IMG/VR virus record: IMGVR_UViG_3300031949_000005
Span: 103,641 to 167,640 of that record
DNA: 64,000 nt
Strand: one strand, 5' to 3'
Source of the DNA: a virus
Part shown: one piece after another, positions 1 to 64,000 of the stretch
Position numbering within the stretch: position 1 is the stretch's first letter
Layout: each line of letters opens with the position of its first letter
Translations under genes and position numbers: made by a program
Notes under the pieces: model-generated
What the model was told of the DNA's origin: nothing
Database searches by the model: none
What the model saw: only the letters and a program-made list of their open reading frames with translations

Positions 1-2
1 CT

Positions 3-338
3 CGTAGGGATATTTTCCTAGCTAGTGATAATCCAGAATCTGGACCACTTGCTGGTATTTATGGTGTAAGACTTCATCCATTTACAGAATTAGGCGTTGA
101 TCAGGAATTTCAAAACTATTTTGATTCTCTTAGTGTTAGTATGGGCGCATCAGATGAAGAAATAGTTGTTGGTCTTGATCTTCAGGAAAATGATTCGTTT
201 GTAATGCCAGTAAAAGAACAATTGACTATTTTCGAGGATCCGGCTTTACACAGGCGCAGAAAGGCAGGCTTCTACGCCTGGCAGGAACATGGATTCGCTG
301 TTTTGGACCCGAGACGGGTACTTTTGGGGTCTTTCTAG
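3..338 (+). CDS. Probable major capsid protein, C-terminal fragment (gene starts before the window)
   Basis: The frame is open from nt 3 (RRDIFLASDNPESGPLAGIYGVRLHPFTELGVDQEFQ...FEDPALHRRRKAGFYAWQEHGFAVLDPRRVLLGSF*). The C-terminus resembles capsid proteins of large uncultured phages. A terminator and neck/tail genes follow. Confidence 0.65.
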   Translation, partial: RRDIFLASDNPESGPLAGIYGVRLHPFTELGVDQEFQNYFDSLSVSMGASDEEIVVGLDLQENDSFVMPVKEQLTIFEDPALHRRRKAGFYAWQEHGFAVLDPRRVLLGSF

Positions 339-362
339 GAACCTTTTAAAACTAATGAAAAC

Positions 363-388
363 GGGGAGATGAAAATTCTCCCTTTTTT
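363..388 (+). terminator. Rho-independent terminator after the capsid gene
   Basis: GGGAGA-tgaaaat-TCTCCC stem-loop followed by TTTTTT. Confidence 0.75.
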
Positions 389-420
389 CTTATAAAAAAA
401 TAAAAAACTCCATAGGATGA

Positions 421-429
421 GTGTATAAT
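421..429 (+). promoter_or_regulatory. GTGTATAAT phage promoter motif
   Basis: Recurrent intergenic motif; upstream of AGGAGG and the ORF at 465. Confidence 0.65.
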
Positions 430-464
430 ACTATACGAGGAATTCTTTAGAAGGAGGATTATGG

Positions 465-1733
465 ATGAGATTTGATGATCGAGAAATGAAGAAAATAATT
501 TGTCTTTATGTAGATGAAAATAAATCTGCGCTCGAAATATCTAAAATAATGAAATGTGCTTGTCAAACTATTATAACATATTTAGGAAAATATAAAATAG
601 AGATTAAAAATAGTGGTTATTGGCATAAAAAAGTTGAATTAGATGATATAAAAAGGGATTATTTTGACAATAATATGACTTTGGCACAAATAGGCAAAAA
701 ATATAATATTGGTACAGGGTCTCTTTGTGATAGATTTAAAAAGGCTGGCATTAAATTAAGAGATAGACAAGAAGAATCTTTTAGGGTCTTACATAAAATT
801 CCATTATCGGAGCATGAAAAAATTTGTAAATTATATTTAGATGATGAGACACAAAATTGTGGCAAAATAGCTAAAATCTATAGTGTTTTTAGAGGAACCA
901 TAGCTAATATATTGAGAAAAAATGGTATAGAAATTCAAAAGAATAAAAGGACAAGAAATCCTGCCTGGAAGGGAGGAGTGACTTTGTTACATGACAGAAT
1001 AAGGAATTGCGACAAGGCTAATTTTTGGAAAAGGGCTTGCATAGAAAGAGATGAGTATAAATGTCAGATAAATGGCGATAACAAGAATTTAAACGTACAT
1101 CATTATCCAAATAAATTTGCCGATATTTTTAAGGATTTTTTAAGATCAAATTCTAGTTTAAGACCTATCGAGGATTGTGATAAATTATTTGAATTATCTC
1201 AAGCCTATGAAGCGTTCTGGGATATTAATAATGGGGTCACGGTATCGGAAAATATGCATAAAAAATTACATATGAAAAAGGGTATAACAGACGAAGAAAT
1301 AGTTTCTTTACATAACCAAGGGTGGTCTTGTAGGAAAATTTCCAAACATTTTGGCAAATCGGACAGCTTTGCTCTTGCTAGGCTAAGATCAATCGGATTA
1401 GACAGAAGAGATATTTCATTTTATAATAAACAAAGAACAAATATTACCGAGGATATCGAAAGTGGTGTTGTTAAGGATTATATGGATGGGGATAAAGTAA
1501 GAAATATTAAGAATAAATATGGCGTTAGTGCTAGTCAATTATATAAAATATTAGAAAGACACAATATCGAACCGGGGAAGAGGGGTAAAAGAGATCAAAG
1601 AAGTGATGCTTCAAAGAATAATGAGCGCGTTATTAAATTATACGAAAGTGGTGTAACGACAGAAGAGTTGTCAAAGATTTATAATGTTAGCAATACGACA
1701 ATAAGAAATATACTTAAAATATCGTCTATATAA
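465..1733 (+). CDS. Homing endonuclease-like protein: multiple HTH repeats around an HNH-type domain
   Basis: NPAWKGG...RDEYKCQ...LNVHH...WDINNGVTV...HKKLH core; repeated short helix-turn-helix units; AGGAGG RBS. Confidence 0.75.
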   Translation: MRFDDREMKKIICLYVDENKSALEISKIMKCACQTIITYLGKYKIEIKNSGYWHKKVELDDIKRDYFDNNMTLAQIGKKYNIGTGSLCDRFKKAGIKLRDRQEESFRVLHKIPLSEHEKICKLYLDDETQNCGKIAKIYSVFRGTIANILRKNGIEIQKNKRTRNPAWKGGVTLLHDRIRNCDKANFWKRACIERDEYKCQINGDNKNLNVHHYPNKFADIFKDFLRSNSSLRPIEDCDKLFELSQAYEAFWDINNGVTVSENMHKKLHMKKGITDEEIVSLHNQGWSCRKISKHFGKSDSFALARLRSIGLDRRDISFYNKQRTNITEDIESGVVKDYMDGDKVRNIKNKYGVSASQLYKILERHNIEPGKRGKRDQRSDASKNNERVIKLYESGVTTEELSKIYNVSNTTIRNILKISSI

Positions 1734-1738
1734 TTATT

Positions 1739-1747
1739 GTGTATAAT
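1739..1747 (+). promoter_or_regulatory. GTGTATAAT promoter motif, probable leaderless start
   Basis: TATAAT ends 5 nt before the GTG start at 1753; no SD. Confidence 0.6.
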
Positions 1748-1752
1748 GATTA

Positions 1753-2133
1753 GTGAAAAGTATTCAAAAACGAGTTTGTGACTTATATATTAAAGAATAT
1801 TTATCTTGTTCTGATATATCATCTCAACTTAATATTTGTCAAGCCACGGTTTATAATATATTAAAAAATAATAATATAATCCTTAGAGACAAATCTACCG
1901 CAAATAAAATATTTTCTGACGATCTATTAATTAAGCTATACAACATTGGTTTGTCCTGCTCACAAATAGGAAAAGTATTAGGTATTCATCCCAGTACTGT
2001 TGTTAAAAGATTTCAAAAATGTGATTTTCCACTTAGAAATAAAAACCTCTCGCATCAAATTAAATATTCAGAAGATGAATTCAATAAATACTTTATGTGT
2101 TCTAGCTTTATGGATCTTATTAAACAAGGGTAA
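1753..2133 (+). CDS. Small tandem-HTH DNA-binding protein
   Basis: Two repeats, LSCSDISSQLNICQATVYNIL and LSCSQIGKVLGIHPSTVVKRF. Confidence 0.65.
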   Translation: MKSIQKRVCDLYIKEYLSCSDISSQLNICQATVYNILKNNNIILRDKSTANKIFSDDLLIKLYNIGLSCSQIGKVLGIHPSTVVKRFQKCDFPLRNKNLSHQIKYSEDEFNKYFMCSSFMDLIKQG

Positions 2134-2136
2134 TAT

Positions 2137-5100
2137 ATGAGCGCTTCTGGTATATTAAGAGAAAATAACGTAATATTTTATCATCCATTAGATGATTTTA
2201 CAGAATACACACAAAATCAAACATGGACTGGTTCTGGAATGTTTGTTCCAGCTAAAATAATTAATGGTATAGCTGGTGTATTTTCTCCGAATATAACATG
2301 GGAATCAGAGGTCGAATTTTTCTCTTCGGATGGTGCTATAGAACCAGTAATTGCTAGATTGAATGATACCCAAGTTGTTGTTGTTTACAGAGATGGTGGT
2401 AATTTAATAAGTTCTAGAACATGGGCGCATGTCGGAACCATTACTGGTGATACAATAGTATGGGCAAGTGGATATGAAGTAATATCTAGTTTTGGTGCTG
2501 GTCTTGTTACATTAAATGCTGTATGTAGAGTTGCAGATGATAAATTTGCAATAGCTTTTAAAGATCCTTTATTTAGCGACCAACAACAAGCTGTTATTGC
2601 ATCTATTAGTGGAACAACTATCTCGTTCGGTACACCAGTATCATTTCAAACATTAAATAATAGCAATTTTGATATAACTTCTCCAGATGAAAGTCATATT
2701 GTTGTTGTATATCAAACTGCTACAAGTGGTAGCGCTGGTAATTCTAGGATTGGAAGTATAAGTGGTACTTCCCTTACTTTTGAAACTATAACTAATTTTC
2801 GAGAAGATGGTATTTCTAATGTTTTTGTCGAAAGATTAGATGATACACATGTAGTTGCTGCATATAGAGATACTAATCCAGATGGTGCTGGTTCTGTTGT
2901 TGTCGGTGCTATAAGTGGTACAACCATAACATGGGGATCTGGCATACAATTTGTCGCCAATACTCTTCAATCTTTTAGTGTCCTACCACTTGGTTCTACG
3001 AAATTTGGTATTATATGGACAGATGCTGGCACACAACTTAATGCTAAAGTTGGTGAAGTAAGTGGAACAACAATATCTCTTGGCAGTATAGCTACTCTTG
3101 CCGATGGAATAACATTAGCATTTTTAAGAGCACATGAAATAGATAGTGATCACTTTATTTGTGCTTTTCCTAATGCGAGTAATTCTAATAGACCTACCGT
3201 TAGTATAGGGTCATTAACAACTAGTGGTACAATAAGTTTTGGAGATATTTCTCTTGTAACCACTAATAGTGTGGTACATACAGATATTGTTACAACCGAT
3301 GGACATAAAGTTGTTATAGTTTACGAGGATACAACCGACTCAAACCATGGTACAGCTAATGTTGGTGCATTATTCGTTAGTGCGAATATAGTAGCTACTA
3401 GCGGAGGAGCTTATCCATCCGTAAGTGGATATGATAGAATAGTTCTTGGTGGGTGGTCTAAAAATCTATCCCATAATGATACAGAAGTAACAGTAAGTAA
3501 AGGTTATAGTGTTGGTATAGCTTCTGGTAGTATTTCATTAGGTAGTGGTGTATGGAATGGTTCTGGATTAGTAGATTTCTTGACATCTATAAACGATGGA
3601 AGTGGCCATTTATTTGTATTAGATTTTCATAATGACACTGGCGATGATTGGATACTTAATACATCTCTTGATGGAAGTGGTTTTATAAATCATGGGGTTC
3701 AATCATCCGGATCACAACCAATAATATTAGTAGAATCTGGTGTTCAATTAATAGCTATAAATAATGCTATGAATCACTGGATAGACGAATTAGTATTATG
3801 GGGTGGAGAACAAGATAATTTTTCAGATTTTAGTACCCATGAACTTAGAAGATTATTCAGATTAGCAGATTTCGCTGGTTTGACTATGCCCCTGTATTCT
3901 ACATTCGGTGAACCCATTAATGATAATACTACTTTATTTTTAACAGCACACGACATAACATCAGATAATATAACTTTATTTTCTCGGGGTATAGAAATTT
4001 CAACAGATGAGATAATATTATATCTTCGTGGTCCATTTTTCTTACCAGATGTTAGTGGTGTTATTTATTATCAACCGAATGACACCGATGACACAGAATT
4101 CACCAAACAAATACAATGGACTAATGATAATGTTTCATATATTCCATTAATAATTGATCAGGGCAATTTTGTTCAAACTTCTGGTAGATTATATAGTCCG
4201 AGTGGGAATTATTCATCACCAGATCAATACACTAATTTAACGGCATTATCATGGGTATCTGGAGTGAGATTTGATAATACGGAAATACAATTAGGATGGA
4301 TTGATAATAATTCTATATTGATTAATATTAGCGGAGTTAGTGGAGTCATACTAGGATTTTATGCATCTGGTATTAGATATGAGTTTCTATCACAATTTTT
4401 ACTTAATTTTGAGCCTACATTATTTGTAGCAAGAATAGAACAAGATGGGGCTAATTCAACAGGATATTTAAGTGTTGATGGTAATAGTTTTATACAAATG
4501 GGTCAAGTCTCTTCTGCACAATGGGATAATAGTGGACCAAATATAGGTAATAAATATATACAGTTATTATCGAGCGGTATGGCTGCCGACGAAACAACAT
4601 TATGGGGCAATATAGATCAATTCACATCATTAGAGCTTGTACAATTTTATGTTCTTGGAAGTGGGTTACAGTTACCATTAAATTATTATACCGATATTTT
4701 GGGATCTGGACTTCCGGTTAATAATAACATAGAACTATATATACAGGGTCCACTTCCGATAGATGAGTCAATAGACTTATATGTTCAAGGTCCGATTCCT
4801 ATTAACGATAATATAAATCTACATATTCATGGTTTTGATGATTTTAACGATAACTTCATATTAGTTGAAACTGGTCATGAAAGCTTTAACAATAGTATAA
4901 CATTGAATATTCACGGAATTACTAATAGATTAGTATCTATATATTGGACTGATCCAGGTAGTAATAAAATACAAAGATCGAATTCAAATGGTTCTAAAAT
5001 AGAAGATATAATAGATACAGATCTTATTACTCCACTGGGTATAGATATTGATTCTTCTAGTAGAAAGATTTATTGGTTGGATGATGGTATTTCCAAATTA

Positions 5101-6072
5101 CAAAGATCTAACCTTGATGGTACTTCTATACAAGATTTAGTGGTTAGTGGAATTAGTGGTTCAATTGGAATAGCTATAGATAGAACTATTAATAAGATAT
5201 ATTGGACCGACGATACTTCTAATGTTATTAAAAGATCAGATTTTAATGGCAGTAATGTTGAAACTATTGTATCTGGTTTAGAAAATGCTGTTAGTATAGC
5301 CATAGACACAATTAATGATAAAGTATATATTACCAATGGACCATCTGGTCTAGGGAGTGGTTTGATATCTCGTTTTGATCCAGATGGTTCTAATATTGAA
5401 ATAGTTATTTCTGGTCTGAATTCTCCGAGGGGTATAGACGTAAACAGTAGAGATGATCAAGTATTTTGGATTGATGATAATGGCAATTCCATTCATCGTG
5501 CAAATTCTAGTGGTATATTAGAACAAATATTAGTATCTGGCTTGACTGATGCAACAGAATTATCTCTTGATATAAATAATGGTAAATTATATTGGATTGA
5601 TCAAACCGAAGCCATAATTCGTAGAATGAATTTTAATGGCACGAATATAGAAGATATAATCACTAGTGGTCTTGTGTCGCCATATGGTATAGTCGTTAAT
5701 CAAAGAGAATCTATTGTTGATTTATCGGTAGAAATAGACATATTTATAAAAAGTTCTGATCATTTCCCGCAATTACTTGGTGTATTTAGTGATTCTGTAG
5801 TGTCGGTAACGATAGAGGTTTGGGATTTAATAGATGGTGCTAATATATTAGTAATCTTAGTTGATGATATTTGTCAACAAATAGGTGACACAGGAAGATG
5901 GTTCTGGTCAACGATTAATCTGCCGCCACATAGATTTGGTATTCAACAATATATGTACAAAATGAGTGCTGATAATGGAGAAGAATTTATAGCTGAGTTT
6001 TTCATTAAAAGCGCCGGGGTTAATATTCTTCAACACCCCTCGGATAGATCGAAATATATTTTAGGAGGTTAA
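2137..6072 (+). CDS. Large mosaic virion fibre/adhesin: LamG-like domains, 7-repeat propeller, 14-aa repeats, YWTD propeller, C-terminal module
   Basis: Seven ~50-aa repeats (VVVxYxD...GxISGTTIxFG); six YWTD-type blades (IYWTD, IYWLD, IYWTD, VYITN, VFWID, LYWID); IDELVLW and ADETTLW LamG-like ends. Confidence 0.7.
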   Translation: MSASGILRENNVIFYHPLDDFTEYTQNQTWTGSGMFVPAKIINGIAGVFSPNITWESEVEFFSSDGAIEPVIARLNDTQVVVVYRDGGNLISSRTWAHVGTITGDTIVWASGYEVISSFGAGLVTLNAVCRVADDKFAIAFKDPLFSDQQQAVIASISGTTISFGTPVSFQTLNNSNFDITSPDESHIVVVYQTATSGSAGNSRIGSISGTSLTFETITNFREDGISNVFVERLDDTHVVAAYRDTNPDGAGSVVVGAISGTTITWGSGIQFVANTLQSFSVLPLGSTKFGIIWTDAGTQLNAKVGEVSGTTISLGSIATLADGITLAFLRAHEIDSDHFICAFPNASNSNRPTVSIGSLTTSGTISFGDISLVTTNSVVHTDIVTTDGHKVVIVYEDTTDSNHGTANVGALFVSANIVATSGGAYPSVSGYDRIVLGGWSKNLSHNDTEVTVSKGYSVGIASGSISLGSGVWNGSGLVDFLTSINDGSGHLFVLDFHNDTGDDWILNTSLDGSGFINHGVQSSGSQPIILVESGVQLIAINNAMNHWIDELVLWGGEQDNFSDFSTHELRRLFRLADFAGLTMPLYSTFGEPINDNTTLFLTAHDITSDNITLFSRGIEISTDEIILYLRGPFFLPDVSGVIYYQPNDTDDTEFTKQIQWTNDNVSYIPLIIDQGNFVQTSGRLYSPSGNYSSPDQYTNLTALSWVSGVRFDNTEIQLGWIDNNSILINISGVSGVILGFYASGIRYEFLSQFLLNFEPTLFVARIEQDGANSTGYLSVDGNSFIQMGQVSSAQWDNSGPNIGNKYIQLLSSGMAADETTLWGNIDQFTSLELVQFYVLGSGLQLPLNYYTDILGSGLPVNNNIELYIQGPLPIDESIDLYVQGPIPINDNINLHIHGFDDFNDNFILVETGHESFNNSITLNIHGITNRLVSIYWTDPGSNKIQRSNSNGSKIEDIIDTDLITPLGIDIDSSSRKIYWLDDGISKLQRSNLDGTSIQDLVVSGISGSIGIAIDRTINKIYWTDDTSNVIKRSDFNGSNVETIVSGLENAVSIAIDTINDKVYITNGPSGLGSGLISRFDPDGSNIEIVISGLNSPRGIDVNSRDDQVFWIDDNGNSIHRANSSGILEQILVSGLTDATELSLDINNGKLYWIDQTEAIIRRMNFNGTNIEDIITSGLVSPYGIVVNQRESIVDLSVEIDIFIKSSDHFPQLLGVFSDSVVSVTIEVWDLIDGANILVILVDDICQQIGDTGRWFWSTINLPPHRFGIQQYMYKMSADNGEEFIAEFFIKSAGVNILQHPSDRSKYILGG

Positions 6073-6073
6073 A

Positions 6074-6409
6074 ATGGCTATACGCGAATATGATTATTTA
6101 CCGGATTCTCCAATATCTATAATCGGAGAATTAACTACGGGACAAACAGTTACTATTGAAGTTTGGCAAGATGGAGTTGCTGTGGTTTTAACAAGCGACG
6201 TATGTTCTGAAATAGACGCAACAGGAAAGTATAGTTGGTCCACCATTAATTTACCTGTCTTGCCAACCGATAGAGCGCAATATCACTGGAGAATGGATGA
6301 TGGTGCTGGTAATACTGTTGAAGATGATTTTATTTTACAATCTATAGAATCTACAGACGGCAAAATGCCTAGTTTAAGAGATCCAGATTCATATATTTTA
6401 CAAATATAA
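6074..6409 (+). CDS. Small virion protein, paralog of the C-terminal domain of 2137..6072
   Basis: Shared VTIEVW...C..I..TG...WSTINLP...QY...M...YIL pattern; GGAGG RBS. Confidence 0.65.
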   Translation: MAIREYDYLPDSPISIIGELTTGQTVTIEVWQDGVAVVLTSDVCSEIDATGKYSWSTINLPVLPTDRAQYHWRMDDGAGNTVEDDFILQSIESTDGKMPSLRDPDSYILQI

Positions 6410-6418
6410 GGAGCCTAT

Positions 6419-6955
6419 ATGTGGCAAACAGATTTAACTTTAATGCTTAGAATCTTAATTGATGATTTAAATACTCCACAAAAAAATACGGATGCTTATT
6501 TATATCAGGTATTGATATTAGCAGGAATATTGGCTAATAATGAAATTGATTTTTCTCTAGATTATATATTTGATATAAGTAATGTTACTATTTCACCAGA
6601 TCCCATAACTAATAATGATAATATTTTCCAAGCATTAATTCCGCTGAAAGCCGCATGTATATTAAACCAAGGTAATTTTCAAAAAGCGATAGGCCAGGGA
6701 ATTAAAGTACGTGATGGGGACAGTTCCGTGGATACAACTGCTAGTTTTGGAGGTTATAGAGATATACTTGAATTAGGTCCATGTAGTGCTTATGATAAAT
6801 TAAAAAAACAAATACTTATAGCCGATGGTGCTTCTTTTTATGGGGCGGTTTTGTCTCCATTCAGAGGGCCTAATGATACACCGATAGATACATTGGCTTG
6901 GTATTATGATAATATTTCTCAATATTTTTGTAATCCGAGACAAAGAAATTTTTAA
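6419..6955 (+). CDS. Putative head-tail adaptor/neck protein
   Basis: Lies between capsid and tail genes; helical LRILIDD...TISPDP...LKAAC pattern; AGGAG RBS. Confidence 0.5.
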   Translation: MWQTDLTLMLRILIDDLNTPQKNTDAYLYQVLILAGILANNEIDFSLDYIFDISNVTISPDPITNNDNIFQALIPLKAACILNQGNFQKAIGQGIKVRDGDSSVDTTASFGGYRDILELGPCSAYDKLKKQILIADGASFYGAVLSPFRGPNDTPIDTLAWYYDNISQYFCNPRQRNF

Positions 6956-6968
6956 TTAGGAGATATGT

Positions 6969-7589
6969 ATGGCAAATACAAAATTGAGTGCATTGTCAGA
7001 GGCTATAGCGGCGTCGGGTATTGATGAACTCTATATAAATGAAAGTGGAGTATCAAAAAAAATTACGGGATTTCAATTAGCAAATTTTATTAATTCTAGT
7101 GGAATAATAAAATCTCTTTCTAGCGATGCGCCAGGTAATTCTTCGTCGAGTATGGTCAAGGTTTCTGGAATAGATGTTAGTGGAATTGGTCCTGGCACAT
7201 ATATTTTTCAATATTATATTAGTGCCCAATCTGCGCATATTTCTAACAGCATGAAATTTTCTGTTAACCACACCGGGACAACTACTCTTTTTATGTATAA
7301 CTTATTTTTTACACATCCCGCTGTTATAAACAATAACGTTGAATTGGATCAAGAATATAACGCAACAACAGGAGCAATCTGGGCAGTACAATCAACTAGA
7401 ATTAAAAATACAACACTAGGGCCACAAACTGCTGTTGATACAGCTAATGCTAGTCTTTTATATTATATTCATGGTATTATTATTGTTACAGAGACAGGTG
7501 TACTAGAATTATACCAAGGTTCTGAAGATAATGGTATTAACACAATTGTTGAACAAGGAACAACATTGATTCTTACGAAAGTTAGATAA
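6969..7589 (+). CDS. Short fibre-like virion protein, paralog 1 of 3
   Basis: MANTKLSAL..A.AASG.DE...NESGVSKK N-terminus shared with 8857 and 9583. Confidence 0.6.
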   Translation: MANTKLSALSEAIAASGIDELYINESGVSKKITGFQLANFINSSGIIKSLSSDAPGNSSSSMVKVSGIDVSGIGPGTYIFQYYISAQSAHISNSMKFSVNHTGTTTLFMYNLFFTHPAVINNNVELDQEYNATTGAIWAVQSTRIKNTTLGPQTAVDTANASLLYYIHGIIIVTETGVLELYQGSEDNGINTIVEQGTTLILTKVR

Positions 7590-8842
7590 TGATTGGAATA
7601 CTTCTTTTAGAAAGTAGTTTAGTAGATGGTCTACTTCTAGAAAATGTTAACGAGGTCTTATTCCTTGAATCATTTTCTTCCGATAATTTTATCAATTTAT
7701 TTATTCATTCAAGCCATACAATGGAATCTTTGGATTTATTTATAAAGGTTCCAGAACCAATTAATCAATCATTAGAATTTTTTATTAATGGATTTGATAT
7801 TAAATCAAATAACATTACTTTGTTTATTGATGGACATATTTCTAATACACAAAATATAAATTTATTTATAAATGGTAAGAATGTTTTTAATAATGATATT
7901 ATATTATTTATTAGTACTTTTAATATAGACGCTAATATGATGGATCTTTTCATATCTGGTCCAATACGAATTACAGATAATGTTTCACTATTTATTAACG
8001 GGATGGATTTACAGAATGATAATATAAATCTTTTTATTCATGGTAATAATAATTTCAATAATAATATTAATTTGTTGATTAACGGGCTTAATAATAATAA
8101 CAAATCGCTAGAACTTTTTATTTATGGGTTTGATATTAAACCAAATAATATTATTTTGTATGTTAATGGACATGTTGATAATTCAAGTAATATAATACTC
8201 GTAATTAACCCTCATGCTGTGATAGATGATAATATAACTTTATTTATACGACCACCACAAGAAGCATCATCTATTAGTTTAATAATTAATGGAATTATTC
8301 CAATTCTTCCATTATCTTGCCCGATATTAGATCCAAATTCAACAATACAAATACCTTCTACTCTTATAACTATATATCAATCTTATATTGATTCTCTTAT
8401 AAACCAATTGGGTAAACACGTTCTACTAGAATTTGATTCTGTGTTAACACCTTGTCCTAACTGTGAATTTGATTTAATTAACCAAAGATCAAGAGGAATT
8501 TATATTTCTGGTGGACCCATATCATTTTCAAGAGGTAGTCAATGTCCATATTGTAAGGGGAATGGTTTGCTAGAAACAAAATCAGAAAAATGTATTATTG
8601 CTTTAACCAAATGGAGTCCAAAAGAAATTAATGATTTTAATATTTCTGTTAATAATGATAAAGCTATTGTTAGATTAAAAGCATTTTTATCAGAATCAGA
8701 TAATTTAATAAGAGCTAAAACAGCCATAATAGAATATGACCAAAGATCGTTAGTTGTTATGAGGGCTAGGATGATTCGTGGAATTGTTCCAATAGGCTTA
8801 AGAGATGATAGATATTGTACGAGTTATTGGGAATTGATTTAA
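7589..8842 (+). CDS. Virion protein with ~15 x 14-aa repeats and a C-terminal CxxC...CxxC (neck/head-closure-like) domain, paralog A
   Basis: LLLE leader, xxDNIxLFIxG repeats, CPNC...CPYCKG domain ending YCTSYWELI. Confidence 0.65.
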   Translation: MIGILLLESSLVDGLLLENVNEVLFLESFSSDNFINLFIHSSHTMESLDLFIKVPEPINQSLEFFINGFDIKSNNITLFIDGHISNTQNINLFINGKNVFNNDIILFISTFNIDANMMDLFISGPIRITDNVSLFINGMDLQNDNINLFIHGNNNFNNNINLLINGLNNNNKSLELFIYGFDIKPNNIILYVNGHVDNSSNIILVINPHAVIDDNITLFIRPPQEASSISLIINGIIPILPLSCPILDPNSTIQIPSTLITIYQSYIDSLINQLGKHVLLEFDSVLTPCPNCEFDLINQRSRGIYISGGPISFSRGSQCPYCKGNGLLETKSEKCIIALTKWSPKEINDFNISVNNDKAIVRLKAFLSESDNLIRAKTAIIEYDQRSLVVMRARMIRGIVPIGLRDDRYCTSYWELI

Positions 8843-8856
8843 ATTAGGAGATTGGT

Positions 8857-9573
8857 ATGGCGGATATTAAGATTAGTGCATTAACTCAGGTTCCGGCAGC
8901 ATCTGGTTTAGACGAGTTGGCCGTTAATGAATCTGGGGTTTCAAAAAAGGTAAATATAACACAGCTTGCAACTTTTTTAAATACTTCACCAGATTTTACC
9001 GGCGTACCGACCGCACCAACTGCCTCGGCAGGGACAAATACTACACAAATTGCAACAACAGCCTTCGCTCAATCTGGTGGTCCCGTAAGTGTTAAATTTC
9101 TTAATGCGGACGAAACACCCAATGCTCAAACTGCAATGGTTAGAGTGTCTGGGATGGATGTATCTGGAGTTGCTTCTGGTACTTATGTTTTTGAATATTA
9201 TATTGTTGCCCAGGCTGCTGGTACGACACAAAGTTTTAAATTTGCTGTTAACCATACTGGAACAACTACTGTATTTATATATAATCTTTATTTTCCAAGT
9301 GCGGGTGTTACTGCTGCTACTGGAGCAATAGATCAAGATAATAATCCTACTACTGGATCGGTATGGGCTTTTCATGCTACTAGAACCAAAAATGCAACAC
9401 TTGGACCACAAACAGGTGTTGATACCTTAAATGCCAATATTATGCTTCGTGTTACCGGAATGATGATAGTTACAGTATCTGGAACACTAGAATTGTATGA
9501 AGGATGTGAACTTGGGGGAATTAATACAACAATAAAAGCTGGAACTTGTTTAATTCTTACTAAAACCGGATAG
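8857..9573 (+). CDS. Short fibre-like virion protein, paralog 2 of 3
   Basis: Contains the phage tail-fibre motif SPDFTGVPTAPTASAGTNTTQIATTAF. Confidence 0.65.
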   Translation: MADIKISALTQVPAASGLDELAVNESGVSKKVNITQLATFLNTSPDFTGVPTAPTASAGTNTTQIATTAFAQSGGPVSVKFLNADETPNAQTAMVRVSGMDVSGVASGTYVFEYYIVAQAAGTTQSFKFAVNHTGTTTVFIYNLYFPSAGVTAATGAIDQDNNPTTGSVWAFHATRTKNATLGPQTGVDTLNANIMLRVTGMMIVTVSGTLELYEGCELGGINTTIKAGTCLILTKTG

Positions 9574-9582
9574 GAGATCCAT

Positions 9583-10296
9583 ATGGCGGATAAAAAGATA
9601 AGCGAATTAACACAAGTTGTGGCCGCATCAGGCTTGGACGAATTTGCTGTTAGTCAATCTGGAGTTTCAAACAAGGAAACATTAACACAAATTGCTACCT
9701 TTAGAAATACTTCGCCAGTTTTTACAGGTATACCAACTGCTCCAACGGCGGCATCTGGCACAAATACTACACAAATAGCCACAACTGCATTTATTCAATC
9801 TGGTTGTAATGTTAGGGTTATATCTCTTTCCTCTAACGAGGTTGCAACTAGTGAAACCGGAGGGATTCTAGTATCTGGTTTATTAGTATTCCCAGAAGTA
9901 GGAAACTATATTTTTGAATATTATATTTGTGGTCAAGTTTCGGATACAACAACAACCTTCAAATTCTCCGTGGGTCATAGTGGTGGAAGTATTTCTGCAT
10001 GTAATTTCTATTTTCCAAATGCTGGTACAAATACAACCAATGGTTTTGTTAATCAAGAACTTAATCAGACGACTGGTCAAATTTGGGCCTTTAATGCCGC
10101 GAGATCAGGCGGTATTATATTAGGACCACACGATAGTAATAATGCTATTAATGTTAATGTTATGTATCGTATTACCGGAATTGTAAACATCACAGATTCA
10201 TCCTTTTTCTTAAGATTAACTCATGGGTCAGAGGTAGCTGGATTAAGCGTACAAATAATGGCTGGTAGTTCTTTAGTTCTTACTAAAGTTGGATAA
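9583..10296 (+). CDS. Short fibre-like virion protein, paralog 3 of 3
   Basis: SPVFTGIPTAPTAASGTNTTQIATTAF motif; same N- and C-termini as 8857. Confidence 0.65.
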   Translation: MADKKISELTQVVAASGLDEFAVSQSGVSNKETLTQIATFRNTSPVFTGIPTAPTAASGTNTTQIATTAFIQSGCNVRVISLSSNEVATSETGGILVSGLLVFPEVGNYIFEYYICGQVSDTTTTFKFSVGHSGGSISACNFYFPNAGTNTTNGFVNQELNQTTGQIWAFNAARSGGIILGPHDSNNAINVNVMYRITGIVNITDSSFFLRLTHGSEVAGLSVQIMAGSSLVLTKVG

Positions 10297-10298
10297 TA

Positions 10299-12221
10299 AT
10301 GGGCAGATATTTATTAGAAAATAGTTTTATAGATGGTTATCGCCTAGAAGATGATGGTGGGGTTCTGCTTCTTGAATCATTTTCTATTAATGATTCTATA
10401 ACTTTATTTACATTTAGTTCGGCGATAGAAACCGATAATATAGAATTATTTATTAATGGGAAGGATTCACAAAATAATGATTGTGATCTTTTCATTGATG
10501 GTAAAGATTCATTAAACGAAAATTTCAATTTAATAATAATCGGTAATGATAATTTTAATAATAATGCTGATTTATTAATAAAAGGTCTGGATAATCAAAC
10601 AGATAATATTGATTTATTTGTACATGGAAAAAATTCAGAAAATAATAATATTAATTTATTTATAAATGGCCAGATATTTTTCACCAATAATATAAATCTA
10701 TTTATTTCTGGAATTGTGGGCACAACGACAATTACGGATAATATAGATTTATTTATCAATGGTCATAATAGTTTTAATAATAATATAGATTTATTTATAG
10801 GTGGTAAAGATAATAAAAATGATAATATATCATTATTCATCAATGGTTCTGATGCTGCAAATGACAATATTACACTTTATATAAATGGGCGTGAAACAGA
10901 TAATGAGAGTATAGTTTTATTTATAAATGGGTTTGATACTGAATCGGATTCAATAACACTTGTAATATTATCGTCGAACGAAGCAACTGATAATATTGAA
11001 TTATTTATATATGGAAACGAAGAATTTAATACTTCGTTAGATCTTTTTATACATGGACTAAATTCAGACAATAATCAAATCAATTTATTTATAAATGGAC
11101 ATGTTTCCAATACACAAAATATAGATTTATTTATAAATGGACACGAGGAACAGAATAACAATATAACTCTATTTATTGCTGATGTAAATATATTATCTGA
11201 TTCTATTGATTTGTTTATAAGCGGACCAATAATTTTTAATAATAATTGTATTTTATTTATCCATGGATTTAATGAAAATAATAATGATTGCAATTTAATA
11301 ATTAATGGACATGAATCAAATAATGATAATATTAATTTATTCATTGCTGGTCTGGATTCGCAGAATAATAACATAAATCTTTTTATATCTGGTTCTGTTA
11401 TAACAAATACCCAGTCCGAACAAATAGATTTAATTATATTTGGTAAAAATACGAATAATCAATCCGTCGATTTAATTATTCTTGGCTCTGATACAAATTC
11501 TAATAATATAGATTTATTTATAGAGGGGTCCAATTTTATTGATAATAATCTATCACTTTTTATCTCTGGGCCGATTTCTGTAAATAATAATATTGATTTA
11601 TTTGTGTCTGGTATTACGAGTATAATACCCTCAACTTCTGGAAATATTTTATTAATAATCAATGGTATACAACCAATCGCCCCGGTGGTCTGCCCCGTAT
11701 TAGATCCAAATTCTGCTATTCAAATAGGCGATGATCTTATAAATATATACCAATCTAGAATAGATGCATTAATAGATCAGCTTGGTAAACATGTTTTGAT
11801 AAATTTTGATCCTATTAAAGAAATATGCCCGAATTGTCTTTTTGATACTTTTGGCGGAAGATCTATAGGTACATATAAAATTGGGGGACCGACGCCATTC
11901 CCAAGAGGTCAAAAGTGCCCATATTGTAAGGGACACGGATTCTTAATAACAGAAAGACAAAAGTGTATAAAAACATTGATAAAATGGAATCCAAAAGATG
12001 CTGCTAATTACGGAATATCTGTTAGGAAACATAGAGATATCGTGAGATTCAAAACATTTGCAACAGAGTTTGATGATTTAGTAAGAGCAAGATCGGCAAT
12101 ATCTAACTCGGCTATTTCCGATATTATAAAATTAAAGGTAAGGTTAATTAGGAGTCCGATATTGGTTGGCTTGAGAGAATCTCGATATTGCATAAGTTTT
12201 TGGGAATTGATTGATGATTAA
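10299..12221 (+). CDS. Virion protein with ~30 x 14-aa repeats and a C-terminal CxxC...CxxC domain, paralog B
   Basis: Same architecture as 7589; CPNC...CPYCKG domain ending YCISFWELIDD. Confidence 0.65.
   Translation: MGRYLLENSFIDGYRLEDDGGVLLLESFSINDSITLFTFSSAIETDNIELFINGKDSQNNDCDLFIDGKDSLNENFNLIIIGNDNFNNNADLLIKGLDNQTDNIDLFVHGKNSENNNINLFINGQIFFTNNINLFISGIVGTTTITDNIDLFINGHNSFNNNIDLFIGGKDNKNDNISLFINGSDAANDNITLYINGRETDNESIVLFINGFDTESDSITLVILSSNEATDNIELFIYGNEEFNTSLDLFIHGLNSDNNQINLFINGHVSNTQNIDLFINGHEEQNNNITLFIADVNILSDSIDLFISGPIIFNNNCILFIHGFNENNNDCNLIINGHESNNDNINLFIAGLDSQNNNINLFISGSVITNTQSEQIDLIIFGKNTNNQSVDLIILGSDTNSNNIDLFIEGSNFIDNNLSLFISGPISVNNNIDLFVSGITSIIPSTSGNILLIINGIQPIAPVVCPVLDPNSAIQIGDDLINIYQSRIDALIDQLGKHVLINFDPIKEICPNCLFDTFGGRSIGTYKIGGPTPFPRGQKCPYCKGHGFLITERQKCIKTLIKWNPKDAANYGISVRKHRDIVRFKTFATEFDDLVRARSAISNSAISDIIKLKVRLIRSPILVGLRESRYCISFWELIDD
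10386..11670 (+). repeat. Degenerate 42-nt (14-codon) tandem coding repeat, ~30 units
   Basis: Units such as QTDNIDLFVHGKNS and ENNNINLFINGQIF; similar arrays at ~7679-8297, 3916-4035, 4717-4920, 29421-29800 and 31006-31703. Confidence 0.85.
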
Positions 12222-12236
12222 TAGAAGATATATAAT

Positions 12237-12929
12237 ATGGCTAAAATAACATTAATACCAACTCCGCAATTTAATCAACAACTAAGTATTGGTGTAAGAT
12301 CCGATATCAAGAATAGAATTATTGGTCGTGCTTTATTAAAAGGTAATACAATAGTATCTTCTGTTGGAAACATGTTGGCTGATTTATTAGACAATAATGA
12401 TGTTATTAAATCATTAAGAGGCAACGGAAGTGTTGATTTGGCGGCACATTTTGGTTTAACAGATAGTCAATCAAATGGATTAGCAGATGGAATGATATCG
12501 TTGGTTAGAAAATCTGTTAAATTTATTTTCAATAATCAATCAGATATTATTATAGGTATTAGGGCTGTTCCTAGTGATTTTACTGAATTTTTATCATTAC
12601 CAGGAGCAGAATATGTTTCTAAATCTTCTAATATTGTTATTCCTGTATTAAGATGGTTATTGATAGATCCAGATATTGATATTGGTGCTGCTGCATTCGA
12701 TATTGTTTTTTCTGGAGATTTTTCTGGTAAATTTGATACAACTATTAATAAGGTTTCACGAAGCGGAAGAGCCGTTATGATAGAATTACAAAAATTGGGA
12801 AAAAATACTGGTTATATTTTACCGGATATTATTAGGGGGAATTTTGGTGAAAATTTCATTGAATTCGCCCTGGGTCAAGAACAAGTTAGATTAAATGCTG
12901 CTAATATATTAATGGAGAATATACGATAA
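12237..12929 (+). CDS. Putative neck/tail-completion protein
   Basis: Position in the neck module; coupled to the next gene (TAATG). Confidence 0.4.
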   Translation: MAKITLIPTPQFNQQLSIGVRSDIKNRIIGRALLKGNTIVSSVGNMLADLLDNNDVIKSLRGNGSVDLAAHFGLTDSQSNGLADGMISLVRKSVKFIFNNQSDIIIGIRAVPSDFTEFLSLPGAEYVSKSSNIVIPVLRWLLIDPDIDIGAAAFDIVFSGDFSGKFDTTINKVSRSGRAVMIELQKLGKNTGYILPDIIRGNFGENFIEFALGQEQVRLNAANILMENIR

Positions 12930-13867
12930 TGAGTTTTGATTTTAGGGGTATAGCGAGTGGTGGATTTGGAGGCTATGAACTCACAGATCAATTATTATAT
13001 AATTTGAAATTTTTCTTGGAATGGGGATTATTGAATAATGGTGCATATACTAGCTATCAATTTAATTCTTCTAGTTTTTATGATTTAGACGAAGCTAAAT
13101 TGCATTCGGTAATAGATGAAAGATATCCTGATGGTCAAGTATGGGAAGGTATAGGTCCAGAATGGGTTTGGGAAACTGGTGTAACACCACCATCTGGGGG
13201 TACTGCCCCATTTAGGGTATCCGGCGTATATATTAATAATATTTTTTATGGTCAATCTTCTTCTATTTCTGGTATATTTGGTCATCATATAGATTATCCA
13301 AATGCCAGAATAATATTTGATAATCCACAGAGCATTACCGATGATATAAGGGCTGAATTTACCACCAAAATGGTTAAAGTAGGACTAGCTGATTCTTTAG
13401 AATTTAGACAATTATTATTAGATGCTGTAGAAGAATTTCTAACCGATACCGTTCCATCTGGTACACCAGTCAGAGATCATCAGGCATGGCTACCAGCTAT
13501 TTTTATTGATGTCGATTCTGGTAGACAAACCGGGTTACAATTAGGTGGAGGACAGATAAAAACAAGAATTATTAGTTTCCATATATTCGCAGATAATGCT
13601 TATCAAAGAAATTTATTAATGGACTGGTTAGATTATCAAAGTAGGACTGTATTTTGGATGGCGGATTTAAATGCTATACCATTTCCGTTCGATCAATATG
13701 GGGATATAATCACTGGAACTACTAATTGGTTGGATTTAACAAATAATTTTCCATGGAAAAAATTAAGGGTTTTAGATGGTAAGATACAAAAAATTAATTC
13801 TTTAAATACACGTATTTTTAGAGCTAAGGTAATTTGGCAATTAGAAGTGGACTTTGGAAATATATAG
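12929..13867 (+). CDS. Putative tail terminator-like protein
   Basis: LPAIFID...GLQLGGG...ISFHIFA...RNLLMDWL pattern, just upstream of the tail tube. Confidence 0.5.
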   Translation: MSFDFRGIASGGFGGYELTDQLLYNLKFFLEWGLLNNGAYTSYQFNSSSFYDLDEAKLHSVIDERYPDGQVWEGIGPEWVWETGVTPPSGGTAPFRVSGVYINNIFYGQSSSISGIFGHHIDYPNARIIFDNPQSITDDIRAEFTTKMVKVGLADSLEFRQLLLDAVEEFLTDTVPSGTPVRDHQAWLPAIFIDVDSGRQTGLQLGGGQIKTRIISFHIFADNAYQRNLLMDWLDYQSRTVFWMADLNAIPFPFDQYGDIITGTTNWLDLTNNFPWKKLRVLDGKIQKINSLNTRIFRAKVIWQLEVDFGNI

Positions 13868-13887
13868 CTTGAGTTGCATAAAATTTG

Positions 13888-13896
13888 GTGTATAAT
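13888..13896 (+). promoter_or_regulatory. GTGTATAAT promoter motif, probable leaderless start
   Basis: TATAAT ends 5 nt before ATG 13902; no SD. Confidence 0.6.
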
Positions 13897-13901
13897 ATAA
13901 T

Positions 13902-14747
13902 ATGAATAAATTAAGATCAGATACATGGCAACCCAATGAAGAAATAGCCTCTTCTATTATAGAAAAATATAATAATGGAAAATCAGCATTAGCCCTATGT
14001 CATCAATATGGTGTGGCCGATGTGACTATTACCAAATTTTTAAAAAGAAACAATATTAAAATACGAAATGCTAGTAATGCCCGAAGAACGAATCAAATTA
14101 ATGAAAATATTTTTGATGATATTAATGAAGAAAGTGCCTACTGGATAGGTTTTATTCTATCTGATGGGAATATTTATTATCCCCAAAAGAGATCAAAACA
14201 ATTAAATTTCGGCTTAAAAAAATCTGATTGGGAACATCTGGAAAAATTCAAGAAATTTATTGGATCTAATAAACAATTATATTATAATAATAATGCTGTA
14301 TTTTTAAGTATTTATTCAAATAAAATAGTGGATAAATTAGAAGAATTTAATATAACTCCTAGAAAAAGTAAAACAGCAAAAATTCCAGTATGTTTGAAAA
14401 ATAATAGGCATTTTTGGAGAGGTATGGTCGATGGGGATGGATGGGTATCATGGGGAAATAATAGTAATCCTACAATAGGAATATGTGGAACATTCGATAT
14501 AATAAATAATTTTCGAAAATTTGTAAATAAAGATAATAAAATAATTAAAGAAACAGAATCTGGTTGTTACTCTATTGTTTTTGCGTGTGCTACTTCTGTG
14601 CCAATATGTAAAAGACTATATGATCATTCGACCATATATTTAGATAGGAAATTATCTATGGCGAAACTAATTTGTAACCATTATAATTTGTGTATAAATG
14701 ATAGTATGATAGCGATAAAAGAAAAGGGTGATATAAATGGCAAGTAA
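13902..14747 (+). CDS. Free-standing LAGLIDADG homing endonuclease
   Basis: AYWIGFILSDG and HFWRGMVDGDG motifs, N-terminal HTH, YLDRK near the C-terminus. Confidence 0.85.
   Translation: MNKLRSDTWQPNEEIASSIIEKYNNGKSALALCHQYGVADVTITKFLKRNNIKIRNASNARRTNQINENIFDDINEESAYWIGFILSDGNIYYPQKRSKQLNFGLKKSDWEHLEKFKKFIGSNKQLYYNNNAVFLSIYSNKIVDKLEEFNITPRKSKTAKIPVCLKNNRHFWRGMVDGDGWVSWGNNSNPTIGICGTFDIINNFRKFVNKDNKIIKETESGCYSIVFACATSVPICKRLYDHSTIYLDRKLSMAKLICNHYNLCINDSMIAIKEKGDINGK
14690..14699 (+). promoter_or_regulatory. GTGTATAAAT promoter motif for the tail tube gene
   Basis: Inside the 3' end of the endonuclease ORF, about 40 nt before ATG 14737. Confidence 0.5.
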
Positions 14748-15786
14748 TTCCCGCATATTCTACGCTGGGCAGGCAGTTGGATTTGCGCCACATGGTATTT
14801 CGGCATCTGGTGGAGATCCTTCTGGCTTTTTTACAGTCCATGGTGTCCAAAGCGTTGGTTTAACAACTACATTTAATCTTGAACAAGTATTCGAATTAGG
14901 TCAATTAGAATTATATGAAAATATTGAGGGTATTCCAGATATCGAGGTAACGGTACAGAAAGTTCTCGACGGCTACCCCCTACTTTATCATCTTGCCACA
15001 CAGGATGCTGTTTCTTCAACTCTTGTCGGTAGATCTAATAGTAGATCTTTCATAGCACTAAACATTTATCCTGATACAAATGAGGCTGCATCTGGTATAC
15101 CAGTACAAACAGTTGGTATGTCTGGTATGTTCGTATCTTCACTTACATATACATTGAATGTTGATGGTAATTCTACCGAAGATGTTACATTAGTAGGTAA
15201 TAATAAAGAATGGACAGCATCTGGTGTATATTTCGTCCCAGTTGGCTTAGATGGAACAGATGAACCTTTATCATTAGCATCTTCTGGTGGAGTTCAACGC
15301 AGAGAAGATGTCATTATGGGAACTGGTTTAACTGGCACAGTAAGTCTATGGCCAACAGAAATTCCAGGTATAGACGCTAGTGGATTTAATGTACAATCTG
15401 GTGATAGTTTCTTAGCACATATTCAAACCGCTACAATAAGTACAGATCTTGGTAGAGAAGATTTATTTGAACTTGGTCGTAGGGGACCATATCATAGATT
15501 TGCTTCATTCCCCGTAGAAGTCACATGTGCTATTGAAGTAACATCTAGCGAGGGCGATCTTATTGATGCATTAGCCGATCCTCCTGGCGGAACTAATCTC
15601 GCGGATCAAACAATAGACGTAATAATGAGAGAAGGATCGAGATTCAATCTTGGGACGAAGAATAAATTGTCAAGTGTTACTTATGGTGGTGGGGATGCTA
15701 CTGGCGGAAATGTTTCGACAGTTTTCAACTATTCGAATTTCAACAGTTTAAACATTACACACCCAGAGGATCCTGCTGGACTTTAA
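14737..15786 (+). CDS. Major tail tube protein (probable)
   Basis: Duplicated motif GVQSVG...LEQVFELGQ / IQTATIS...REDLFELGR; acidic and beta-rich; strong terminator downstream. Confidence 0.7.
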   Translation: MASNSRIFYAGQAVGFAPHGISASGGDPSGFFTVHGVQSVGLTTTFNLEQVFELGQLELYENIEGIPDIEVTVQKVLDGYPLLYHLATQDAVSSTLVGRSNSRSFIALNIYPDTNEAASGIPVQTVGMSGMFVSSLTYTLNVDGNSTEDVTLVGNNKEWTASGVYFVPVGLDGTDEPLSLASSGGVQRREDVIMGTGLTGTVSLWPTEIPGIDASGFNVQSGDSFLAHIQTATISTDLGREDLFELGRRGPYHRFASFPVEVTCAIEVTSSEGDLIDALADPPGGTNLADQTIDVIMREGSRFNLGTKNKLSSVTYGGGDATGGNVSTVFNYSNFNSLNITHPEDPAGL

Positions 15787-15808
15787 ATAGTACAACAATA
15801 GTATAAAG

Positions 15809-15841
15809 AATAGGGGCCGGTTATCCGGCCTCTATTTTTTT
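15809..15841 (+). terminator. Rho-independent terminator
   Basis: AATAGGGGCCGG-ttat-CCGGCCTCTATT followed by a T run. Confidence 0.85.
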
Positions 15842-15905
15842 AAAAATAATCATCTTTTTCCTAATCAAATTAAAAAAGAAAATACTTCATGTGATATGAT
15901 ATAAT

Positions 15906-16133
15906 ATGAGCATAAGAATAAGGACTGTTGACGGAATTAAAGTAGCTCTTTGCGGCTACGAAACTGATCCTAAAGAAGGAGATATTTATTTAGATGATGG
16001 TCAACATTATGCTTTAGCTGCGAAGTTTGCTAGAGATTGGCAAGGATCAACAATCAATTGGTCTTATCCAAAGGAATGGGAAGCTATGGATATACAAAAA
16101 TTAAGAGATGCGGGTAAGCGTAATGATATTTAA
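15906..16133 (+). CDS. Hypothetical protein
   Basis: ORF preceded by extended -10-like TGaTATGAT ending 5 nt before the ATG. Confidence 0.55.
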   Translation: MSIRIRTVDGIKVALCGYETDPKEGDIYLDDGQHYALAAKFARDWQGSTINWSYPKEWEAMDIQKLRDAGKRNDI

Positions 16134-16461
16134 AAAATTTATACATTGGATCAAAGAAAAACATCGTTTTAAACAATTCGAAAATGAGCATGGTTTTCAT
16201 CCATATGAAATCTGGAATCTTAATACCGCTATAGCTAAGTATATTTTACCAAGATTAAAAGCATTTAAGAAAACATATAGTGGATATCCGCTTGGATTAA
16301 CAGAAGAAAAATGGGATGATATGATTGATGATATGATTTTTGCTTTTGAATATGAGGTAAATCAATGGGATTTAGAAGAACCTTTTAATAAAAAAGAATT
16401 AAAACGAATAGAAAAAGGATTTAAATATTTCGGTAAATATTTTTTGAGTTTATGGTATTAA
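16123..16461 (+). CDS. Conserved-looking phage hypothetical protein
   Basis: WNL...A.YILPRLKAFK...GYP...WD..IDDMIFAF...G..YF..LW pattern; start chosen at the second Met. Confidence 0.6.
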   Translation: MIFKKFIHWIKEKHRFKQFENEHGFHPYEIWNLNTAIAKYILPRLKAFKKTYSGYPLGLTEEKWDDMIDDMIFAFEYEVNQWDLEEPFNKKELKRIEKGFKYFGKYFLSLWY

Positions 16462-16466
16462 GAAAC

Positions 16467-16806
16467 GGGGGCGAAAGGTATCGACCGGGTAATATGAAAA
16501 AAGTATTGCGTACCGAGGTTGCTAGTTGGCCTCGTAAAACAACTGGCAAAAGCCTAAACGGCAATCGTAGTTTTGCTTTAGCTGCTTAGGCAGCACATCA
16601 ATCAGATGATGTCTATTAGTTTGATTGGTGAAAATAATAGGCTGATCCGATAATAATATCCTAATATTATTGGATAAGAGAAAATAGGATTGCTGTTTAA
16701 TAAGCCTGTTGATTGGCGTGTTAAATTTAAGATAAATAATCAACTATGTACGTAGAAATATTTTTGGATATACTTCGGGACGGGAGTTCGATTCTCCCCG
16801 CCTCCA
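16467..16806 (+). ncRNA. ssrA: tmRNA
   Basis: 5' GGGGGCG pairs with 3' CGCCTCC(A) with a G3:U wobble; T-arm GGGAG-TTCGATT-CTCCC; PK1 (GAGG/CCTC and GCTAGTTG/CAACTGGC); tag ORF 16560-16589 GNRSFALAA*. Confidence 0.93.
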
Positions 16807-16847
16807 TTTTAAATAATTTAAATAAAAATAAATGTTAATGATATATT

Positions 16848-17309
16848 ATGACAAAGGAGATAGATATGAATTATCATTTTTATGATGGAATAATTAATCC
16901 CCCTGAAGAAAAATATTGTGAAATATGTTGTAAAAATATTTGTAATGATGGTTTTATATACTGTTCATCTTGTTTAAATAGCCATATTAATCCCGAATAT
17001 TTGAATTTTAAAATAAGACACAGGATTTTTGATTTTATTGAGGATATATGTACATGTTGTGGAGAACAAAATAGAAGATTTCTGAATATCGTTGCAAAAG
17101 AAGGAAGATATGTGAATTGTCCATTTATAATATCTCTTTATGGGGATCAATGTATACAATTTATTAATTGGTTTATTAATAATAGAAATATTAAAGACGA
17201 TTTTTCTTGTTTATGTTTTAATTGTATAAATGGAAAATTCTATAACGAAGGTATTTGTCCACACAAAACTTTCCCAAAACCAAATCCTATAAAATATATG
17301 AAAGGATAA
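16848..17309 (+). CDS. Cys-rich Zn-binding protein, degenerate HNH-like
   Basis: CTCCGE...FLNI...CLCFNC..GK...GICPH pattern, lacking the usual DH catalytic pair. Confidence 0.45.
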   Translation: MTKEIDMNYHFYDGIINPPEEKYCEICCKNICNDGFIYCSSCLNSHINPEYLNFKIRHRIFDFIEDICTCCGEQNRRFLNIVAKEGRYVNCPFIISLYGDQCIQFINWFINNRNIKDDFSCLCFNCINGKFYNEGICPHKTFPKPNPIKYMKG

Positions 17310-17310
17310 T

Positions 17311-17562
17311 ATGATAAAAAGATTATTTTCTTTATTCATTGTTTTATTTTTAATTACACCATGTTATGGTGAATCTCTTAGGGGTCCATCTAAACATAAG
17401 ATTGACACTACTGTAGTTTATATTAAAAAAATAAATGATCAACAAGTTATAATAGATGTTGTTGAGGTTAAGAGAAATAAAATTGCTGATGCTAATCCTA
17501 ATAATAGGAATAATAATGTAAAAAGAAATCATAGTAAAAGAATTATATATGTTCGCCGATAA
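17311..17562 (+). CDS. Small secreted protein
   Basis: N-terminal signal peptide MIKRLFSLFIVLFLITPCYG. Confidence 0.55.
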   Translation: MIKRLFSLFIVLFLITPCYGESLRGPSKHKIDTTVVYIKKINDQQVIIDVVEVKRNKIADANPNNRNNNVKRNHSKRIIYVRR

Positions 17563-17770
17563 AACTGAGGAATTTGAATTTATATTTTCTAATAACGATG
17601 GATTTGAATTAAAAATTAATAATATTTATCCACCGAATATTGAAGTTATGTTTATTTATCCTTTTGACAATATGTCGCCTTCTGGGGAATATATTGATTT
17701 AGAAAATGAAAATTTGGATTCAAAATATCGAAGAAAACTTGATGATAATTTAAGAAATATATTCGGATAA
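17549..17770 (+). CDS. Hypothetical protein
   Basis: Acidic ORF in a tightly packed co-directional run. Confidence 0.5.
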   Translation: MFADKTEEFEFIFSNNDGFELKINNIYPPNIEVMFIYPFDNMSPSGEYIDLENENLDSKYRRKLDDNLRNIFG

Positions 17771-17774
17771 TCTT

Positions 17775-18302
17775 ATGAAAATAGATGTTCTTATAAGCGG
17801 CGAAGAACTTGATTACATAATAACGTCAATAGCTCTTTCTATATGTGATAAATATCCGCAAGATACTCATATTATAACTATGCCAATAATGGACGGATCT
17901 ATGTTTTTTGCACCAAATCTACTGATGAAACTAAGTAATTTTGGTTTTACATTTCAAATTTCTCCTATTAAAATTAGTAGTTATTTCGGCATGACCAAAT
18001 CTAATGATATGAAGATTGATTGTGTTCTTGATCCGTCGTTGATTAAAAATTCTATCGTTATGATTATAGACGATATAGCCGATAGTGGGGTTACATTAAA
18101 TACTATTAAAAATTTAATAAATTCTTTTGATCCTCAAGAAGTGATAGTGGTAACGTTATTGAGAAAATATGGTTGTAAATTTCCGGTAGATTTCTATGGT
18201 CGTAATATAGATGATGATTTGTTTGTGGTAGGATATGGTCTTGATTATAATGGTTTATATCGTGAATTACCGTTTGTTGGAATTATTAAAGGAGAAGAGT
18301 AA
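17775..18302 (+). CDS. hpt: Hypoxanthine phosphoribosyltransferase-like protein
   Basis: PRPP motif VMIIDDIADSGVTL, ISSY loop, FVVGYGLDYNGLYRELP. Confidence 0.9.
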   Translation: MKIDVLISGEELDYIITSIALSICDKYPQDTHIITMPIMDGSMFFAPNLLMKLSNFGFTFQISPIKISSYFGMTKSNDMKIDCVLDPSLIKNSIVMIIDDIADSGVTLNTIKNLINSFDPQEVIVVTLLRKYGCKFPVDFYGRNIDDDLFVVGYGLDYNGLYRELPFVGIIKGEE

Positions 18303-18829
18303 TGAAGAAAAGTCTTTTGGTTTTATGTTCTTGTTTGTGTTGCTGTGTTCCAAAACATATTTCTGGAATGATCATTGATGATCGTGGGAATGGTTTATCT
18401 AATATCGAAGTAGTAGCTAAGTCTGATGATAAACAAGTTTCTAAGACCACAGATAATAATGGTAAATATATCGTATCCGTTCCCCCTGGTTTTACCGGAA
18501 TAGTTCAACCTATTATAGCTGCTATTTTAGCGCAAGTTAATCCATCTTTTAGGAGTTATACTAATCTACAATCAGATCAAACTAATCAAAATTTTATAGC
18601 TAGTCAATTATCAGTAATCGTTTCTGGAAAAATATGTATCGGAGATGGTTCTCCAGTTGGTGGCGTAACCGTTATCGCAGATGGCAATGCGGATGGTTCT
18701 GCTTTTACAACACAAACTATTACAGATACTAATGGTAATTATTCATTAGTAGTTCCATGGGGATTTACTGGAACGACCACACCAAACAAGCCAGGATATT
18801 CATTCCAGGCTGGAAATGCTTGTCCATAA
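18302..18829 (+). CDS. Exported/lipoprotein with two carboxypeptidase-regulatory-like (Cna-B-like) repeats
   Basis: Cys-rich leader LLVLCSCLCCC; repeats ISG...G..L.N/GV.V...TD.NG.Y...VP.GFTG. Confidence 0.65.
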   Translation: MKKSLLVLCSCLCCCVPKHISGMIIDDRGNGLSNIEVVAKSDDKQVSKTTDNNGKYIVSVPPGFTGIVQPIIAAILAQVNPSFRSYTNLQSDQTNQNFIASQLSVIVSGKICIGDGSPVGGVTVIADGNADGSAFTTQTITDTNGNYSLVVPWGFTGTTTPNKPGYSFQAGNACP

Positions 18830-19396
18830 ATGATTATCTTACTTTTTTCTATAATATTTTCAATATCACAAAGTTGTATCAATGATTCTGATTGTATAGA
18901 TTCTAGGTTTTGTAATGGATTAGAGACATGCCAGGGAGGGCTTTGTGTTGGTGGTTTATATAAATGTCCAGGATTGGGATGTAACGAAAGTTTAAAAGTT
19001 TGTGCCAAGGCGCAAAGAAATAATAATTTATCATTTTGGCATTTCACAATAGATCCAATATATGAATTTCAATTATTTATTGATACCGATAATAATTTAT
19101 CTAATAACTATGAAGGCTATGAAATTATTTTTCGTGGCGTATTTAATGATTTTGGATACATAAGAAAAGCTTATCCAGGAAATATTAATAATCCTGGGGG
19201 GTGGGGATCTATTGTTACTATGGGATTGTCTATGAGAACCGGAAATGATATGAGATTTTTCATACCAATTAATTATGGTAATTATAGATGGAAATTGGAA
19301 ACATATAATAATGGTACAATTCAAACAACCACAACTGGAACAGGATTATCTTTTAACTCATTATTGACTACAAGATTTGATTTTTTTGGAAATTAA
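18830..19396 (+). CDS. Secreted protein with a Cys-rich repeat
   Basis: Signal peptide, then CINDSDCIDSRFCNGLETCQGGLC...CNE...C; FQLFIDTDNN motif. Confidence 0.6.
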   Translation: MIILLFSIIFSISQSCINDSDCIDSRFCNGLETCQGGLCVGGLYKCPGLGCNESLKVCAKAQRNNNLSFWHFTIDPIYEFQLFIDTDNNLSNNYEGYEIIFRGVFNDFGYIRKAYPGNINNPGGWGSIVTMGLSMRTGNDMRFFIPINYGNYRWKLETYNNGTIQTTTTGTGLSFNSLLTTRFDFFGN

Positions 19397-19399
19397 TTT

Positions 19400-19720
19400 A
19401 TGGCAAAATTTTATTGTCAATCTGGTCAATTTAAAGAAATTCTGACAGCAAATGATATAGAAGATGTCATTCTTAAAGCTGTTAAAAAAATTGTTAAAAA
19501 TAATATTCCATATAATTTTGTTATGAGTATTAGCGAAACTGGTTTTTCTTTAAGTGGATCATTATTAGTTTCAATAGTTCCGATATTAAGAGATATGAAT
19601 ATTGAGCTACCATCTGACGACGTGATTATTATGCAAACTTGTATAACATTAAATTTTAATCCAGAAACTTTAACAAAACAAGGTAGGGACTGGATTTTGA
19701 ATGGTGGAGATTTGGAATAA
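19400..19720 (+). CDS. Hypothetical protein
   Basis: MAKFYCQSG...ISETGF ORF in an operon-like run. Confidence 0.55.
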   Translation: MAKFYCQSGQFKEILTANDIEDVILKAVKKIVKNNIPYNFVMSISETGFSLSGSLLVSIVPILRDMNIELPSDDVIIMQTCITLNFNPETLTKQGRDWILNGGDLE

Positions 19721-19723
19721 TAT

Positions 19724-20020
19724 ATGCCGTATATTAAACAAGACAAAAGATTGCTATTTGATTCATTTATAAAGGAATTAACATTACAACTTCTTGAAAT
19801 ACATAGATTTATAGATAGTAGACAATTGGGAGGAAATTTAAATTACATAATTAGTAAAATTATTTTTGGTTTATGTGATAAAAATAAAGGCTGTGAATTA
19901 TCTTATGTCTTAATTAATGATATAATTGGAGCATTAGAAAATTGTAAACTCGAATTTACTAGGCGCATAACAATACCATACGAAGATACAAAAATTAAAG
20001 ATAATGGTGATATAATATAA
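19724..20020 (+). CDS. Conserved-looking phage hypothetical protein
   Basis: MPYI...GNLNYII...IGALE..KLEF.RR...PYED.KI..NGD pattern. Confidence 0.65.
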   Translation: MPYIKQDKRLLFDSFIKELTLQLLEIHRFIDSRQLGGNLNYIISKIIFGLCDKNKGCELSYVLINDIIGALENCKLEFTRRITIPYEDTKIKDNGDII

Positions 20021-20029
20021 GTGTATAAT
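20021..20029 (+). promoter_or_regulatory. GTGTATAAT promoter motif
   Basis: Immediately after the stop at 20020 and before ORF 20032. Confidence 0.55.
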
Positions 20030-20031
20030 AT

Positions 20032-20217
20032 ATGGAAATGAAAAAGAATAAGTTAGACCTAGAAATAATATCTTCTATATCGAGCCCAAATGTTTGGACT
20101 CCAGAAAAAGAAGATGAATGGTTAAAGCAACCAGCGAGAGAGTTGGTTAAGAGATTTCCTCCTATGAATAAACCATTACACATATCATTTGTCGCCAAGA
20201 AAAAGTCTTGGTTATAA
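20032..20217 (+). CDS. Small hypothetical protein
   Basis: TAATG coupling to phoH. Confidence 0.45.
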   Translation: MEMKKNKLDLEIISSISSPNVWTPEKEDEWLKQPARELVKRFPPMNKPLHISFVAKKKSWL

Positions 20218-21143
20218 TGAATACAACCATAAATTACGACGCCGGACAAAGAGTAAGTATCTTCGGTAAATCGGATAGACATTTAAAATATTTATCAAAT
20301 AAATTAAGAATAAAAATAGTTATCAATAAAAATCAAATTAATATACATGGAGAAAACGAGACTACGGTAAAAAAAGCACATAATGTTATACAAGAATTAG
20401 TAAATATTTCTAAACAACAGAATATAACAAAATCTATAATAGATTCAATTCTTGATTCTATTGAATTAAAAAAAATACCAAATTCATTAACAAATTTTAA
20501 TGGCACCATAATACCTAAAACAGATGGTCAATCAGAATATATAAAAAATATATTAACCAAAGAATTGATATTCTGTGTAGGACCGGCAGGAACTGGAAAA
20601 ACATATCTAGCAGTGGCGGCGGCTGTGTCCTTTATTAAAAATCATCAATTTGACAGAATATTACTTGTTCGTCCTGCCATAGAAGCTGGTGAAAAACTTG
20701 GATATTTACCTGGTGATATTAATGAAAAATTAAATCCATATATGATACCATTTTTTGATGCACTTATGGATATGATGAGTCCAGATCTTTTGAATAAATT
20801 TATTAATAATAAAATAATAGAAATTGCACCAATAGGTTTTATGAGAGGTAGAACATTTAATAATTGTATAGTAGTTATGGACGAGGCACAAAATTCGACA
20901 AAAGAACAAATGTTAATGTTTTTAACAAGAATGGGCCAAAACTGTAAAATGATAGTTACTGGAGATACTTCCCAGGTAGATATTGATGTTAAAAGACAAT
21001 CGAGTGGTCTTATTGATGCTACTAAAAGGTTAGATAAAATAGACAAAATAGCTATCACTTATTTAAAACAAGAAGATATTGTAAGAAATCAGCTTGTTGA
21101 AGCAATAATAACTGCATATCAAAATAATAATTTGGGTGTATAA
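20217..21143 (+). CDS. phoH: PhoH-family ATPase with a KH-like N-terminus
   Basis: GPAGTGKTYLA, RPAIEAGEKLGYLPGD, MRGRTF, DEAQN, TGDTSQVD. Confidence 0.95.
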   Translation: MNTTINYDAGQRVSIFGKSDRHLKYLSNKLRIKIVINKNQINIHGENETTVKKAHNVIQELVNISKQQNITKSIIDSILDSIELKKIPNSLTNFNGTIIPKTDGQSEYIKNILTKELIFCVGPAGTGKTYLAVAAAVSFIKNHQFDRILLVRPAIEAGEKLGYLPGDINEKLNPYMIPFFDALMDMMSPDLLNKFINNKIIEIAPIGFMRGRTFNNCIVVMDEAQNSTKEQMLMFLTRMGQNCKMIVTGDTSQVDIDVKRQSSGLIDATKRLDKIDKIAITYLKQEDIVRNQLVEAIITAYQNNNLGV

Positions 21144-21144
21144 T
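21136..21144 (+). promoter_or_regulatory. GTGTATAAT motif overlapping the phoH stop codon
   Basis: GGT GTA TAA T at the point where tail genes resume. Confidence 0.55.
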
Positions 21145-21185
21145 TAAATAGGAAAATTTTAGGATTTTGGGCCAATTTATTTAAA

Positions 21186-22310
21186 TTGACCGAGGAACTA
21201 ATGGACCATTTCGAATTAGAAAAATTGATTCATACTATATCTTGGGGTAAGATTTTTTTTACATACCATGGGTCCGATAATAATTTAATTGATTTTATAT
21301 TAGTGCCGCCTTCGTTAGAAAATCTTAATATGTCTAACAAGATTTATGAAGATTCTTTTAAGTATGCATTATCCATGGAATTATTAAAAGAAAATGAATT
21401 ACTTGAAGAACATAAAAATATTGGTATATTATGGTCTGATAGAATAGAAGAAGAAATAGAGGGAATTAAGAATGATATACAAAAAATTAAAAGACAATTA
21501 ATAAATTATTGTACCCAAAAAATTAAACTTGCAAGATTAAAACAATTGTTAAGAAATGCGGAAAAATCTCTTATAGAAAGAATTATAAAAAAACATGAAA
21601 TTATAAAAAATAGCGCAGAATTTTATGCATTAACCAATAAACAAAGATATCTAATAGGTAGAATAACAAGAAATTCAAATTATGATTTATTTTGGAATAA
21701 TCCAGAAGATTTCGATAAAGAAACGGATATTGGTCTTGTTAATAAATTAACTCTTAAGTTCTTCGATGAATCTATTATATCTAATGCTATTATAAGAAAA
21801 ATAGCTAGATCTAATTTTTGGAGACAAATATGGTGTGCTTCTAAAATAACTGGGAATATCTTTGAAGGTTCTCCAGTTCTATGGACATTTAATCAAAGGG
21901 AATTAGTATACTGGTCATATATATATGATATGGTATTTGAAGCTTATGAGCGACCACCATCATTTATTATCGAAGATGATGATTTAATGGATTCATGGTT
22001 TATGCAACAATCAGAGAAAGTAGAATCTAGAACATCTAAAGATATGATCAGTGGTAATATAAAAGATTCCAAAAAGAGAGGTACTGATAAACAAGAATTA
22101 TTTATAATGGCCGATAGGGAAGGTGCTAAAGACGTTTATGGATTAAATGATCCCCAAACAAGATTAAGAATTCAAAAGACACAAGAAATTACTAAAAAAT
22201 TAGGCAAAGTAGAAGAACAAAATTTGCCTGATAGTAAGATACAAATAAGATCAAAAGCCATGGAAATGCAAAGAGCACATATAAAAGGAAAAAAATCTCG
22301 TGGAAGATAA
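21186..22310 (+). CDS. Putative tail assembly chaperone-like protein
   Basis: Helical/coiled-coil; YDMVFE...PP..IIEDDDLMDSW motif; upstream of the tape measure. Confidence 0.45.
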   Translation: MTEELMDHFELEKLIHTISWGKIFFTYHGSDNNLIDFILVPPSLENLNMSNKIYEDSFKYALSMELLKENELLEEHKNIGILWSDRIEEEIEGIKNDIQKIKRQLINYCTQKIKLARLKQLLRNAEKSLIERIIKKHEIIKNSAEFYALTNKQRYLIGRITRNSNYDLFWNNPEDFDKETDIGLVNKLTLKFFDESIISNAIIRKIARSNFWRQIWCASKITGNIFEGSPVLWTFNQRELVYWSYIYDMVFEAYERPPSFIIEDDDLMDSWFMQQSEKVESRTSKDMISGNIKDSKKRGTDKQELFIMADREGAKDVYGLNDPQTRLRIQKTQEITKKLGKVEEQNLPDSKIQIRSKAMEMQRAHIKGKKSRGR

Positions 22311-22641
22311 AGCTATAAAAAAAGAAAAAATTCAACAATCAATTAAAGATAGGTTTAAAAGAATTATTAACACTAAATTAGAAACATGTTTTATATTTGC
22401 TTTGTCGGAGATGGAAAGGATTTTTGGGAACAAGTTATGGGGGCATAATTTGTCAGAAGATAAGCTAACAGACACACAAAAGGAAAATAGAGAAAAATGG
22501 AAAGAAATTAGACTCAATATATTGAATAATGGTAATCAACAACGTAGATCATTAATATCAGAACTTGATTTACATGATATGATTTTTATAGGATATAGAA
22601 TTGAAACTAGGAGAAAAAAATGCAAAGAAACAGAGAATTAG
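22300..22641 (+). CDS. Small basic protein (possible tail chaperone)
   Basis: GTG start overlapping the previous gene; 3' end runs across an A7 tract. Confidence 0.5.
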   Translation: MEDKAIKKEKIQQSIKDRFKRIINTKLETCFIFALSEMERIFGNKLWGHNLSEDKLTDTQKENREKWKEIRLNILNNGNQQRRSLISELDLHDMIFIGYRIETRRKKCKETEN

Positions 22642-23459
22642 TAAAAACTATTGATACCGATGGAAAAGAATTGGAACTAATTGTTTTGTATCCAACACAT
22701 AAGATAGCACAAGAGGCTAACTTACAATATAACTTAAAAGTATCTAATTTAATAAGAACTAGTGGTAAAACTGGAGAAAGATTGTTATTAAGATCAGAGA
22801 TTAATACTTATTTGGTTACAACTGGTATATGGACAAAAGAAGATGCTATAGAAATGGAAAATCTTGGTTTAAAAATTCGTGCTTGTGAATTTAAAGTAAA
22901 ACAAGGTGGTATAAAAATAAGCGAGGCAAGAGAATTTGCTATAACCATGGGTGAATTCAGAAATAGAATGCTAGTTCTATATAATAAAAGACAACAATTA
23001 GATTCGGCTACGGTAGAATCTGTCGCAGAAAATCATAAATTTAATTTTTTGGTATCAAAATGTTCTGTTCTTGCTAATTCTGAATTACCATATTTTATGG
23101 ACCTGAATGATTATATGGAAAGATCTGATGAACAGGCTTCTATAGATTGTGCTAATACAATGGCAAAAATTCTATATGGATTTGATAAAAATGTTTCCGC
23201 CAATTTATTCGAAGTCAAATGGTTGAAAGAAGCTGGTTTTGTCGATGAAAATGGTAGATATATTAATCAGGAAAAGAAATTAGTTGATAGAAATAATAGA
23301 CTAATTGATAAAGAAGGTAGATTTATAAACAATGATGGTGAATTTATAGATATTAATGGTGTCAAGGTTGATGGAAATGGTAATCTTGTTGTGACAGAAA
23401 CTCGTCCATTTATTGATGATAATACTGGACAAGAAATATCTATATGTATTAAGGAATAG
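22620..23459 (+). CDS. Putative tail assembly chaperone with C-terminal short D-x-x-G repeats
   Basis: Directly upstream of the tape measure; VDENGRYIN...IDKEGRFINNDGEFIDINGVKVDGNGNLV. Confidence 0.5.
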   Translation: MQRNRELVKTIDTDGKELELIVLYPTHKIAQEANLQYNLKVSNLIRTSGKTGERLLLRSEINTYLVTTGIWTKEDAIEMENLGLKIRACEFKVKQGGIKISEAREFAITMGEFRNRMLVLYNKRQQLDSATVESVAENHKFNFLVSKCSVLANSELPYFMDLNDYMERSDEQASIDCANTMAKILYGFDKNVSANLFEVKWLKEAGFVDENGRYINQEKKLVDRNNRLIDKEGRFINNDGEFIDINGVKVDGNGNLVVTETRPFIDDNTGQEISICIKE

Positions 23460-23468
23460 TGGTATATA

Positions 23469-26400
23469 ATGGCTTCTCCTTTTGTACTTGATGTTAATTT
23501 AAGAATAAATGAGATTATTGGGCTTGAAAAAATCAAGCAACAACTTTCTCAATCTTTTGCTACTAATGTTGGTGCTACTGGCGGCGGTGCCGCAAAACCC
23601 AGTACAACTGCTTCAACATTATCTCAATTATCAACAGCGGGATTAGCACAGTCTACCGCTAATTTAAATAAATTTTCTCAAGCTGGGACCAATGCCGCTA
23701 CTTCTGTAACAAAAGTATCAACAGCAGTCACACAAGGAGCAAAAGCCGCCACGACTTATGCCGATTCGGTATTCCTAGCTGGTAGAAGATATTCTGCATT
23801 CGTTCTTGCGACATCTGTACCATTTGCGGGTATTGCGGTTTTAAAATCTGCTACCGAATCTGTTATAGAATTCGATAGAGCTATTACTAAATTAGATCAG
23901 GTTTTACAACAACCAAGAGCAAATATAGAGGCATTGAGAAGTGATATTATAAAGCTTTCTACAACAACAGGAACTTCTATAAAAGATCTTTCTGAAGCAT
24001 CATTGACACTAGCCCAAGCAGGATTCTTTGAAAGTGGTCAAGATTTTGCCAAATTCCTTGAACCATTATCTAAAATACCATTACTACCAACTTTTAAAGA
24101 TATTGATCAAGCCGTAGAAGGTGTTATTGCATCATTATCACAATTTAAGAACGAAGGTCTTGATACGGCAATCGTATTAGATAAATTAACTGCTGTGGCA
24201 GATAAATTTGCCGTAGAATCACAAGACTTAATTGATGTTGTACAACGTGCTGGTGGTACATTTGCTCAGGTTGGTGGAAATTTTGATGAATTATTAGCGA
24301 TATTTACTGCTATTAGAGCTACAACAAGAGAAAGTTCCGAAGCTGTTGCAACTGCTTTAAGAAATATTACTGCAAGATTGGCAAGGCCAGCTACTGTTAA
24401 TTTTCTTGAAGGTATAGGTGTTGCCACAAGAGATGCGGAGGGGCAATTATTAGGAGTATTAAGATTATTTGAAAATATATCTCAAGTATTTCAACAATCT
24501 AGTAAGGAACAACAAGCGTTAATAGCGGATCAACTTGGTGGTATCAGAAATATAAGCCGTGTATTTGCTGCATTAAATAATACTGATTTAATTAACCAGG
24601 TATTAGAAGTATCAAGAAGTGCTGCTGGTGCTGTTGATAAAAGCGCCGAAAAGGCTTTACAAAGTCTAGGCGTACAAATAGATATAATGACAGCAAAGTT
24701 TCAAGCCCTAGCACAATCTTTGGCTGCACCAGTTTTTATACCATTAATTCAAGGATTAACAATAGCAGGAACTGTTTTAAGTGAATTTATAGGTCTTATT
24801 GGTCCAGCTTTACCATTACTTGGTAAATTAGGCGCATTAATAGCTGGATTAACTGGTTTAAATTTCGTAGCTTCAAGAATAGGGGCTATCGCAAGTACCT
24901 TATCGAAAATATCTACACCAGGTATCTTTGGGTTATCTCAAGCCGGAACTACTGGTGCTGATAGAGATAGAGAAACAGTAAGACGAAGATTGGGTCTTGG
25001 TGGCGCTGGTGCCGAAGTTTCTCCGATATCTGGTATAGGCGCTGCATTAACGTCACCCGTTGGTCAATTAGCCGGATTATTTGCTCTTAATGCTATAGCT
25101 GGAAATATTTCTGAAGCATTTAGTAAAACTGATGATAGTTTAATTAAACTTGGTGCTAGTGCATTACAGGCAACAACTACCTTCATAGGCTTTGCATCAA
25201 TCATATCTGGTAATAGTGTTATTGATTTACTTAAAAGTTCTCTTGGTCAAGCATTAGCCGGTGGGGCATTAATTAGTAGTTTCGCTATAGCTGCCGCTAC
25301 TCAAAAACAAGTTAATATTGATTCTTTGGTTGATAAGGCAGCACAAGAATTATCTAAAATTAAAATAACCGCAACTAGACCAGACGAAGCCCTTAACCAA
25401 GGATTGGATGTTATTACATCGAAAGTAGCAGATCTTTTTAATTCTGCTGCTGATGAATTTGATACGAGTACACTTTCTGGACTTTTTGGGTCTTTTGGAA
25501 AGAGTCTTAGTGCATTGTTATCTGCTGATATACCAACAGCATTGGGTCTAAATTTATCTGAATTATTCGGTGAAGGCATACATATAACAGAGACACAAGC
25601 TAATGACATATTAGATAAGATTATTGGTTCTAATCCAGAAATTTTGTCATCTATAATAAATAATTCAATACTAGAATTTGGCGCTAATTTTGTAGAAGGA
25701 TTAGATAATGAATTATCAAAAAGATTAATCGGTTTAGTCCCTAACCCAGAAGAAGTAGGAAGAGCTATAAGGGGTAGAGCGATAGAGAGGGCTGGTGGAT
25801 TTGATCAGATAGCCGCCAATAAAGTAAGACTCGAAAGAGAACAAGTTGAAAAACAATTAACACAACAAGTTAAAAATATAGGTGATCAATTATCTAGATT
25901 AATTATACCAGAAAGATTATCATCAGATCTTATTGAATTGTCAGAAGCTGTTAAAAGAACTGTTAATAATATTGATTCAAGTGTTAATGCTTTTGAAGGG
26001 TTAACTGGAACAATAGGACAATTACGATCGCCCCAATTACCAACAAGTTTAACAACAGAATCGGTTAGAAGAGGATTACAATCTAGGGGATCAGAACTTC
26101 TTGGTGGTGATTTATCTGGTCTTAGTGAAGCTACACAAACGGTTATACAAATCCAAGATACCATAAAGAATTTTATTCAATCATTAACGGCGTCAAAAGA
26201 ATTAGCGAGAACAACTGGTGGTGTTTCACCAGAAGATATATTGTCTGAATTTACAGATAATTTTTTAAGTCAAACAAAAGGTTTAACACCCGAAGTACAG
26301 GATGCTGTTAAACAGGCTTCTTCTTTCTTGGCATTACAACTTGGGGATGCGTTAAGTGCTTCTAAATTTGGATTAGATGAATCTGCTATTAAATCTGCTA

Positions 26401-28292
26401 CAGATAGTGTTCTAGGATCATTAGTTACCTTTTCGGATTCCGTGGTAGAACAGGTAAAAGCACAATTAGAGGCGCAATTAAGATTAACAAATGCTCAATT
26501 ATCAGCAGGAACCATAGAATCAGAGTTATTTAGATCTGATACTAGTCGTCCATTTACACAACTTGAAAGATTTGTTGATACATTAAATAATTTAGGTTTT
26601 GATACGGCAGAATTACCAGTCGGGGATTTTAAAGAAACATTAGCTGGATTTGGAACCGATGTTGAATTTAGTCAAATTCTTGTTGAAAAATTAAGTAAGG
26701 CATTATCTGATCAAGATTCTTCATACGCCAAATTGCAATCAGCCAGTTTAACAAATGTTGGTGATATTAATGAATTAACTAAAACATATATAGATTCAGC
26801 AACACAGGTAAGATTAGTAAAAGAAGCATTAGATACTTTGGGTAAAGCTGCCGATTTAGCGGCATCACAAATAACCGATGAAACGCCTGGGGCACAAGGA
26901 CAAAGAGAAAATATAGAATTAGTGAAAGAAACAGTTTCTCTTGCTGCTAAATTAGAGGAATTAAGGGCGGCAGAAAGAGAATCTTCTATATTTGTTAGCG
27001 CACAAGAAAGATTTAGTGTCAGCGTTTCTGAGTTTAGAGATTCTGTATTTGCGTTTTCTAGGCCAGCACAGCCTGGTGAAATTACACCAGCTATGTTAGC
27101 TCGTGGTGGTGATGTAACAGCTATCAGTCCTCCCAGTGCTACTGATATTAGAACATTTCCTGGTCGTGGTGGATTTGAAGTAGTACAACAAGAATCTTCT
27201 CAAATATTAGCTATACAAGAAGAAGTCAAGAATATATTAAGAGAACAATTAGCTTTTCAAAAAAGTAATGCTGCTCCTTTAACAGCATTTCAAACAACCA
27301 AACCAATAGAACAACAAACACGAGATGCCATAGAAGGTACTCTATCGACTATATTAGAAAGAAATCAAAAGGGAATCGGACCATTACAAGCACTTCAGAA
27401 TATAGAAGATCTTAGAAAAAATTTACAAATAACTATTCCTGATAATGAAATTGATAAATTGCAAATTAAACTTTCTCCAACTTTGGAAAATTTCTTACGT
27501 GGAGGAACCGGAATTCCTACAACGAATAATACTAATGTTCCTACTTCTATTGATAAAACAATTGGTTTTGATTTAGAAGAACCAATTAGTCAAATCAACC
27601 AAGCTTCCGAGATTCTTTCATTATCTGCTGATAAAAATACAGTTAGTACAGAAAGTTTTGCTCTTGGTACAGAAATTTTTAAATTAGGCACCGAATCATT
27701 AAATGATTTTATTAATACATTTGGTTCTGCTATAGATAATTTATCGGCAATAATAAATATACCACAAGAAACATTAGGACAAGAACAATTAGTGGGGAAT
27801 ATACCAAATATACAAGAAACTGGGACAAGTCAACAAACGACAGAAGCAATTGATGGACTTAGTGTTCGATTAGAAGAATTAGCTTCCGCTATTCAGGATC
27901 AAAATGCGGTTCAATCGGATATAATAGAAAACCAACAAGATCAGACTCCATTAGAGATTGACGGATTGGCAGAAGTTTCTCAAGCTACTGTAGAGAATTC
28001 TTCGGTTTTAGAAAATACGAATGAAAATATAACTGGATTAACTACAGAATTATCGAAAACACAACAAGCAATAGCACAAGGAGTAAATCTTAGGCTCGAT
28101 GCTGTTCAACAAATAAATGTTGATGTTACTGGTTTTTCTGAAGAAATTTCTGGGTTAAGAGAAGAAATGGAACTAATAGCCACAAGAGCAGCCCAGGAAC
28201 AATTATCCAATGCTTTATCAAGACTGGCTTCTACAGCTACTGATAGCGAAGGATTTAAATTATTTTCTGATGCCAGAGAAGGATTGGGATAA
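23469..28292 (+). CDS. Tail tape measure protein
   Basis: 1607 aa, Ala/Leu/Ser-rich and helical; TP901-like core (EFDRAITKL...LAQAG...DKLTAVADKFAVES.DL...ATALRNI.ARL). Confidence 0.9.
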   Translation: MASPFVLDVNLRINEIIGLEKIKQQLSQSFATNVGATGGGAAKPSTTASTLSQLSTAGLAQSTANLNKFSQAGTNAATSVTKVSTAVTQGAKAATTYADSVFLAGRRYSAFVLATSVPFAGIAVLKSATESVIEFDRAITKLDQVLQQPRANIEALRSDIIKLSTTTGTSIKDLSEASLTLAQAGFFESGQDFAKFLEPLSKIPLLPTFKDIDQAVEGVIASLSQFKNEGLDTAIVLDKLTAVADKFAVESQDLIDVVQRAGGTFAQVGGNFDELLAIFTAIRATTRESSEAVATALRNITARLARPATVNFLEGIGVATRDAEGQLLGVLRLFENISQVFQQSSKEQQALIADQLGGIRNISRVFAALNNTDLINQVLEVSRSAAGAVDKSAEKALQSLGVQIDIMTAKFQALAQSLAAPVFIPLIQGLTIAGTVLSEFIGLIGPALPLLGKLGALIAGLTGLNFVASRIGAIASTLSKISTPGIFGLSQAGTTGADRDRETVRRRLGLGGAGAEVSPISGIGAALTSPVGQLAGLFALNAIAGNISEAFSKTDDSLIKLGASALQATTTFIGFASIISGNSVIDLLKSSLGQALAGGALISSFAIAAATQKQVNIDSLVDKAAQELSKIKITATRPDEALNQGLDVITSKVADLFNSAADEFDTSTLSGLFGSFGKSLSALLSADIPTALGLNLSELFGEGIHITETQANDILDKIIGSNPEILSSIINNSILEFGANFVEGLDNELSKRLIGLVPNPEEVGRAIRGRAIERAGGFDQIAANKVRLEREQVEKQLTQQVKNIGDQLSRLIIPERLSSDLIELSEAVKRTVNNIDSSVNAFEGLTGTIGQLRSPQLPTSLTTESVRRGLQSRGSELLGGDLSGLSEATQTVIQIQDTIKNFIQSLTASKELARTTGGVSPEDILSEFTDNFLSQTKGLTPEVQDAVKQASSFLALQLGDALSASKFGLDESAIKSATDSVLGSLVTFSDSVVEQVKAQLEAQLRLTNAQLSAGTIESELFRSDTSRPFTQLERFVDTLNNLGFDTAELPVGDFKETLAGFGTDVEFSQILVEKLSKALSDQDSSYAKLQSASLTNVGDINELTKTYIDSATQVRLVKEALDTLGKAADLAASQITDETPGAQGQRENIELVKETVSLAAKLEELRAAERESSIFVSAQERFSVSVSEFRDSVFAFSRPAQPGEITPAMLARGGDVTAISPPSATDIRTFPGRGGFEVVQQESSQILAIQEEVKNILREQLAFQKSNAAPLTAFQTTKPIEQQTRDAIEGTLSTILERNQKGIGPLQALQNIEDLRKNLQITIPDNEIDKLQIKLSPTLENFLRGGTGIPTTNNTNVPTSIDKTIGFDLEEPISQINQASEILSLSADKNTVSTESFALGTEIFKLGTESLNDFINTFGSAIDNLSAIINIPQETLGQEQLVGNIPNIQETGTSQQTTEAIDGLSVRLEELASAIQDQNAVQSDIIENQQDQTPLEIDGLAEVSQATVENSSVLENTNENITGLTTELSKTQQAIAQGVNLRLDAVQQINVDVTGFSEEISGLREEMELIATRAAQEQLSNALSRLASTATDSEGFKLFSDAREGLG

Positions 28293-28295
28293 TAG

Positions 28296-31200
28296 ATGGC
28301 AAGATTAATTACAGCCGGTTTTGAAACTGGAATCAATCAAGAACTTTTTGCTAATCCCGATGTCGTTGCTACTACAATTACTGTAACTAATGGTGCTGGT
28401 CCAACAACATCTCAGGCTAAAAATGGTAATTATTCGTTAGCTTGTTTGAGTACACAACAAATAGCATTTGACCCAAAAGCAACAACAAACGAAGATGTTT
28501 TCTTTTGGAAGTTTTGGTTATTATATGAAAACGTAAGCGGACATGTAGATAGAACTATATGGAAAGATAGTGCTGCTGCATTAGGATATCATGCTAGACT
28601 ATGGATGAATACTAGTGGTCAATTGGTTTGTCAGGGGGCAAGCGATGGCGTTGCTATTGTTTCTGGAACAATGGTTCTTACCTCTGGCGTATGGTATGAA
28701 ATACAAATAGAATATAAAACATCTAATACTGGTTATATTAAAGTTTGGATAAATGGCGATTTAGAACTCAGTAATACTACAGACACAAAAAGAAGTACGG
28801 TATCACAGGGTAAATGGGAATTAGGACATACAGATGTCGGAAATAATTATTATTATGATGATATATTCTTAAATGACGAAGATACGTCTATAGAAAACTC
28901 AACCATCCCACTTGGACAAAAATTAGCATTTTTTATAGTAACCAGTGATGGTGATTTAGAACAATGGACTACTGTAAATCCATCAACCGCAGATCATTAT
29001 ACCAACGTTGACGAAATACCATTCTTTGTTGGTCTTGCTACTAGTACAGATAGAATAACATCTACCACATCTGGACAAGTAGACTTATTCAATTTAGATC
29101 AAATATCTGATGATATAACTTCTGAGTCAACTATTGATTATATTTATGTTCATGCTACAACAACACATAGTTCCGCCGCAAGACAAAGAGGGACTATTAG
29201 ATTAAGTAGCATGAATTTTACATATGGTACTGATTCTGGTTCCAATGGAACAAGTTTGAGACATAAATATGCTGTTTGGAGTACTAACCCATCCACATCT
29301 CTTCCGTGGATAAATACTGAATTAGATTCTATACAAATAGGTACAACATTGACAGCCGCTGGCGGAACAGCGCAACTTGGTAATATAGGGCTTTATGTTG
29401 AATACATAACTATTCCTACTATTAATGATAATATTACATTATATATGCAGGGTCCAATAGAACAAACAGATAATATCACTCTTGTTATATCTGGTCCAAT
29501 ACAAATCACTGATAATATTACATTATTTATAAATGGACATGAGACTAATAATGATAATATAACATTGTTTGAAAATGGACATGTAGATTTTAATGATAAT
29601 ATAAACTTATTTATAAATGGTCAAGATACTGAATCAGATAATATAACACTCTTTATTGGTGAACAAATATTCTTATTCAACGATAATATTGATTTATATA
29701 TACAGGGACCAATACAAGAAACCGATAATCAAACTTTATTTACACATGGACTAGATTCAGAAAATGATAACATAAACTTATTTGTTACTGGGCCAATAGA
29801 TTCTATAAAGATAGAAATTTTTAGACAATCTGTCAATACTTCTTCTGGTATACAAGATTTAATAAAAACAGATTTTGGTTTACCTAAAGCTGCTTTATTA
29901 TTTTTATCACGATCAGATACTGATGGTGTTTCAGATAATGATGCATGTTTTTCTATTGGTATCGTAGATAGTGAAAGACAAAGATCATTGGGTGTTAGTT
30001 CTGCCCATGGAGTAACCCCAACACTAACAAGGCAAATATTTAGTAGTCAAAAATGTATATTAATTCTTGATCCACAATCTGGGGTATTAGAAGCATCGGC
30101 GGAATTAGTTGAATTTATCGAAGATGGTATAAGAATTAATTGGTTAGAAGCGCCTTCTGGTGCTTATTTATTAAATGTAATATTATTTGGTGGAGAAAAT
30201 CTTAATGCTTATGTAAATACTTTTGGTACTCCTGCCGTAGTTAATAATTCAATTAATATTGGAGATCCTGGTTTCGAACCCGATCAATTGATTTGTTTCG
30301 GTAGACGAACAGGCAACGAAGATGTTATATCTAATGGTCCAACATATTCTCTTGGTCTTGCTGATAATGGCGCTACTTTAAAACAAAGATCAGTAGCATT
30401 TTTCAGCCCAAATTCTTCTGTGTTTGGCGAAGTAGCAGGACTAGTTAGAGAAGATTATATACTAAGTTTCTCCACTTTATCAACCATATTGAATTCGGCA
30501 GAAATTACTGCATTTAGCTCAAGTGGATTTACGGTATTTACTAGGGTGTCAAATGGTAGTGTTAGTGGTGCTTATCTGGCTCTTAGCTATAATGATGAGG
30601 TCCAACATTGGATTGACACTGTTCAGACGCCAACATCTCTTGGACAAACATCCTTCACTGGTCCAGGGTTTAAACCATCTTTTGTATTACAATTATTTTC
30701 TAGGATTAATACATTAAATACTATTAATGCTTCGGATAATGCTGCCTCAAAAGGTATAGGCATTTTTACAAATCCAACAGAATTTAGTTCAACAATATCC
30801 GAAAATTATGGATCTAATCCGACAGATACACAAAGCTTAAACGATAATCAGGCTGTTAATTTTCCATTTTCTGATGGATTAAGCGGTGTTGTTGCTTCAT
30901 TTGTATCAATGGACGTAAGTGGATGGACTTTAGATTTTTCTTCAGTAGATCTTACGTCTAGTAAATTCATGTCTTTGGCTGTCGAAGCAATACCCGTATT
31001 TGAAATAAATGATAATATAACATTATTTATAGTTGCTTCTGGCGAAACACAATCGTGGAATTTATATCTCGAAGTTGGACCGAATGATCTTACTAACACT
31101 ATAGAATTATTTACATACGGATCTCCAAGTGGAACATCATTTAGTTTTACATCCGATGATATAAATTTATATCTAGAATGTCAAGCAGATGAAGTAACTT

Positions 31201-31706
31201 TTCCTCCACAAGATAATATCAATAATACATTATTTCTTCAGGTAGCTTCTGGTAATTTCGACAATACCGGCTCATGGACATTATTTTTAAATTCCGATAC
31301 CAGTATATCAGATAGTTTAGATCTTAGAATAAAAGGTCATGCTTCTGGTTCGCTACCTAATGGAATAGATTTTAATGATGCTATAACATTATTCATAAAA
31401 AGAATTCCCGATTTTCCTGCACAAAATGGTTTTACGCCAACATTTGATAAATGGAATTTGTTTTTAAGGGTTCCAGATGGTTCTTTTGGTAATATAACAT
31501 TATTTATTTCTGGTGTTCCCTTGAGCGGTATATTAATTAATAATAATATTAATCTTTTTATTAATGGTTTTGATAATATAGATGAATTTAATACTTTATA
31601 TATATATGGTATTTCAGGATTTATTGATAATAATATAACTCTTTATTTGGATTCTATAGTTAATCCAGATGTTAATAATGTGAAATTATATACTCATGGA
31701 TTTTAG
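28296..31706 (+). CDS. Large tail fibre/adhesin with a LamG-like N-domain and 14-aa repeats
   Basis: WYEIQI...IKVWING...YYDDI; GFxP-type repeats; two blocks of xxDNIxLFIxG; ends LYTHGF. Confidence 0.65.
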   Translation: MARLITAGFETGINQELFANPDVVATTITVTNGAGPTTSQAKNGNYSLACLSTQQIAFDPKATTNEDVFFWKFWLLYENVSGHVDRTIWKDSAAALGYHARLWMNTSGQLVCQGASDGVAIVSGTMVLTSGVWYEIQIEYKTSNTGYIKVWINGDLELSNTTDTKRSTVSQGKWELGHTDVGNNYYYDDIFLNDEDTSIENSTIPLGQKLAFFIVTSDGDLEQWTTVNPSTADHYTNVDEIPFFVGLATSTDRITSTTSGQVDLFNLDQISDDITSESTIDYIYVHATTTHSSAARQRGTIRLSSMNFTYGTDSGSNGTSLRHKYAVWSTNPSTSLPWINTELDSIQIGTTLTAAGGTAQLGNIGLYVEYITIPTINDNITLYMQGPIEQTDNITLVISGPIQITDNITLFINGHETNNDNITLFENGHVDFNDNINLFINGQDTESDNITLFIGEQIFLFNDNIDLYIQGPIQETDNQTLFTHGLDSENDNINLFVTGPIDSIKIEIFRQSVNTSSGIQDLIKTDFGLPKAALLFLSRSDTDGVSDNDACFSIGIVDSERQRSLGVSSAHGVTPTLTRQIFSSQKCILILDPQSGVLEASAELVEFIEDGIRINWLEAPSGAYLLNVILFGGENLNAYVNTFGTPAVVNNSINIGDPGFEPDQLICFGRRTGNEDVISNGPTYSLGLADNGATLKQRSVAFFSPNSSVFGEVAGLVREDYILSFSTLSTILNSAEITAFSSSGFTVFTRVSNGSVSGAYLALSYNDEVQHWIDTVQTPTSLGQTSFTGPGFKPSFVLQLFSRINTLNTINASDNAASKGIGIFTNPTEFSSTISENYGSNPTDTQSLNDNQAVNFPFSDGLSGVVASFVSMDVSGWTLDFSSVDLTSSKFMSLAVEAIPVFEINDNITLFIVASGETQSWNLYLEVGPNDLTNTIELFTYGSPSGTSFSFTSDDINLYLECQADEVTFPPQDNINNTLFLQVASGNFDNTGSWTLFLNSDTSISDSLDLRIKGHASGSLPNGIDFNDAITLFIKRIPDFPAQNGFTPTFDKWNLFLRVPDGSFGNITLFISGVPLSGILINNNINLFINGFDNIDEFNTLYIYGISGFIDNNITLYLDSIVNPDVNNVKLYTHGF

Positions 31707-31717
31707 GAGGTAGATAT

Positions 31718-33445
31718 ATGTCTCTTTCTTACGACGGAAAAAAGATTATACCAGCACCCTTAGTAACTGTTAATAAACAATATACTAAATCTGCTGATGG
31801 TAAAAAAATTGGAACATTATTTAACATAGCTCTACAAGGTACATTAATACCATTTAGAGGATCTCCAAGTGGAAATTATACTTCTTTAGATGTAGCATTT
31901 TGGGATCAAACTGGTTATCCCCCTGATGAAATATTCACTGGTAATAACGAGGATTTTAATCATATATTACGTAAAGAAGAAGCAATCAGATATTTATTTA
32001 GAAATGATGGTAAATCATTAGAATGGCAACCATCTGGTGGTCAACCAGTTGTTAAATGCAATCCCCGTATATCAACTATTAATTTTGGAGAAGGAACATG
32101 GGCCGATAGATGCACTTATACTATTGATCTAGAATCTGATTGGATTTATATAAGTTCTTTAAGCCCAAGCGGAATAGAAGATAATTTTGAAGTTCAGTTA
32201 TTGCAGGACGCACAAGAGGAATGGAGTTTCCAAGAAACCGTTGGTTTTAATGGTATTGTTTATTCAGTTAGTCATACTGTTACAGCAAAGGGGATTGTTG
32301 GTTATGACGAATTAGGGAATCAATATTCTATATCTGGAGAATTACCTGGCGGTGAGGCGTGGCAACATGCGAAACAATGGTGTGACTCTAGGGCTATAGG
32401 AATAATTGATAACGATATAATGTATTCCACAATAGGCTTTAGTGGATGGATTGGTGGAAGTTATACCAAAAGTACCAACGTAGACGAAAGAGGCGGGAAT
32501 TATTCTATAACAGAAACATGGGTACTTTCTCCTGGTAATACTTTTATAGAAAAAGATTTTTCTGTAAATAGAGATATAGATGGAGATATTACTTCTGTAG
32601 TTTATAATGGAAGAATTTTTGGATTAGAAAATGGCGAAAGAGCCGGTGGCGATCAAGCGATAGTTAATGCAAAAACAGCTATACCTTCCGATGCTACCGC
32701 AAAAACAGAAACAGAAAATATACTCAGTGGATTACTAGGCACATATGTATTAGGAACTAGTCCATCTCAAAAGAATATTTCTATCAATGTTAAAGAAGGA
32801 ATAATATCATTTTCTTTTACATGGAGTGCAGATCCAGATGATACTTTTAGAAAAACATGTGAAGCAACATTAAGTTTTGACGATGGAAGCGGAGGATATA
32901 ACCTATCTCTTTCTTGTGATATTCAGGGGAAGGGACCAGATCCAGCAACGAAACTTGCCAACGCTAAAGCGGCCATACCGACTGATGCCAACGCAAGATT
33001 AGATGCCATAGCAATAGTTTTTGACCAAATCCCTTCTGGAATAGTAATTAGTGATACATTACGATCAAAATCAGTATCAATAAATGAAACACAGGGCTCT
33101 ATCAGGGCTTCGTGGAGTTGGAAAAACGAGGATAATGATTTCGGCGATTCTGAAATAAATGTCGAAATAAGCTTCCCAGCAGAGGTAACAGCTATTATAC
33201 CAATTCCTGGTCGAGCCGAGGGGCCAATTATTCAAGATATGGAAACAGAAACCCATAAAGTAGTAACTATTTCATTCGATAGTTCAAATAATTTAACTAA
33301 ACCAGATAATATTACTGTTATATCATTAATGGATACCGCCGGAGAAGTAGAACCTCAATGGATATTAGAGAATGATAAAGAATCTTATTCTCCTACTAGC
33401 AAAAAATATAGTAGAACTAGAACATATATAGCGGTGGAGGCTTAA
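31718..33445 (+). CDS. Tail-tip (distal-tail-like) protein with internal repeats
   Basis: AGGAGG RBS; repeated NAK.AIP.DA.A...SIN..EG.I...W units; follows the tape measure. Confidence 0.5.
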   Translation: MSLSYDGKKIIPAPLVTVNKQYTKSADGKKIGTLFNIALQGTLIPFRGSPSGNYTSLDVAFWDQTGYPPDEIFTGNNEDFNHILRKEEAIRYLFRNDGKSLEWQPSGGQPVVKCNPRISTINFGEGTWADRCTYTIDLESDWIYISSLSPSGIEDNFEVQLLQDAQEEWSFQETVGFNGIVYSVSHTVTAKGIVGYDELGNQYSISGELPGGEAWQHAKQWCDSRAIGIIDNDIMYSTIGFSGWIGGSYTKSTNVDERGGNYSITETWVLSPGNTFIEKDFSVNRDIDGDITSVVYNGRIFGLENGERAGGDQAIVNAKTAIPSDATAKTETENILSGLLGTYVLGTSPSQKNISINVKEGIISFSFTWSADPDDTFRKTCEATLSFDDGSGGYNLSLSCDIQGKGPDPATKLANAKAAIPTDANARLDAIAIVFDQIPSGIVISDTLRSKSVSINETQGSIRASWSWKNEDNDFGDSEINVEISFPAEVTAIIPIPGRAEGPIIQDMETETHKVVTISFDSSNNLTKPDNITVISLMDTAGEVEPQWILENDKESYSPTSKKYSRTRTYIAVEA

Positions 33446-33446
33446 T

Positions 33447-35984
33447 ATGCCAGCGACAACATTAAGTAGTCTAATTCCTGCTAGTCAAAGAACTTTATTC
33501 GGCTGTAGTATTAGAAATCTATCTATAGATTTTGGTGAACAAGAAGATACATATACAGCTACTATTATTAAAGCACCCGGACAAATATTTCAATTACAAG
33601 ATTCGGGCTTTGATTTAGGTCCGTGGATAATAACACAATTCAGTATAGGTAATGCGGACCTTTTGGGAATAGTTCAAAGCTGGGAAGAAAAAGTAGTAGA
33701 TATAAATGGCACTGGTATTTTTGATATAAGAATGAAAATTCCATCAACATTTTTTATGGAAAATATAAAAATAGTTTCTAATCCAGATATTTCAAGTTTT
33801 ACCATAGAAGATACAACGGTTAATATGGCCACAAATACTTTGATAGAAAATGTTTCTGGCGTCAAAATAACCGATATATTTAATGCTATTCAAGATTTTA
33901 TATTTTTTATTGATAACATTGAAATAAAATTTGATTTTACTAATATACAATCAGAATTAAATAATCTTAATAATTATCGAATCCGTAAGCTTAATTATAC
34001 ATTAGCTGATATTATTAATCAATTAACCTTTGATTATGGTTTAAATTATTCATTTAATTTTGGATTTGAAGATAATGTTTTGAATATTGCAATTATAATA
34101 GACAATGAGATAGAAATAGATACATCTGATTTGGATGGTGCTCAATCGGCGATAGATTATATTCTTGATAAACAATCTGATAAGATAATAAATATAACCC
34201 AAGGATTTGAATCCCACGGAATAACAAGAGAAACTGCTTCTGTTAATGATATTATCAGATATAGGGGTGGTTATAAACAAGAATTACTTGCAATCGGTGG
34301 TACAATTAGTGGTGTTGCAATTAATGGTCTTAAACAATTTTGGGGGTTTGATGAAAACAATAATTTGTTAACTCAACCCACTATCTTTTTAGGTGATGAT
34401 TTAACAAGACCAAAAACTATTAGTATAGCCGACTTAGAAGGCATAGTTAATCAAACACTATTTATTGATTTACCATCTCCACCAGGTAGAAGTTTAGAAG
34501 AAGTAAAACAAATAATTTATATTAAAGAAAATCTTTGGGGAAGAAAATTTGTAATTGATGAAGATAAATTTTTTGAATTATATCAGTCTCAACTTTCTTT
34601 ATTACAACCAACTCCTTTTGGATGGTCTGAACAAAATACAGATGTATCTAATAGTATAAAATTAAGACAATTATTACAAAATCCGGATGGTAGAATTTCT
34701 AGTTATATTGTTCTTCCATCTTTAAATACGATAGAAACAGTATCTAGTGGCTCTACGACATCTTTTATTCAAAGATTAGATAGGGAATGGGATGAAAGTG
34801 TTATACTATCACCAAATATTGTACTAAGACGTGGTTTTTTTTATATGAGTGTAAGTGTCGAGAAGATTAATGGATTTTTTATCGTTACTCTACCAGTTGC
34901 ATTAACATATCACGCAGTATTAACGGTTTTTAGATCACAGGGTGGAACATCTTTATTAAAATTAATCGAGCAATCTAAATTTGATGGAAGGCCCCTATTT
35001 TTAAATAATGCATTTATAGCATTTTTAAATCAAAGAAAAAGATATGGCCCATTCATATTCTATAAAGGAACACAAATTAGTAGTATTAGTCCTCTATTGC
35101 AAGATTCTAATTTTGAAAAATTTGATATTATTGATGATGAATTAGTTCCATGGAATTTTAGCGATGGACTATCTAATAATACTAATGCTAATAACAATAT
35201 TGATTTATTTTTAAAGAAACAAGAGACATCTGCTACTTCCCCAAGAACATCATCATTATTTAAAACTGGAAGCATAGAAGTCGCCGATTTACCATTAGAT
35301 AAAATATTATTAAAAAGAAAATTTCCATATGAAATAGGTGTTAATCGTTTAAATATATCTTTTGGAATAAATGGTATAAGAACGTTATATAAAATAGGAT
35401 TACCACATAGGATAGATAGTTTAGACAATTTGAATGAAGAAAATAATTTTTCTTTATTAAATTTGAGAAGAAGAATAGCTGCTGTAGAAACATTATTGAA
35501 CGAGTGGGGTGGACGACCAAGATTTAGATATGGTAAAAAACTAGATAGTTTTATAGAAATTGTTAGAGATGAAATTTCTTTAGCACTTGAACCAAAAGAA
35601 AAACAGATAGATGAGCTTTTGGCTGACCAAAAGGGTGAAAATGAATTATCCTTAAATAAAGCCGATAGAGCATATGTTTATAAAAAACCAGAGGGTGGAC
35701 TTGGCGTTATTGTAGATGTTGAACAGGGTGGTCCATTTTATACCGTGAACAGATTAAATTATGCCGATATAGACCCAAACACTTTTGCTGGTGGATTAAA
35801 TATAAGTGAAAGCTATTTCTTCTCCGAATGGAAGCATGTAAGAAATTTGGCAGAAGATGCGGATAGTCCTGGCTTTTTACTACCAGGGACACGAGTTACA
35901 GTTAGTATTTTTGCGGATAAAGAAGAAGGGCCATTTGTACCATATATGGAAGTAACACCCCCGGTATTTGCGCCTCCAATATAA
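33447..35984 (+). CDS. Putative baseplate hub/tail-tip protein
   Basis: LFGCSI..., DELVPWNF, GSIEVADLP, ISFGINGIRT.Y; position in the tail module. Confidence 0.45.
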   Translation: MPATTLSSLIPASQRTLFGCSIRNLSIDFGEQEDTYTATIIKAPGQIFQLQDSGFDLGPWIITQFSIGNADLLGIVQSWEEKVVDINGTGIFDIRMKIPSTFFMENIKIVSNPDISSFTIEDTTVNMATNTLIENVSGVKITDIFNAIQDFIFFIDNIEIKFDFTNIQSELNNLNNYRIRKLNYTLADIINQLTFDYGLNYSFNFGFEDNVLNIAIIIDNEIEIDTSDLDGAQSAIDYILDKQSDKIINITQGFESHGITRETASVNDIIRYRGGYKQELLAIGGTISGVAINGLKQFWGFDENNNLLTQPTIFLGDDLTRPKTISIADLEGIVNQTLFIDLPSPPGRSLEEVKQIIYIKENLWGRKFVIDEDKFFELYQSQLSLLQPTPFGWSEQNTDVSNSIKLRQLLQNPDGRISSYIVLPSLNTIETVSSGSTTSFIQRLDREWDESVILSPNIVLRRGFFYMSVSVEKINGFFIVTLPVALTYHAVLTVFRSQGGTSLLKLIEQSKFDGRPLFLNNAFIAFLNQRKRYGPFIFYKGTQISSISPLLQDSNFEKFDIIDDELVPWNFSDGLSNNTNANNNIDLFLKKQETSATSPRTSSLFKTGSIEVADLPLDKILLKRKFPYEIGVNRLNISFGINGIRTLYKIGLPHRIDSLDNLNEENNFSLLNLRRRIAAVETLLNEWGGRPRFRYGKKLDSFIEIVRDEISLALEPKEKQIDELLADQKGENELSLNKADRAYVYKKPEGGLGVIVDVEQGGPFYTVNRLNYADIDPNTFAGGLNISESYFFSEWKHVRNLAEDADSPGFLLPGTRVTVSIFADKEEGPFVPYMEVTPPVFAPPI

Positions 35985-35995
35985 TGAGATAAAAT

Positions 35996-37564
35996 ATGGC
36001 TATATCAATCTTAGATTCACCGACAATATTTACTTGTGTACATGGATATAATCCATTTACTCCCGATGCTGGTATATTTTGTGGAGGATATCAAGGCCCA
36101 ATGTATCCTAATCCAATGACATTAATATTGCCAGATATTGATTTTGATCCAAAGCAATTCCAACGAGCTATGGCTACTCCATATATTATGAAAAATACTG
36201 GTGATATTTACGAGGGAATAGGGGTAGGCAATCCTAGTATAAATTATAGAAATCCTGGTCATATTTTAGGAATTATGGATACTTATGGTAGAATGTCATA
36301 TGGTATTGGAATCATTAAGGCGGCAAGAGATGAAGAATTGGGTTCGACAATAACCCCGCCCGTCACCATTACATTAAATCTATTAAAACTAGGACCAGAT
36401 TTACATTCTTCTCCTGCCACACTTACTTTTGATAATCTATATCCATCCTTTTCAGAAAAACCATCAGATTATTTGGATGCTTTTACTGATGGTGATTCTT
36501 TATTATTAGATCCAAGAGAAGATGAACCCTATATTTTTACTGGAACTAAACACCAACCTATTGTTAATTTAATAGACATGCAATCTATATTTTTGAATAT
36601 TTTAACGAGATCATATTACGGAATTCCAGAAACTTTTCAAGAAGCTATGTCTGGACTAGTAGATACAGCGAGTGATTTTAATAATGATATAGTTATAGAA
36701 TTAACGACAGATGGGTTAGGTGGAACGATAGGACAACAAGTAGATTCATTACCAAACCCAATAGATGATATGTCTCAAATTGATCAGCCCGCTTCTCCGG
36801 TAATAGAGTTTCTAAGTGATGATCTTGGACAATATGAATATAAAAATAAATGTAATGCCATAAATGTTGTTGATGCATTAAAAATAACCACAGGAGAAGA
36901 TCAATTTCATCCAGCTATTAATAATACTTACGAATATAGGACATTAACCGAATTAAATTCTGTGATAAATATATTACCAGTACAAACCCATGCACTAAAA
37001 TATGTTTTTGAAGCAGATACTACAAATACTATTTGGCCATTAGTAAGCTGTGCTTATTATGTGCAATATTTTATATGCGATATATGTATTAATACTTTTC
37101 AAAAGGGTTCAATAACAATAGGCGGTAATGCAAGAATAACAAGTCTTGAATCCGATCTTTCGAGTCCTCTTCTTTTAACACACGTAGAAAGACAGTTTTT
37201 GCTTTCAACATCTTTAACAAATAAATTCACTTGGGATAGAGCTTGGTTTGGTTTAGATGAAATTAATACTACTAGCATTTTGGAACAAAATAACTTTTAT
37301 TTATCAGAAGCAATAGAGGATGATACAATTGCAATAGCACCTGGTTTAGATTATGATTTATTAACACCATTTACTGATTTTGGTTTTAATAAGTCTTTTA
37401 ACGTTGGCGATGGGGCGCATAGTATAAGAACTAGAATAATTGCTAAATCAAAAGTTTTATCGTTTTTTGGTCAGCCAACCGTAAATGGTCATGAATTACT
37501 TGAATTAACACTTAATATTGATGGAATAAACTTTAATTTAACATATAATTTTGAACTAAGTTAA
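35996..37564 (+). CDS. Hypothetical acidic tail-associated protein
   Basis: 522-aa ORF in the tail module. Confidence 0.5.
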   Translation: MAISILDSPTIFTCVHGYNPFTPDAGIFCGGYQGPMYPNPMTLILPDIDFDPKQFQRAMATPYIMKNTGDIYEGIGVGNPSINYRNPGHILGIMDTYGRMSYGIGIIKAARDEELGSTITPPVTITLNLLKLGPDLHSSPATLTFDNLYPSFSEKPSDYLDAFTDGDSLLLDPREDEPYIFTGTKHQPIVNLIDMQSIFLNILTRSYYGIPETFQEAMSGLVDTASDFNNDIVIELTTDGLGGTIGQQVDSLPNPIDDMSQIDQPASPVIEFLSDDLGQYEYKNKCNAINVVDALKITTGEDQFHPAINNTYEYRTLTELNSVINILPVQTHALKYVFEADTTNTIWPLVSCAYYVQYFICDICINTFQKGSITIGGNARITSLESDLSSPLLLTHVERQFLLSTSLTNKFTWDRAWFGLDEINTTSILEQNNFYLSEAIEDDTIAIAPGLDYDLLTPFTDFGFNKSFNVGDGAHSIRTRIIAKSKVLSFFGQPTVNGHELLELTLNIDGINFNLTYNFELS

Positions 37565-37565
37565 T

Positions 37566-37576
37566 GTGTATAAAAT
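37566..37576 (+). promoter_or_regulatory. GTGTATAAAAT promoter motif
   Basis: Intergenic, ahead of GGAGG and ATG 37592. Confidence 0.55.
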
Positions 37577-37591
37577 AATGGAGGAATTTAG

Positions 37592-38215
37592 ATGTCATTA
37601 TCTATATATGTAGGTGAAGATCAATTATTGCCGTCTACTTCTGGTATTGGATTTTTCGGAGAAGATGGTTTTGGATCTCCTGTCCTAATAGGAGAATACC
37701 AAGGAAGAACTTTTGTAACAAATTCCAGTGGTACTATTGAGGGATTTGAATGTAATAATAATAGATTTGTATCATTATCTGGCGTTATCAATGGTCAAGA
37801 TGGTTCGGGAATAACTTTAACAAGTTTGCCCAATAGATTAGCTACAATCAATATAAGATTAGAAACACCAAATGTCGTAAGAACTTTAAATGGTAGATTT
37901 TATATTTTTGATGGTACTTTTAATGGTTCTAACCCTAATATAGATAACGATCCTTCTGGCTTAACATGCTATTGTGCTGAAATAAGACATACCAGCGATA
38001 TACAGGACGACGACGGTGTTGGCGATACAGAATGGTTTGATACCCATGGGTCAACATTTCTTGCAACTATTAGTTCACCTGGTTCTGGCGGATTTAGACC
38101 AGATGGTAGTTTAACATTGGATACAAGGCACGACTGGTATATCTCTATAACCGTAACGCCAATACAGTTTGGAAATAAAGAATTTGGAATGTATTTTGAG
38201 GTAGAATATTTATAA
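37592..38215 (+). CDS. Virion structural protein, paralog of 38573
   Basis: SGIGFFG..GFGSPV.IGEYQ..TFVTN...SSPGSGG...DTRHDWY...FGMYFEVEYL. Confidence 0.65.
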   Translation: MSLSIYVGEDQLLPSTSGIGFFGEDGFGSPVLIGEYQGRTFVTNSSGTIEGFECNNNRFVSLSGVINGQDGSGITLTSLPNRLATINIRLETPNVVRTLNGRFYIFDGTFNGSNPNIDNDPSGLTCYCAEIRHTSDIQDDDGVGDTEWFDTHGSTFLATISSPGSGGFRPDGSLTLDTRHDWYISITVTPIQFGNKEFGMYFEVEYL

Positions 38216-38464
38216 AATCTTACTTAATCTTTTAATACGACATTTTTCTGACCAATCTCTACTTCTATCTTCTATTAATTTACCCTTTTGTTGATCTGTT
38301 AATATAATATCTCTTATCCATCGCCTAAGTGATGTTTTAGGTACTTTTAATATTTCACATATTCTATTTTGAGATAATCCCAAGGTTCTTAAATATATAG
38401 CTTCTTCTTTTAAAGATCCCTTTATTATAAATCCTATACTATTATCAAGTATATTATCTTCCAT
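38210..38464 (-). pseudogene. Short antisense HTH ORF, probable truncated endonuclease remnant
   Basis: LRTLGLSQNRICEILKVPKTSLRRWIRDI HTH; own GTGTATAA motif at 38478-38471; stop overlaps the neighbour's 3' end. Confidence 0.5.
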
Positions 38465-38517
38465 AAATCTTTATACACCAATGGTGGTGCCAAATCTTTA
38501 TTAATAAATATTTAAAT

Positions 38518-38528
38518 GTGTATAAAAT
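38518..38528 (+). promoter_or_regulatory. GTGTATAAAAT promoter motif
   Basis: Intergenic, ahead of GAGGAG and ATG 38573. Confidence 0.55.
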
Positions 38529-38572
38529 ACTGTGATATTAGATTAAATTGTTTTAATTGAGAGGAGAATATA

Positions 38573-39214
38573 ATGGCGGCTGCTATTGATTTTTTTGCTG
38601 GTTCTGGAAGTAATGAGATAGACTTAGCAGGTTCTGGTCTTGGGTTTTTTGGTGCTACATTTGGTTCGTCTGTACAAGTTAGTCAGTATCAAGATACCAC
38701 ATTTATTACAAACGGCGTTGGTTCTGTTAACGGCGGACAGGCCGATAACCTAAAATATGTCGGCACAACTAGCGGCGTTAGTATTAATGGTGGCGCAACC
38801 GTCGATTTAACCACGGTGCCACAAGTTTCTGGTACATTAAATACTAGATTTACTTTCGACACTGTTGTTAAGACACAAAATGGTGAATTAAGAATTTATG
38901 ATAGAACTACGATTGATAATGGTCCCAGCGGTGTTACGTGTAGAGCCTCCCAGATAGTCAATGGCGGATCAGGCGTTAATCCAACAACTGGTGCAGCACA
39001 AACATGGAATGCTGGTGATGATGGTTGGAGAGTCTTAGCTGGTTCTGGAACAACTATGCGATTACTAGCAGCCCCAGGAAGCGGCGGATTAAGCCCAAGC
39101 GGCGTTGATACCACGGATACTAGACATGATTGGTATGCGGCGTTATCGGCTTCTCCCGACAGCATCGGGTCCAAGACATTATTCGGACTTTATGTTTCAC
39201 TTGAATATCTTTAA
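38573..39214 (+). CDS. Virion structural protein (probably abundant), paralog of 37592
   Basis: GSGLGFFG..FGSSV.V.QYQ.TTFITN...APGSGG...DTRHDWY...FGLYVSLEYL; own promoter and terminator. Confidence 0.65.
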   Translation: MAAAIDFFAGSGSNEIDLAGSGLGFFGATFGSSVQVSQYQDTTFITNGVGSVNGGQADNLKYVGTTSGVSINGGATVDLTTVPQVSGTLNTRFTFDTVVKTQNGELRIYDRTTIDNGPSGVTCRASQIVNGGSGVNPTTGAAQTWNAGDDGWRVLAGSGTTMRLLAAPGSGGLSPSGVDTTDTRHDWYAALSASPDSIGSKTLFGLYVSLEYL

Positions 39215-39248
39215 GCTTCAATTTGTAAAGTAAAGATTTAACTAAGAG

Positions 39249-39279
39249 ATAAACCCGGAGAAATCCGGGTTTATTTTTT
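39249..39279 (+). terminator. Rho-independent terminator
   Basis: ATAAACCCGGA-gaaa-TCCGGGTTTAT followed by a T run. Confidence 0.85.
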
Positions 39280-39323
39280 AAAAATAATAATTAAAAGCTA
39301 TATTATGATTAAAGGAGAAATTT

Positions 39324-40241
39324 TTGACATCGAAACACAAAGGAATATATTATAAAAACGAACCCGGCAGACAAAAACGCTGGTGTGCAAGAATTATGGT
39401 TCAAGGAAAGAAACATAATATTGGAACGTTTCTGACAGAGGAAGAAGCTGTAGAAGCCTATTTAAAATTCGTAGAAGAAAATAAGGATAACTTACCCGAC
39501 AGGGCTAAAAATATCACCAAAAATCAATCAGATTTACCAAGAAACAAAGATGGGATGATAGAAAGAGTTTGTTCTGATTGTGGAAGAATAGATTACTTTG
39601 AAAAGATTCCTGGTTCAGATAAATGTAAATCTTGTGCAATAAAAGAATCTTTTAAACATAGGCCAGCGGTCGGGTTAAAACAAATAAATAATATATACGA
39701 AATAGCTAAAGAATATGAATATGGAATAGGGTTAAATGAATTAGGTAAAAAATATGGTTTATCCGCCATGACGATTAGGACGAAATTAATACAATCAGGA
39801 TATACTACAAGAAATAAAAGAGAAGCCAATTTACACAATCCCAAAAGATCAGAAATAAATAATAAAATTAGTCATACATTAACAAATAAATATAATGACA
39901 TAGAAGAAAGAAAGAAAATTAGTGCTAAAAGACAAGGAATTTCAACAGAACAATGGAAAGAATTTACAACCCCAGAAAATAAAAGATTTTATAAATCACC
40001 AGAATATAAAGAATGGCGCAAACAAGTATTAAAAAATTTCGATTTTACATGTCAATTATGTAAAAAAAGAGGTGGAAAATTACAATCCCATCATATCAAG
40101 CCAAAATGCAAATTTCCAGAGCTTAAATTAGAAATATCAAATGGTGTCTGTTTATGCCATGAGTGTCACAATAAAACCAAAAACATAGAACATGAATATG
40201 AACAATTCTTCCTAGATATAATCTCTAAAAATAGTGTATAA
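39324..40241 (+). CDS. HNH homing endonuclease with an N-terminal AP2-like domain
   Basis: SKHKGIY...WCARI...IGTF.TEEEA..AY; CQLC...LQSHHI...NGVCLC.ECH; TTG start after AGGAG. Confidence 0.85.
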   Translation: MTSKHKGIYYKNEPGRQKRWCARIMVQGKKHNIGTFLTEEEAVEAYLKFVEENKDNLPDRAKNITKNQSDLPRNKDGMIERVCSDCGRIDYFEKIPGSDKCKSCAIKESFKHRPAVGLKQINNIYEIAKEYEYGIGLNELGKKYGLSAMTIRTKLIQSGYTTRNKREANLHNPKRSEINNKISHTLTNKYNDIEERKKISAKRQGISTEQWKEFTTPENKRFYKSPEYKEWRKQVLKNFDFTCQLCKKRGGKLQSHHIKPKCKFPELKLEISNGVCLCHECHNKTKNIEHEYEQFFLDIISKNSV

Positions 40242-40242
40242 T
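40234..40242 (+). promoter_or_regulatory. GTGTATAAT motif overlapping the HNH stop codon
   Basis: AGT GTA TAA T. Confidence 0.55.
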
Positions 40243-40256
40243 TGAATGGTGATATT

Positions 40257-40565
40257 ATGGCATTTATAGAAAGAATTAATGATAGACAAGAATTTTCTTC
40301 GCATGGTTTTAATGGGTTAATGTATCTATATAATTACGGATTTATTACAAGAACTCAACTTGTTAATAGGTTAAAACTTGTATTAAGACAAGGATTCGAT
40401 ACAAATGATGAAACTCTATTAGATCAAATAAAAACAATATTTGATGCCCAGGCAAATGTTAGCGCGAAATTATCCTTTCAATTAAAATTTGAAGCATGTA
40501 ATATCTTATTAGAAGAAGGATGGATAACATTTATTGAATATAAAAACTTTTTAGGATTAACATAA
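40257..40565 (+). CDS. Hypothetical protein
   Basis: ATG after GGTGA; coupled to the next gene. Confidence 0.55.
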   Translation: MAFIERINDRQEFSSHGFNGLMYLYNYGFITRTQLVNRLKLVLRQGFDTNDETLLDQIKTIFDAQANVSAKLSFQLKFEACNILLEEGWITFIEYKNFLGLT

Positions 40566-40897
40566 TGTATAAAAAAGCAATTGGATTAGATGGAATTGAA
40601 TACGATTCTGGACAAGAATGTAAGATATCTGACTGGCTCTTTATAAGAGGTATTAATTATGAACCACATAAAAAATTACCAAAACCATCTAGACAAAAGT
40701 GTGATTTTTATTTACCAGACCATAATTTGTGGCTAGAGTGGGACGGGCTAATGGGGGTTCGTGCTCTATCTAGTGATCATGCCGATGCGAGGGCTTCTAA
40801 AAAAGTTGAGTTTTATAAAAAACATAATATGAAATATCTTGTATTGAATAGAGAATATGACTGGGAACAAGAACTTTATTTGGCCTTACTGGGATAG
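40565..40897 (+). CDS. Small PD-(D/E)xK endonuclease-like protein
   Basis: YDS..E..I..WL...I.YE...CDFYLP...LWLEWDG...KK...Y. Confidence 0.65.
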   Translation: MYKKAIGLDGIEYDSGQECKISDWLFIRGINYEPHKKLPKPSRQKCDFYLPDHNLWLEWDGLMGVRALSSDHADARASKKVEFYKKHNMKYLVLNREYDWEQELYLALLG

Positions 40898-40903
40898 GAA
40901 TTA

Positions 40904-41164
40904 ATGCCTAAATATAAAAAAATAGGTATTGGCGCAATATTTTCATTACTAACAATTCTTGCTGGCGTAATAGGCGCAGCAATCACATTGGGCACAGAAA
41001 GGGGTACTATTCAAGAAAAGGTTATTAATAATGAAAAAGAAATAATATTATTAAGGGGTAATCTTGAAAATACATTAGCAAACATATTGTCTAAAATAGA
41101 TAATATAGATCAAACAATATCTAGTATTCAAATAGATGTAGCTGTGCTGAAAAATAAAAATTAA
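40904..41164 (+). CDS. Small membrane-anchored coiled-coil protein (holin-like)
   Basis: One N-terminal TM helix plus a heptad C-terminus, at the end of the late region. Confidence 0.45.
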   Translation: MPKYKKIGIGAIFSLLTILAGVIGAAITLGTERGTIQEKVINNEKEIILLRGNLENTLANILSKIDNIDQTISSIQIDVAVLKNKN

Positions 41165-42015
41165 TTATCTTTAATTAGCTTAGATTGAACAACACCCGAC
41201 GATCTTAATTCATTCAATCTTTTAACCACCAATAAACCTTCTGTATGACTTAATTTAGTTAGATCAAGATTGTCTTTTTCGTCTAATCCATTTATTTCTA
41301 GATCTTTTAATAATTTAGTAATAGATATATTTTGACGATCAGCCATCATCCTTATTAAGGTTATTTGACCAATTGCTATTTTACTATTACCCCCATTATT
41401 ATTTTCTGATCCTGCATTATTAACACCAATTTCTTCTGCTGCTACTATTTTTCTTAATCTTAATGCTGCTCTATAAGCTCTTGCCTTAGCTCTTGTATCA
41501 GCCATAGCTACAAGATAAATAGAAAAATCTTGTGTTAAATTTCCTTCATATGCATCGGCTAGGGCTTCAAATCTTATGTGTTCGAAATGATTTCTGAATA
41601 TTACCCACGCTTTTACAGATGCTCTGAATTGATTTTCTATAGTTGGAGTACTTATTAATTCACAACCTTCTTCAATTATTTCACCAAGTAATTTTTCTGC
41701 TACTCTTCTTAACCCGTCTAATCTGGGATTAGTTCCCTCCATTTCATCGTCAGCGAATTGTCCCATAACATATTGGGGCCATTCCGCATCTGTTTTCAAT
41801 GGAATAGCCGTAGTTTTATTTTCAGATTCTACCGATTTAATAATCTTAGACGATTCATTATTTTCTTGCGATGGATATTCTAGTATAATGTCACAGTCTT
41901 TGGCTTTATTCTCTTCATCAAGTAGTGATTTTAATTCACCTAATTTCATATTAGATAATACTTGTACGTTATGACCATATTTACTCAATAATTCTATCAA
42001 TTCATTTTTCTTCAT
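41161..42015 (-). CDS. Probable Rad52/Sak-like ssDNA-annealing protein
   Basis: DGLRRVA...ADA...N...AMADTRAKARAYRAAL....AAEEI. Confidence 0.55.
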   Translation of the reverse strand: MKKNELIELLSKYGHNVQVLSNMKLGELKSLLDEENKAKDCDIILEYPSQENNESSKIIKSVESENKTTAIPLKTDAEWPQYVMGQFADDEMEGTNPRLDGLRRVAEKLLGEIIEEGCELISTPTIENQFRASVKAWVIFRNHFEHIRFEALADAYEGNLTQDFSIYLVAMADTRAKARAYRAALRLRKIVAAEEIGVNNAGSENNNGGNSKIAIGQITLIRMMADRQNISITKLLKDLEINGLDEKDNLDLTKLSHTEGLLVVKRLNELRSSGVVQSKLIKDN

Positions 42016-42565
42016 TTTTTATCTCACGTATTATTTTTATTATTTTTTCAATATCAAAATCAGGAATTATAGTTTTAATTATGGGACATTTAAATTCTTC
42101 TTGTACAATATTTTTAACGCTTTCGTTTCTTAAAACAATATATACTCTTGGGTCATTAGATATTTTATAATTTTCCTCAATATTTTCTAAATCAATATCA
42201 AACATATAAAACAAAATACAAGAAGCCATACTATCTATCGCATCAATGCATGTTGATATATTTGTACATATAATAGGATCTTTATATGTTCTTATATCAT
42301 TAGCGGATAATATCGGGCATGATGGGACGATGAACGGGATGTTATTAGCTTGATTGAATATATTAATATCAATACCTATATAGTTATTACAAAATTTATT
42401 AATACTTTTTATTATGAAATAATTAAGTTGAGATGGATATAAATCTGGTAACAATAAGCTAATAGCAATTGTGTTATCATTTAATTTTAACTTATAATGA
42501 CTTAAAATAGATTCGAAGTCATTTTTCTTTTTAATAGACAATTTATGTTTATTTTTATCTGCCAT
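42002..42565 (-). CDS. Hypothetical protein, possibly a degenerate GT-B domain
   Basis: Alpha/beta pattern IICTNIST...FYMFDID inside the GT block. Confidence 0.4.
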   Translation of the reverse strand: MADKNKHKLSIKKKNDFESILSHYKLKLNDNTIAISLLLPDLYPSQLNYFIIKSINKFCNNYIGIDINIFNQANNIPFIVPSCPILSANDIRTYKDPIICTNISTCIDAIDSMASCILFYMFDIDLENIEENYKISNDPRVYIVLRNESVKNIVQEEFKCPIIKTIIPDFDIEKIIKIIREIKNEEK

Positions 42566-43271
42566 GATGTCTTTTAATTAATTCGAGATAATCTTTTTCT
42601 AAACTATAATCATCATAATTAATATTATGTAAAGGTTCTTGTATATGATATATCAATCCAATTTTGGATAACCTTATCATCATATCGTAATCAATATATT
42701 TTTTGAATATTTCATTAAATCCATTTCTTAAAACAAAGAAAGCTTCTTTTCTTACAAAGAAATTTATGTCTGGAATATAATTTTGGTATAAACTTTTATT
42801 ATCAATTGATTTTCTATTTATTGTACTTTTTCTACCATCATTTTTATGTGTAAAAAAATCATTAATTACACACATAACTTCCTTATTATCGAATATATCT
42901 TTACATAATTTTATTTTATTTTTTTCATACCAGCATTTAGGATCAAGAAATCCTATTATATCATAATCTTTTAATACCATATTAATAAGTATATTTAAGC
43001 TGTTAGAAATATTTGAATATTTCTTTCTAATGAATGTAATTCGCAAATTATTATACATTGTTGTAAAATTGGGATTTAATCCAGAACCTTCTTCTGTAGA
43101 TATTTTTGGAATATTAAATTTCTCTGCAAGGAATTCATATGTATTATCTTTAGATTCATTGTCGCATACTAAAATATGATCAGCATACTCATCTATTTTT
43201 GTAATAGAATCTATAGCTCTTATTATGGTATCCTTATTATTATTACATAATATTATAATACATGTTTTCAT
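42555..43271 (-). CDS. GT2-family (GT-A) glycosyltransferase
   Basis: CIIILCNN...I.RAIDSI...ILVCDNESKDNT...GFLDP...GFNE...DYDMMIRL; start set at the ATGA overlap. Confidence 0.75.
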   Translation of the reverse strand: MKTCIIILCNNNKDTIIRAIDSITKIDEYADHILVCDNESKDNTYEFLAEKFNIPKISTEEGSGLNPNFTTMYNNLRITFIRKKYSNISNSLNILINMVLKDYDIIGFLDPKCWYEKNKIKLCKDIFDNKEVMCVINDFFTHKNDGRKSTINRKSIDNKSLYQNYIPDINFFVRKEAFFVLRNGFNEIFKKYIDYDMMIRLSKIGLIYHIQEPLHNINYDDYSLEKDYLELIKRHHGR

Positions 43272-44041
43272 ATTAATGTTAATACCTCGGTATCGGTATG
43301 AAACCACCATAAATTCATATCTAATTCTTTTAATTGAGACAAAAATGTTTTATTGCTATTCGGATTATTTATAAAACGATAAATACTTGTCATATATAAT
43401 CCAGTTACGTTATCTTTTGGGTTAATCAAACTACCAGATAATCTTTTGGGAAAATACCAGAAAGCACATCTATCGTCGTTATATCCTATGTGTTTTTTTA
43501 CCGAAGAAAAGAAAGATAATATTTCGCCAGCCATTAACACTAGGAAAAATTCTGATTTTATTTTATTGGAGATTCTACTAACTGTTCTTGAATAATTTAT
43601 TTCCTTGTCTATTGATATATCAACTAAAACTTTAATATCCCTATTAAATACATCTGTTATTTTATTTTTTCTAATATACTCTAAACAATTATTATTACTC
43701 TGCGACATACCAGTAATATCAGCTATAATAATATCATTAAAGTATAAAAATTTCGTATAATTGATTGTATATTGCAAATCAAATAATGTATGTTTATTTT
43801 CATCAAAAATAATTATTAAATCATATTTAGGAAAATATGAATTAATTTTATCTATCAATTCATTAACAGTTAACTGTTGATAATTATTACGATTTATCCA
43901 TTCTTTATCTCTTTTGTACTTACATATTCCTGGAGCAATTATTTCATTATTATCATTTTTTATAGTAAATAAATTTACTTGACAAGAATTATCCTTGTTA
44001 AAGCAGCAATCTTGGCATTTTGTAAAAAATTTATCAGACAC
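43268..44041 (-). CDS. Cys-motif protein with a degenerate GT-A-like domain
   Basis: N-terminal CQDCCF...C...C, then YDLIIIF...IIIAD...EFFLVL.AG. Confidence 0.4.
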   Translation of the reverse strand: MSDKFFTKCQDCCFNKDNSCQVNLFTIKNDNNEIIAPGICKYKRDKEWINRNNYQQLTVNELIDKINSYFPKYDLIIIFDENKHTLFDLQYTINYTKFLYFNDIIIADITGMSQSNNNCLEYIRKNKITDVFNRDIKVLVDISIDKEINYSRTVSRISNKIKSEFFLVLMAGEILSFFSSVKKHIGYNDDRCAFWYFPKRLSGSLINPKDNVTGLYMTSIYRFINNPNSNKTFLSQLKELDMNLWWFHTDTEVLTLI

Positions 44042-44508
44042 TATTTAATACCCTCTAAATACATCATCATACCTTCGTATCTTTGAATATTTATACTAAA
44101 CTTATTTTTTAATAACAAATTTTTAAGCGACGGAAGATCTAATACAGAACTTTTAATATCGTTCTGTTCTTTTGTTCCAAGAATTATTTTTTGAAATTCA
44201 CTCATACTAATTTGATCTTGTGATAGCGCTTTTGCGACACAATATGTATCTGGTAGATATATTTTTATTACACCGCCATTTATTAATTTTTTGTACCAGT
44301 TTTCGAAAGATTTATCTAAACTATTTGGATCTATATATTGTAATATATTAAGAGCTAGAATTTCTTCAATTGTATTGTCGTCCGTTAGCCAATCCAGATT
44401 TTCCATATCACCTTGTTTATATAAATTATCGGGTAGATCTTTTTTATTAATATCTATATTAATATATCCATTTCTTATATCATAACCACAACCAAGATTT
44501 ATTCTCAT
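44041..44508 (-). CDS. Class I SAM-dependent methyltransferase-like protein
   Basis: RINLGCG...GYINID...EEILA..IL.Y...W...L..GG.I.I..PD. Confidence 0.8.
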   Translation of the reverse strand: MRINLGCGYDIRNGYINIDINKKDLPDNLYKQGDMENLDWLTDDNTIEEILALNILQYIDPNSLDKSFENWYKKLINGGVIKIYLPDTYCVAKALSQDQISMSEFQKIILGTKEQNDIKSSVLDLPSLKNLLLKNKFSINIQRYEGMMMYLEGIK

Positions 44509-44513
44509 TTTTA

Positions 44514-45533
44514 TTATCCTACAATTAATTCACAAGGTTTACCAACAACATTACTAAAAACATCATTCCATTTAGATATAAAACTATTTTCATTAAAATT
44601 ATTTTTTATTGTTTCTCTAGCTTTTATTCCGATTTCTTTAGCTAATATTTTATTCTCTATAATTATTTTCATTTCTTTTATTATTTCGTTTTCGTCGTTG
44701 CTTATAAATCCGTTATTACCATTTTTAATAATCTCTGGTATCACAGTAGTAGAAGTACTAATAACAGGACATCCGGTTGACATAGCCTCTAATAAAGCCA
44801 ATGGACAAGATTGCCAGCTAGAGGTATTTATATACATAGAACAATTCTGATATAATCTAACCAATTCACTTAAATCTTTTGTTGGTAATGAAATGCCGGG
44901 CGAATCGCCAATACATTTAATCTTAATTTTATTATTTATCTTAGTAAATAGTTCAAATCCAGTTGATTTATTCTTTTCTCTATATCTTCTTGCTACCGTT
45001 AATGGTATATTATCTTTGCCCGACCAATCAATAAATAGATCCGTATCAATACCAGGTGGTATTATTTTAACTTTTATGTCTTGCTGATCGAATCCCCATG
45101 ATTTACAAATAAAATCAAAATTAAAAATAGTGAGATTATATTTTTGGTCGGCGAGTGATTCAAGATAAAATGGATTAGTCCCTGGATACGATAATGAATT
45201 TTCAGCCATAATAATAGGACAACTTAATTGTCTGGATATTTGTGATAGAGTGCTATATTGTTCTATTCTGTTTTGACATAAAATAATATCAAAGTTTAGA
45301 TCAATACTTAATTGTATATTTAAATCATTTCCATTTAACATATAGACATTATGCGGTATTGGTCTAATTCTTTGATCCCAATTCCTTAATTGTTGTATTG
45401 ACAGATAATAGAAATTATGGCCAGTTTTAGCCAAAGAATATTGAAATGGTTCATCGTTATTTATACAAAGTATATTTAATTTATTATCTTTTTTGTTAAT
45501 TGCTCTTATTAGTGATCCAAAAATTGATGGCAT
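44514..45533 (-). CDS. GT4-family (GT-B) glycosyltransferase
   Basis: IPPGIDTDLF...YINTS...PLALLEAMSTGCPVIS...EII.NG.NGF. Confidence 0.88.
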   Translation of the reverse strand: MPSIFGSLIRAINKKDNKLNILCINNDEPFQYSLAKTGHNFYYLSIQQLRNWDQRIRPIPHNVYMLNGNDLNIQLSIDLNFDIILCQNRIEQYSTLSQISRQLSCPIIMAENSLSYPGTNPFYLESLADQKYNLTIFNFDFICKSWGFDQQDIKVKIIPPGIDTDLFIDWSGKDNIPLTVARRYREKNKSTGFELFTKINNKIKIKCIGDSPGISLPTKDLSELVRLYQNCSMYINTSSWQSCPLALLEAMSTGCPVISTSTTVIPEIIKNGNNGFISNDENEIIKEMKIIIENKILAKEIGIKARETIKNNFNENSFISKWNDVFSNVVGKPCELIVG

Positions 45534-45534
45534 A

Positions 45535-46659
45535 TTATATCTCTTCTATAGCTCTTTTAATTAGTCCGCCCACATAATTATAATCAAAAGTTAACCCTAT
45601 TTTCCTTACATTTTCTCTGATATTAGAAAACAATATATTATTATGCCAATGTTTATAGAATGATTTCATTTTATTTATTGCGTCTTTGAGGTCTGCCTCA
45701 AACCAGAATTCTTTCCCTGTGTACAAATCATTAAAGCCATCTACAACACCGAAGCATGGAGTTTCTGTTCCACTCACTAAGTAATCGTTATTTGATTGTG
45801 TTATTGTTATATGTCCCCCTGTCGAACTTAAAATTGGGATATTTCCCCAGCACATGGCATCGTGGGCTGGAATATTCCATCCTTCTCCTTTGCTTAGCGA
45901 TACGAATATATCACCAGTCGCATGAAGTTTGTCTAATTCTTGATTATTTAATCTATTTGATATCATTAAAATTGGAGGATATTTAGAATCTTGCGGATAA
46001 ATATGTACATATTTTCTAATATCCGCGCACATTGTTTTTATTTCATTCTGCACTTCCTCTGGTGTTTTCCCCGGCATGTTTGTTTTCACAACGAGAACAA
46101 CATCATCCCTACTACTAAAAGCGCTATAATAAGCCCTAATTAATCCGGGGAGATTTTTCCTTTTGTTTAATTCGCCAATATTATAAAATATGCATTTATT
46201 TTTATGTACACCAAGATTTATTTTATCTTGTTTTACTTTGAATCTTTCGTGATTACATGCGTGAGGGATAATAAATATTTTAGACTTTACTCCGCTATTT
46301 ATTAAAGCCTGTTTGTTTGCCTCGCATGGCACAAAGATTGCATCCATTAAATTGCAACAATTAGCCCAGTTGGATCGTAGAATATTATCTGTTTCCCAAT
46401 CTAGATAACCTATGTTTTTAACACCTGATTTATATTCGAACATATGGGGTAAAACATGCTGGATTATATGCGTAATATTGTTTAAATCTTTATCTTCAAG
46501 ATCTTTAACAACGCATTGATCTTGGTTTATAGTGCTAGATAATGATATCGGCCTACAGACTATATTTATCCCCATTTTTTCTATCGACAATATGTTGTTT
46601 ATGGCGGCATTAGAATACCCCGTACCATCTCTATAGACAGAAATATAGGCTATTTTCAT
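45535..46659 (-). CDS. GT4-family (GT-B) glycosyltransferase
   Basis: GTGYS.AA, WETD, RKNL..LI.AY, SKGEGWNIPAHDAM..G; start at the TAATG overlap. Confidence 0.88.
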   Translation of the reverse strand: MKIAYISVYRDGTGYSNAAINNILSIEKMGINIVCRPISLSSTINQDQCVVKDLEDKDLNNITHIIQHVLPHMFEYKSGVKNIGYLDWETDNILRSNWANCCNLMDAIFVPCEANKQALINSGVKSKIFIIPHACNHERFKVKQDKINLGVHKNKCIFYNIGELNKRKNLPGLIRAYYSAFSSRDDVVLVVKTNMPGKTPEEVQNEIKTMCADIRKYVHIYPQDSKYPPILMISNRLNNQELDKLHATGDIFVSLSKGEGWNIPAHDAMCWGNIPILSSTGGHITITQSNNDYLVSGTETPCFGVVDGFNDLYTGKEFWFEADLKDAINKMKSFYKHWHNNILFSNIRENVRKIGLTFDYNYVGGLIKRAIEEI

Positions 46660-47291
46660 TAATTTTTCTTTCTGTTGACATTGGCGGGTGTTGTTACGGC
46701 TCTTTCTATAGACCATCCATCGCCAATTCTTCTTTGTAATATTCTATATGGAATATTATGTTCATCTGCCAACGAAGCTATGCATTGTTCTTTATCATTA
46801 TATTTTATGATACGGTTATTCCTTTTGTTTCTACTATTTATTTTTGGTGTGGTCCATCTACAATTCTCTTTAAAATATCCAAGATTGTTATTTATTCTAT
46901 CTAATTGATATCCTTGTGGACATTCACCCATATCGTGTAAAAAATTTAAAAACCCATCATCATACGAAAGCCATCTTCCACATACAGCAATCCCCCTTCC
47001 TCCATAATTTTTGCGGCATCTATGATTTGTATTATCGCATCTTTGTATCATACTATGCCATGCATTATATGTTTTCTGATTTTTATTTTTCATCCTATAT
47101 CCATGCTTGAGTTTCAAACATCCACAACTTTTTGTTCTTTTCTTGACTAGACTAGTCCCCAAAATTATTTTTTCTTTACCACAATCACATTTACACAACC
47201 ATTGTGAGTGCAAATACTTGTCGTTACCAATATATTTAATAACCACTAATCTTCCAAATCTTTTACCAGTTAAATCAATAAATCTAATTAT
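46659..47291 (-). CDS. HNH-type homing endonuclease, apparent ATA start
   Basis: FIDLTGKRFGRLVVI...WLCKCDCG...SCGC...YGGRGI.VC.RW...F..DMG...LDRINN..GY..ENCRW. Confidence 0.8.
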   Translation of the reverse strand: MIRFIDLTGKRFGRLVVIKYIGNDKYLHSQWLCKCDCGKEKIILGTSLVKKRTKSCGCLKLKHGYRMKNKNQKTYNAWHSMIQRCDNTNHRCRKNYGGRGIAVCGRWLSYDDGFLNFLHDMGECPQGYQLDRINNNLGYFKENCRWTTPKINSRNKRNNRIIKYNDKEQCIASLADEHNIPYRILQRRIGDGWSIERAVTTPANVNRKKN

Positions 47292-47292
47292 G

Positions 47293-50184
47293 TCACACCT
47301 CCACCATAGATAATGAATTTTTATTTATCTCTTTCAAACTATTAATTCTTTTCATTTCCATCATATTTTCATGTTTCATCATATTTATAAAATAATTTAC
47401 CAAACTATTTCTATCGAATGTAACTTTATTATGTCCATCCATATGAAAACCAGTGTTTAATGATCTTATCCATCCTTCTGCGAATTTTGTATTTGTCATA
47501 TCTGGTCTTTTCCACATATTTTTTATAATCCATTTAACAAATTCGTGATTATTTAAATTGTTAGGAATAGATGGAATGTTTAAATTATTTAATCTTGGTT
47601 CCGGATTTGTCCATGTCATAGAAATATCTTTTAATTTAATTTCGTCTATAACATTTTCCCATATTTTGGCGGTTCTTTCCCATCCGCCTCGTGGTAACAT
47701 TTCTTTCTGGCCGTATACCGGAGATAATTCTTCAATATATTGTCTTGTTTTAATACTTAATTCTTTTCTTTTTTCATCAGATAATTTCAAAAAATTATGT
47801 AATTTATTAACAAAATCTCTATTATCTGGTAAAGCTCTTTTTTGTTCTGTCTGTGTTACACCTTCATAAAAAAATCTTCCTACTTCTATGGGGATACTTG
47901 TTGGGCATCTTAAATGATCTTCCATAGCAGAATAACGAACAGCCATAGTTGGAATACCACAAGCTTGTGCGTCTAACAGAGGCATCCCAAAACCTTCACA
48001 GTTATGTAAAACAGAGATCTTGGTTTTATATGAATTGTCATCCTCTACTTCTATATTATATATATCTTCGGAATAATTTGAATCTTTGATTTCTTTGATT
48101 TTAATAATATGATAATTTTTGTAATATAAATTATGTGTACTTGATCTTTGATCTATAAACTCATGTTCAGAGATATTTCCAGGAACTTCAAATCTATATT
48201 GTGGTTTTCTATTTTTCTTATCTTTTGATTTTAATCTATAGTCTATATGTACATTAAAATTAATTCTGTTTCTTCTCAATAAATGTTTAATTTGATCAGC
48301 TAATGTTTTTGAAATTGTTACATAAATAGATGTTTTTAGACCATATCTATTTCCGTTATAATATCCATCTCCGATAAATAATCCTTTTAATATTGCTCTA
48401 GTTTTATTATTAGGTAAACTTAATGCCCAATCTGGTAATTTTTTATTTTCTTTCCTAGAACACCATTGATCAAAAATTTCATTATGTATTCTTGAACACA
48501 TTTTGGAGTCTCTAGCTTTTCTATCATAATAAGTAGAAATAGTTGTTTGTTTATCAGATAATTTATTCCAAATACTTGAACATAAATTCTCATTATATTG
48601 TTCGTGGTCTGCATAGGTGATTTGAATTTGTTTACTTTTAGATATATTAGAATGTCCATCCGCAACAAATAATCCTAAAAATTCGCAAAATTCTTCATTT
48701 ATATTGATATATCGTGGATATATATCTCCTTTGTGTATTTCGATATAATTATCTAGTACGACATCATTTTCTTTTGCGAATTCTTTCAAATCTATTTTTT
48801 CGATATCTATCACAGAATCATCTATACAATAAACTAAACAATCATTAGCTTTTAAATTCTTAACTTCTATCCACGAAGGATCTGGTATATTTATGTTATT
48901 TCTTATTCTGTTTCCCAATTGTTCTCTTGTCGTTTGTCTATTCTTTTGAGACAACATATCTTTTGTTATCGCATAACATGGATGATTATCTGTTATAACG
49001 AGTTTTTCATAATCGGAATGAATCGAAATCTCTCTAATATTTCCTTCATTTGGAGTAATAAATTTATCCAATACTTTCTTATATCTATGTTTATGGGTAA
49101 AAACCTCTTCCCCTATTTCTATTTCAGATATTTTTTTCCATCCATTTTTTGTCGATATTTCTTCATCTTTCCCTAGGCATACACTATATTGTACATATAA
49201 ATCAAAACAATTCATTATCGCTGCCAGCATTTCTCGTGAACAAGAACTTCCAGCATTGGGGGTATGGGCACATAATTCTTTACATTTTCTACAATGTGTC
49301 AATTCTCCAGCAAAAAACGATGGATAAGCTATCTGACATTTTGGACACATATAAGTCATAACTACTCGATTTCCAATTTTAAATTCTTTTATAGCCTTAG
49401 CTATATCATATCCCTGGTCTGGATAACTTGTATGTAAATATAAAAATGTTTTATTAATTAAATCTTGTTTGCCTTCTGATTTGGCCTTTTGTATCCATAT
49501 AGAAAATGCTTCAATAAGATCATAATATAATTTTCTCTGCTGGTTCCTCATAACAGTGCCAATTATAATTGCGTTAGGATCAATACCCATTTTAGCCTTA
49601 TGCGCCTTTTTATCCGGTACTGGCTTGAATACATCTAAATCTGCCCCAGGAGAAGCAACCGTAATCATGTCGGTTTCCGGTAGGCCAGTTTTTTTCATTA
49701 CATCCATACCCCATTGTGAATATGTTAAACATCCATCACATTGCTTATATGATTCTAACCATAAATCTCGCTGAGGAATTCCGTCGATTGTTAATAACCA
49801 GAGATAGGTAAAATATTTTCTATAAGGAGATCTTAATATAAATTCATCCATCCACCAGTCGCGTATTGCGAGAACGTAATCCGGTTTATATTCTAAACAA
49901 ACATCATCAAATATCATTTCTCCGAATTGATATGTTGGTTTTGAATTATATATTTGCATAGCCTTTTGGTTATTACGTGGGGGCGCGGCTGGATAAAATT
50001 TCCATAGAACACCTTGGTTTCTGGAATCGTCGGCGTGGGCATATGCTCCAATTTCTGCTATATCGAATTTATTAGTATCATATAATCTTTTAATTACTTC
50101 ATTCCAATACGTGGCAAATCCGGTCGCCAAGAAGCTTGCCTCGCCAACAAATAATATTCTAGGTTTTCTATTCAAAATAACCAC
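47293..50184 (-). CDS. Large GT4-family glycosyltransferase with a Zn ribbon, interrupted by an intein
   Basis: TGFATY, IRDWWM, RNQQRK, YLHT, CPKC...CRKC, and after splicing YVQYSV-CEGFGMPLLDAQACG. Confidence 0.88.
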   Translation of the reverse strand: MVILNRKPRILFVGEASFLATGFATYWNEVIKRLYDTNKFDIAEIGAYAHADDSRNQGVLWKFYPAAPPRNNQKAMQIYNSKPTYQFGEMIFDDVCLEYKPDYVLAIRDWWMDEFILRSPYRKYFTYLWLLTIDGIPQRDLWLESYKQCDGCLTYSQWGMDVMKKTGLPETDMITVASPGADLDVFKPVPDKKAHKAKMGIDPNAIIIGTVMRNQQRKLYYDLIEAFSIWIQKAKSEGKQDLINKTFLYLHTSYPDQGYDIAKAIKEFKIGNRVVMTYMCPKCQIAYPSFFAGELTHCRKCKELCAHTPNAGSSCSREMLAAIMNCFDLYVQYSVCLGKDEEISTKNGWKKISEIEIGEEVFTHKHRYKKVLDKFITPNEGNIREISIHSDYEKLVITDNHPCYAITKDMLSQKNRQTTREQLGNRIRNNINIPDPSWIEVKNLKANDCLVYCIDDSVIDIEKIDLKEFAKENDVVLDNYIEIHKGDIYPRYININEEFCEFLGLFVADGHSNISKSKQIQITYADHEQYNENLCSSIWNKLSDKQTTISTYYDRKARDSKMCSRIHNEIFDQWCSRKENKKLPDWALSLPNNKTRAILKGLFIGDGYYNGNRYGLKTSIYVTISKTLADQIKHLLRRNRINFNVHIDYRLKSKDKKNRKPQYRFEVPGNISEHEFIDQRSSTHNLYYKNYHIIKIKEIKDSNYSEDIYNIEVEDDNSYKTKISVLHNCEGFGMPLLDAQACGIPTMAVRYSAMEDHLRCPTSIPIEVGRFFYEGVTQTEQKRALPDNRDFVNKLHNFLKLSDEKRKELSIKTRQYIEELSPVYGQKEMLPRGGWERTAKIWENVIDEIKLKDISMTWTNPEPRLNNLNIPSIPNNLNNHEFVKWIIKNMWKRPDMTNTKFAEGWIRSLNTGFHMDGHNKVTFDRNSLVNYFINMMKHENMMEMKRINSLKEINKNSLSMVEV
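48001..49179 (-). mobile_element. Intein with LAGLIDADG endonuclease (393 aa)
   Basis: Starts CLGKDEEI; block B LVITDNHP; FLGLFVADG and LKGLFIGDG; ends IYNIEVEDDNSY...VLHN followed by Cys+1. Confidence 0.95.
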
Positions 50185-50749
50185 TCTCTAAGATTTTTTG
50201 TTTTGTTTTTTGAAAATTTCTCCATTTTTTATTAGTATTCATTCCAGATTTATCACGGTATATTTGTTTATATATATTAATTTTATCGTCATCGGTAAGA
50301 TTTTTTAATGAAAATAAGTCGTTTATTAAACTATAACTATTCTCACATCCTATATTATTTAATTTATCATGATCGTTAGTTGACATCATATTTTCTAGTA
50401 AATGAAATTCATTATTATCAATGTTCAATATACTTATTATTTCTTCATCACTATGATTATTTGATTTTAAAAATGATATCTGGTTTATAATTTTCTTAAT
50501 ATCAAACGTTGCGGAAAAAATACTAGTAGATTTTATAGCCTCCCTATTTATATCTCTTGATATTATAATAAAAGCATATGATAGAAAATTACCATTTTTA
50601 TTTTTCCATTTTTGTTGTGCTTTTAAAAAGGATATAAAACCTATCTGTATATAATCTTCTTTAGTATTATAGCTATTCCTATATCTTTTAGCCGCTTGAT
50701 TAGCTAGGAAATATATAATATTTTTTATTTCACTAGAATGGCAATTCAT
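50168..50749 (-). CDS. Phage sigma-70-like factor
   Basis: Region-2-like EDYIQIGFISFLKAQQKW...NFLSYAFIII; region-3-like SDEEIISILNI; region 4 appears reduced. Confidence 0.7.
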   Translation of the reverse strand: MNCHSSEIKNIIYFLANQAAKRYRNSYNTKEDYIQIGFISFLKAQQKWKNKNGNFLSYAFIIISRDINREAIKSTSIFSATFDIKKIINQISFLKSNNHSDEEIISILNIDNNEFHLLENMMSTNDHDKLNNIGCENSYSLINDLFSLKNLTDDDKINIYKQIYRDKSGMNTNKKWRNFQKTKQKILESGYFE

Positions 50750-51191
50750 CGTCATCATCTGCTTCGTCATTAACTGGTACACTTACTGGTGCTTGTACCT
50801 TTTTCTTTATATCTTTAACAGGTGGTTTTTTATTGACAGAAATATTTGCTTCACCTTCTCGGCTATGATTAGAAACACATAAAGAGAAATCTTTTAATTC
50901 TAACGTATAAGATGTTCTTTTTTCACCCTCTTTCGTTTCCCATGATTCTTGTACTACTTCACCTTCGCAAAAAACCTTATTGCCCTTTTTAACTGATTCT
51001 GCTAATTTATTACCCTTGTCGCCCCAACATTGAACCTTAAAGAAACTTGGTTTTTCTTGCCATTCACCATTCGCATCTTTGAAATTTCTCTTAAAAACCA
51101 TATTAACAACACAAACAGTGGTTTTCCCGACCTGTCTTACTTCTGGATCAGCAGTACAAACACCAACACCAAAACAACGTAAATTAGCCAT
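50733..51191 (-). CDS. ssb: Single-stranded DNA-binding protein
   Basis: ADPEVR...FFKVQCWG...KKG.KV..EG....WE...GEKR; acidic DDELPF tail. Confidence 0.92.
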   Translation of the reverse strand: MANLRCFGVGVCTADPEVRQVGKTTVCVVNMVFKRNFKDANGEWQEKPSFFKVQCWGDKGNKLAESVKKGNKVFCEGEVVQESWETKEGEKRTSYTLELKDFSLCVSNHSREGEANISVNKKPPVKDIKKKVQAPVSVPVNDEADDDDELPF

Positions 51192-51202
51192 GATTTTCCT
51201 TT

Positions 51203-52945
51203 CTATAGCAACTTCACAATATCGTTCACAATAAAACTTCCGTTCTTCTTATAACCAGTTATAAGAGCTACGACATTTTCTTTACAAAAACTTTTTAATA
51301 TTTCATAACTATCTGGAAATACAACGGCATGATCAATGGAGTATGTTGAATCGGATATTGTTAAGAAACACATTGGCGATCCTGGATTTTTACCTTTCTT
51401 TGTTTTTGTGTGCTTTACGTTATCTATTATAGCACAAACTTTAATATTGCCGTTATTACCCGATTTAGCTATATCTATACAATTATGATTAGCGTCACTA
51501 CTATCGGCGTCATCAGCTTCTGAACAAGAAAGAGATATTCCAAGAAAATGTTTTTCGGCCATAGCGTTGCCAGTATTTGTATCATTTTCATGAATTTTTA
51601 AAGCTTTAATTTTTTCAATTATTATATCTCTTCTTTTTTCATTACTTATAACGGATTTTATTTCTTTATATCCATTTTCTATTAAAGAATTTATTAATTG
51701 TGATTTAGTTCCTTTTTCTATATTAATACCACCATCGAAAAATTCGAAAGTTAGTTTTTGTAATTCATCTTTGGACATTTGTTTTAATGATGGTTTTTGA
51801 TTATTGTAAATATTAACCATTTCCTCCAAAACATCCACAGCAGATAAATTACTAGATTTTATTTTATCGAAAAAATAATCTTTTTCTTTTTGTGTTAAAC
51901 CTCTTATCTCTATTTTTTTATCATTCTCGTTGCGCGATGTAGTGCCAAGAATAGCTTCTAATTCTTTAATCATATCTATTCGTGACATTTTATAACAATC
52001 ACATGCTCCGGATTTAATTAAAGCTATCCCAACATCCCTATGTAGTTCTGGTATTGAACATAAAAAATCGGACCATTTATTAAAATTGTCTTGATTCTTT
52101 AGTATAGTTTTAATAGCATTTTGTCCAACGCTTCTTATATGGGACAAGCCAAAACTTATTGAATCGTCTATAATCTTAAAATGTACATTCAATTTTCTTA
52201 TATCTGGTGGTAAGATATTTATTCCGAACAACCTAGCGTCTTGAACCAACTTATATATTTCCTCTTTTGGATCTCCCTTATAACTTGAATACGTTAAAAA
52301 GCTTGTAAAAAATTCATGTGGAAAATGGCACTTTAAATAACCCGTTTGGTATCCGGTGTAAGCATAAGCTATCGAATGTGACTTATTAAAACCATATCTT
52401 TGACTTTTTTCTATCCACCCAAATATTTCTTCAGCTATTCCTCTCGGTACTATTCCACTTTTTTCGGCACCGTTTATAAATTTTTGTTTTAAGGAGGACA
52501 TTAATTCTGGAATTTTTTTACCAATAGCTTTTCTTAGATCATCAGCTTCTTCTAGTGTAAATCCAGCTATTTCTGATGCTATTTTTAATGCCTGTTCCTG
52601 ATATATCATACATCCATATGTAGACTCTAGTATTGGTTTCAATGCCTTATGAATATACGTTATACAGTCTGGATTAAATTTGTTTTGTATATATTCATCA
52701 CTTATACCGGCTTCGAGGCATCCTGGTCTTATTATCGAAATTACCGCAGCAAGTTCTTCTATTGATTGTGGTTTTACTTTCCTAGACCAGTCTTGACCTA
52801 ATTTAGTTTCTAATTGGAAAACTCCCTGTGTATATCCTGTCGATATGAGATTCCATGTGGCGGAACAATCGAGGGGGATATTTCTTATATCGAAATTACC
52901 TTTTTCTATCTCGCAAGAACATGATGAAAATTTAATTTTTTTCAT
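51203..52945 (-). CDS. dnaE: DNA polymerase III alpha subunit, C-terminal half of a split gene
   Basis: GVFQLE, IIRPG, TYGCMIYQEQ, ADDLRKAIGKK, YGFNKSHS.AY, LPPD, FGLS.I..VG, OB fold; no PHP domain or PDxD catalytic motif. Confidence 0.88.
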   Translation of the reverse strand: MKKIKFSSCSCEIEKGNFDIRNIPLDCSATWNLISTGYTQGVFQLETKLGQDWSRKVKPQSIEELAAVISIIRPGCLEAGISDEYIQNKFNPDCITYIHKALKPILESTYGCMIYQEQALKIASEIAGFTLEEADDLRKAIGKKIPELMSSLKQKFINGAEKSGIVPRGIAEEIFGWIEKSQRYGFNKSHSIAYAYTGYQTGYLKCHFPHEFFTSFLTYSSYKGDPKEEIYKLVQDARLFGINILPPDIRKLNVHFKIIDDSISFGLSHIRSVGQNAIKTILKNQDNFNKWSDFLCSIPELHRDVGIALIKSGACDCYKMSRIDMIKELEAILGTTSRNENDKKIEIRGLTQKEKDYFFDKIKSSNLSAVDVLEEMVNIYNNQKPSLKQMSKDELQKLTFEFFDGGINIEKGTKSQLINSLIENGYKEIKSVISNEKRRDIIIEKIKALKIHENDTNTGNAMAEKHFLGISLSCSEADDADSSDANHNCIDIAKSGNNGNIKVCAIIDNVKHTKTKKGKNPGSPMCFLTISDSTYSIDHAVVFPDSYEILKSFCKENVVALITGYKKNGSFIVNDIVKLL

Positions 52946-52951
52946 TTATTG

Positions 52952-53665
52952 TTACCAGTTCAAAGATCCTATAGCGCCATTGAAAAAGCTTGTCTCAGAT
53001 CCATTTCTTATGATTTCTTTCTTTATTGATTCTGGAAAATTATCTGCATATTTTCTTAGCCATATTGGATCTATATTAATTGTATTACCACAACTACCAA
53101 TTATTTCTTTGTTTGAATCTTTTTTTACTATTGCTGCTACATTATATCCGGCTGTTCTATATTTTCCATCTTTTATATTAAATCCAGTTCTAAATAATAA
53201 ATTCATTAAATGGCCAACATTCCAACCAGTAAATATATGCTGATCAACGATTAAATCTTTATATTCAGGAACAATTACACATAATATACCACTTTCTTTT
53301 AAATTTTCATGACAAGTTTGTAGGAAATCAAATGGATTATTTAAATGCTCCAAACAATGCGACATCCATATTCCGTCGAACCCTTCTTCCAAAAACGAAT
53401 TTAATGGAATGCCATAATTAAGATCAAAATTAACGAATAAAAAATTATTATAATCTTTTGATAATTGTTTTATTTTATTATTACAATCTGCGCCAACTGC
53501 GATAACATTAAATCCATTATCTAAAAGCTTTTTAGATTCAATACCATCTCCAGGACCAATATCTAATATATTTTTATAATTATTGCTTTTTATTATTGAT
53601 AAAAATTTATCAAATATTTCGTCTTTATGTTTCGGATCATGTCGATTCATTATAGATATATCCAA
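52952..53665 (-). CDS. Class I SAM-dependent methyltransferase
   Basis: ILDIGPGDG, FDGIWMSHCLEH, LKESGILCVIVP. Confidence 0.85.
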   Translation of the reverse strand: MDISIMNRHDPKHKDEIFDKFLSIIKSNNYKNILDIGPGDGIESKKLLDNGFNVIAVGADCNNKIKQLSKDYNNFLFVNFDLNYGIPLNSFLEEGFDGIWMSHCLEHLNNPFDFLQTCHENLKESGILCVIVPEYKDLIVDQHIFTGWNVGHLMNLLFRTGFNIKDGKYRTAGYNVAAIVKKDSNKEIIGSCGNTINIDPIWLRKYADNFPESIKKEIIRNGSETSFFNGAIGSLNW

Positions 53666-54195
53666 GTCCTTTTCTTGTCTATGTCTCTAATGGTACATAT
53701 ACTTATATTAAATATTTCTGATATTTCTTTATATATTAATTTTTTATTTTCAAGTAATCTTTTTATAATTCTAACTTGCCATTCGTTTAATTTAGCCTTT
53801 ATATTTTTAGAACCTATAGAATTTTTAACATCAAACACATACTGTCTATTAAGCTTTATTCTATCTAAACAGTTTTCTTTTGGCGTTCCCCATTTTAAAT
53901 TTTCTAATGTATTGTTCCGAGCATTGCTATCCAAATGCCTGCATTCCATGCCGGAAGGGCGTGGACCAATAAATGCATTCAATACGAGTTTGTGAATAGT
54001 ATGCATTTTTCTAATCTTATCATTTACTAGACATACTATTAAATGGTTATATTTACTATACTTTACGGGTCGTAATATTATAGTATTTCTCTGTTGTTTT
54101 TTAGGTAATGATTTAATTCTACCTAAATTAGAAACTTCATACAAGCCCTCATATCCAATAACGGATTTCCAAATTTCTTTACTTAAATCATTCAT
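53650..54195 (-). CDS. NUMOD4-HNH homing endonuclease
   Basis: EIWKSVIGYEGLYEVSNLGRIKS; HKLVL.AFIG...CRHLD....NN.LENLKWGT..EN. Confidence 0.9.
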   Translation of the reverse strand: MNDLSKEIWKSVIGYEGLYEVSNLGRIKSLPKKQQRNTIILRPVKYSKYNHLIVCLVNDKIRKMHTIHKLVLNAFIGPRPSGMECRHLDSNARNNTLENLKWGTPKENCLDRIKLNRQYVFDVKNSIGSKNIKAKLNEWQVRIIKRLLENKKLIYKEISEIFNISICTIRDIDKKRTWIYL

Positions 54196-54764
54196 TTATT
54201 TATTTTCCAACAATTACCACCCATAGATACTTTTAAATTATTTTTTAAAGCGAATTCATTAACCGCTCTTTTAACATCCAGGTTGTTATAGTCATGGCCA
54301 CTCAAAATTCCGTTTTTTATAATTTTGGGCCACCAATTTTTAATATCAGATACGACCGATTCATAAGCATGATCAGAGTCCACGAACACCATATCTATAG
54401 AATTATCTTTAAAATATTTTATTGCATCAATACTATTGCAATGATATAAATGATAATCAGAACGATGTACTCCTAATTGTTCCATATTCTCGATGAAAAT
54501 TTCTTTTATTTTATTTCCATCTTTTCTCTGAATCTTTGAGGCTTCTGTTTCTGCGTTGATTCCACCAAAGAAATTGTCTATAATATAAACTTCGTTATGA
54601 TTTCTGATTGCTGTTTTAATCCATGATGCCGTACTGCGCCCTTTGAAGCACCCAATTTCAATTATAGTTCCCTGTTTTACATGAGAACATATATCTTGAA
54701 TGAATTTTGCATCTTCGTTAGAAAACCATCCCTCTATATCTATAAAGCTTTTTATTTCACTCAT
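54192..54764 (-). CDS. Class I SAM methyltransferase (Methyltransf_24-like)
   Basis: IEIGCFKGRST...IDNF...DMVFVDSDHAYE.V..DI..W...G.LSGHDY. Confidence 0.85.
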   Translation of the reverse strand: MSEIKSFIDIEGWFSNEDAKFIQDICSHVKQGTIIEIGCFKGRSTASWIKTAIRNHNEVYIIDNFFGGINAETEASKIQRKDGNKIKEIFIENMEQLGVHRSDYHLYHCNSIDAIKYFKDNSIDMVFVDSDHAYESVVSDIKNWWPKIIKNGILSGHDYNNLDVKRAVNEFALKNNLKVSMGGNCWKINK

Positions 54765-55720
54765 ATATAAACGCCATCCCCAATAACTTTTAATAATTTG
54801 TCTTGATCGAATGATCCGTTTTGATTTATAATAATTAAATCGTTTTGTTCTGGAAAATCATTCCAGTGAATCCCCCATGGAGTACAAAGTTTAATCCCGT
54901 ATGACAGATAAGCCGCAAGCACAGAAAACGAGGACTGTCCATTTATTAATACATCACAATTGACCATGTTGTGAAATGTATCAAAAGTGTTTTCATTTAT
55001 ATGAAATTTAACGTTACGACAACCACTTAGTAATTCTATCTCCTCTTCGTCTATGTCGTATGAATATATATGTATTATATGTTCTTTATCAAATTTTATT
55101 TTATTTATATTATTAATTATTCTTATATAATAATCTATTTCTTTCCATCTATTAAATTGTGTATTCCTAGATACGTCGCCCGCTCTTCTATGTAGGGCTA
55201 TATTTATAAATGATCTATCAAGATAGTTAATTGTTTGTGGTTGTTTTGACTTAGCTAGGTGATATTTATTTCTTAATATGTTGTTATTAAATATATCCCA
55301 ATCTATGTGGAAAAATTGTCCATCTGATAATTCACTTATTTGATATAGCACATTTGGTTTATCCATTGTACTCAAATCTGATCCTAATAAATATTTAAAT
55401 TCTAGATTGTCCCATTTAGCTTGTTCTATATATGGCAATTGTATTTTATGGATTAGATTTTTTGACAAATCATTTAATGTTAATTCATTTTGTCCAAAAT
55501 TTAAAAAATTATTCCATAACTTTACTGGTCGATCAATTTGGAATGCATTAGATTTTTTTGAAGCCCACGTACCATCATTATCTCCAGCAAACGGTTGCCA
55601 TATAAATTTAAGATTGTATTTTTTAGATAAGATATATGACGTAAGGAAACAAAGAAATTGATGCCCTATTCCTCTCCAAGCATTTTTTGGATTAGGATTT
55701 ACTGTTATATATTTATTCAC
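54761..55720 (-). CDS. GDP-sugar (fucosyl-type, GT11/GT23-like) transferase
   Basis: GIGHQ, IALHRRAGDV, TFH.M..CDVLI.GQSSFSVLAAYL. Confidence 0.7.
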   Translation of the reverse strand: MNKYITVNPNPKNAWRGIGHQFLCFLTSYILSKKYNLKFIWQPFAGDNDGTWASKKSNAFQIDRPVKLWNNFLNFGQNELTLNDLSKNLIHKIQLPYIEQAKWDNLEFKYLLGSDLSTMDKPNVLYQISELSDGQFFHIDWDIFNNNILRNKYHLAKSKQPQTINYLDRSFINIALHRRAGDVSRNTQFNRWKEIDYYIRIINNINKIKFDKEHIIHIYSYDIDEEEIELLSGCRNVKFHINENTFDTFHNMVNCDVLINGQSSFSVLAAYLSYGIKLCTPWGIHWNDFPEQNDLIIINQNGSFDQDKLLKVIGDGVYI

Positions 55721-56120
55721 TAAAATATCCTATACATAAATTAATAAATCCATAAGTATCTTTTTCAGTCTTATCAATTATTATCCCGTTTAATATTGGT
55801 ATTTTTAAATTTTCTATTTTATGAAATTTGTCAATGTCATATGTTTGCAATCCATTAAAAATCATAGATATAATTTTTTTGGATAAATAATTGGTAATAT
55901 CTTCTTTATCTGATATAATATCCTTAGTTTCAACTATTGCACATAATTCAAACATGGGCAAATGAATATTAGATCCTTCTGTTTTTATTATATATGGTTT
56001 TGTATCGAATATATAAATATCCTTTTCATTAGATGGATAACATGGATATACGAATGGTTTTTCGCCGAAAATTTCTATACATTGATTAAAAAAGGCTAAT
56101 TCTGGTTTAACATATTCCAT
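55713..56120 (-). CDS. Hypothetical protein
   Basis: Co-directional ORF in the cluster. Confidence 0.5.
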   Translation of the reverse strand: MEYVKPELAFFNQCIEIFGEKPFVYPCYPSNEKDIYIFDTKPYIIKTEGSNIHLPMFELCAIVETKDIISDKEDITNYLSKKIISMIFNGLQTYDIDKFHKIENLKIPILNGIIIDKTEKDTYGFINLCIGYFSE

Positions 56121-56135
56121 ATAATATCTTTCAAT

Positions 56136-56306
56136 TTATCTTCTTTGTTCTGGATATCGTTCCTCATTTTCTATTAATAAATCCTTTGCTAGGTCGTAAC
56201 CTTCCCAATTATCTACTCCTACTGTTCTTAATGCTTCTAGGAAACGAATTTCTTTTTTCATATTATCATATTCTTTTTTCGTTATTGTTACCATTTCTTC
56301 ATTCAT
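56136..56306 (-). CDS. 56-aa phage protein with a GVDNWEGY motif (not in the ORF track)
   Basis: Manual translation MNEEMVTITKKEYDNMKKEIRFLEALRTVGVDNWEGYDLAKDLLIENEERYPEQRR*; ATGA-coupled. Confidence 0.75.
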   Translation of the reverse strand: MNEEMVTITKKEYDNMKKEIRFLEALRTVGVDNWEGYDLAKDLLIENEERYPEQRR

Positions 56307-57274
56307 ATTTTTGTCTCACTCAAAGTATTTATCAATTTCTCTTTACTAAAATCCATATTATTATCAACTGATATTAAATCTTTAAAATTATCGTTTTTAG
56401 GAAAACTATGGTCTAAATAAATAGAAAAAGGAATCACTAATTTTATACCCTTATTTAAATATGCTGCCAATACAGAAAATGCGCTCTTTGCATTTACCAA
56501 TACATCTGCCATAACCATTCTATGAAACGTAATATACGGCGATTCATTTAAATGAAATGATAAGATACCGCCAAACATGGCATCTTTTCCAAGCTCGTGG
56601 AAATCTTTTATATCTCCTTCTGAGCATATATGTATTCTTACTTTATTTTGTATATATCTTCTATCCATGGTCAAACAAATATTTTCTAATAAATGTCTAT
56701 ATTGCTTATCTGTTATCCATCTTTCTGGTTGATCTACGGGATTAATATCGCCCTTGCGAATATGGCAAACTACATTAATAATATTTGAATCACAATCAAG
56801 GCTAACAGGATTTTCCAAACGCGCCGCATCATATTTCTCTCTTAAGTCATTGTTCAACCAGTATAACCAACTCATTCCTAAACTTTGACCAGGTGATGTT
56901 CTTAATATTATGTTTTCATCTTCGGTAATGGAAGAATATTTATATTTATGAATAATAGATTTAAAATTATCTGTATTAGCAGGAAAGGAAAATTTCGGTA
57001 ATTCTATTATTTTATAATTTGCGATATTGTCTATACTATAATGTGTGACGCCCCTACTATTTAATTTAGATGGAACTATTTTATCAAATCCTAGAAAATT
57101 ATTCCAATTTGTTCCCATATATTCTGGAATTACTGGATTATATATATATCGTAGACCATATTGTTGAGCTAAAACTGGCCCGACCAACCAAGCTAGTGCA
57201 AAATGTCCCGCCGCACCGTCTTGGTCATTTCTTTTTTTAATGTTTTGTTCGTGTATGGTTGTGATATAGATCAT
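56303..57274 (-). CDS. GDP-sugar (fucosyl-type, GT11/GT23-like) transferase, paralog of 54761
   Basis: DGAAGH, VVCHIRKGDI, ICSEG, TFHRMVMADVLV.AKSAFSVLAAYL. Confidence 0.7.
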   Translation of the reverse strand: MIYITTIHEQNIKKRNDQDGAAGHFALAWLVGPVLAQQYGLRYIYNPVIPEYMGTNWNNFLGFDKIVPSKLNSRGVTHYSIDNIANYKIIELPKFSFPANTDNFKSIIHKYKYSSITEDENIILRTSPGQSLGMSWLYWLNNDLREKYDAARLENPVSLDCDSNIINVVCHIRKGDINPVDQPERWITDKQYRHLLENICLTMDRRYIQNKVRIHICSEGDIKDFHELGKDAMFGGILSFHLNESPYITFHRMVMADVLVNAKSAFSVLAAYLNKGIKLVIPFSIYLDHSFPKNDNFKDLISVDNNMDFSKEKLINTLSETKI

Positions 57275-58006
57275 TTATTTTTCACCTTCCATATTTAAAC
57301 TTATTAAAAATCCATTCTCTTTATCCATTTTTGGAAGGAATGCTTGTGAATGGTCGTCCCATTTACCATGATCAACTTGTTTCCAGTCCCACCATCTTAC
57401 ATTACTAAATCCGCAATCCTCTAATAATTTCTTAAGAGAGTCGTAATCATAAACTGTTTTGTGGTATATCTTATCTCCATTTACATCTATTCGCCCAAAC
57501 AACGGACCCAAGAAAGACTGTAATTTATATCTATCAGAATTATATAGCTTAACAACCATCTCAAAGTTTGTGACTGCCAACCTTAATATCCCAGATGGCT
57601 TTAATATTCTTTTCCATTCCTGCAAAATAGGGATGATTTCTTCTCTGTCAAAATATGGGATCATATGCGAAGAATAAATTAAATCTACAGAATTATCCTT
57701 GAATGGAAGTCTTTTAATATCGTGATAATGAATATGCGGAAAATTTGCTATATCTATATTAATCCATCCCGGCCAATTTCTTTTCCCAGGGCCTATGTGA
57801 AGTTTAATCTGTTTTCCCGGATAATCTTCTCTAGAGCAACAATGATTTTCACAACATCCATGTATATGATTACCATGTCCTACGCCGTGTTCACAAACCC
57901 ACTCTAATCGTCCATCTAATCGTTTAGTAAATTGCCATTTATTAATTTTTTCTGATTTCAAATGGCTGGCCCAGCTTTCTCTATTAAAATCATCGTCGCA
58001 TCCCAT
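57275..58006 (-). CDS. SAM methyltransferase-like protein with an N-terminal His/Cys-rich module
   Basis: VCEHGVGHGNHIHGCCENHCC fused to KLHIGPG...GWINID...LPF.DNSVDLIYSSH...EW.RILKP.G. Confidence 0.75.
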   Translation of the reverse strand: MGCDDDFNRESWASHLKSEKINKWQFTKRLDGRLEWVCEHGVGHGNHIHGCCENHCCSREDYPGKQIKLHIGPGKRNWPGWINIDIANFPHIHYHDIKRLPFKDNSVDLIYSSHMIPYFDREEIIPILQEWKRILKPSGILRLAVTNFEMVVKLYNSDRYKLQSFLGPLFGRIDVNGDKIYHKTVYDYDSLKKLLEDCGFSNVRWWDWKQVDHGKWDDHSQAFLPKMDKENGFLISLNMEGEK

Positions 58007-58605
58007 TATATAAATCCCCATTCTAATAATTCATTATCTAATAATTGTTCTAGATATCTTTGTATTTTTATAGGTAACTTTTTCCAAGAAAATATATTAC
58101 CATTACCAACATGATTTTTATAAATGAGATATTCCTTATTACAATTTTTATCACCTAAAGCATCTGATCTTTTTTCGTTACTTTTCATCGAGTATTCTTT
58201 TAATAAATATTTTCTTTGTTCTTCGTCTATATTAATATCAAAGAATCGTTCAAATTGATTAAATAAATAATCCTTATCTTTTATAAAATCCCTATATCTT
58301 AACCATAATATTTTTAAATTTTTATTATTTTGATATTTTGTCATTTCTTTATATTGTGGCAAAAAGTGTCGTTTATATATTATATCTATATTTTCTATTA
58401 TTGGTTTCCATGCATCTCTTCGTATCATTGTCGTGAAAAAACTTCTAAAATCTCTATATGTAACAATTACTGGCGAGTTTCCTTTTGTAAAATATGTATG
58501 TGTCTTGATTACTCTTGGTTTGAAAAGATGATTTAATATTTGCCATACAAAAGTACTCCCAGAACCAGTCATGCCATATTGTATAATTTCATTATTTTTT
58601 GGCAT
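58006..58605 (-). CDS. Sulfotransferase-like protein
   Basis: YGMTGSGSTFVWQIL, IKTH, VTYRDFRS, LRYRDF. Confidence 0.6.
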   Translation of the reverse strand: MPKNNEIIQYGMTGSGSTFVWQILNHLFKPRVIKTHTYFTKGNSPVIVTYRDFRSFFTTMIRRDAWKPIIENIDIIYKRHFLPQYKEMTKYQNNKNLKILWLRYRDFIKDKDYLFNQFERFFDINIDEEQRKYLLKEYSMKSNEKRSDALGDKNCNKEYLIYKNHVGNGNIFSWKKLPIKIQRYLEQLLDNELLEWGFI

Positions 58606-59021
58606 TATATAAATACCTTATCTTGTTCAACACCATTATATGGACCCGTTTTTGTTTCTAATATTAATGTATCATCTTCTAAGCATCTGTAATTATGTCC
58701 ACCAAATAATGTAATACTACAATCGCCTGCTCTTAAAATTACTTCTTGTAATATTGTATTATCTATATCGTATAAAATAGCCTCAAAGCTTCCTTGTAGG
58801 CATATCCAGGATTCTTGTGCTATTCTTTTAGTTTCAGTATTATCTTGTAAAATATGTTTATGTGGACGAAAAGTTTTCCCTTTTTCGAGTTCAAATGTAG
58901 CCAATTGAAGAAAATTGTCTTTTGGAATTAAATCATTTCTTTTATCTGAAATATCTTCTTTTCTATTAATAATATGAAGCAATAATTCTGGTTTAATTTT
59001 TGAATATATATATTCTGGCAT
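58605..59021 (-). CDS. Cupin (WbuC-like, sugar-cluster associated)
   Basis: F.PHKH...QE...L..GD......GH.Y......E.K.GPY. Confidence 0.7.
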   Translation of the reverse strand: MPEYIYSKIKPELLLHIINRKEDISDKRNDLIPKDNFLQLATFELEKGKTFRPHKHILQDNTETKRIAQESWICLQGSFEAILYDIDNTILQEVILRAGDCSITLFGGHNYRCLEDDTLILETKTGPYNGVEQDKVFI

Positions 59022-59022
59022 A

Positions 59023-59703
59023 TTATTTTTCCTTAATATGTTTCCATGTTTTATAATTTACAACGGAACAAATAGTAGTTATTCCAACATTAAATCTGAT
59101 AGACAATTCTTTTTGTGATATTCCTTCGGAATATAATTTTCTTATTTCTTTAACTTTATTATCATTTAATTTTGATAAACCATTCTTAGTACCATTATTA
59201 TTTGGTTGATATCTCGTTCCATGTTTAATTGAATCACAAGAGTTTTCTGACATTGTTCCCCATGCAATATTATATGGTAGACTATTTGTAGGATTTCCAT
59301 CTAAATGTCTACATACGGCTTTCGGGAATGGTTTTGGACCCACGAAATGCAATAACATTAATTCGTGGACACGAAATCTTTTATATATTTTATTTTTATA
59401 TAAATCTACATATAAATATCCGTTATTATCAATTCTTGGTTTTAATATTGTTCGAATGTTCAAATATTTTTCTTTGTTTTTTCGTATCTTTGATATAGTT
59501 ATTTGACTGATTTTAAATTTCTCCGATATTATTTTCCCCGATATTTTATTATTAATCATATCTATAATTTGTGGAATTATTTTTGAATCTATTTTTTTTC
59601 TATAATTAAAAGATTTTATATGCATTAAATTTGATATTTCATATAATCTTTCATAACCTATTATTGGTTTCCATATTTCATTTTCTAACATTTTTAGTTC
59701 CAT
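59023..59703 (-). CDS. NUMOD4-HNH homing endonuclease with HTH segments
   Basis: EIWKPIIGYERLYEISN; VHELMLLHFVG...CRHLDGNPTN...WGT.SEN. Confidence 0.85.
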   Translation of the reverse strand: MELKMLENEIWKPIIGYERLYEISNLMHIKSFNYRKKIDSKIIPQIIDMINNKISGKIISEKFKISQITISKIRKNKEKYLNIRTILKPRIDNNGYLYVDLYKNKIYKRFRVHELMLLHFVGPKPFPKAVCRHLDGNPTNSLPYNIAWGTMSENSCDSIKHGTRYQPNNNGTKNGLSKLNDNKVKEIRKLYSEGISQKELSIRFNVGITTICSVVNYKTWKHIKEK

Positions 59704-60676
59704 TAGATAATTTATTTTGCATAGATTCTATCATAGAATCAATCAATTGTTCAAAATTATATTTAGGTATCCATTTTAATTCTGTTCTAATTTTTGTGCT
59801 ATCGCCCTTAAGCATTTTTAATTCTTCTGGACGATAAAATTTTGCATCAATTTCTATGTAATCTTTATAATTCATATTTAATTTACGGAATACAATATCA
59901 CAAAATTCTTCAATAGAATGTGTTTCCATGCTAGAAACGACAAAATCATCGGGATGATTATGATTTATAATCATATGCATTGCTCTAATCATATCTCTTG
60001 CGTCAGACCAATCTCTACTTGCTCTTAAATTACCTAAAATTAATTTGTCACTTAATCCAAGACTAATTTCAACTGCTCCTTTAACTATCTTTTGGGTAAC
60101 GAAATTTGCGCCGCGTCTACTTCCTTCGTGGTTAAAACATATTGAATTACATATAAAAAGATCGAAACCTCGGCGATAATACCTTGTCATGCTATACCCA
60201 AATAACTTAGTACATCCGTAAACACTAACTGGATGCATTGGTGTGCTTTCTCTTTGGAAACCATCTTCATCAAAACAATTTCCGAACATCTCGCTGGAAC
60301 TAGCTTGAAGAAATCTAGCTTTTGGAGCAAATTTTCTATATGTTTCTAAAAGATTAGCTATTCCTACTGTATTAGTTTGGGTTGTGTATAGTGGGATTTC
60401 TGATCCCGTCTTAACATGAGACTGACTAGCTAACGAATAAATTTCATCCGGTTGTGATAATTTAACAATTCTTTCTAAAGATGATATATCTAATAAATCA
60501 CCATATTCTAGATTTATTAAACCAGATATATGTGCAATCCTACTATCCTGATTCTCGGATACAGAATGTCTCCTAATAATTCCAAAAACATCATAATCTA
60601 GATTTAAAAGATATTCCGCGAGCCAGCTTCCATCTTGTCCAGAAATACCTGTTATTAACGCTCTTTTTTTATCCAT
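59678..60676 (-). CDS. gmd: GDP-mannose 4,6-dehydratase
   Basis: ALITGISGQDGSWLAE.LL, QSHV, QASSSEMFG, YGCTK, FNHE..RRG.NFVT.KI, GNL.A.RDW. Confidence 0.95.
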   Translation of the reverse strand: MDKKRALITGISGQDGSWLAEYLLNLDYDVFGIIRRHSVSENQDSRIAHISGLINLEYGDLLDISSLERIVKLSQPDEIYSLASQSHVKTGSEIPLYTTQTNTVGIANLLETYRKFAPKARFLQASSSEMFGNCFDEDGFQRESTPMHPVSVYGCTKLFGYSMTRYYRRGFDLFICNSICFNHEGSRRGANFVTQKIVKGAVEISLGLSDKLILGNLRASRDWSDARDMIRAMHMIINHNHPDDFVVSSMETHSIEEFCDIVFRKLNMNYKDYIEIDAKFYRPEELKMLKGDSTKIRTELKWIPKYNFEQLIDSMIESMQNKLSNGTKNVRK

Positions 60677-60686
60677 TCTATATTTC

Positions 60687-61757
60687 CTATATATTTTGTT
60701 TCTTATCTTCTATATTTTTAATTATTCTACATATTCTCTTAATATCTTTTTCTCTTAAATTTAATGATGATGGTAAATATACAAGTTGATTAGCCATTTG
60801 TTCTGCTACAGGAAATTTCGATTTTGTTTTATATGGAGGATTATCTGATATACATTTATAATATTTAACAGCTTCTATTTTATTCTTTTTTAATTCTTGT
60901 ATTATTTCATCGGCTTTCTTTGTTCTATATATAACCATCCAAGGAGTTTCATTAGAATATTGCGAACCATCAAATCCTTCTATTTTTATGTATTTATTAT
61001 ATTCTTGGCAAATTGACAATCTTTTATATAACAAATATTTTATATCCTGAAGTTGTGGAAGTAGATATGAAGCAACAATATCATTAAATCTTAAATTTAG
61101 ACCAATGCCCTTGTGGGTTCTATCCCATCTCCATCCCTGACCTCCGTGGTCTATTAAATTCCTACATTTTTCTGCTAATTTATTATTATTTGTAATAATC
61201 GCCCCCCCTTGAGAAGAAGTGGCCAATTTCGGGACCGAAAATGATATAATCGCAATATCGCCTATTTGTCCAGTATGATTAATTGCTAAACATTGTGCCG
61301 AATCTTCTATCATTGGAATTTTATGCTCTACGCAAAATTGTTTTGTTAATTGCAAATCGGAGCCATTATATCCATTATGATTAATGAAAATTGCGCAACT
61401 TATATTTTTATTCCATTTTAATTTGTTTGGATCCAAACAAAGAGTATATGGGTTTATATCTACTAATTTTATTTTATATCCTAAAAATCGGGCCGCATTG
61501 TGTGCAGCCAGAAAACTATATGCTGGAGCTAATATGGTTGATGCGGATTTTAAATTCAAACTTTTGATGGCGACCATTAATGCGCTTGTACCACTATTTA
61601 CACATATACAATTTTTAATGTTATTAATTTGTTCTATTTTTTCTTCGACTAATTTTGTTTGAATACCTGGTCCTAAATTACCACTTATTATATTTTTATA
61701 AACTTTTTTCGCATATTTTCTTTTTATATATGGTTGAAATTGTTTAATTTCTTTCAT
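60687..61757 (-). CDS. DegT/DnrJ/EryC1/StrS (perosamine synthase-like) PLP aminotransferase
   Basis: NSGTSAL, IEDSAQ, SFSVPKLATSSQGG, GLNLR, LPSS. Confidence 0.85.
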   Translation of the reverse strand: MKEIKQFQPYIKRKYAKKVYKNIISGNLGPGIQTKLVEEKIEQINNIKNCICVNSGTSALMVAIKSLNLKSASTILAPAYSFLAAHNAARFLGYKIKLVDINPYTLCLDPNKLKWNKNISCAIFINHNGYNGSDLQLTKQFCVEHKIPMIEDSAQCLAINHTGQIGDIAIISFSVPKLATSSQGGAIITNNNKLAEKCRNLIDHGGQGWRWDRTHKGIGLNLRFNDIVASYLLPQLQDIKYLLYKRLSICQEYNKYIKIEGFDGSQYSNETPWMVIYRTKKADEIIQELKKNKIEAVKYYKCISDNPPYKTKSKFPVAEQMANQLVYLPSSLNLREKDIKRICRIIKNIEDKKQNI

Positions 61758-61761
61758 TATC

Positions 61762-62226
61762 TCATTTCTTTCTATATTTTTCAATTGGTGTGATTAATGC
61801 CTTTTTTATTGGCCACCCCAATTTCAATCTGCCACATAAAACTTGTGGATTGATATCGTATTCTTCCGCTAAAGCGGAAATGCATTGTTCTTTATTATTA
61901 TATCTGATAAAATGATTATTTCTCATATTTCTTTGTTGTTCTTTTATAGTTGACCATTTGCAATTTTCGGAAGAATATTCTTTATTATTATCTATACGAT
62001 TGAGCGTTTTCCCGATCGGGCGATTCCCCATATCTTCTAAGAAATTTTCAAATTTTAACCACCTTTTACATACTTTTATTCCTCGACCGCCATAATTTTT
62101 ATAAGCAGAATTACTGGGATTATTGCATCTTTGTATCATACTGTCCCATGAAATATATGTCCCTGATCTTTTATTTTTTCTGTTATGTCCGTGCTTGAAT
62201 CCATTATTATTATTCTTTGGAGCCAT
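61762..62226 (-). CDS. HNH-type homing endonuclease
   Basis: KHG...TY.SW.SM.QRC...YGGRGIKVC.RW..FENF..DMG...RIDN...NC.W; related to 46659. Confidence 0.8.
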   Translation of the reverse strand: MAPKNNNNGFKHGHNRKNKRSGTYISWDSMIQRCNNPSNSAYKNYGGRGIKVCKRWLKFENFLEDMGNRPIGKTLNRIDNNKEYSSENCKWSTIKEQQRNMRNNHFIRYNNKEQCISALAEEYDINPQVLCGRLKLGWPIKKALITPIEKYRKK

Positions 62227-62228
62227 AT

Positions 62229-62975
62229 TTATTTCAATACTTCTAAATATTCTGCCCTTTTACAAAGTTCCTCATAAATAATATACGTTTCTTCTGATAA
62301 ATTTTTATTTATATTTTCTTTTTTATATCTAATTAAAGCCTGATCAGGAAAGGTTTTATCGGTCTCTATTTCTAGGAATTTGTCAATTTTTTCCAGTCCC
62401 TCTTTAATCATGGCTTGATTTCTATGAATAAATAACCATTCGCCGTGTTTGGATTGTCGCTGTAAAATCCATTTATACATCGTATTCCATAATTTATTAC
62501 AATATTCTTCGGTTAATACTAATCCCTTAAGATAAGGTGCTCTTTGAGCATGACCAATTAGACTAGATATGGTTTCGATCGGATGACGGAATACGCATAT
62601 ATATTTAGTATTACTTAATAGATGTCTCCACGCTTCTAGCGTGTAACAAAACCGAGGATCCTTGAATGAGAAAGGTGTTTCTTGTGTTATTAATGCCATT
62701 TCCTTTTGAATGAAATTTTTTAATCCTAAAGTTGCGTTTGGATCTAATAAAGTAAGCCATCCTTGAAATTGTTGGAAGGGATATATATGGCCTGGAGAAT
62801 TACTTATGATTGAATCATTAATCCTATTTATTAAATTTGTCTCAAAAAATCCTTTAGGATTTTCTTCATTTGGTTGATGTGGAGTTCCGCCAAGATTTTT
62901 ATAACACGATGCTATTGATCCTGCAACCATAGATGTACCAGAACGACCACAACCAGTTATAATGGTATTGTACAT
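62229..62975 (-). CDS. Sulfotransferase-family protein
   Basis: ITGCGRSGTSMVA (PAPS loop), NPKGFFE, KDPRF, VFRHP..TI.SL. Confidence 0.8.
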   Translation of the reverse strand: MYNTIITGCGRSGTSMVAGSIASCYKNLGGTPHQPNEENPKGFFETNLINRINDSIISNSPGHIYPFQQFQGWLTLLDPNATLGLKNFIQKEMALITQETPFSFKDPRFCYTLEAWRHLLSNTKYICVFRHPIETISSLIGHAQRAPYLKGLVLTEEYCNKLWNTMYKWILQRQSKHGEWLFIHRNQAMIKEGLEKIDKFLEIETDKTFPDQALIRYKKENINKNLSEETYIIYEELCKRAEYLEVLK

Positions 62976-63175
62976 TATAATCTCGTTTCTAAAAGAATAT
63001 CTATTTCATTGTTACATGGCCAACATTTCTTACAATGCCATGTTTCAAATCCACCTTTTAGTTGTGGATAGCACCTTCTTTTTTTATGCACCCATGAACA
63101 ATACATTCTTTTCTTTATTTTTGCTATAAATAATATTTTAATAAACCATTTTAGTTTATTTATGATTTTTTTCAT
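62975..63175 (-). CDS. Small Cys/His protein
   Basis: CS..H...C...WHCKKC..C. Confidence 0.5.
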   Translation of the reverse strand: MKKIINKLKWFIKILFIAKIKKRMYCSWVHKKRRCYPQLKGGFETWHCKKCWPCNNEIDILLETRL

Positions 63176-63533
63176 TTTTTATACCACCTACATTTTTTCT
63201 TTGTATGTCGCTAGGGTCTAATTCAACATAATAAATTTCAAATGCAATCGTATCTTCAATAGCTTCGAACATATGGTCTATACCGGGAGATATAGATGTC
63301 ATTTCTCCTTTCGATAATAATATTTCATCTTTTATTTCTTGTCCAGCGTCCCATCTAAAAATAGTAACTTTTAATAATCCCTTTTCCACAAAAAATATAT
63401 TATACTTAGATTTATGATTATGAGTTGAACAATATCCCCCCTTTTTAGCTTCGATCCTGTGTATTTCAACATTATTCCTATTGAATATACAAGAAGTTAA
63501 GCCCCAAATTTTTCCTTGTCTAGAATTTATCAT
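63156..63533 (-). CDS. Cupin (mannose-6-phosphate isomerase C-terminal-like)
   Basis: K.WG...CSTH.H..K.N.F.V..G...PG..H.F.A..D....E.Y...DI.R. Confidence 0.75.
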   Translation of the reverse strand: MINSRQGKIWGLTSCIFNRNNVEIHRIEAKKGGYCSTHNHKSKYNIFFVEKGLLKVTIFRWDAGQEIKDEILLSKGEMTSISPGIDHMFEAIEDTIAFEIYYVELDPSDIQRKNVGGIKNEKNHK

Positions 63534-63534
63534 T

Positions 63535-63999
63535 TTATTTATTCTCTGGACTAATTAGATCAACAATTTTCTTAGAACTTTCTAACCAGTATACATATCC
63601 CGGATAGATTATAGCAATATCGCCTGATGGGATTGAATTAATCACATGCGGTACTTGTTCATCTTCCCACCATTTAGTTTTGGGACCATAGCAATATATT
63701 GGGAATAATAGAGGCATAGACCAATTCACATACTTTTCACGATTCAATCTTCGTAGAAATTCCTGGCTAATTATGCTCCATGTTGTTGGTAACGGTGTCT
63801 GTGGTCTCGAATATCCTGCTGATAACCACAGTGGTGATAATATCTCATTGATTATTTTCAAATATGGATACATCCTTTTTCTCATGGACGAATCGGGATG
63901 TACATTGTCGATAGTGGGATACCATATATAATGCAAGTTCTTTGGCAATAATTCTAATCCCTTTTGGAACTTTACCATATCAATATTTTCAGTACACAT
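63535..63999 (-). CDS. Hypothetical protein, probably truncated by the window edge
   Basis: Open reading frame runs to the end of the window. Confidence 0.4.
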   Translation of the reverse strand: MCTENIDMVKFQKGLELLPKNLHYIWYPTIDNVHPDSSMRKRMYPYLKIINEILSPLWLSAGYSRPQTPLPTTWSIISQEFLRRLNREKYVNWSMPLLFPIYCYGPKTKWWEDEQVPHVINSIPSGDIAIIYPGYVYWLESSKKIVDLISPENK

Positions 64000-64000
64000 C

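Follow-up and report, generated by a model that had tools for sequence, protein, structure and literature searches.

In an uncultured 168-kb phage (the focal genome, G000) and its relatives, proteins of the outer head, tail tube and fibres carry Ser-Gly pairs at exposed turns two to three times as often as expected; to judge by sequence, these pairs may be attachment points of a phage-made sugar coat or only a favoured turn shape. We analysed a 64,000-nucleotide stretch of this genome (the window; Table 1), for which a sequence-only reading had proposed that the outer proteins carry a two-residue sequon and that the virion is coated with a modified, possibly sulfated glycan. To our knowledge, a Ser-Gly sequon has not been described from any bacterium or phage.

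The Ser-Gly counts of that reading were all reproduced exactly. In its nine selected proteins, 108 pairs were observed and 40.7 expected (pooled observed/expected ratio, o/e, 2.65; z 10.5); of all 400 dipeptides none is more enriched, and the next has a z of 4.6. Gly-Ser (o/e 1.23), Thr-Gly (0.88) and Ser-Ala are all far exceeded, Asn-Gly and Asp-Gly stand at 1.19 and 1.16, and Ser-Gly itself has an o/e of 1.07 across the remainder of the genome; non-virion phage proteins, at 1.0-1.3, do not avoid it. Residue shuffles of individual proteins gave p values of 0.0002 to 0.04. Chance, a nucleotide-level artefact or selection bias in that first reading might be suspected, since the nine proteins were chosen after counting and orthologues are not independent samples, but such an origin is effectively refuted. 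The Fisher combined p, with one representative per unrelated family, is 1e-12; in a shuffle screen of 129 G000 proteins of at least 150 aa, made without preselection, the seven lowest p values belong to seven virion-module proteins; and TCTGG/AGTGG is found 90 times in the frame that encodes Ser-Gly, against 2-3 times in the other frames. Because of this frame specificity, and because the excess persists in genomes spanning GC 31% to 48%, it is a feature of the proteins and not a DNA motif.

Six relatives whose genomes are complete or nearly so (GC 37-48%) show the excess too, and when the entire structural block is taken without selection, Ser-Gly ranks first in six of the seven genomes (z 3.3-9.6). 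In T4 virion proteins the top z for any dipeptide is 4.0, and the Ser-Gly o/e is 1.13. The bias that had been read from a comparison of outer proteins with the tape measure is real and specific to the virion module, although the tape measure (6 observed, 11.8 expected) is a confounded internal control because tape measures are helical.

Table 1. Features of the window (SG and NG, dipeptide counts as observed/expected unless stated; o/e, observed/expected ratio)
Feature	Position	Strand	Details
Major capsid protein gene, 3' end	3..338	+	343 aa, start upstream of window; synteny with relatives
1311-aa fibre-like protein	2137..6072	+	SG 39/13.9
Short fibre paralogue 1, 206 aa	6969..7589	+	SG 5/2.0
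417-aa fibre of 14-residue repeat N-I-x-L-F-I-[N>S]-G	7589..8842	+	SG 2/1.9, NG 7/2.6
Short fibre paralogue 2, 238 aa	8857..9573	+	SG 7/1.4; PHROG tail-fibre matches
Short fibre paralogue 3, 237 aa	9583..10296	+	SG 7/2.6; PHROG tail-fibre matches
640-aa fibre, about 20 copies of 14-residue repeat	10299..12221	+	Six SG
312-aa neck or tail protein (p312), just upstream of tube gene	12929..13867	+	SG 6/1.8, Gly-Ser 0
Candidate late promoter TGTGTATAA	14689..14697	+	Further copies at window 1738, 37565, 38517
Tail tube protein, T5 pb6 / P74-26 duplicated type, 349 aa	14737..15786	+	SG 8/4.1
Tape measure protein, 1607 aa	23469..28292	+	PHROG TMP families, E to 4e-35
1136-aa multi-module tail protein, after tape measure	28296..31706	+	SG 21/8.9, evenly spread
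Three tail-tip proteins, 575, 845, 522 aa	31718..37564	+	Lineage-pooled SG o/e 0.87, 0.41, 0.42
207-aa Gly-rich distal protein (p207)	37592..38215	+	SG 6 (expected 2.6), Gly-Ser 6
213-aa paralogue of p207 (p213)	38573..39214	+	SG 9 (expected 3.4), Gly-Ser 9
Conserved block p284, GT2, p257, p155, GT1a, GT1b, GT1c	41161..50184	-	Pfam; same order, six relatives
Extra gene in block, G000 only, 187-aa protein	42002-42565		
GT2	42555-43310	-	Passes Pfam cut-off
GT1a	44514-45533	-	GT1/GT4, passes Pfam cut-off
GT1b	45535-46716	-	GT1/GT4, passes Pfam cut-off
Extra gene in block, G000 only, 195-aa protein	46659-47246		Paralogue in sugar island
GT1c, intein-bearing	47293-50184	-	GT1/GT4, passes Pfam cut-off
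Sigma-70-like factor, SSB, DNA polymerase III alpha fragment	50168..52945	-	Pfam; synteny
Strain-specific sugar island	52952..63533	-	Pfam; gene island absent from relatives spans 52952-63999
GDP-mannose 4,6-dehydratase (GMD), sugar island	59678-60676	-	Pfam
DegT-type aminotransferase, sugar island	60687-61784	-	Pfam
Weak sulfotransferase-like gene, sugar island	62229-62975	-	Below Pfam cut-off

The tube protein, p312, p213 and the head cement protein belong to unrelated families and together have 27 pairs against 10.2 expected; BLASTP found no similarity among the first three, the cement protein, whose gene lies upstream of the window, being outside that comparison. Foldseek matches the tube protein to T5, DT57C and P74-26 tube chains (E 4e-6, from a low-confidence model, pLDDT 57), and five of its eight sites are invariant and a sixth altered in one genome. 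The lineage-pooled o/e of p312 is 2.18, with three sites invariant or nearly so in seven genomes; five or more of the six relatives retain the serine at seven of the nine p213 sites; and homologues of the 1311-aa protein (27-34% identity) retain an o/e of 2.1-2.9, with Thr-Gly depleted. The earlier statement that the sites occur in unrelated folds holds for several families but is only partly true, because the 1311-, 417-, 640- and 1136-aa proteins share repeat modules and the three short fibres, like p207 and p213, are paralogues; in this last pair Gly-Ser equals Ser-Gly. There was no enrichment in the major capsid protein (2 observed, 1.7 expected; lineage-pooled o/e 0.58), the portal (o/e 1.13), the three tail-tip proteins or the 417-aa fibre.

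The Ser-Gly serines are placed at strand ends and turns. The 1311-aa protein begins with a disordered N-terminus, a beta-propeller (about 50-420) and a beta-sandwich; 14-residue repeats follow at about 565-940, then a YWTD propeller at about 1000-1200 and finally a C-terminal domain. Its N-terminal domain matches sialidase propellers by Foldseek. Each of the 19 pairs within residues 1-560 falls in a loop, in a two-residue turn or at the end of a strand. Four of this protein's pairs recur at one and the same hairpin from propeller blade to propeller blade, in an Asp-box-like motif (I-S-G-T-T-I-[ST]-[FWL]-G), and four more lie in YWTD blades. Flanks are hydrophobic or small, [VAI]-S-G-[VILT], and conservation is higher for Gly than for Ser, as it is in any turn. 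Five of the six pairs of the 640-aa fibre are at repeat positions where Asn is commoner, and Ser is not required in the repeat, since the residue before Gly is mostly Asn, with Ser a minority alternative (N 16, S 8, Q 4, H 3). The core of the 1136-aa protein (about 504-900) corresponds to a module of about 420 aa that is widespread in phages. Distant homologues of this core have a Ser-Gly o/e of 0.87, with TG, AG or NG at the lineage's Ser-Gly positions and X-G already at four of seven core sites; with the T4 value, this indicates that the excess does not come from the fold as such.

Together with the paralogy and shared modules, and with the lack of enrichment in capsid and tail-tip proteins, these features suit a purely structural explanation: Ser-Gly would be the lineage's preferred tight beta-hairpin turn, bulge or blade motif, unmodified, spread by paralogy and module shuffling and kept by purifying selection, and the glycosyltransferases described below would act elsewhere, for example on host envelope glycans or lipid-linked intermediates, DNA or host proteins. 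We take this to be a serious possibility, at about one chance in three. It offers no reason, however, for unrelated families to converge on Ser. The tube, cement protein, p312, p213, propeller and fibres prefer Ser over Asn, Asp and Thr before Gly; that preference is limited to this lineage's virion proteins, which exceed both T4 and the distant homologues in Ser-Gly, and the 1311-aa protein without its blade and repeat sites still has about 29 pairs against 13.9 expected.

Substitution patterns also bear on this point. Conservation of the Ser-Gly serine exceeds that of its flanks by 0.21, against -0.01 for the X of other X-G pairs (p 0.003) and -0.13 for other serines (p 0.0002), so that these serines are conserved islands amid variable flanks, which speaks against a purely structural origin. 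They change to Thr or Ala in 7% of cells, as opposed to 24% for other serines. Where they are replaced, the substitutes are E, N, T, Q and D; this suggests a surface location and, with the strand-end and turn placement, argues against their being mostly buried. The same signature (virion-specific, Ser-specific, in conserved islands) would also fit selection on the virion surface for some other cause: phosphorylation, acylation or ADP-ribosylation of Ser by phage or host, or a physico-chemical property, for instance if turns that are small, hydrophilic and chemically stable suit particles that persist for long in water. In favour of this, nothing ties the glycosyltransferases to proteins. We nevertheless think it unlikely. 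Selection against deamidation-prone turns does not explain the pattern, because neither Asn-Gly nor Asp-Gly is depleted, and a candidate kinase or other Ser-modifying enzyme was not found among the window's Pfam matches.

A conserved glycosyltransferase block is convergent with the end of the tail module. Its proteins are all predicted to be soluble, and its enzymes, one GT2 and three phage-type GT4, are syntenic in all relatives. The sequence-only reading had counted at least six glycosyltransferase-like genes; these four pass Pfam cut-offs and two GT11-like paralogues in the sugar island fall below them. The matches are to generic GT4/GT2, with no sign of a protein acceptor. None of the glycosyltransferases has a transmembrane segment, and a multi-pass Wzx/Wzy/WecA-like protein was looked for and not found, so the acceptor is likely cytoplasmic; a ThyA-type hydroxymethylase, for a glycosylatable DNA base, was likewise looked for and not found. 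Because the whole lineage has both bias and enzymes, and GT1b does not occur outside it, their co-occurrence in every relative is phylogenetically confounded and discriminates nothing. The island also encodes three methyltransferases and a cupin. Its genes have no orthologues in the six relatives except GMD (38-44% identity), which lies elsewhere in the genome, just upstream of a small-terminase-like gene and TerL in all six. A sulfotransferase-like gene is indeed present, albeit below the cut-off, but the suggestion of a modified, possibly sulfated glycan depends on an island found in none of six relatives, whereas the Ser-Gly bias is lineage-wide.

That Ser-Gly turns are glycosylation acceptors is our leading explanation, held tentatively, at somewhat less than an even chance. 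On this view the pairs occupy tight, solvent-exposed turns in outer virion proteins rich in beta structure, namely the head cement protein, the neck and tail fibres, the tube and the distal tail proteins. A minority, in propeller blades, YWTD blades and the 14-residue fibre repeat, are ordinary structural positions, and the other turns would accept Ser-specific O-glycosylation in the cytoplasm. We infer that the lineage's conserved soluble glycosyltransferases act on proteins, that Ser-Gly is what they read, and that the donor would be a GDP-6-deoxyhexose made through GMD; addition before or during assembly would give a glycan coat, with sulfated or methylated elaboration in this strain only. 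The proposed sequon and coat are partly supported: the homologue and surface comparisons agree with them, but the enzyme association is uninformative. Against the acceptor reading, enrichment is lacking in the capsid, the portal and three tail-tip proteins, some sites are in plainly structural repeats, and the propeller sites lie within a longer conserved blade motif. The candidate late promoter, moreover, precedes the tube, p207 and p213 genes and has no copy in front of the glycosyltransferase block, which is grouped with the sigma, SSB and Pol III genes; these continue its transcription direction and are not directly downstream of any late gene.

Asp-boxes of sialidase-type beta-propellers have the motif S-x-D-x-G-x-T-W. 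Like them, the blade motif of the 1311-aa protein is a short Ser/Gly/Thr/aromatic element found once per blade on an exposed hairpin, and Asp-boxes are conserved for folding, not modification; its consensus differs, however, and it covers only 4-6 of the 108 sites. Animal proteoglycan xylosylation shares the Ser-Gly dipeptide and the use of Ser rather than Thr, but the analogy drawn earlier fails on flanks, which are acidic in proteoglycans, and on enzymes: a second SDR that might be a UDP-xylose synthase was not found, there is no GT14-like enzyme, and the sulfotransferase-like gene is weak and strain-specific.

Virion glycosylation of mycobacteriophages, a precedent for the acceptor reading, was reportedly described by Freeman et al. 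in 2023. According to two accounts, Che8, Corndog and Myrna glycosylate their virions with phage-encoded enzymes, whose genes, as here, are located outside the structural operon, and, if our reading holds, in both systems a glycan coat would be built on subunits of the outer head and the tail tube (PMC12619734, PMC11256854). In the mycobacteriophages the glycans are at the C-termini of capsid and tube subunits, whereas the candidate sites here are dispersed Ser-Gly turns (PMC12619734, PMC11256854); unlike in those phages, as there described, the major capsid protein is not enriched and fibres and cement protein are included. Chloroviruses and giant viruses, according to a review, glycosylate capsids with their own sugar-nucleotide and transferase genes, by cytoplasmic particle decoration at non-canonical sites, but they infect eukaryotes, their glycans are N-linked to the major capsid protein, and their enzymes are unrelated (PMC9614988). 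TibC and AAH, acting on TibA and AIDA-I, are GT9-type iron-containing dodecamers using ADP-heptose, in contrast to the GT4 and GT2 enzymes and GDP-sugar pathway here, and the other mapped site in TibA is Ser-Ala, so that Ser-Gly is no defined sequon there (PMC4358343). The resemblance, which makes this a second precedent for the acceptor reading, is that of a soluble cytoplasmic GT-B enzyme hyperglycosylating many Ser in folded beta-solenoid turns: within a beta-helix TibC heptosylates Ser and leaves Thr alone, and one of its sites is Ser313, in ..N-S-G-G.. (PMC4358343).

All of the Ser-Gly (SG) counts from which the sequence-only reading had proposed a glycan acceptor motif were reproduced. 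Pooled over the nine SG-rich proteins it had picked, 108 SG dipeptides are observed and 40.7 expected (observed/expected, o/e, 2.65; z 10.5), the second most enriched dipeptide reaching a z of only 4.6, and residue shuffles of the individual proteins gave p-values from 0.0002 (the 1311-aa fibre-like protein, 2137-6072) to 0.04. The excess of SG over GS, TG and SA was also borne out (o/e 1.23, 0.88 and 0.87 for the latter three), and SG o/e is 1.07 in the remaining 220 ORFs of the genome; within the set, GS is as frequent as SG in the proteins at 37592 and 38573 (p207 and p213). As the nine proteins had been chosen after counting, all 129 proteins of at least 150 aa were screened by shuffling: the seven lowest p-values all belong to virion-module proteins, among them a 155-aa cement protein, and combining one representative per unrelated family gave a Fisher p of 1e-12. 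We regard chance as a highly improbable source of the excess. Elsewhere in the genome, a single non-virion protein has a nominal SG excess (5 vs 1.5 expected, p 0.01).

The signal is at the protein level. TCTGG and AGTGG pentamers total 90 in the reading frame that encodes Ser-Gly, as against 2-3 in each of the others, a frame specificity that rules out a DNA-level motif as the cause, and avoidance of NG or DG is ruled out as the driver since neither is depleted in the nine proteins (1.19 and 1.16). Two parts of the original argument fared less well. The assertion that the sites occur in unrelated folds is partly right, but BLASTP showed repeat modules common to the proteins starting at 2137, 7589, 10299 and 28296, and paralogy both among the three short fibres and between 37592 and 38573. 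The SG-poor tape measure had been offered as a control, and it is a poor one because tape measure proteins are helical, which confounds the comparison.

The window forms the final 64 kb of a 167,640-bp virus record (GC ~31%) that CheckV rates as complete. No cultured relative was found by megablast of the tail region or tblastn of the tube protein against 50,697 phage records, tblastn of the glycosyltransferase GT1a against the same records returned a single weak partial match, and a pattern scan of viral contigs yielded no relatives of the 1136-aa tail protein. Eighteen IMG/VR loci were recovered with an alignment of 1311-aa protein homologues, and six relatives were taken whole (five complete or nearly so, 160-180 kb; one ~84% complete, 140 kb; GC 37-48%). 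The 155-aa protein, whose gene lies immediately before the window, passes the gathering score of Phage_cement (PF22758; 35.8 bits vs a cut-off of 27), while PDB sequence searches with it, a profile search included, returned nothing. The tube protein has >5,000 database relatives, the matches listed having identities of at least 66% and including no distant homologues; its model may correspond to the T5 pb6 / P74-26-type duplicated tube fold in Foldseek (E 4e-6 to 5e-3, TM 0.35-0.49), although with a pLDDT of only 57 it is too poor for placing the tube SG sites.

When SG o/e was pooled over the lineage for each orthologous group, enrichment was seen for the cement protein (3.35), the 1136-aa (2.39, expected 107) and 1311-aa (2.30, expected 83) families, p213 (2.25), the tube (2.20), p312 (2.18), the fibres built of a 14-residue repeat (about 1.8) and p207 (1.72). 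The major capsid protein (0.58), terminase (0.84), portal (1.13), tape measure (0.71) and the tail-tip proteins p575 (0.87), p845 (0.41) and p522 (0.42) are not enriched. SG is nonetheless the top dipeptide of the whole, unselected structural block in six of the seven genomes (z 3.3-9.6), and in the 1311-aa family TG falls to 0.3-0.65. Outside the lineage the excess disappears: pooled T4 virion proteins have SG at 1.13 and GS at 1.11, with no dipeptide exceeding a z of 4.0, and the T4 fibres gp34 and gp37 have 12 SG against 7.1 expected and 9 against 12.2, respectively. For the 1136-aa protein, the median SG o/e among its best 150 library homologues is 0.96, and stand-alone versions of its core (n=75, ~420 aa each) have a pooled value of 0.87, compared with a mild enrichment (7/4.6) in the core of the protein encoded here. 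One of these seven core sites is also SG in the majority of distant homologues; at four others these homologues have TG, AG or NG, the Gly being retained, and the closest relatives have SG. Because the T4 and distant-homologue controls lack the excess, the bias is generic neither to fibres nor to the 1136-aa core fold.

SG sites are dispersed in all of the proteins (in the tube, at residues 24-221 of 349) and have small or hydrophobic flanks, [VAGI]-S-G-[VITL], with V, A, G, I, T or P at position -1 and V, I, T or L at position +2. Residues 1-560 of the 1311-aa protein were modelled with AF2 (pLDDT 72) as a beta-propeller and a beta-sandwich, with Foldseek matches to sialidase and WD40-type propellers, and all 19 SG sites of this region are predicted to lie at strand ends, in two-residue turns or in loops. 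In the model, S158, S209, S260 and S309 occupy the same hairpin in successive blades, each ending a long strand before a two-residue turn. The blade motif, I-S-G-T-T-I-[ST]-[FWL]-G, is an Asp-box-like structural motif kept in homologues at ~30% identity; four further SG sites fall in the YWTD blades of the same protein. The Gly of the 14-residue repeat (N-I-x-L-F-I-x-G) is preceded by N 16 times, S 8, Q 4 and H 3, so that Ser is merely one option. Clearly structural sites of these three kinds account for ~20 of the 108 SG dipeptides. Four virion proteins have this repeat, N-I-x-L-F-I-[N/S/Q/H]-G-x6, in up to ~20 tandem copies; it has no Pfam or PHROG family and probably represents a module of a beta-solenoid or of a fibre shaft. 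Directly after the 1311-aa gene, a gene encodes a 111-aa protein 38% identical to residues 1223-1309 (the C-terminal domain) of its neighbour, which may be a stand-alone copy of a fibre tip or assembly domain.

Most SG sites in the cement protein, p312, the tube, p213 and p207 are invariant across the seven genomes, at 48-71% identity; in the tube, S24, S29, S119, S129 and S183 belong to the invariant set. Ser conservation is 0.50-0.83 in SG vs 0.25-0.53 for other Ser, and Thr or Ala replaces Ser in 7% of alignment cells for SG vs 24% otherwise. The replacements of SG Ser are mostly E, N, T, Q and D, as would be expected for surface positions. The flanks are conserved below average, and Ser-minus-flank conservation is +0.21 for SG and differs from that of both comparison classes, the X residues of X-G sites other than SG (-0.01; p 0.003) and the remaining Ser (-0.13; p 0.0002). 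The SG excess is real and under selection, is specific to virion proteins and to Ser, and stands out from the controls outside the lineage. Some other surface-selected cause is improbable, though less so than chance. A purely structural cause, which we consider a possibility to be entertained but rather doubted, accounts for the turn positions and repeat motifs, for the non-enriched capsid and tail-tip proteins, and for the observation that Gly is conserved more than Ser at SG sites, as in any turn. It leaves unexplained, however, why at least six unrelated families of one lineage have converged on Ser before Gly. That convergence would be accounted for if SG were a glycosylation acceptor, a reading to which we give serious if less than even credence.

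On the enzyme side, the claim of at least six glycosyltransferase-like genes was trimmed to four that pass Pfam cut-offs (GT2 and three GT1/GT4); two "GT11-like" genes do not, and the sulfotransferase-like gene falls short as well (Sulfotransfer_3, 24.1 bits vs a cut-off of 27) and lacks an orthologue in the six relatives. PDB searches on the latter three proteins added nothing. The genes for p284, GT2, p257, p155, GT1a, GT1b, GT1c, sigma factor, SSB and Pol III alpha form a block that is syntenic in all seven genomes and faces the end of the tail module in convergent orientation. Similarities are generic, to GT4 and GT2 only, PDB sequence searches returning generic GT4 matches or nothing; GT1c clusters with almost purely viral GT4, and GT1b orthologues are confined to the lineage. 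Since every relative has both the SG bias and the glycosyltransferase genes, and GT1b is found only in the lineage, a test of their co-occurrence is uninformative, and the association is phylogenetically confounded.

GDP-mannose 4,6-dehydratase (GMD) is encoded directly upstream of a terminase-small-like gene (~170 aa) and TerL in all six relatives; in the genome studied here it lies elsewhere, inside a sugar island whose genes are interleaved with NUMOD4/HNH endonucleases. Together with the DegT aminotransferase of the island it constitutes a GDP-perosamine-like pathway. Island counterparts in the six relatives are limited to GMD (at another place in every one), the cupin (29%, one relative) and one methyltransferase (25-26%, two relatives). 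The "methylated, sulfated" elaboration is therefore strain-specific whereas the SG bias is lineage-wide.

Other substrates for these enzymes were considered. Against a phage-made exported polysaccharide, no transmembrane segment is predicted in any glycosyltransferase or sugar protein and the genome encodes no multi-pass Wzx/Wzy/WecA-like protein. DNA glycosylation is made less likely by the presence of ThyX only, with no ThyA-type hydroxymethylase in the genome. The glycosyltransferases might also act on host lipid-linked intermediates. Glycosylation of SG would fit a conserved set of soluble glycosyltransferases accompanied by neither export machinery nor a DNA-base pathway, and it has precedents in the glycosylation of mycobacteriophage virions and in the Ser-not-Thr modification of turns by TibC. 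A mixed truth may be most likely.

Several further features of the region were noted (see table). The motif TGTGTATAA(A/T) is found at a distance of 25-55 nt ahead of structural genes that include those for the portal, tube, p207 and p213. Of its eight copies in the genome, seven are on the late strand, which makes it a candidate late promoter, one that may be recognized with the help of the phage sigma factor. It is not found in front of the glycosyltransferase block. LAGLIDADG-type inteins are present in GT1c, as an intein is in several of the genomes, and in TerL. In one relative, G005, the GMD ORF is 714 aa long with a split Pfam match, which suggests that GMD is a third intein target in the lineage. 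In a 580-aa ORF, the finger and HhH domains are all that is present of DNA polymerase III alpha, a polymerase apparently split or encoded piecemeal. Just upstream of 16848, a stretch resembles a tRNA T-arm and 3' acceptor end (…GGGAGTTCGATTCTCCC-GCCTCCA); ARAGORN called no tRNA in 15700-20300, and the element may be a tRNA fragment or minihelix. The gene before GMD and terminase in relatives has a C-terminal SEC-C-like Cys motif (…C-x-C-G-S-G-x-K-Y-K-x-C-C), and its homologue here has moved into the tail region.

Coordinates of features in the window and in related genomes (window positions unless a genome is named)
Feature	Position	Strand
Head module end, neck/fibre cluster, tail tube, inserted non-structural patch (PhoH and others), tape measure, tail-tip genes	1 to ~41 kb	+
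Glycosyltransferases, sigma factor, SSB, Pol III alpha fragment, methyltransferases, homing endonucleases, sugar-nucleotide enzymes	41-64 kb	-
14-residue repeat	7589-8842; 10299-12221; 28296-31706 (res 379-500, 1066-1090); 2137-6072 (res 864-885)	
111-aa gene	6074-6409	+
TGTGTATAA(A/T) copies	1738, 14689, 37565, 38517; genome 98455, 101036	+
tRNA-like element	~16780-16847	+
SEC-C-like gene, homologue here	21186-22310	
SEC-C-like gene, relatives	G003 23950-25128; G007 24177-25301; G005 12782-13906	
GT1c with intein	47293-50184	-
TerL with intein	genome 95091-98453 (upstream of window)	
GMD ORF of G005	G005 14098-16242	
Sigma factor	50168-50782	
580-aa Pol III alpha ORF	51203-52945	-
Sugar island: GMD, DegT aminotransferase, three methyltransferases, two GT11-like paralogues, weak sulfotransferase-like gene, cupin	52952-63999	-
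Non-virion protein with nominal SG excess	genome 13312-14349 (outside window)	-

Our fullest proposal, which we put forward tentatively and with more doubt than confidence, is that in these abundant uncultured aquatic siphophages (~140-180 kb) bare Ser-Gly on exposed beta-turns would be a Ser-specific sequon read by phage-specific soluble GT4/GT2 enzymes, placing a deoxyhexose-containing glycan on cement protein, tube and fibres, and that islands differing between strains would diversify the coat, in this genome through amino-sugar, methyl and perhaps sulfate genes. If SG turns are acceptors, they would provide a readable sequon and a function for widespread and unexplained phage-specific GT4 families, and would add a further level of chemistry to the particle surface of phages that are very common in the environment. 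Such chemistry might influence adsorption, grazing, stability and immune recognition. Were the bias only structural, it would still be a clean case of a lineage-specific turn code and a caution against taking Gly/Ser/Thr motifs on phage fibres as sequons.

To our knowledge, a few mycobacteriophages are the only phages whose enzymes have been shown to glycosylate the virion, and we know of no sequence rule for this. In the mycobacteriophage precedent (PMC12619734, PMC11256854), capsid and tail-tube subunits have the acceptor region at their C-termini, as summarised in PMC12619734. As in that type, the glycosyltransferases here (GT2 and three GT1/GT4, conserved in six relatives) are encoded by the phage genome; unlike it, the major capsid protein is SG-poor (o/e 0.58) and the tube sites, at 24-221 of 349, are not C-terminal. 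The analogy first drawn to the Ser-Gly sites of animal proteoglycans was not upheld: the flanks have no acidic enrichment, neither a UDP-xylose supply nor a xylosyltransferase was found, the single PF16363-type dehydratase/decarboxylase in the genome being GMD, and the glycosyltransferase matches are to GT1 and GT2 only. TibC hyperglycosylates Ser, not Thr, in beta-solenoid turns (PMC4358343), and SG at 2.65 vs TG at 0.88 would, at the level of dipeptide statistics, parallel TibC/AAH. Unlike for these BAHT enzymes, no GT9 family is among the Pfam matches of the window's minus-strand proteins. Finally, the blade motif departs from the Asp-box consensus S-x-D-x-G-x-T-W, having I-S-G-T-T-I-[ST]-[FWL]-G in its place, but like the Asp-box it occurs, in the AF2 model and with Foldseek matches to propellers, once per blade at the same hairpin of a propeller fold.
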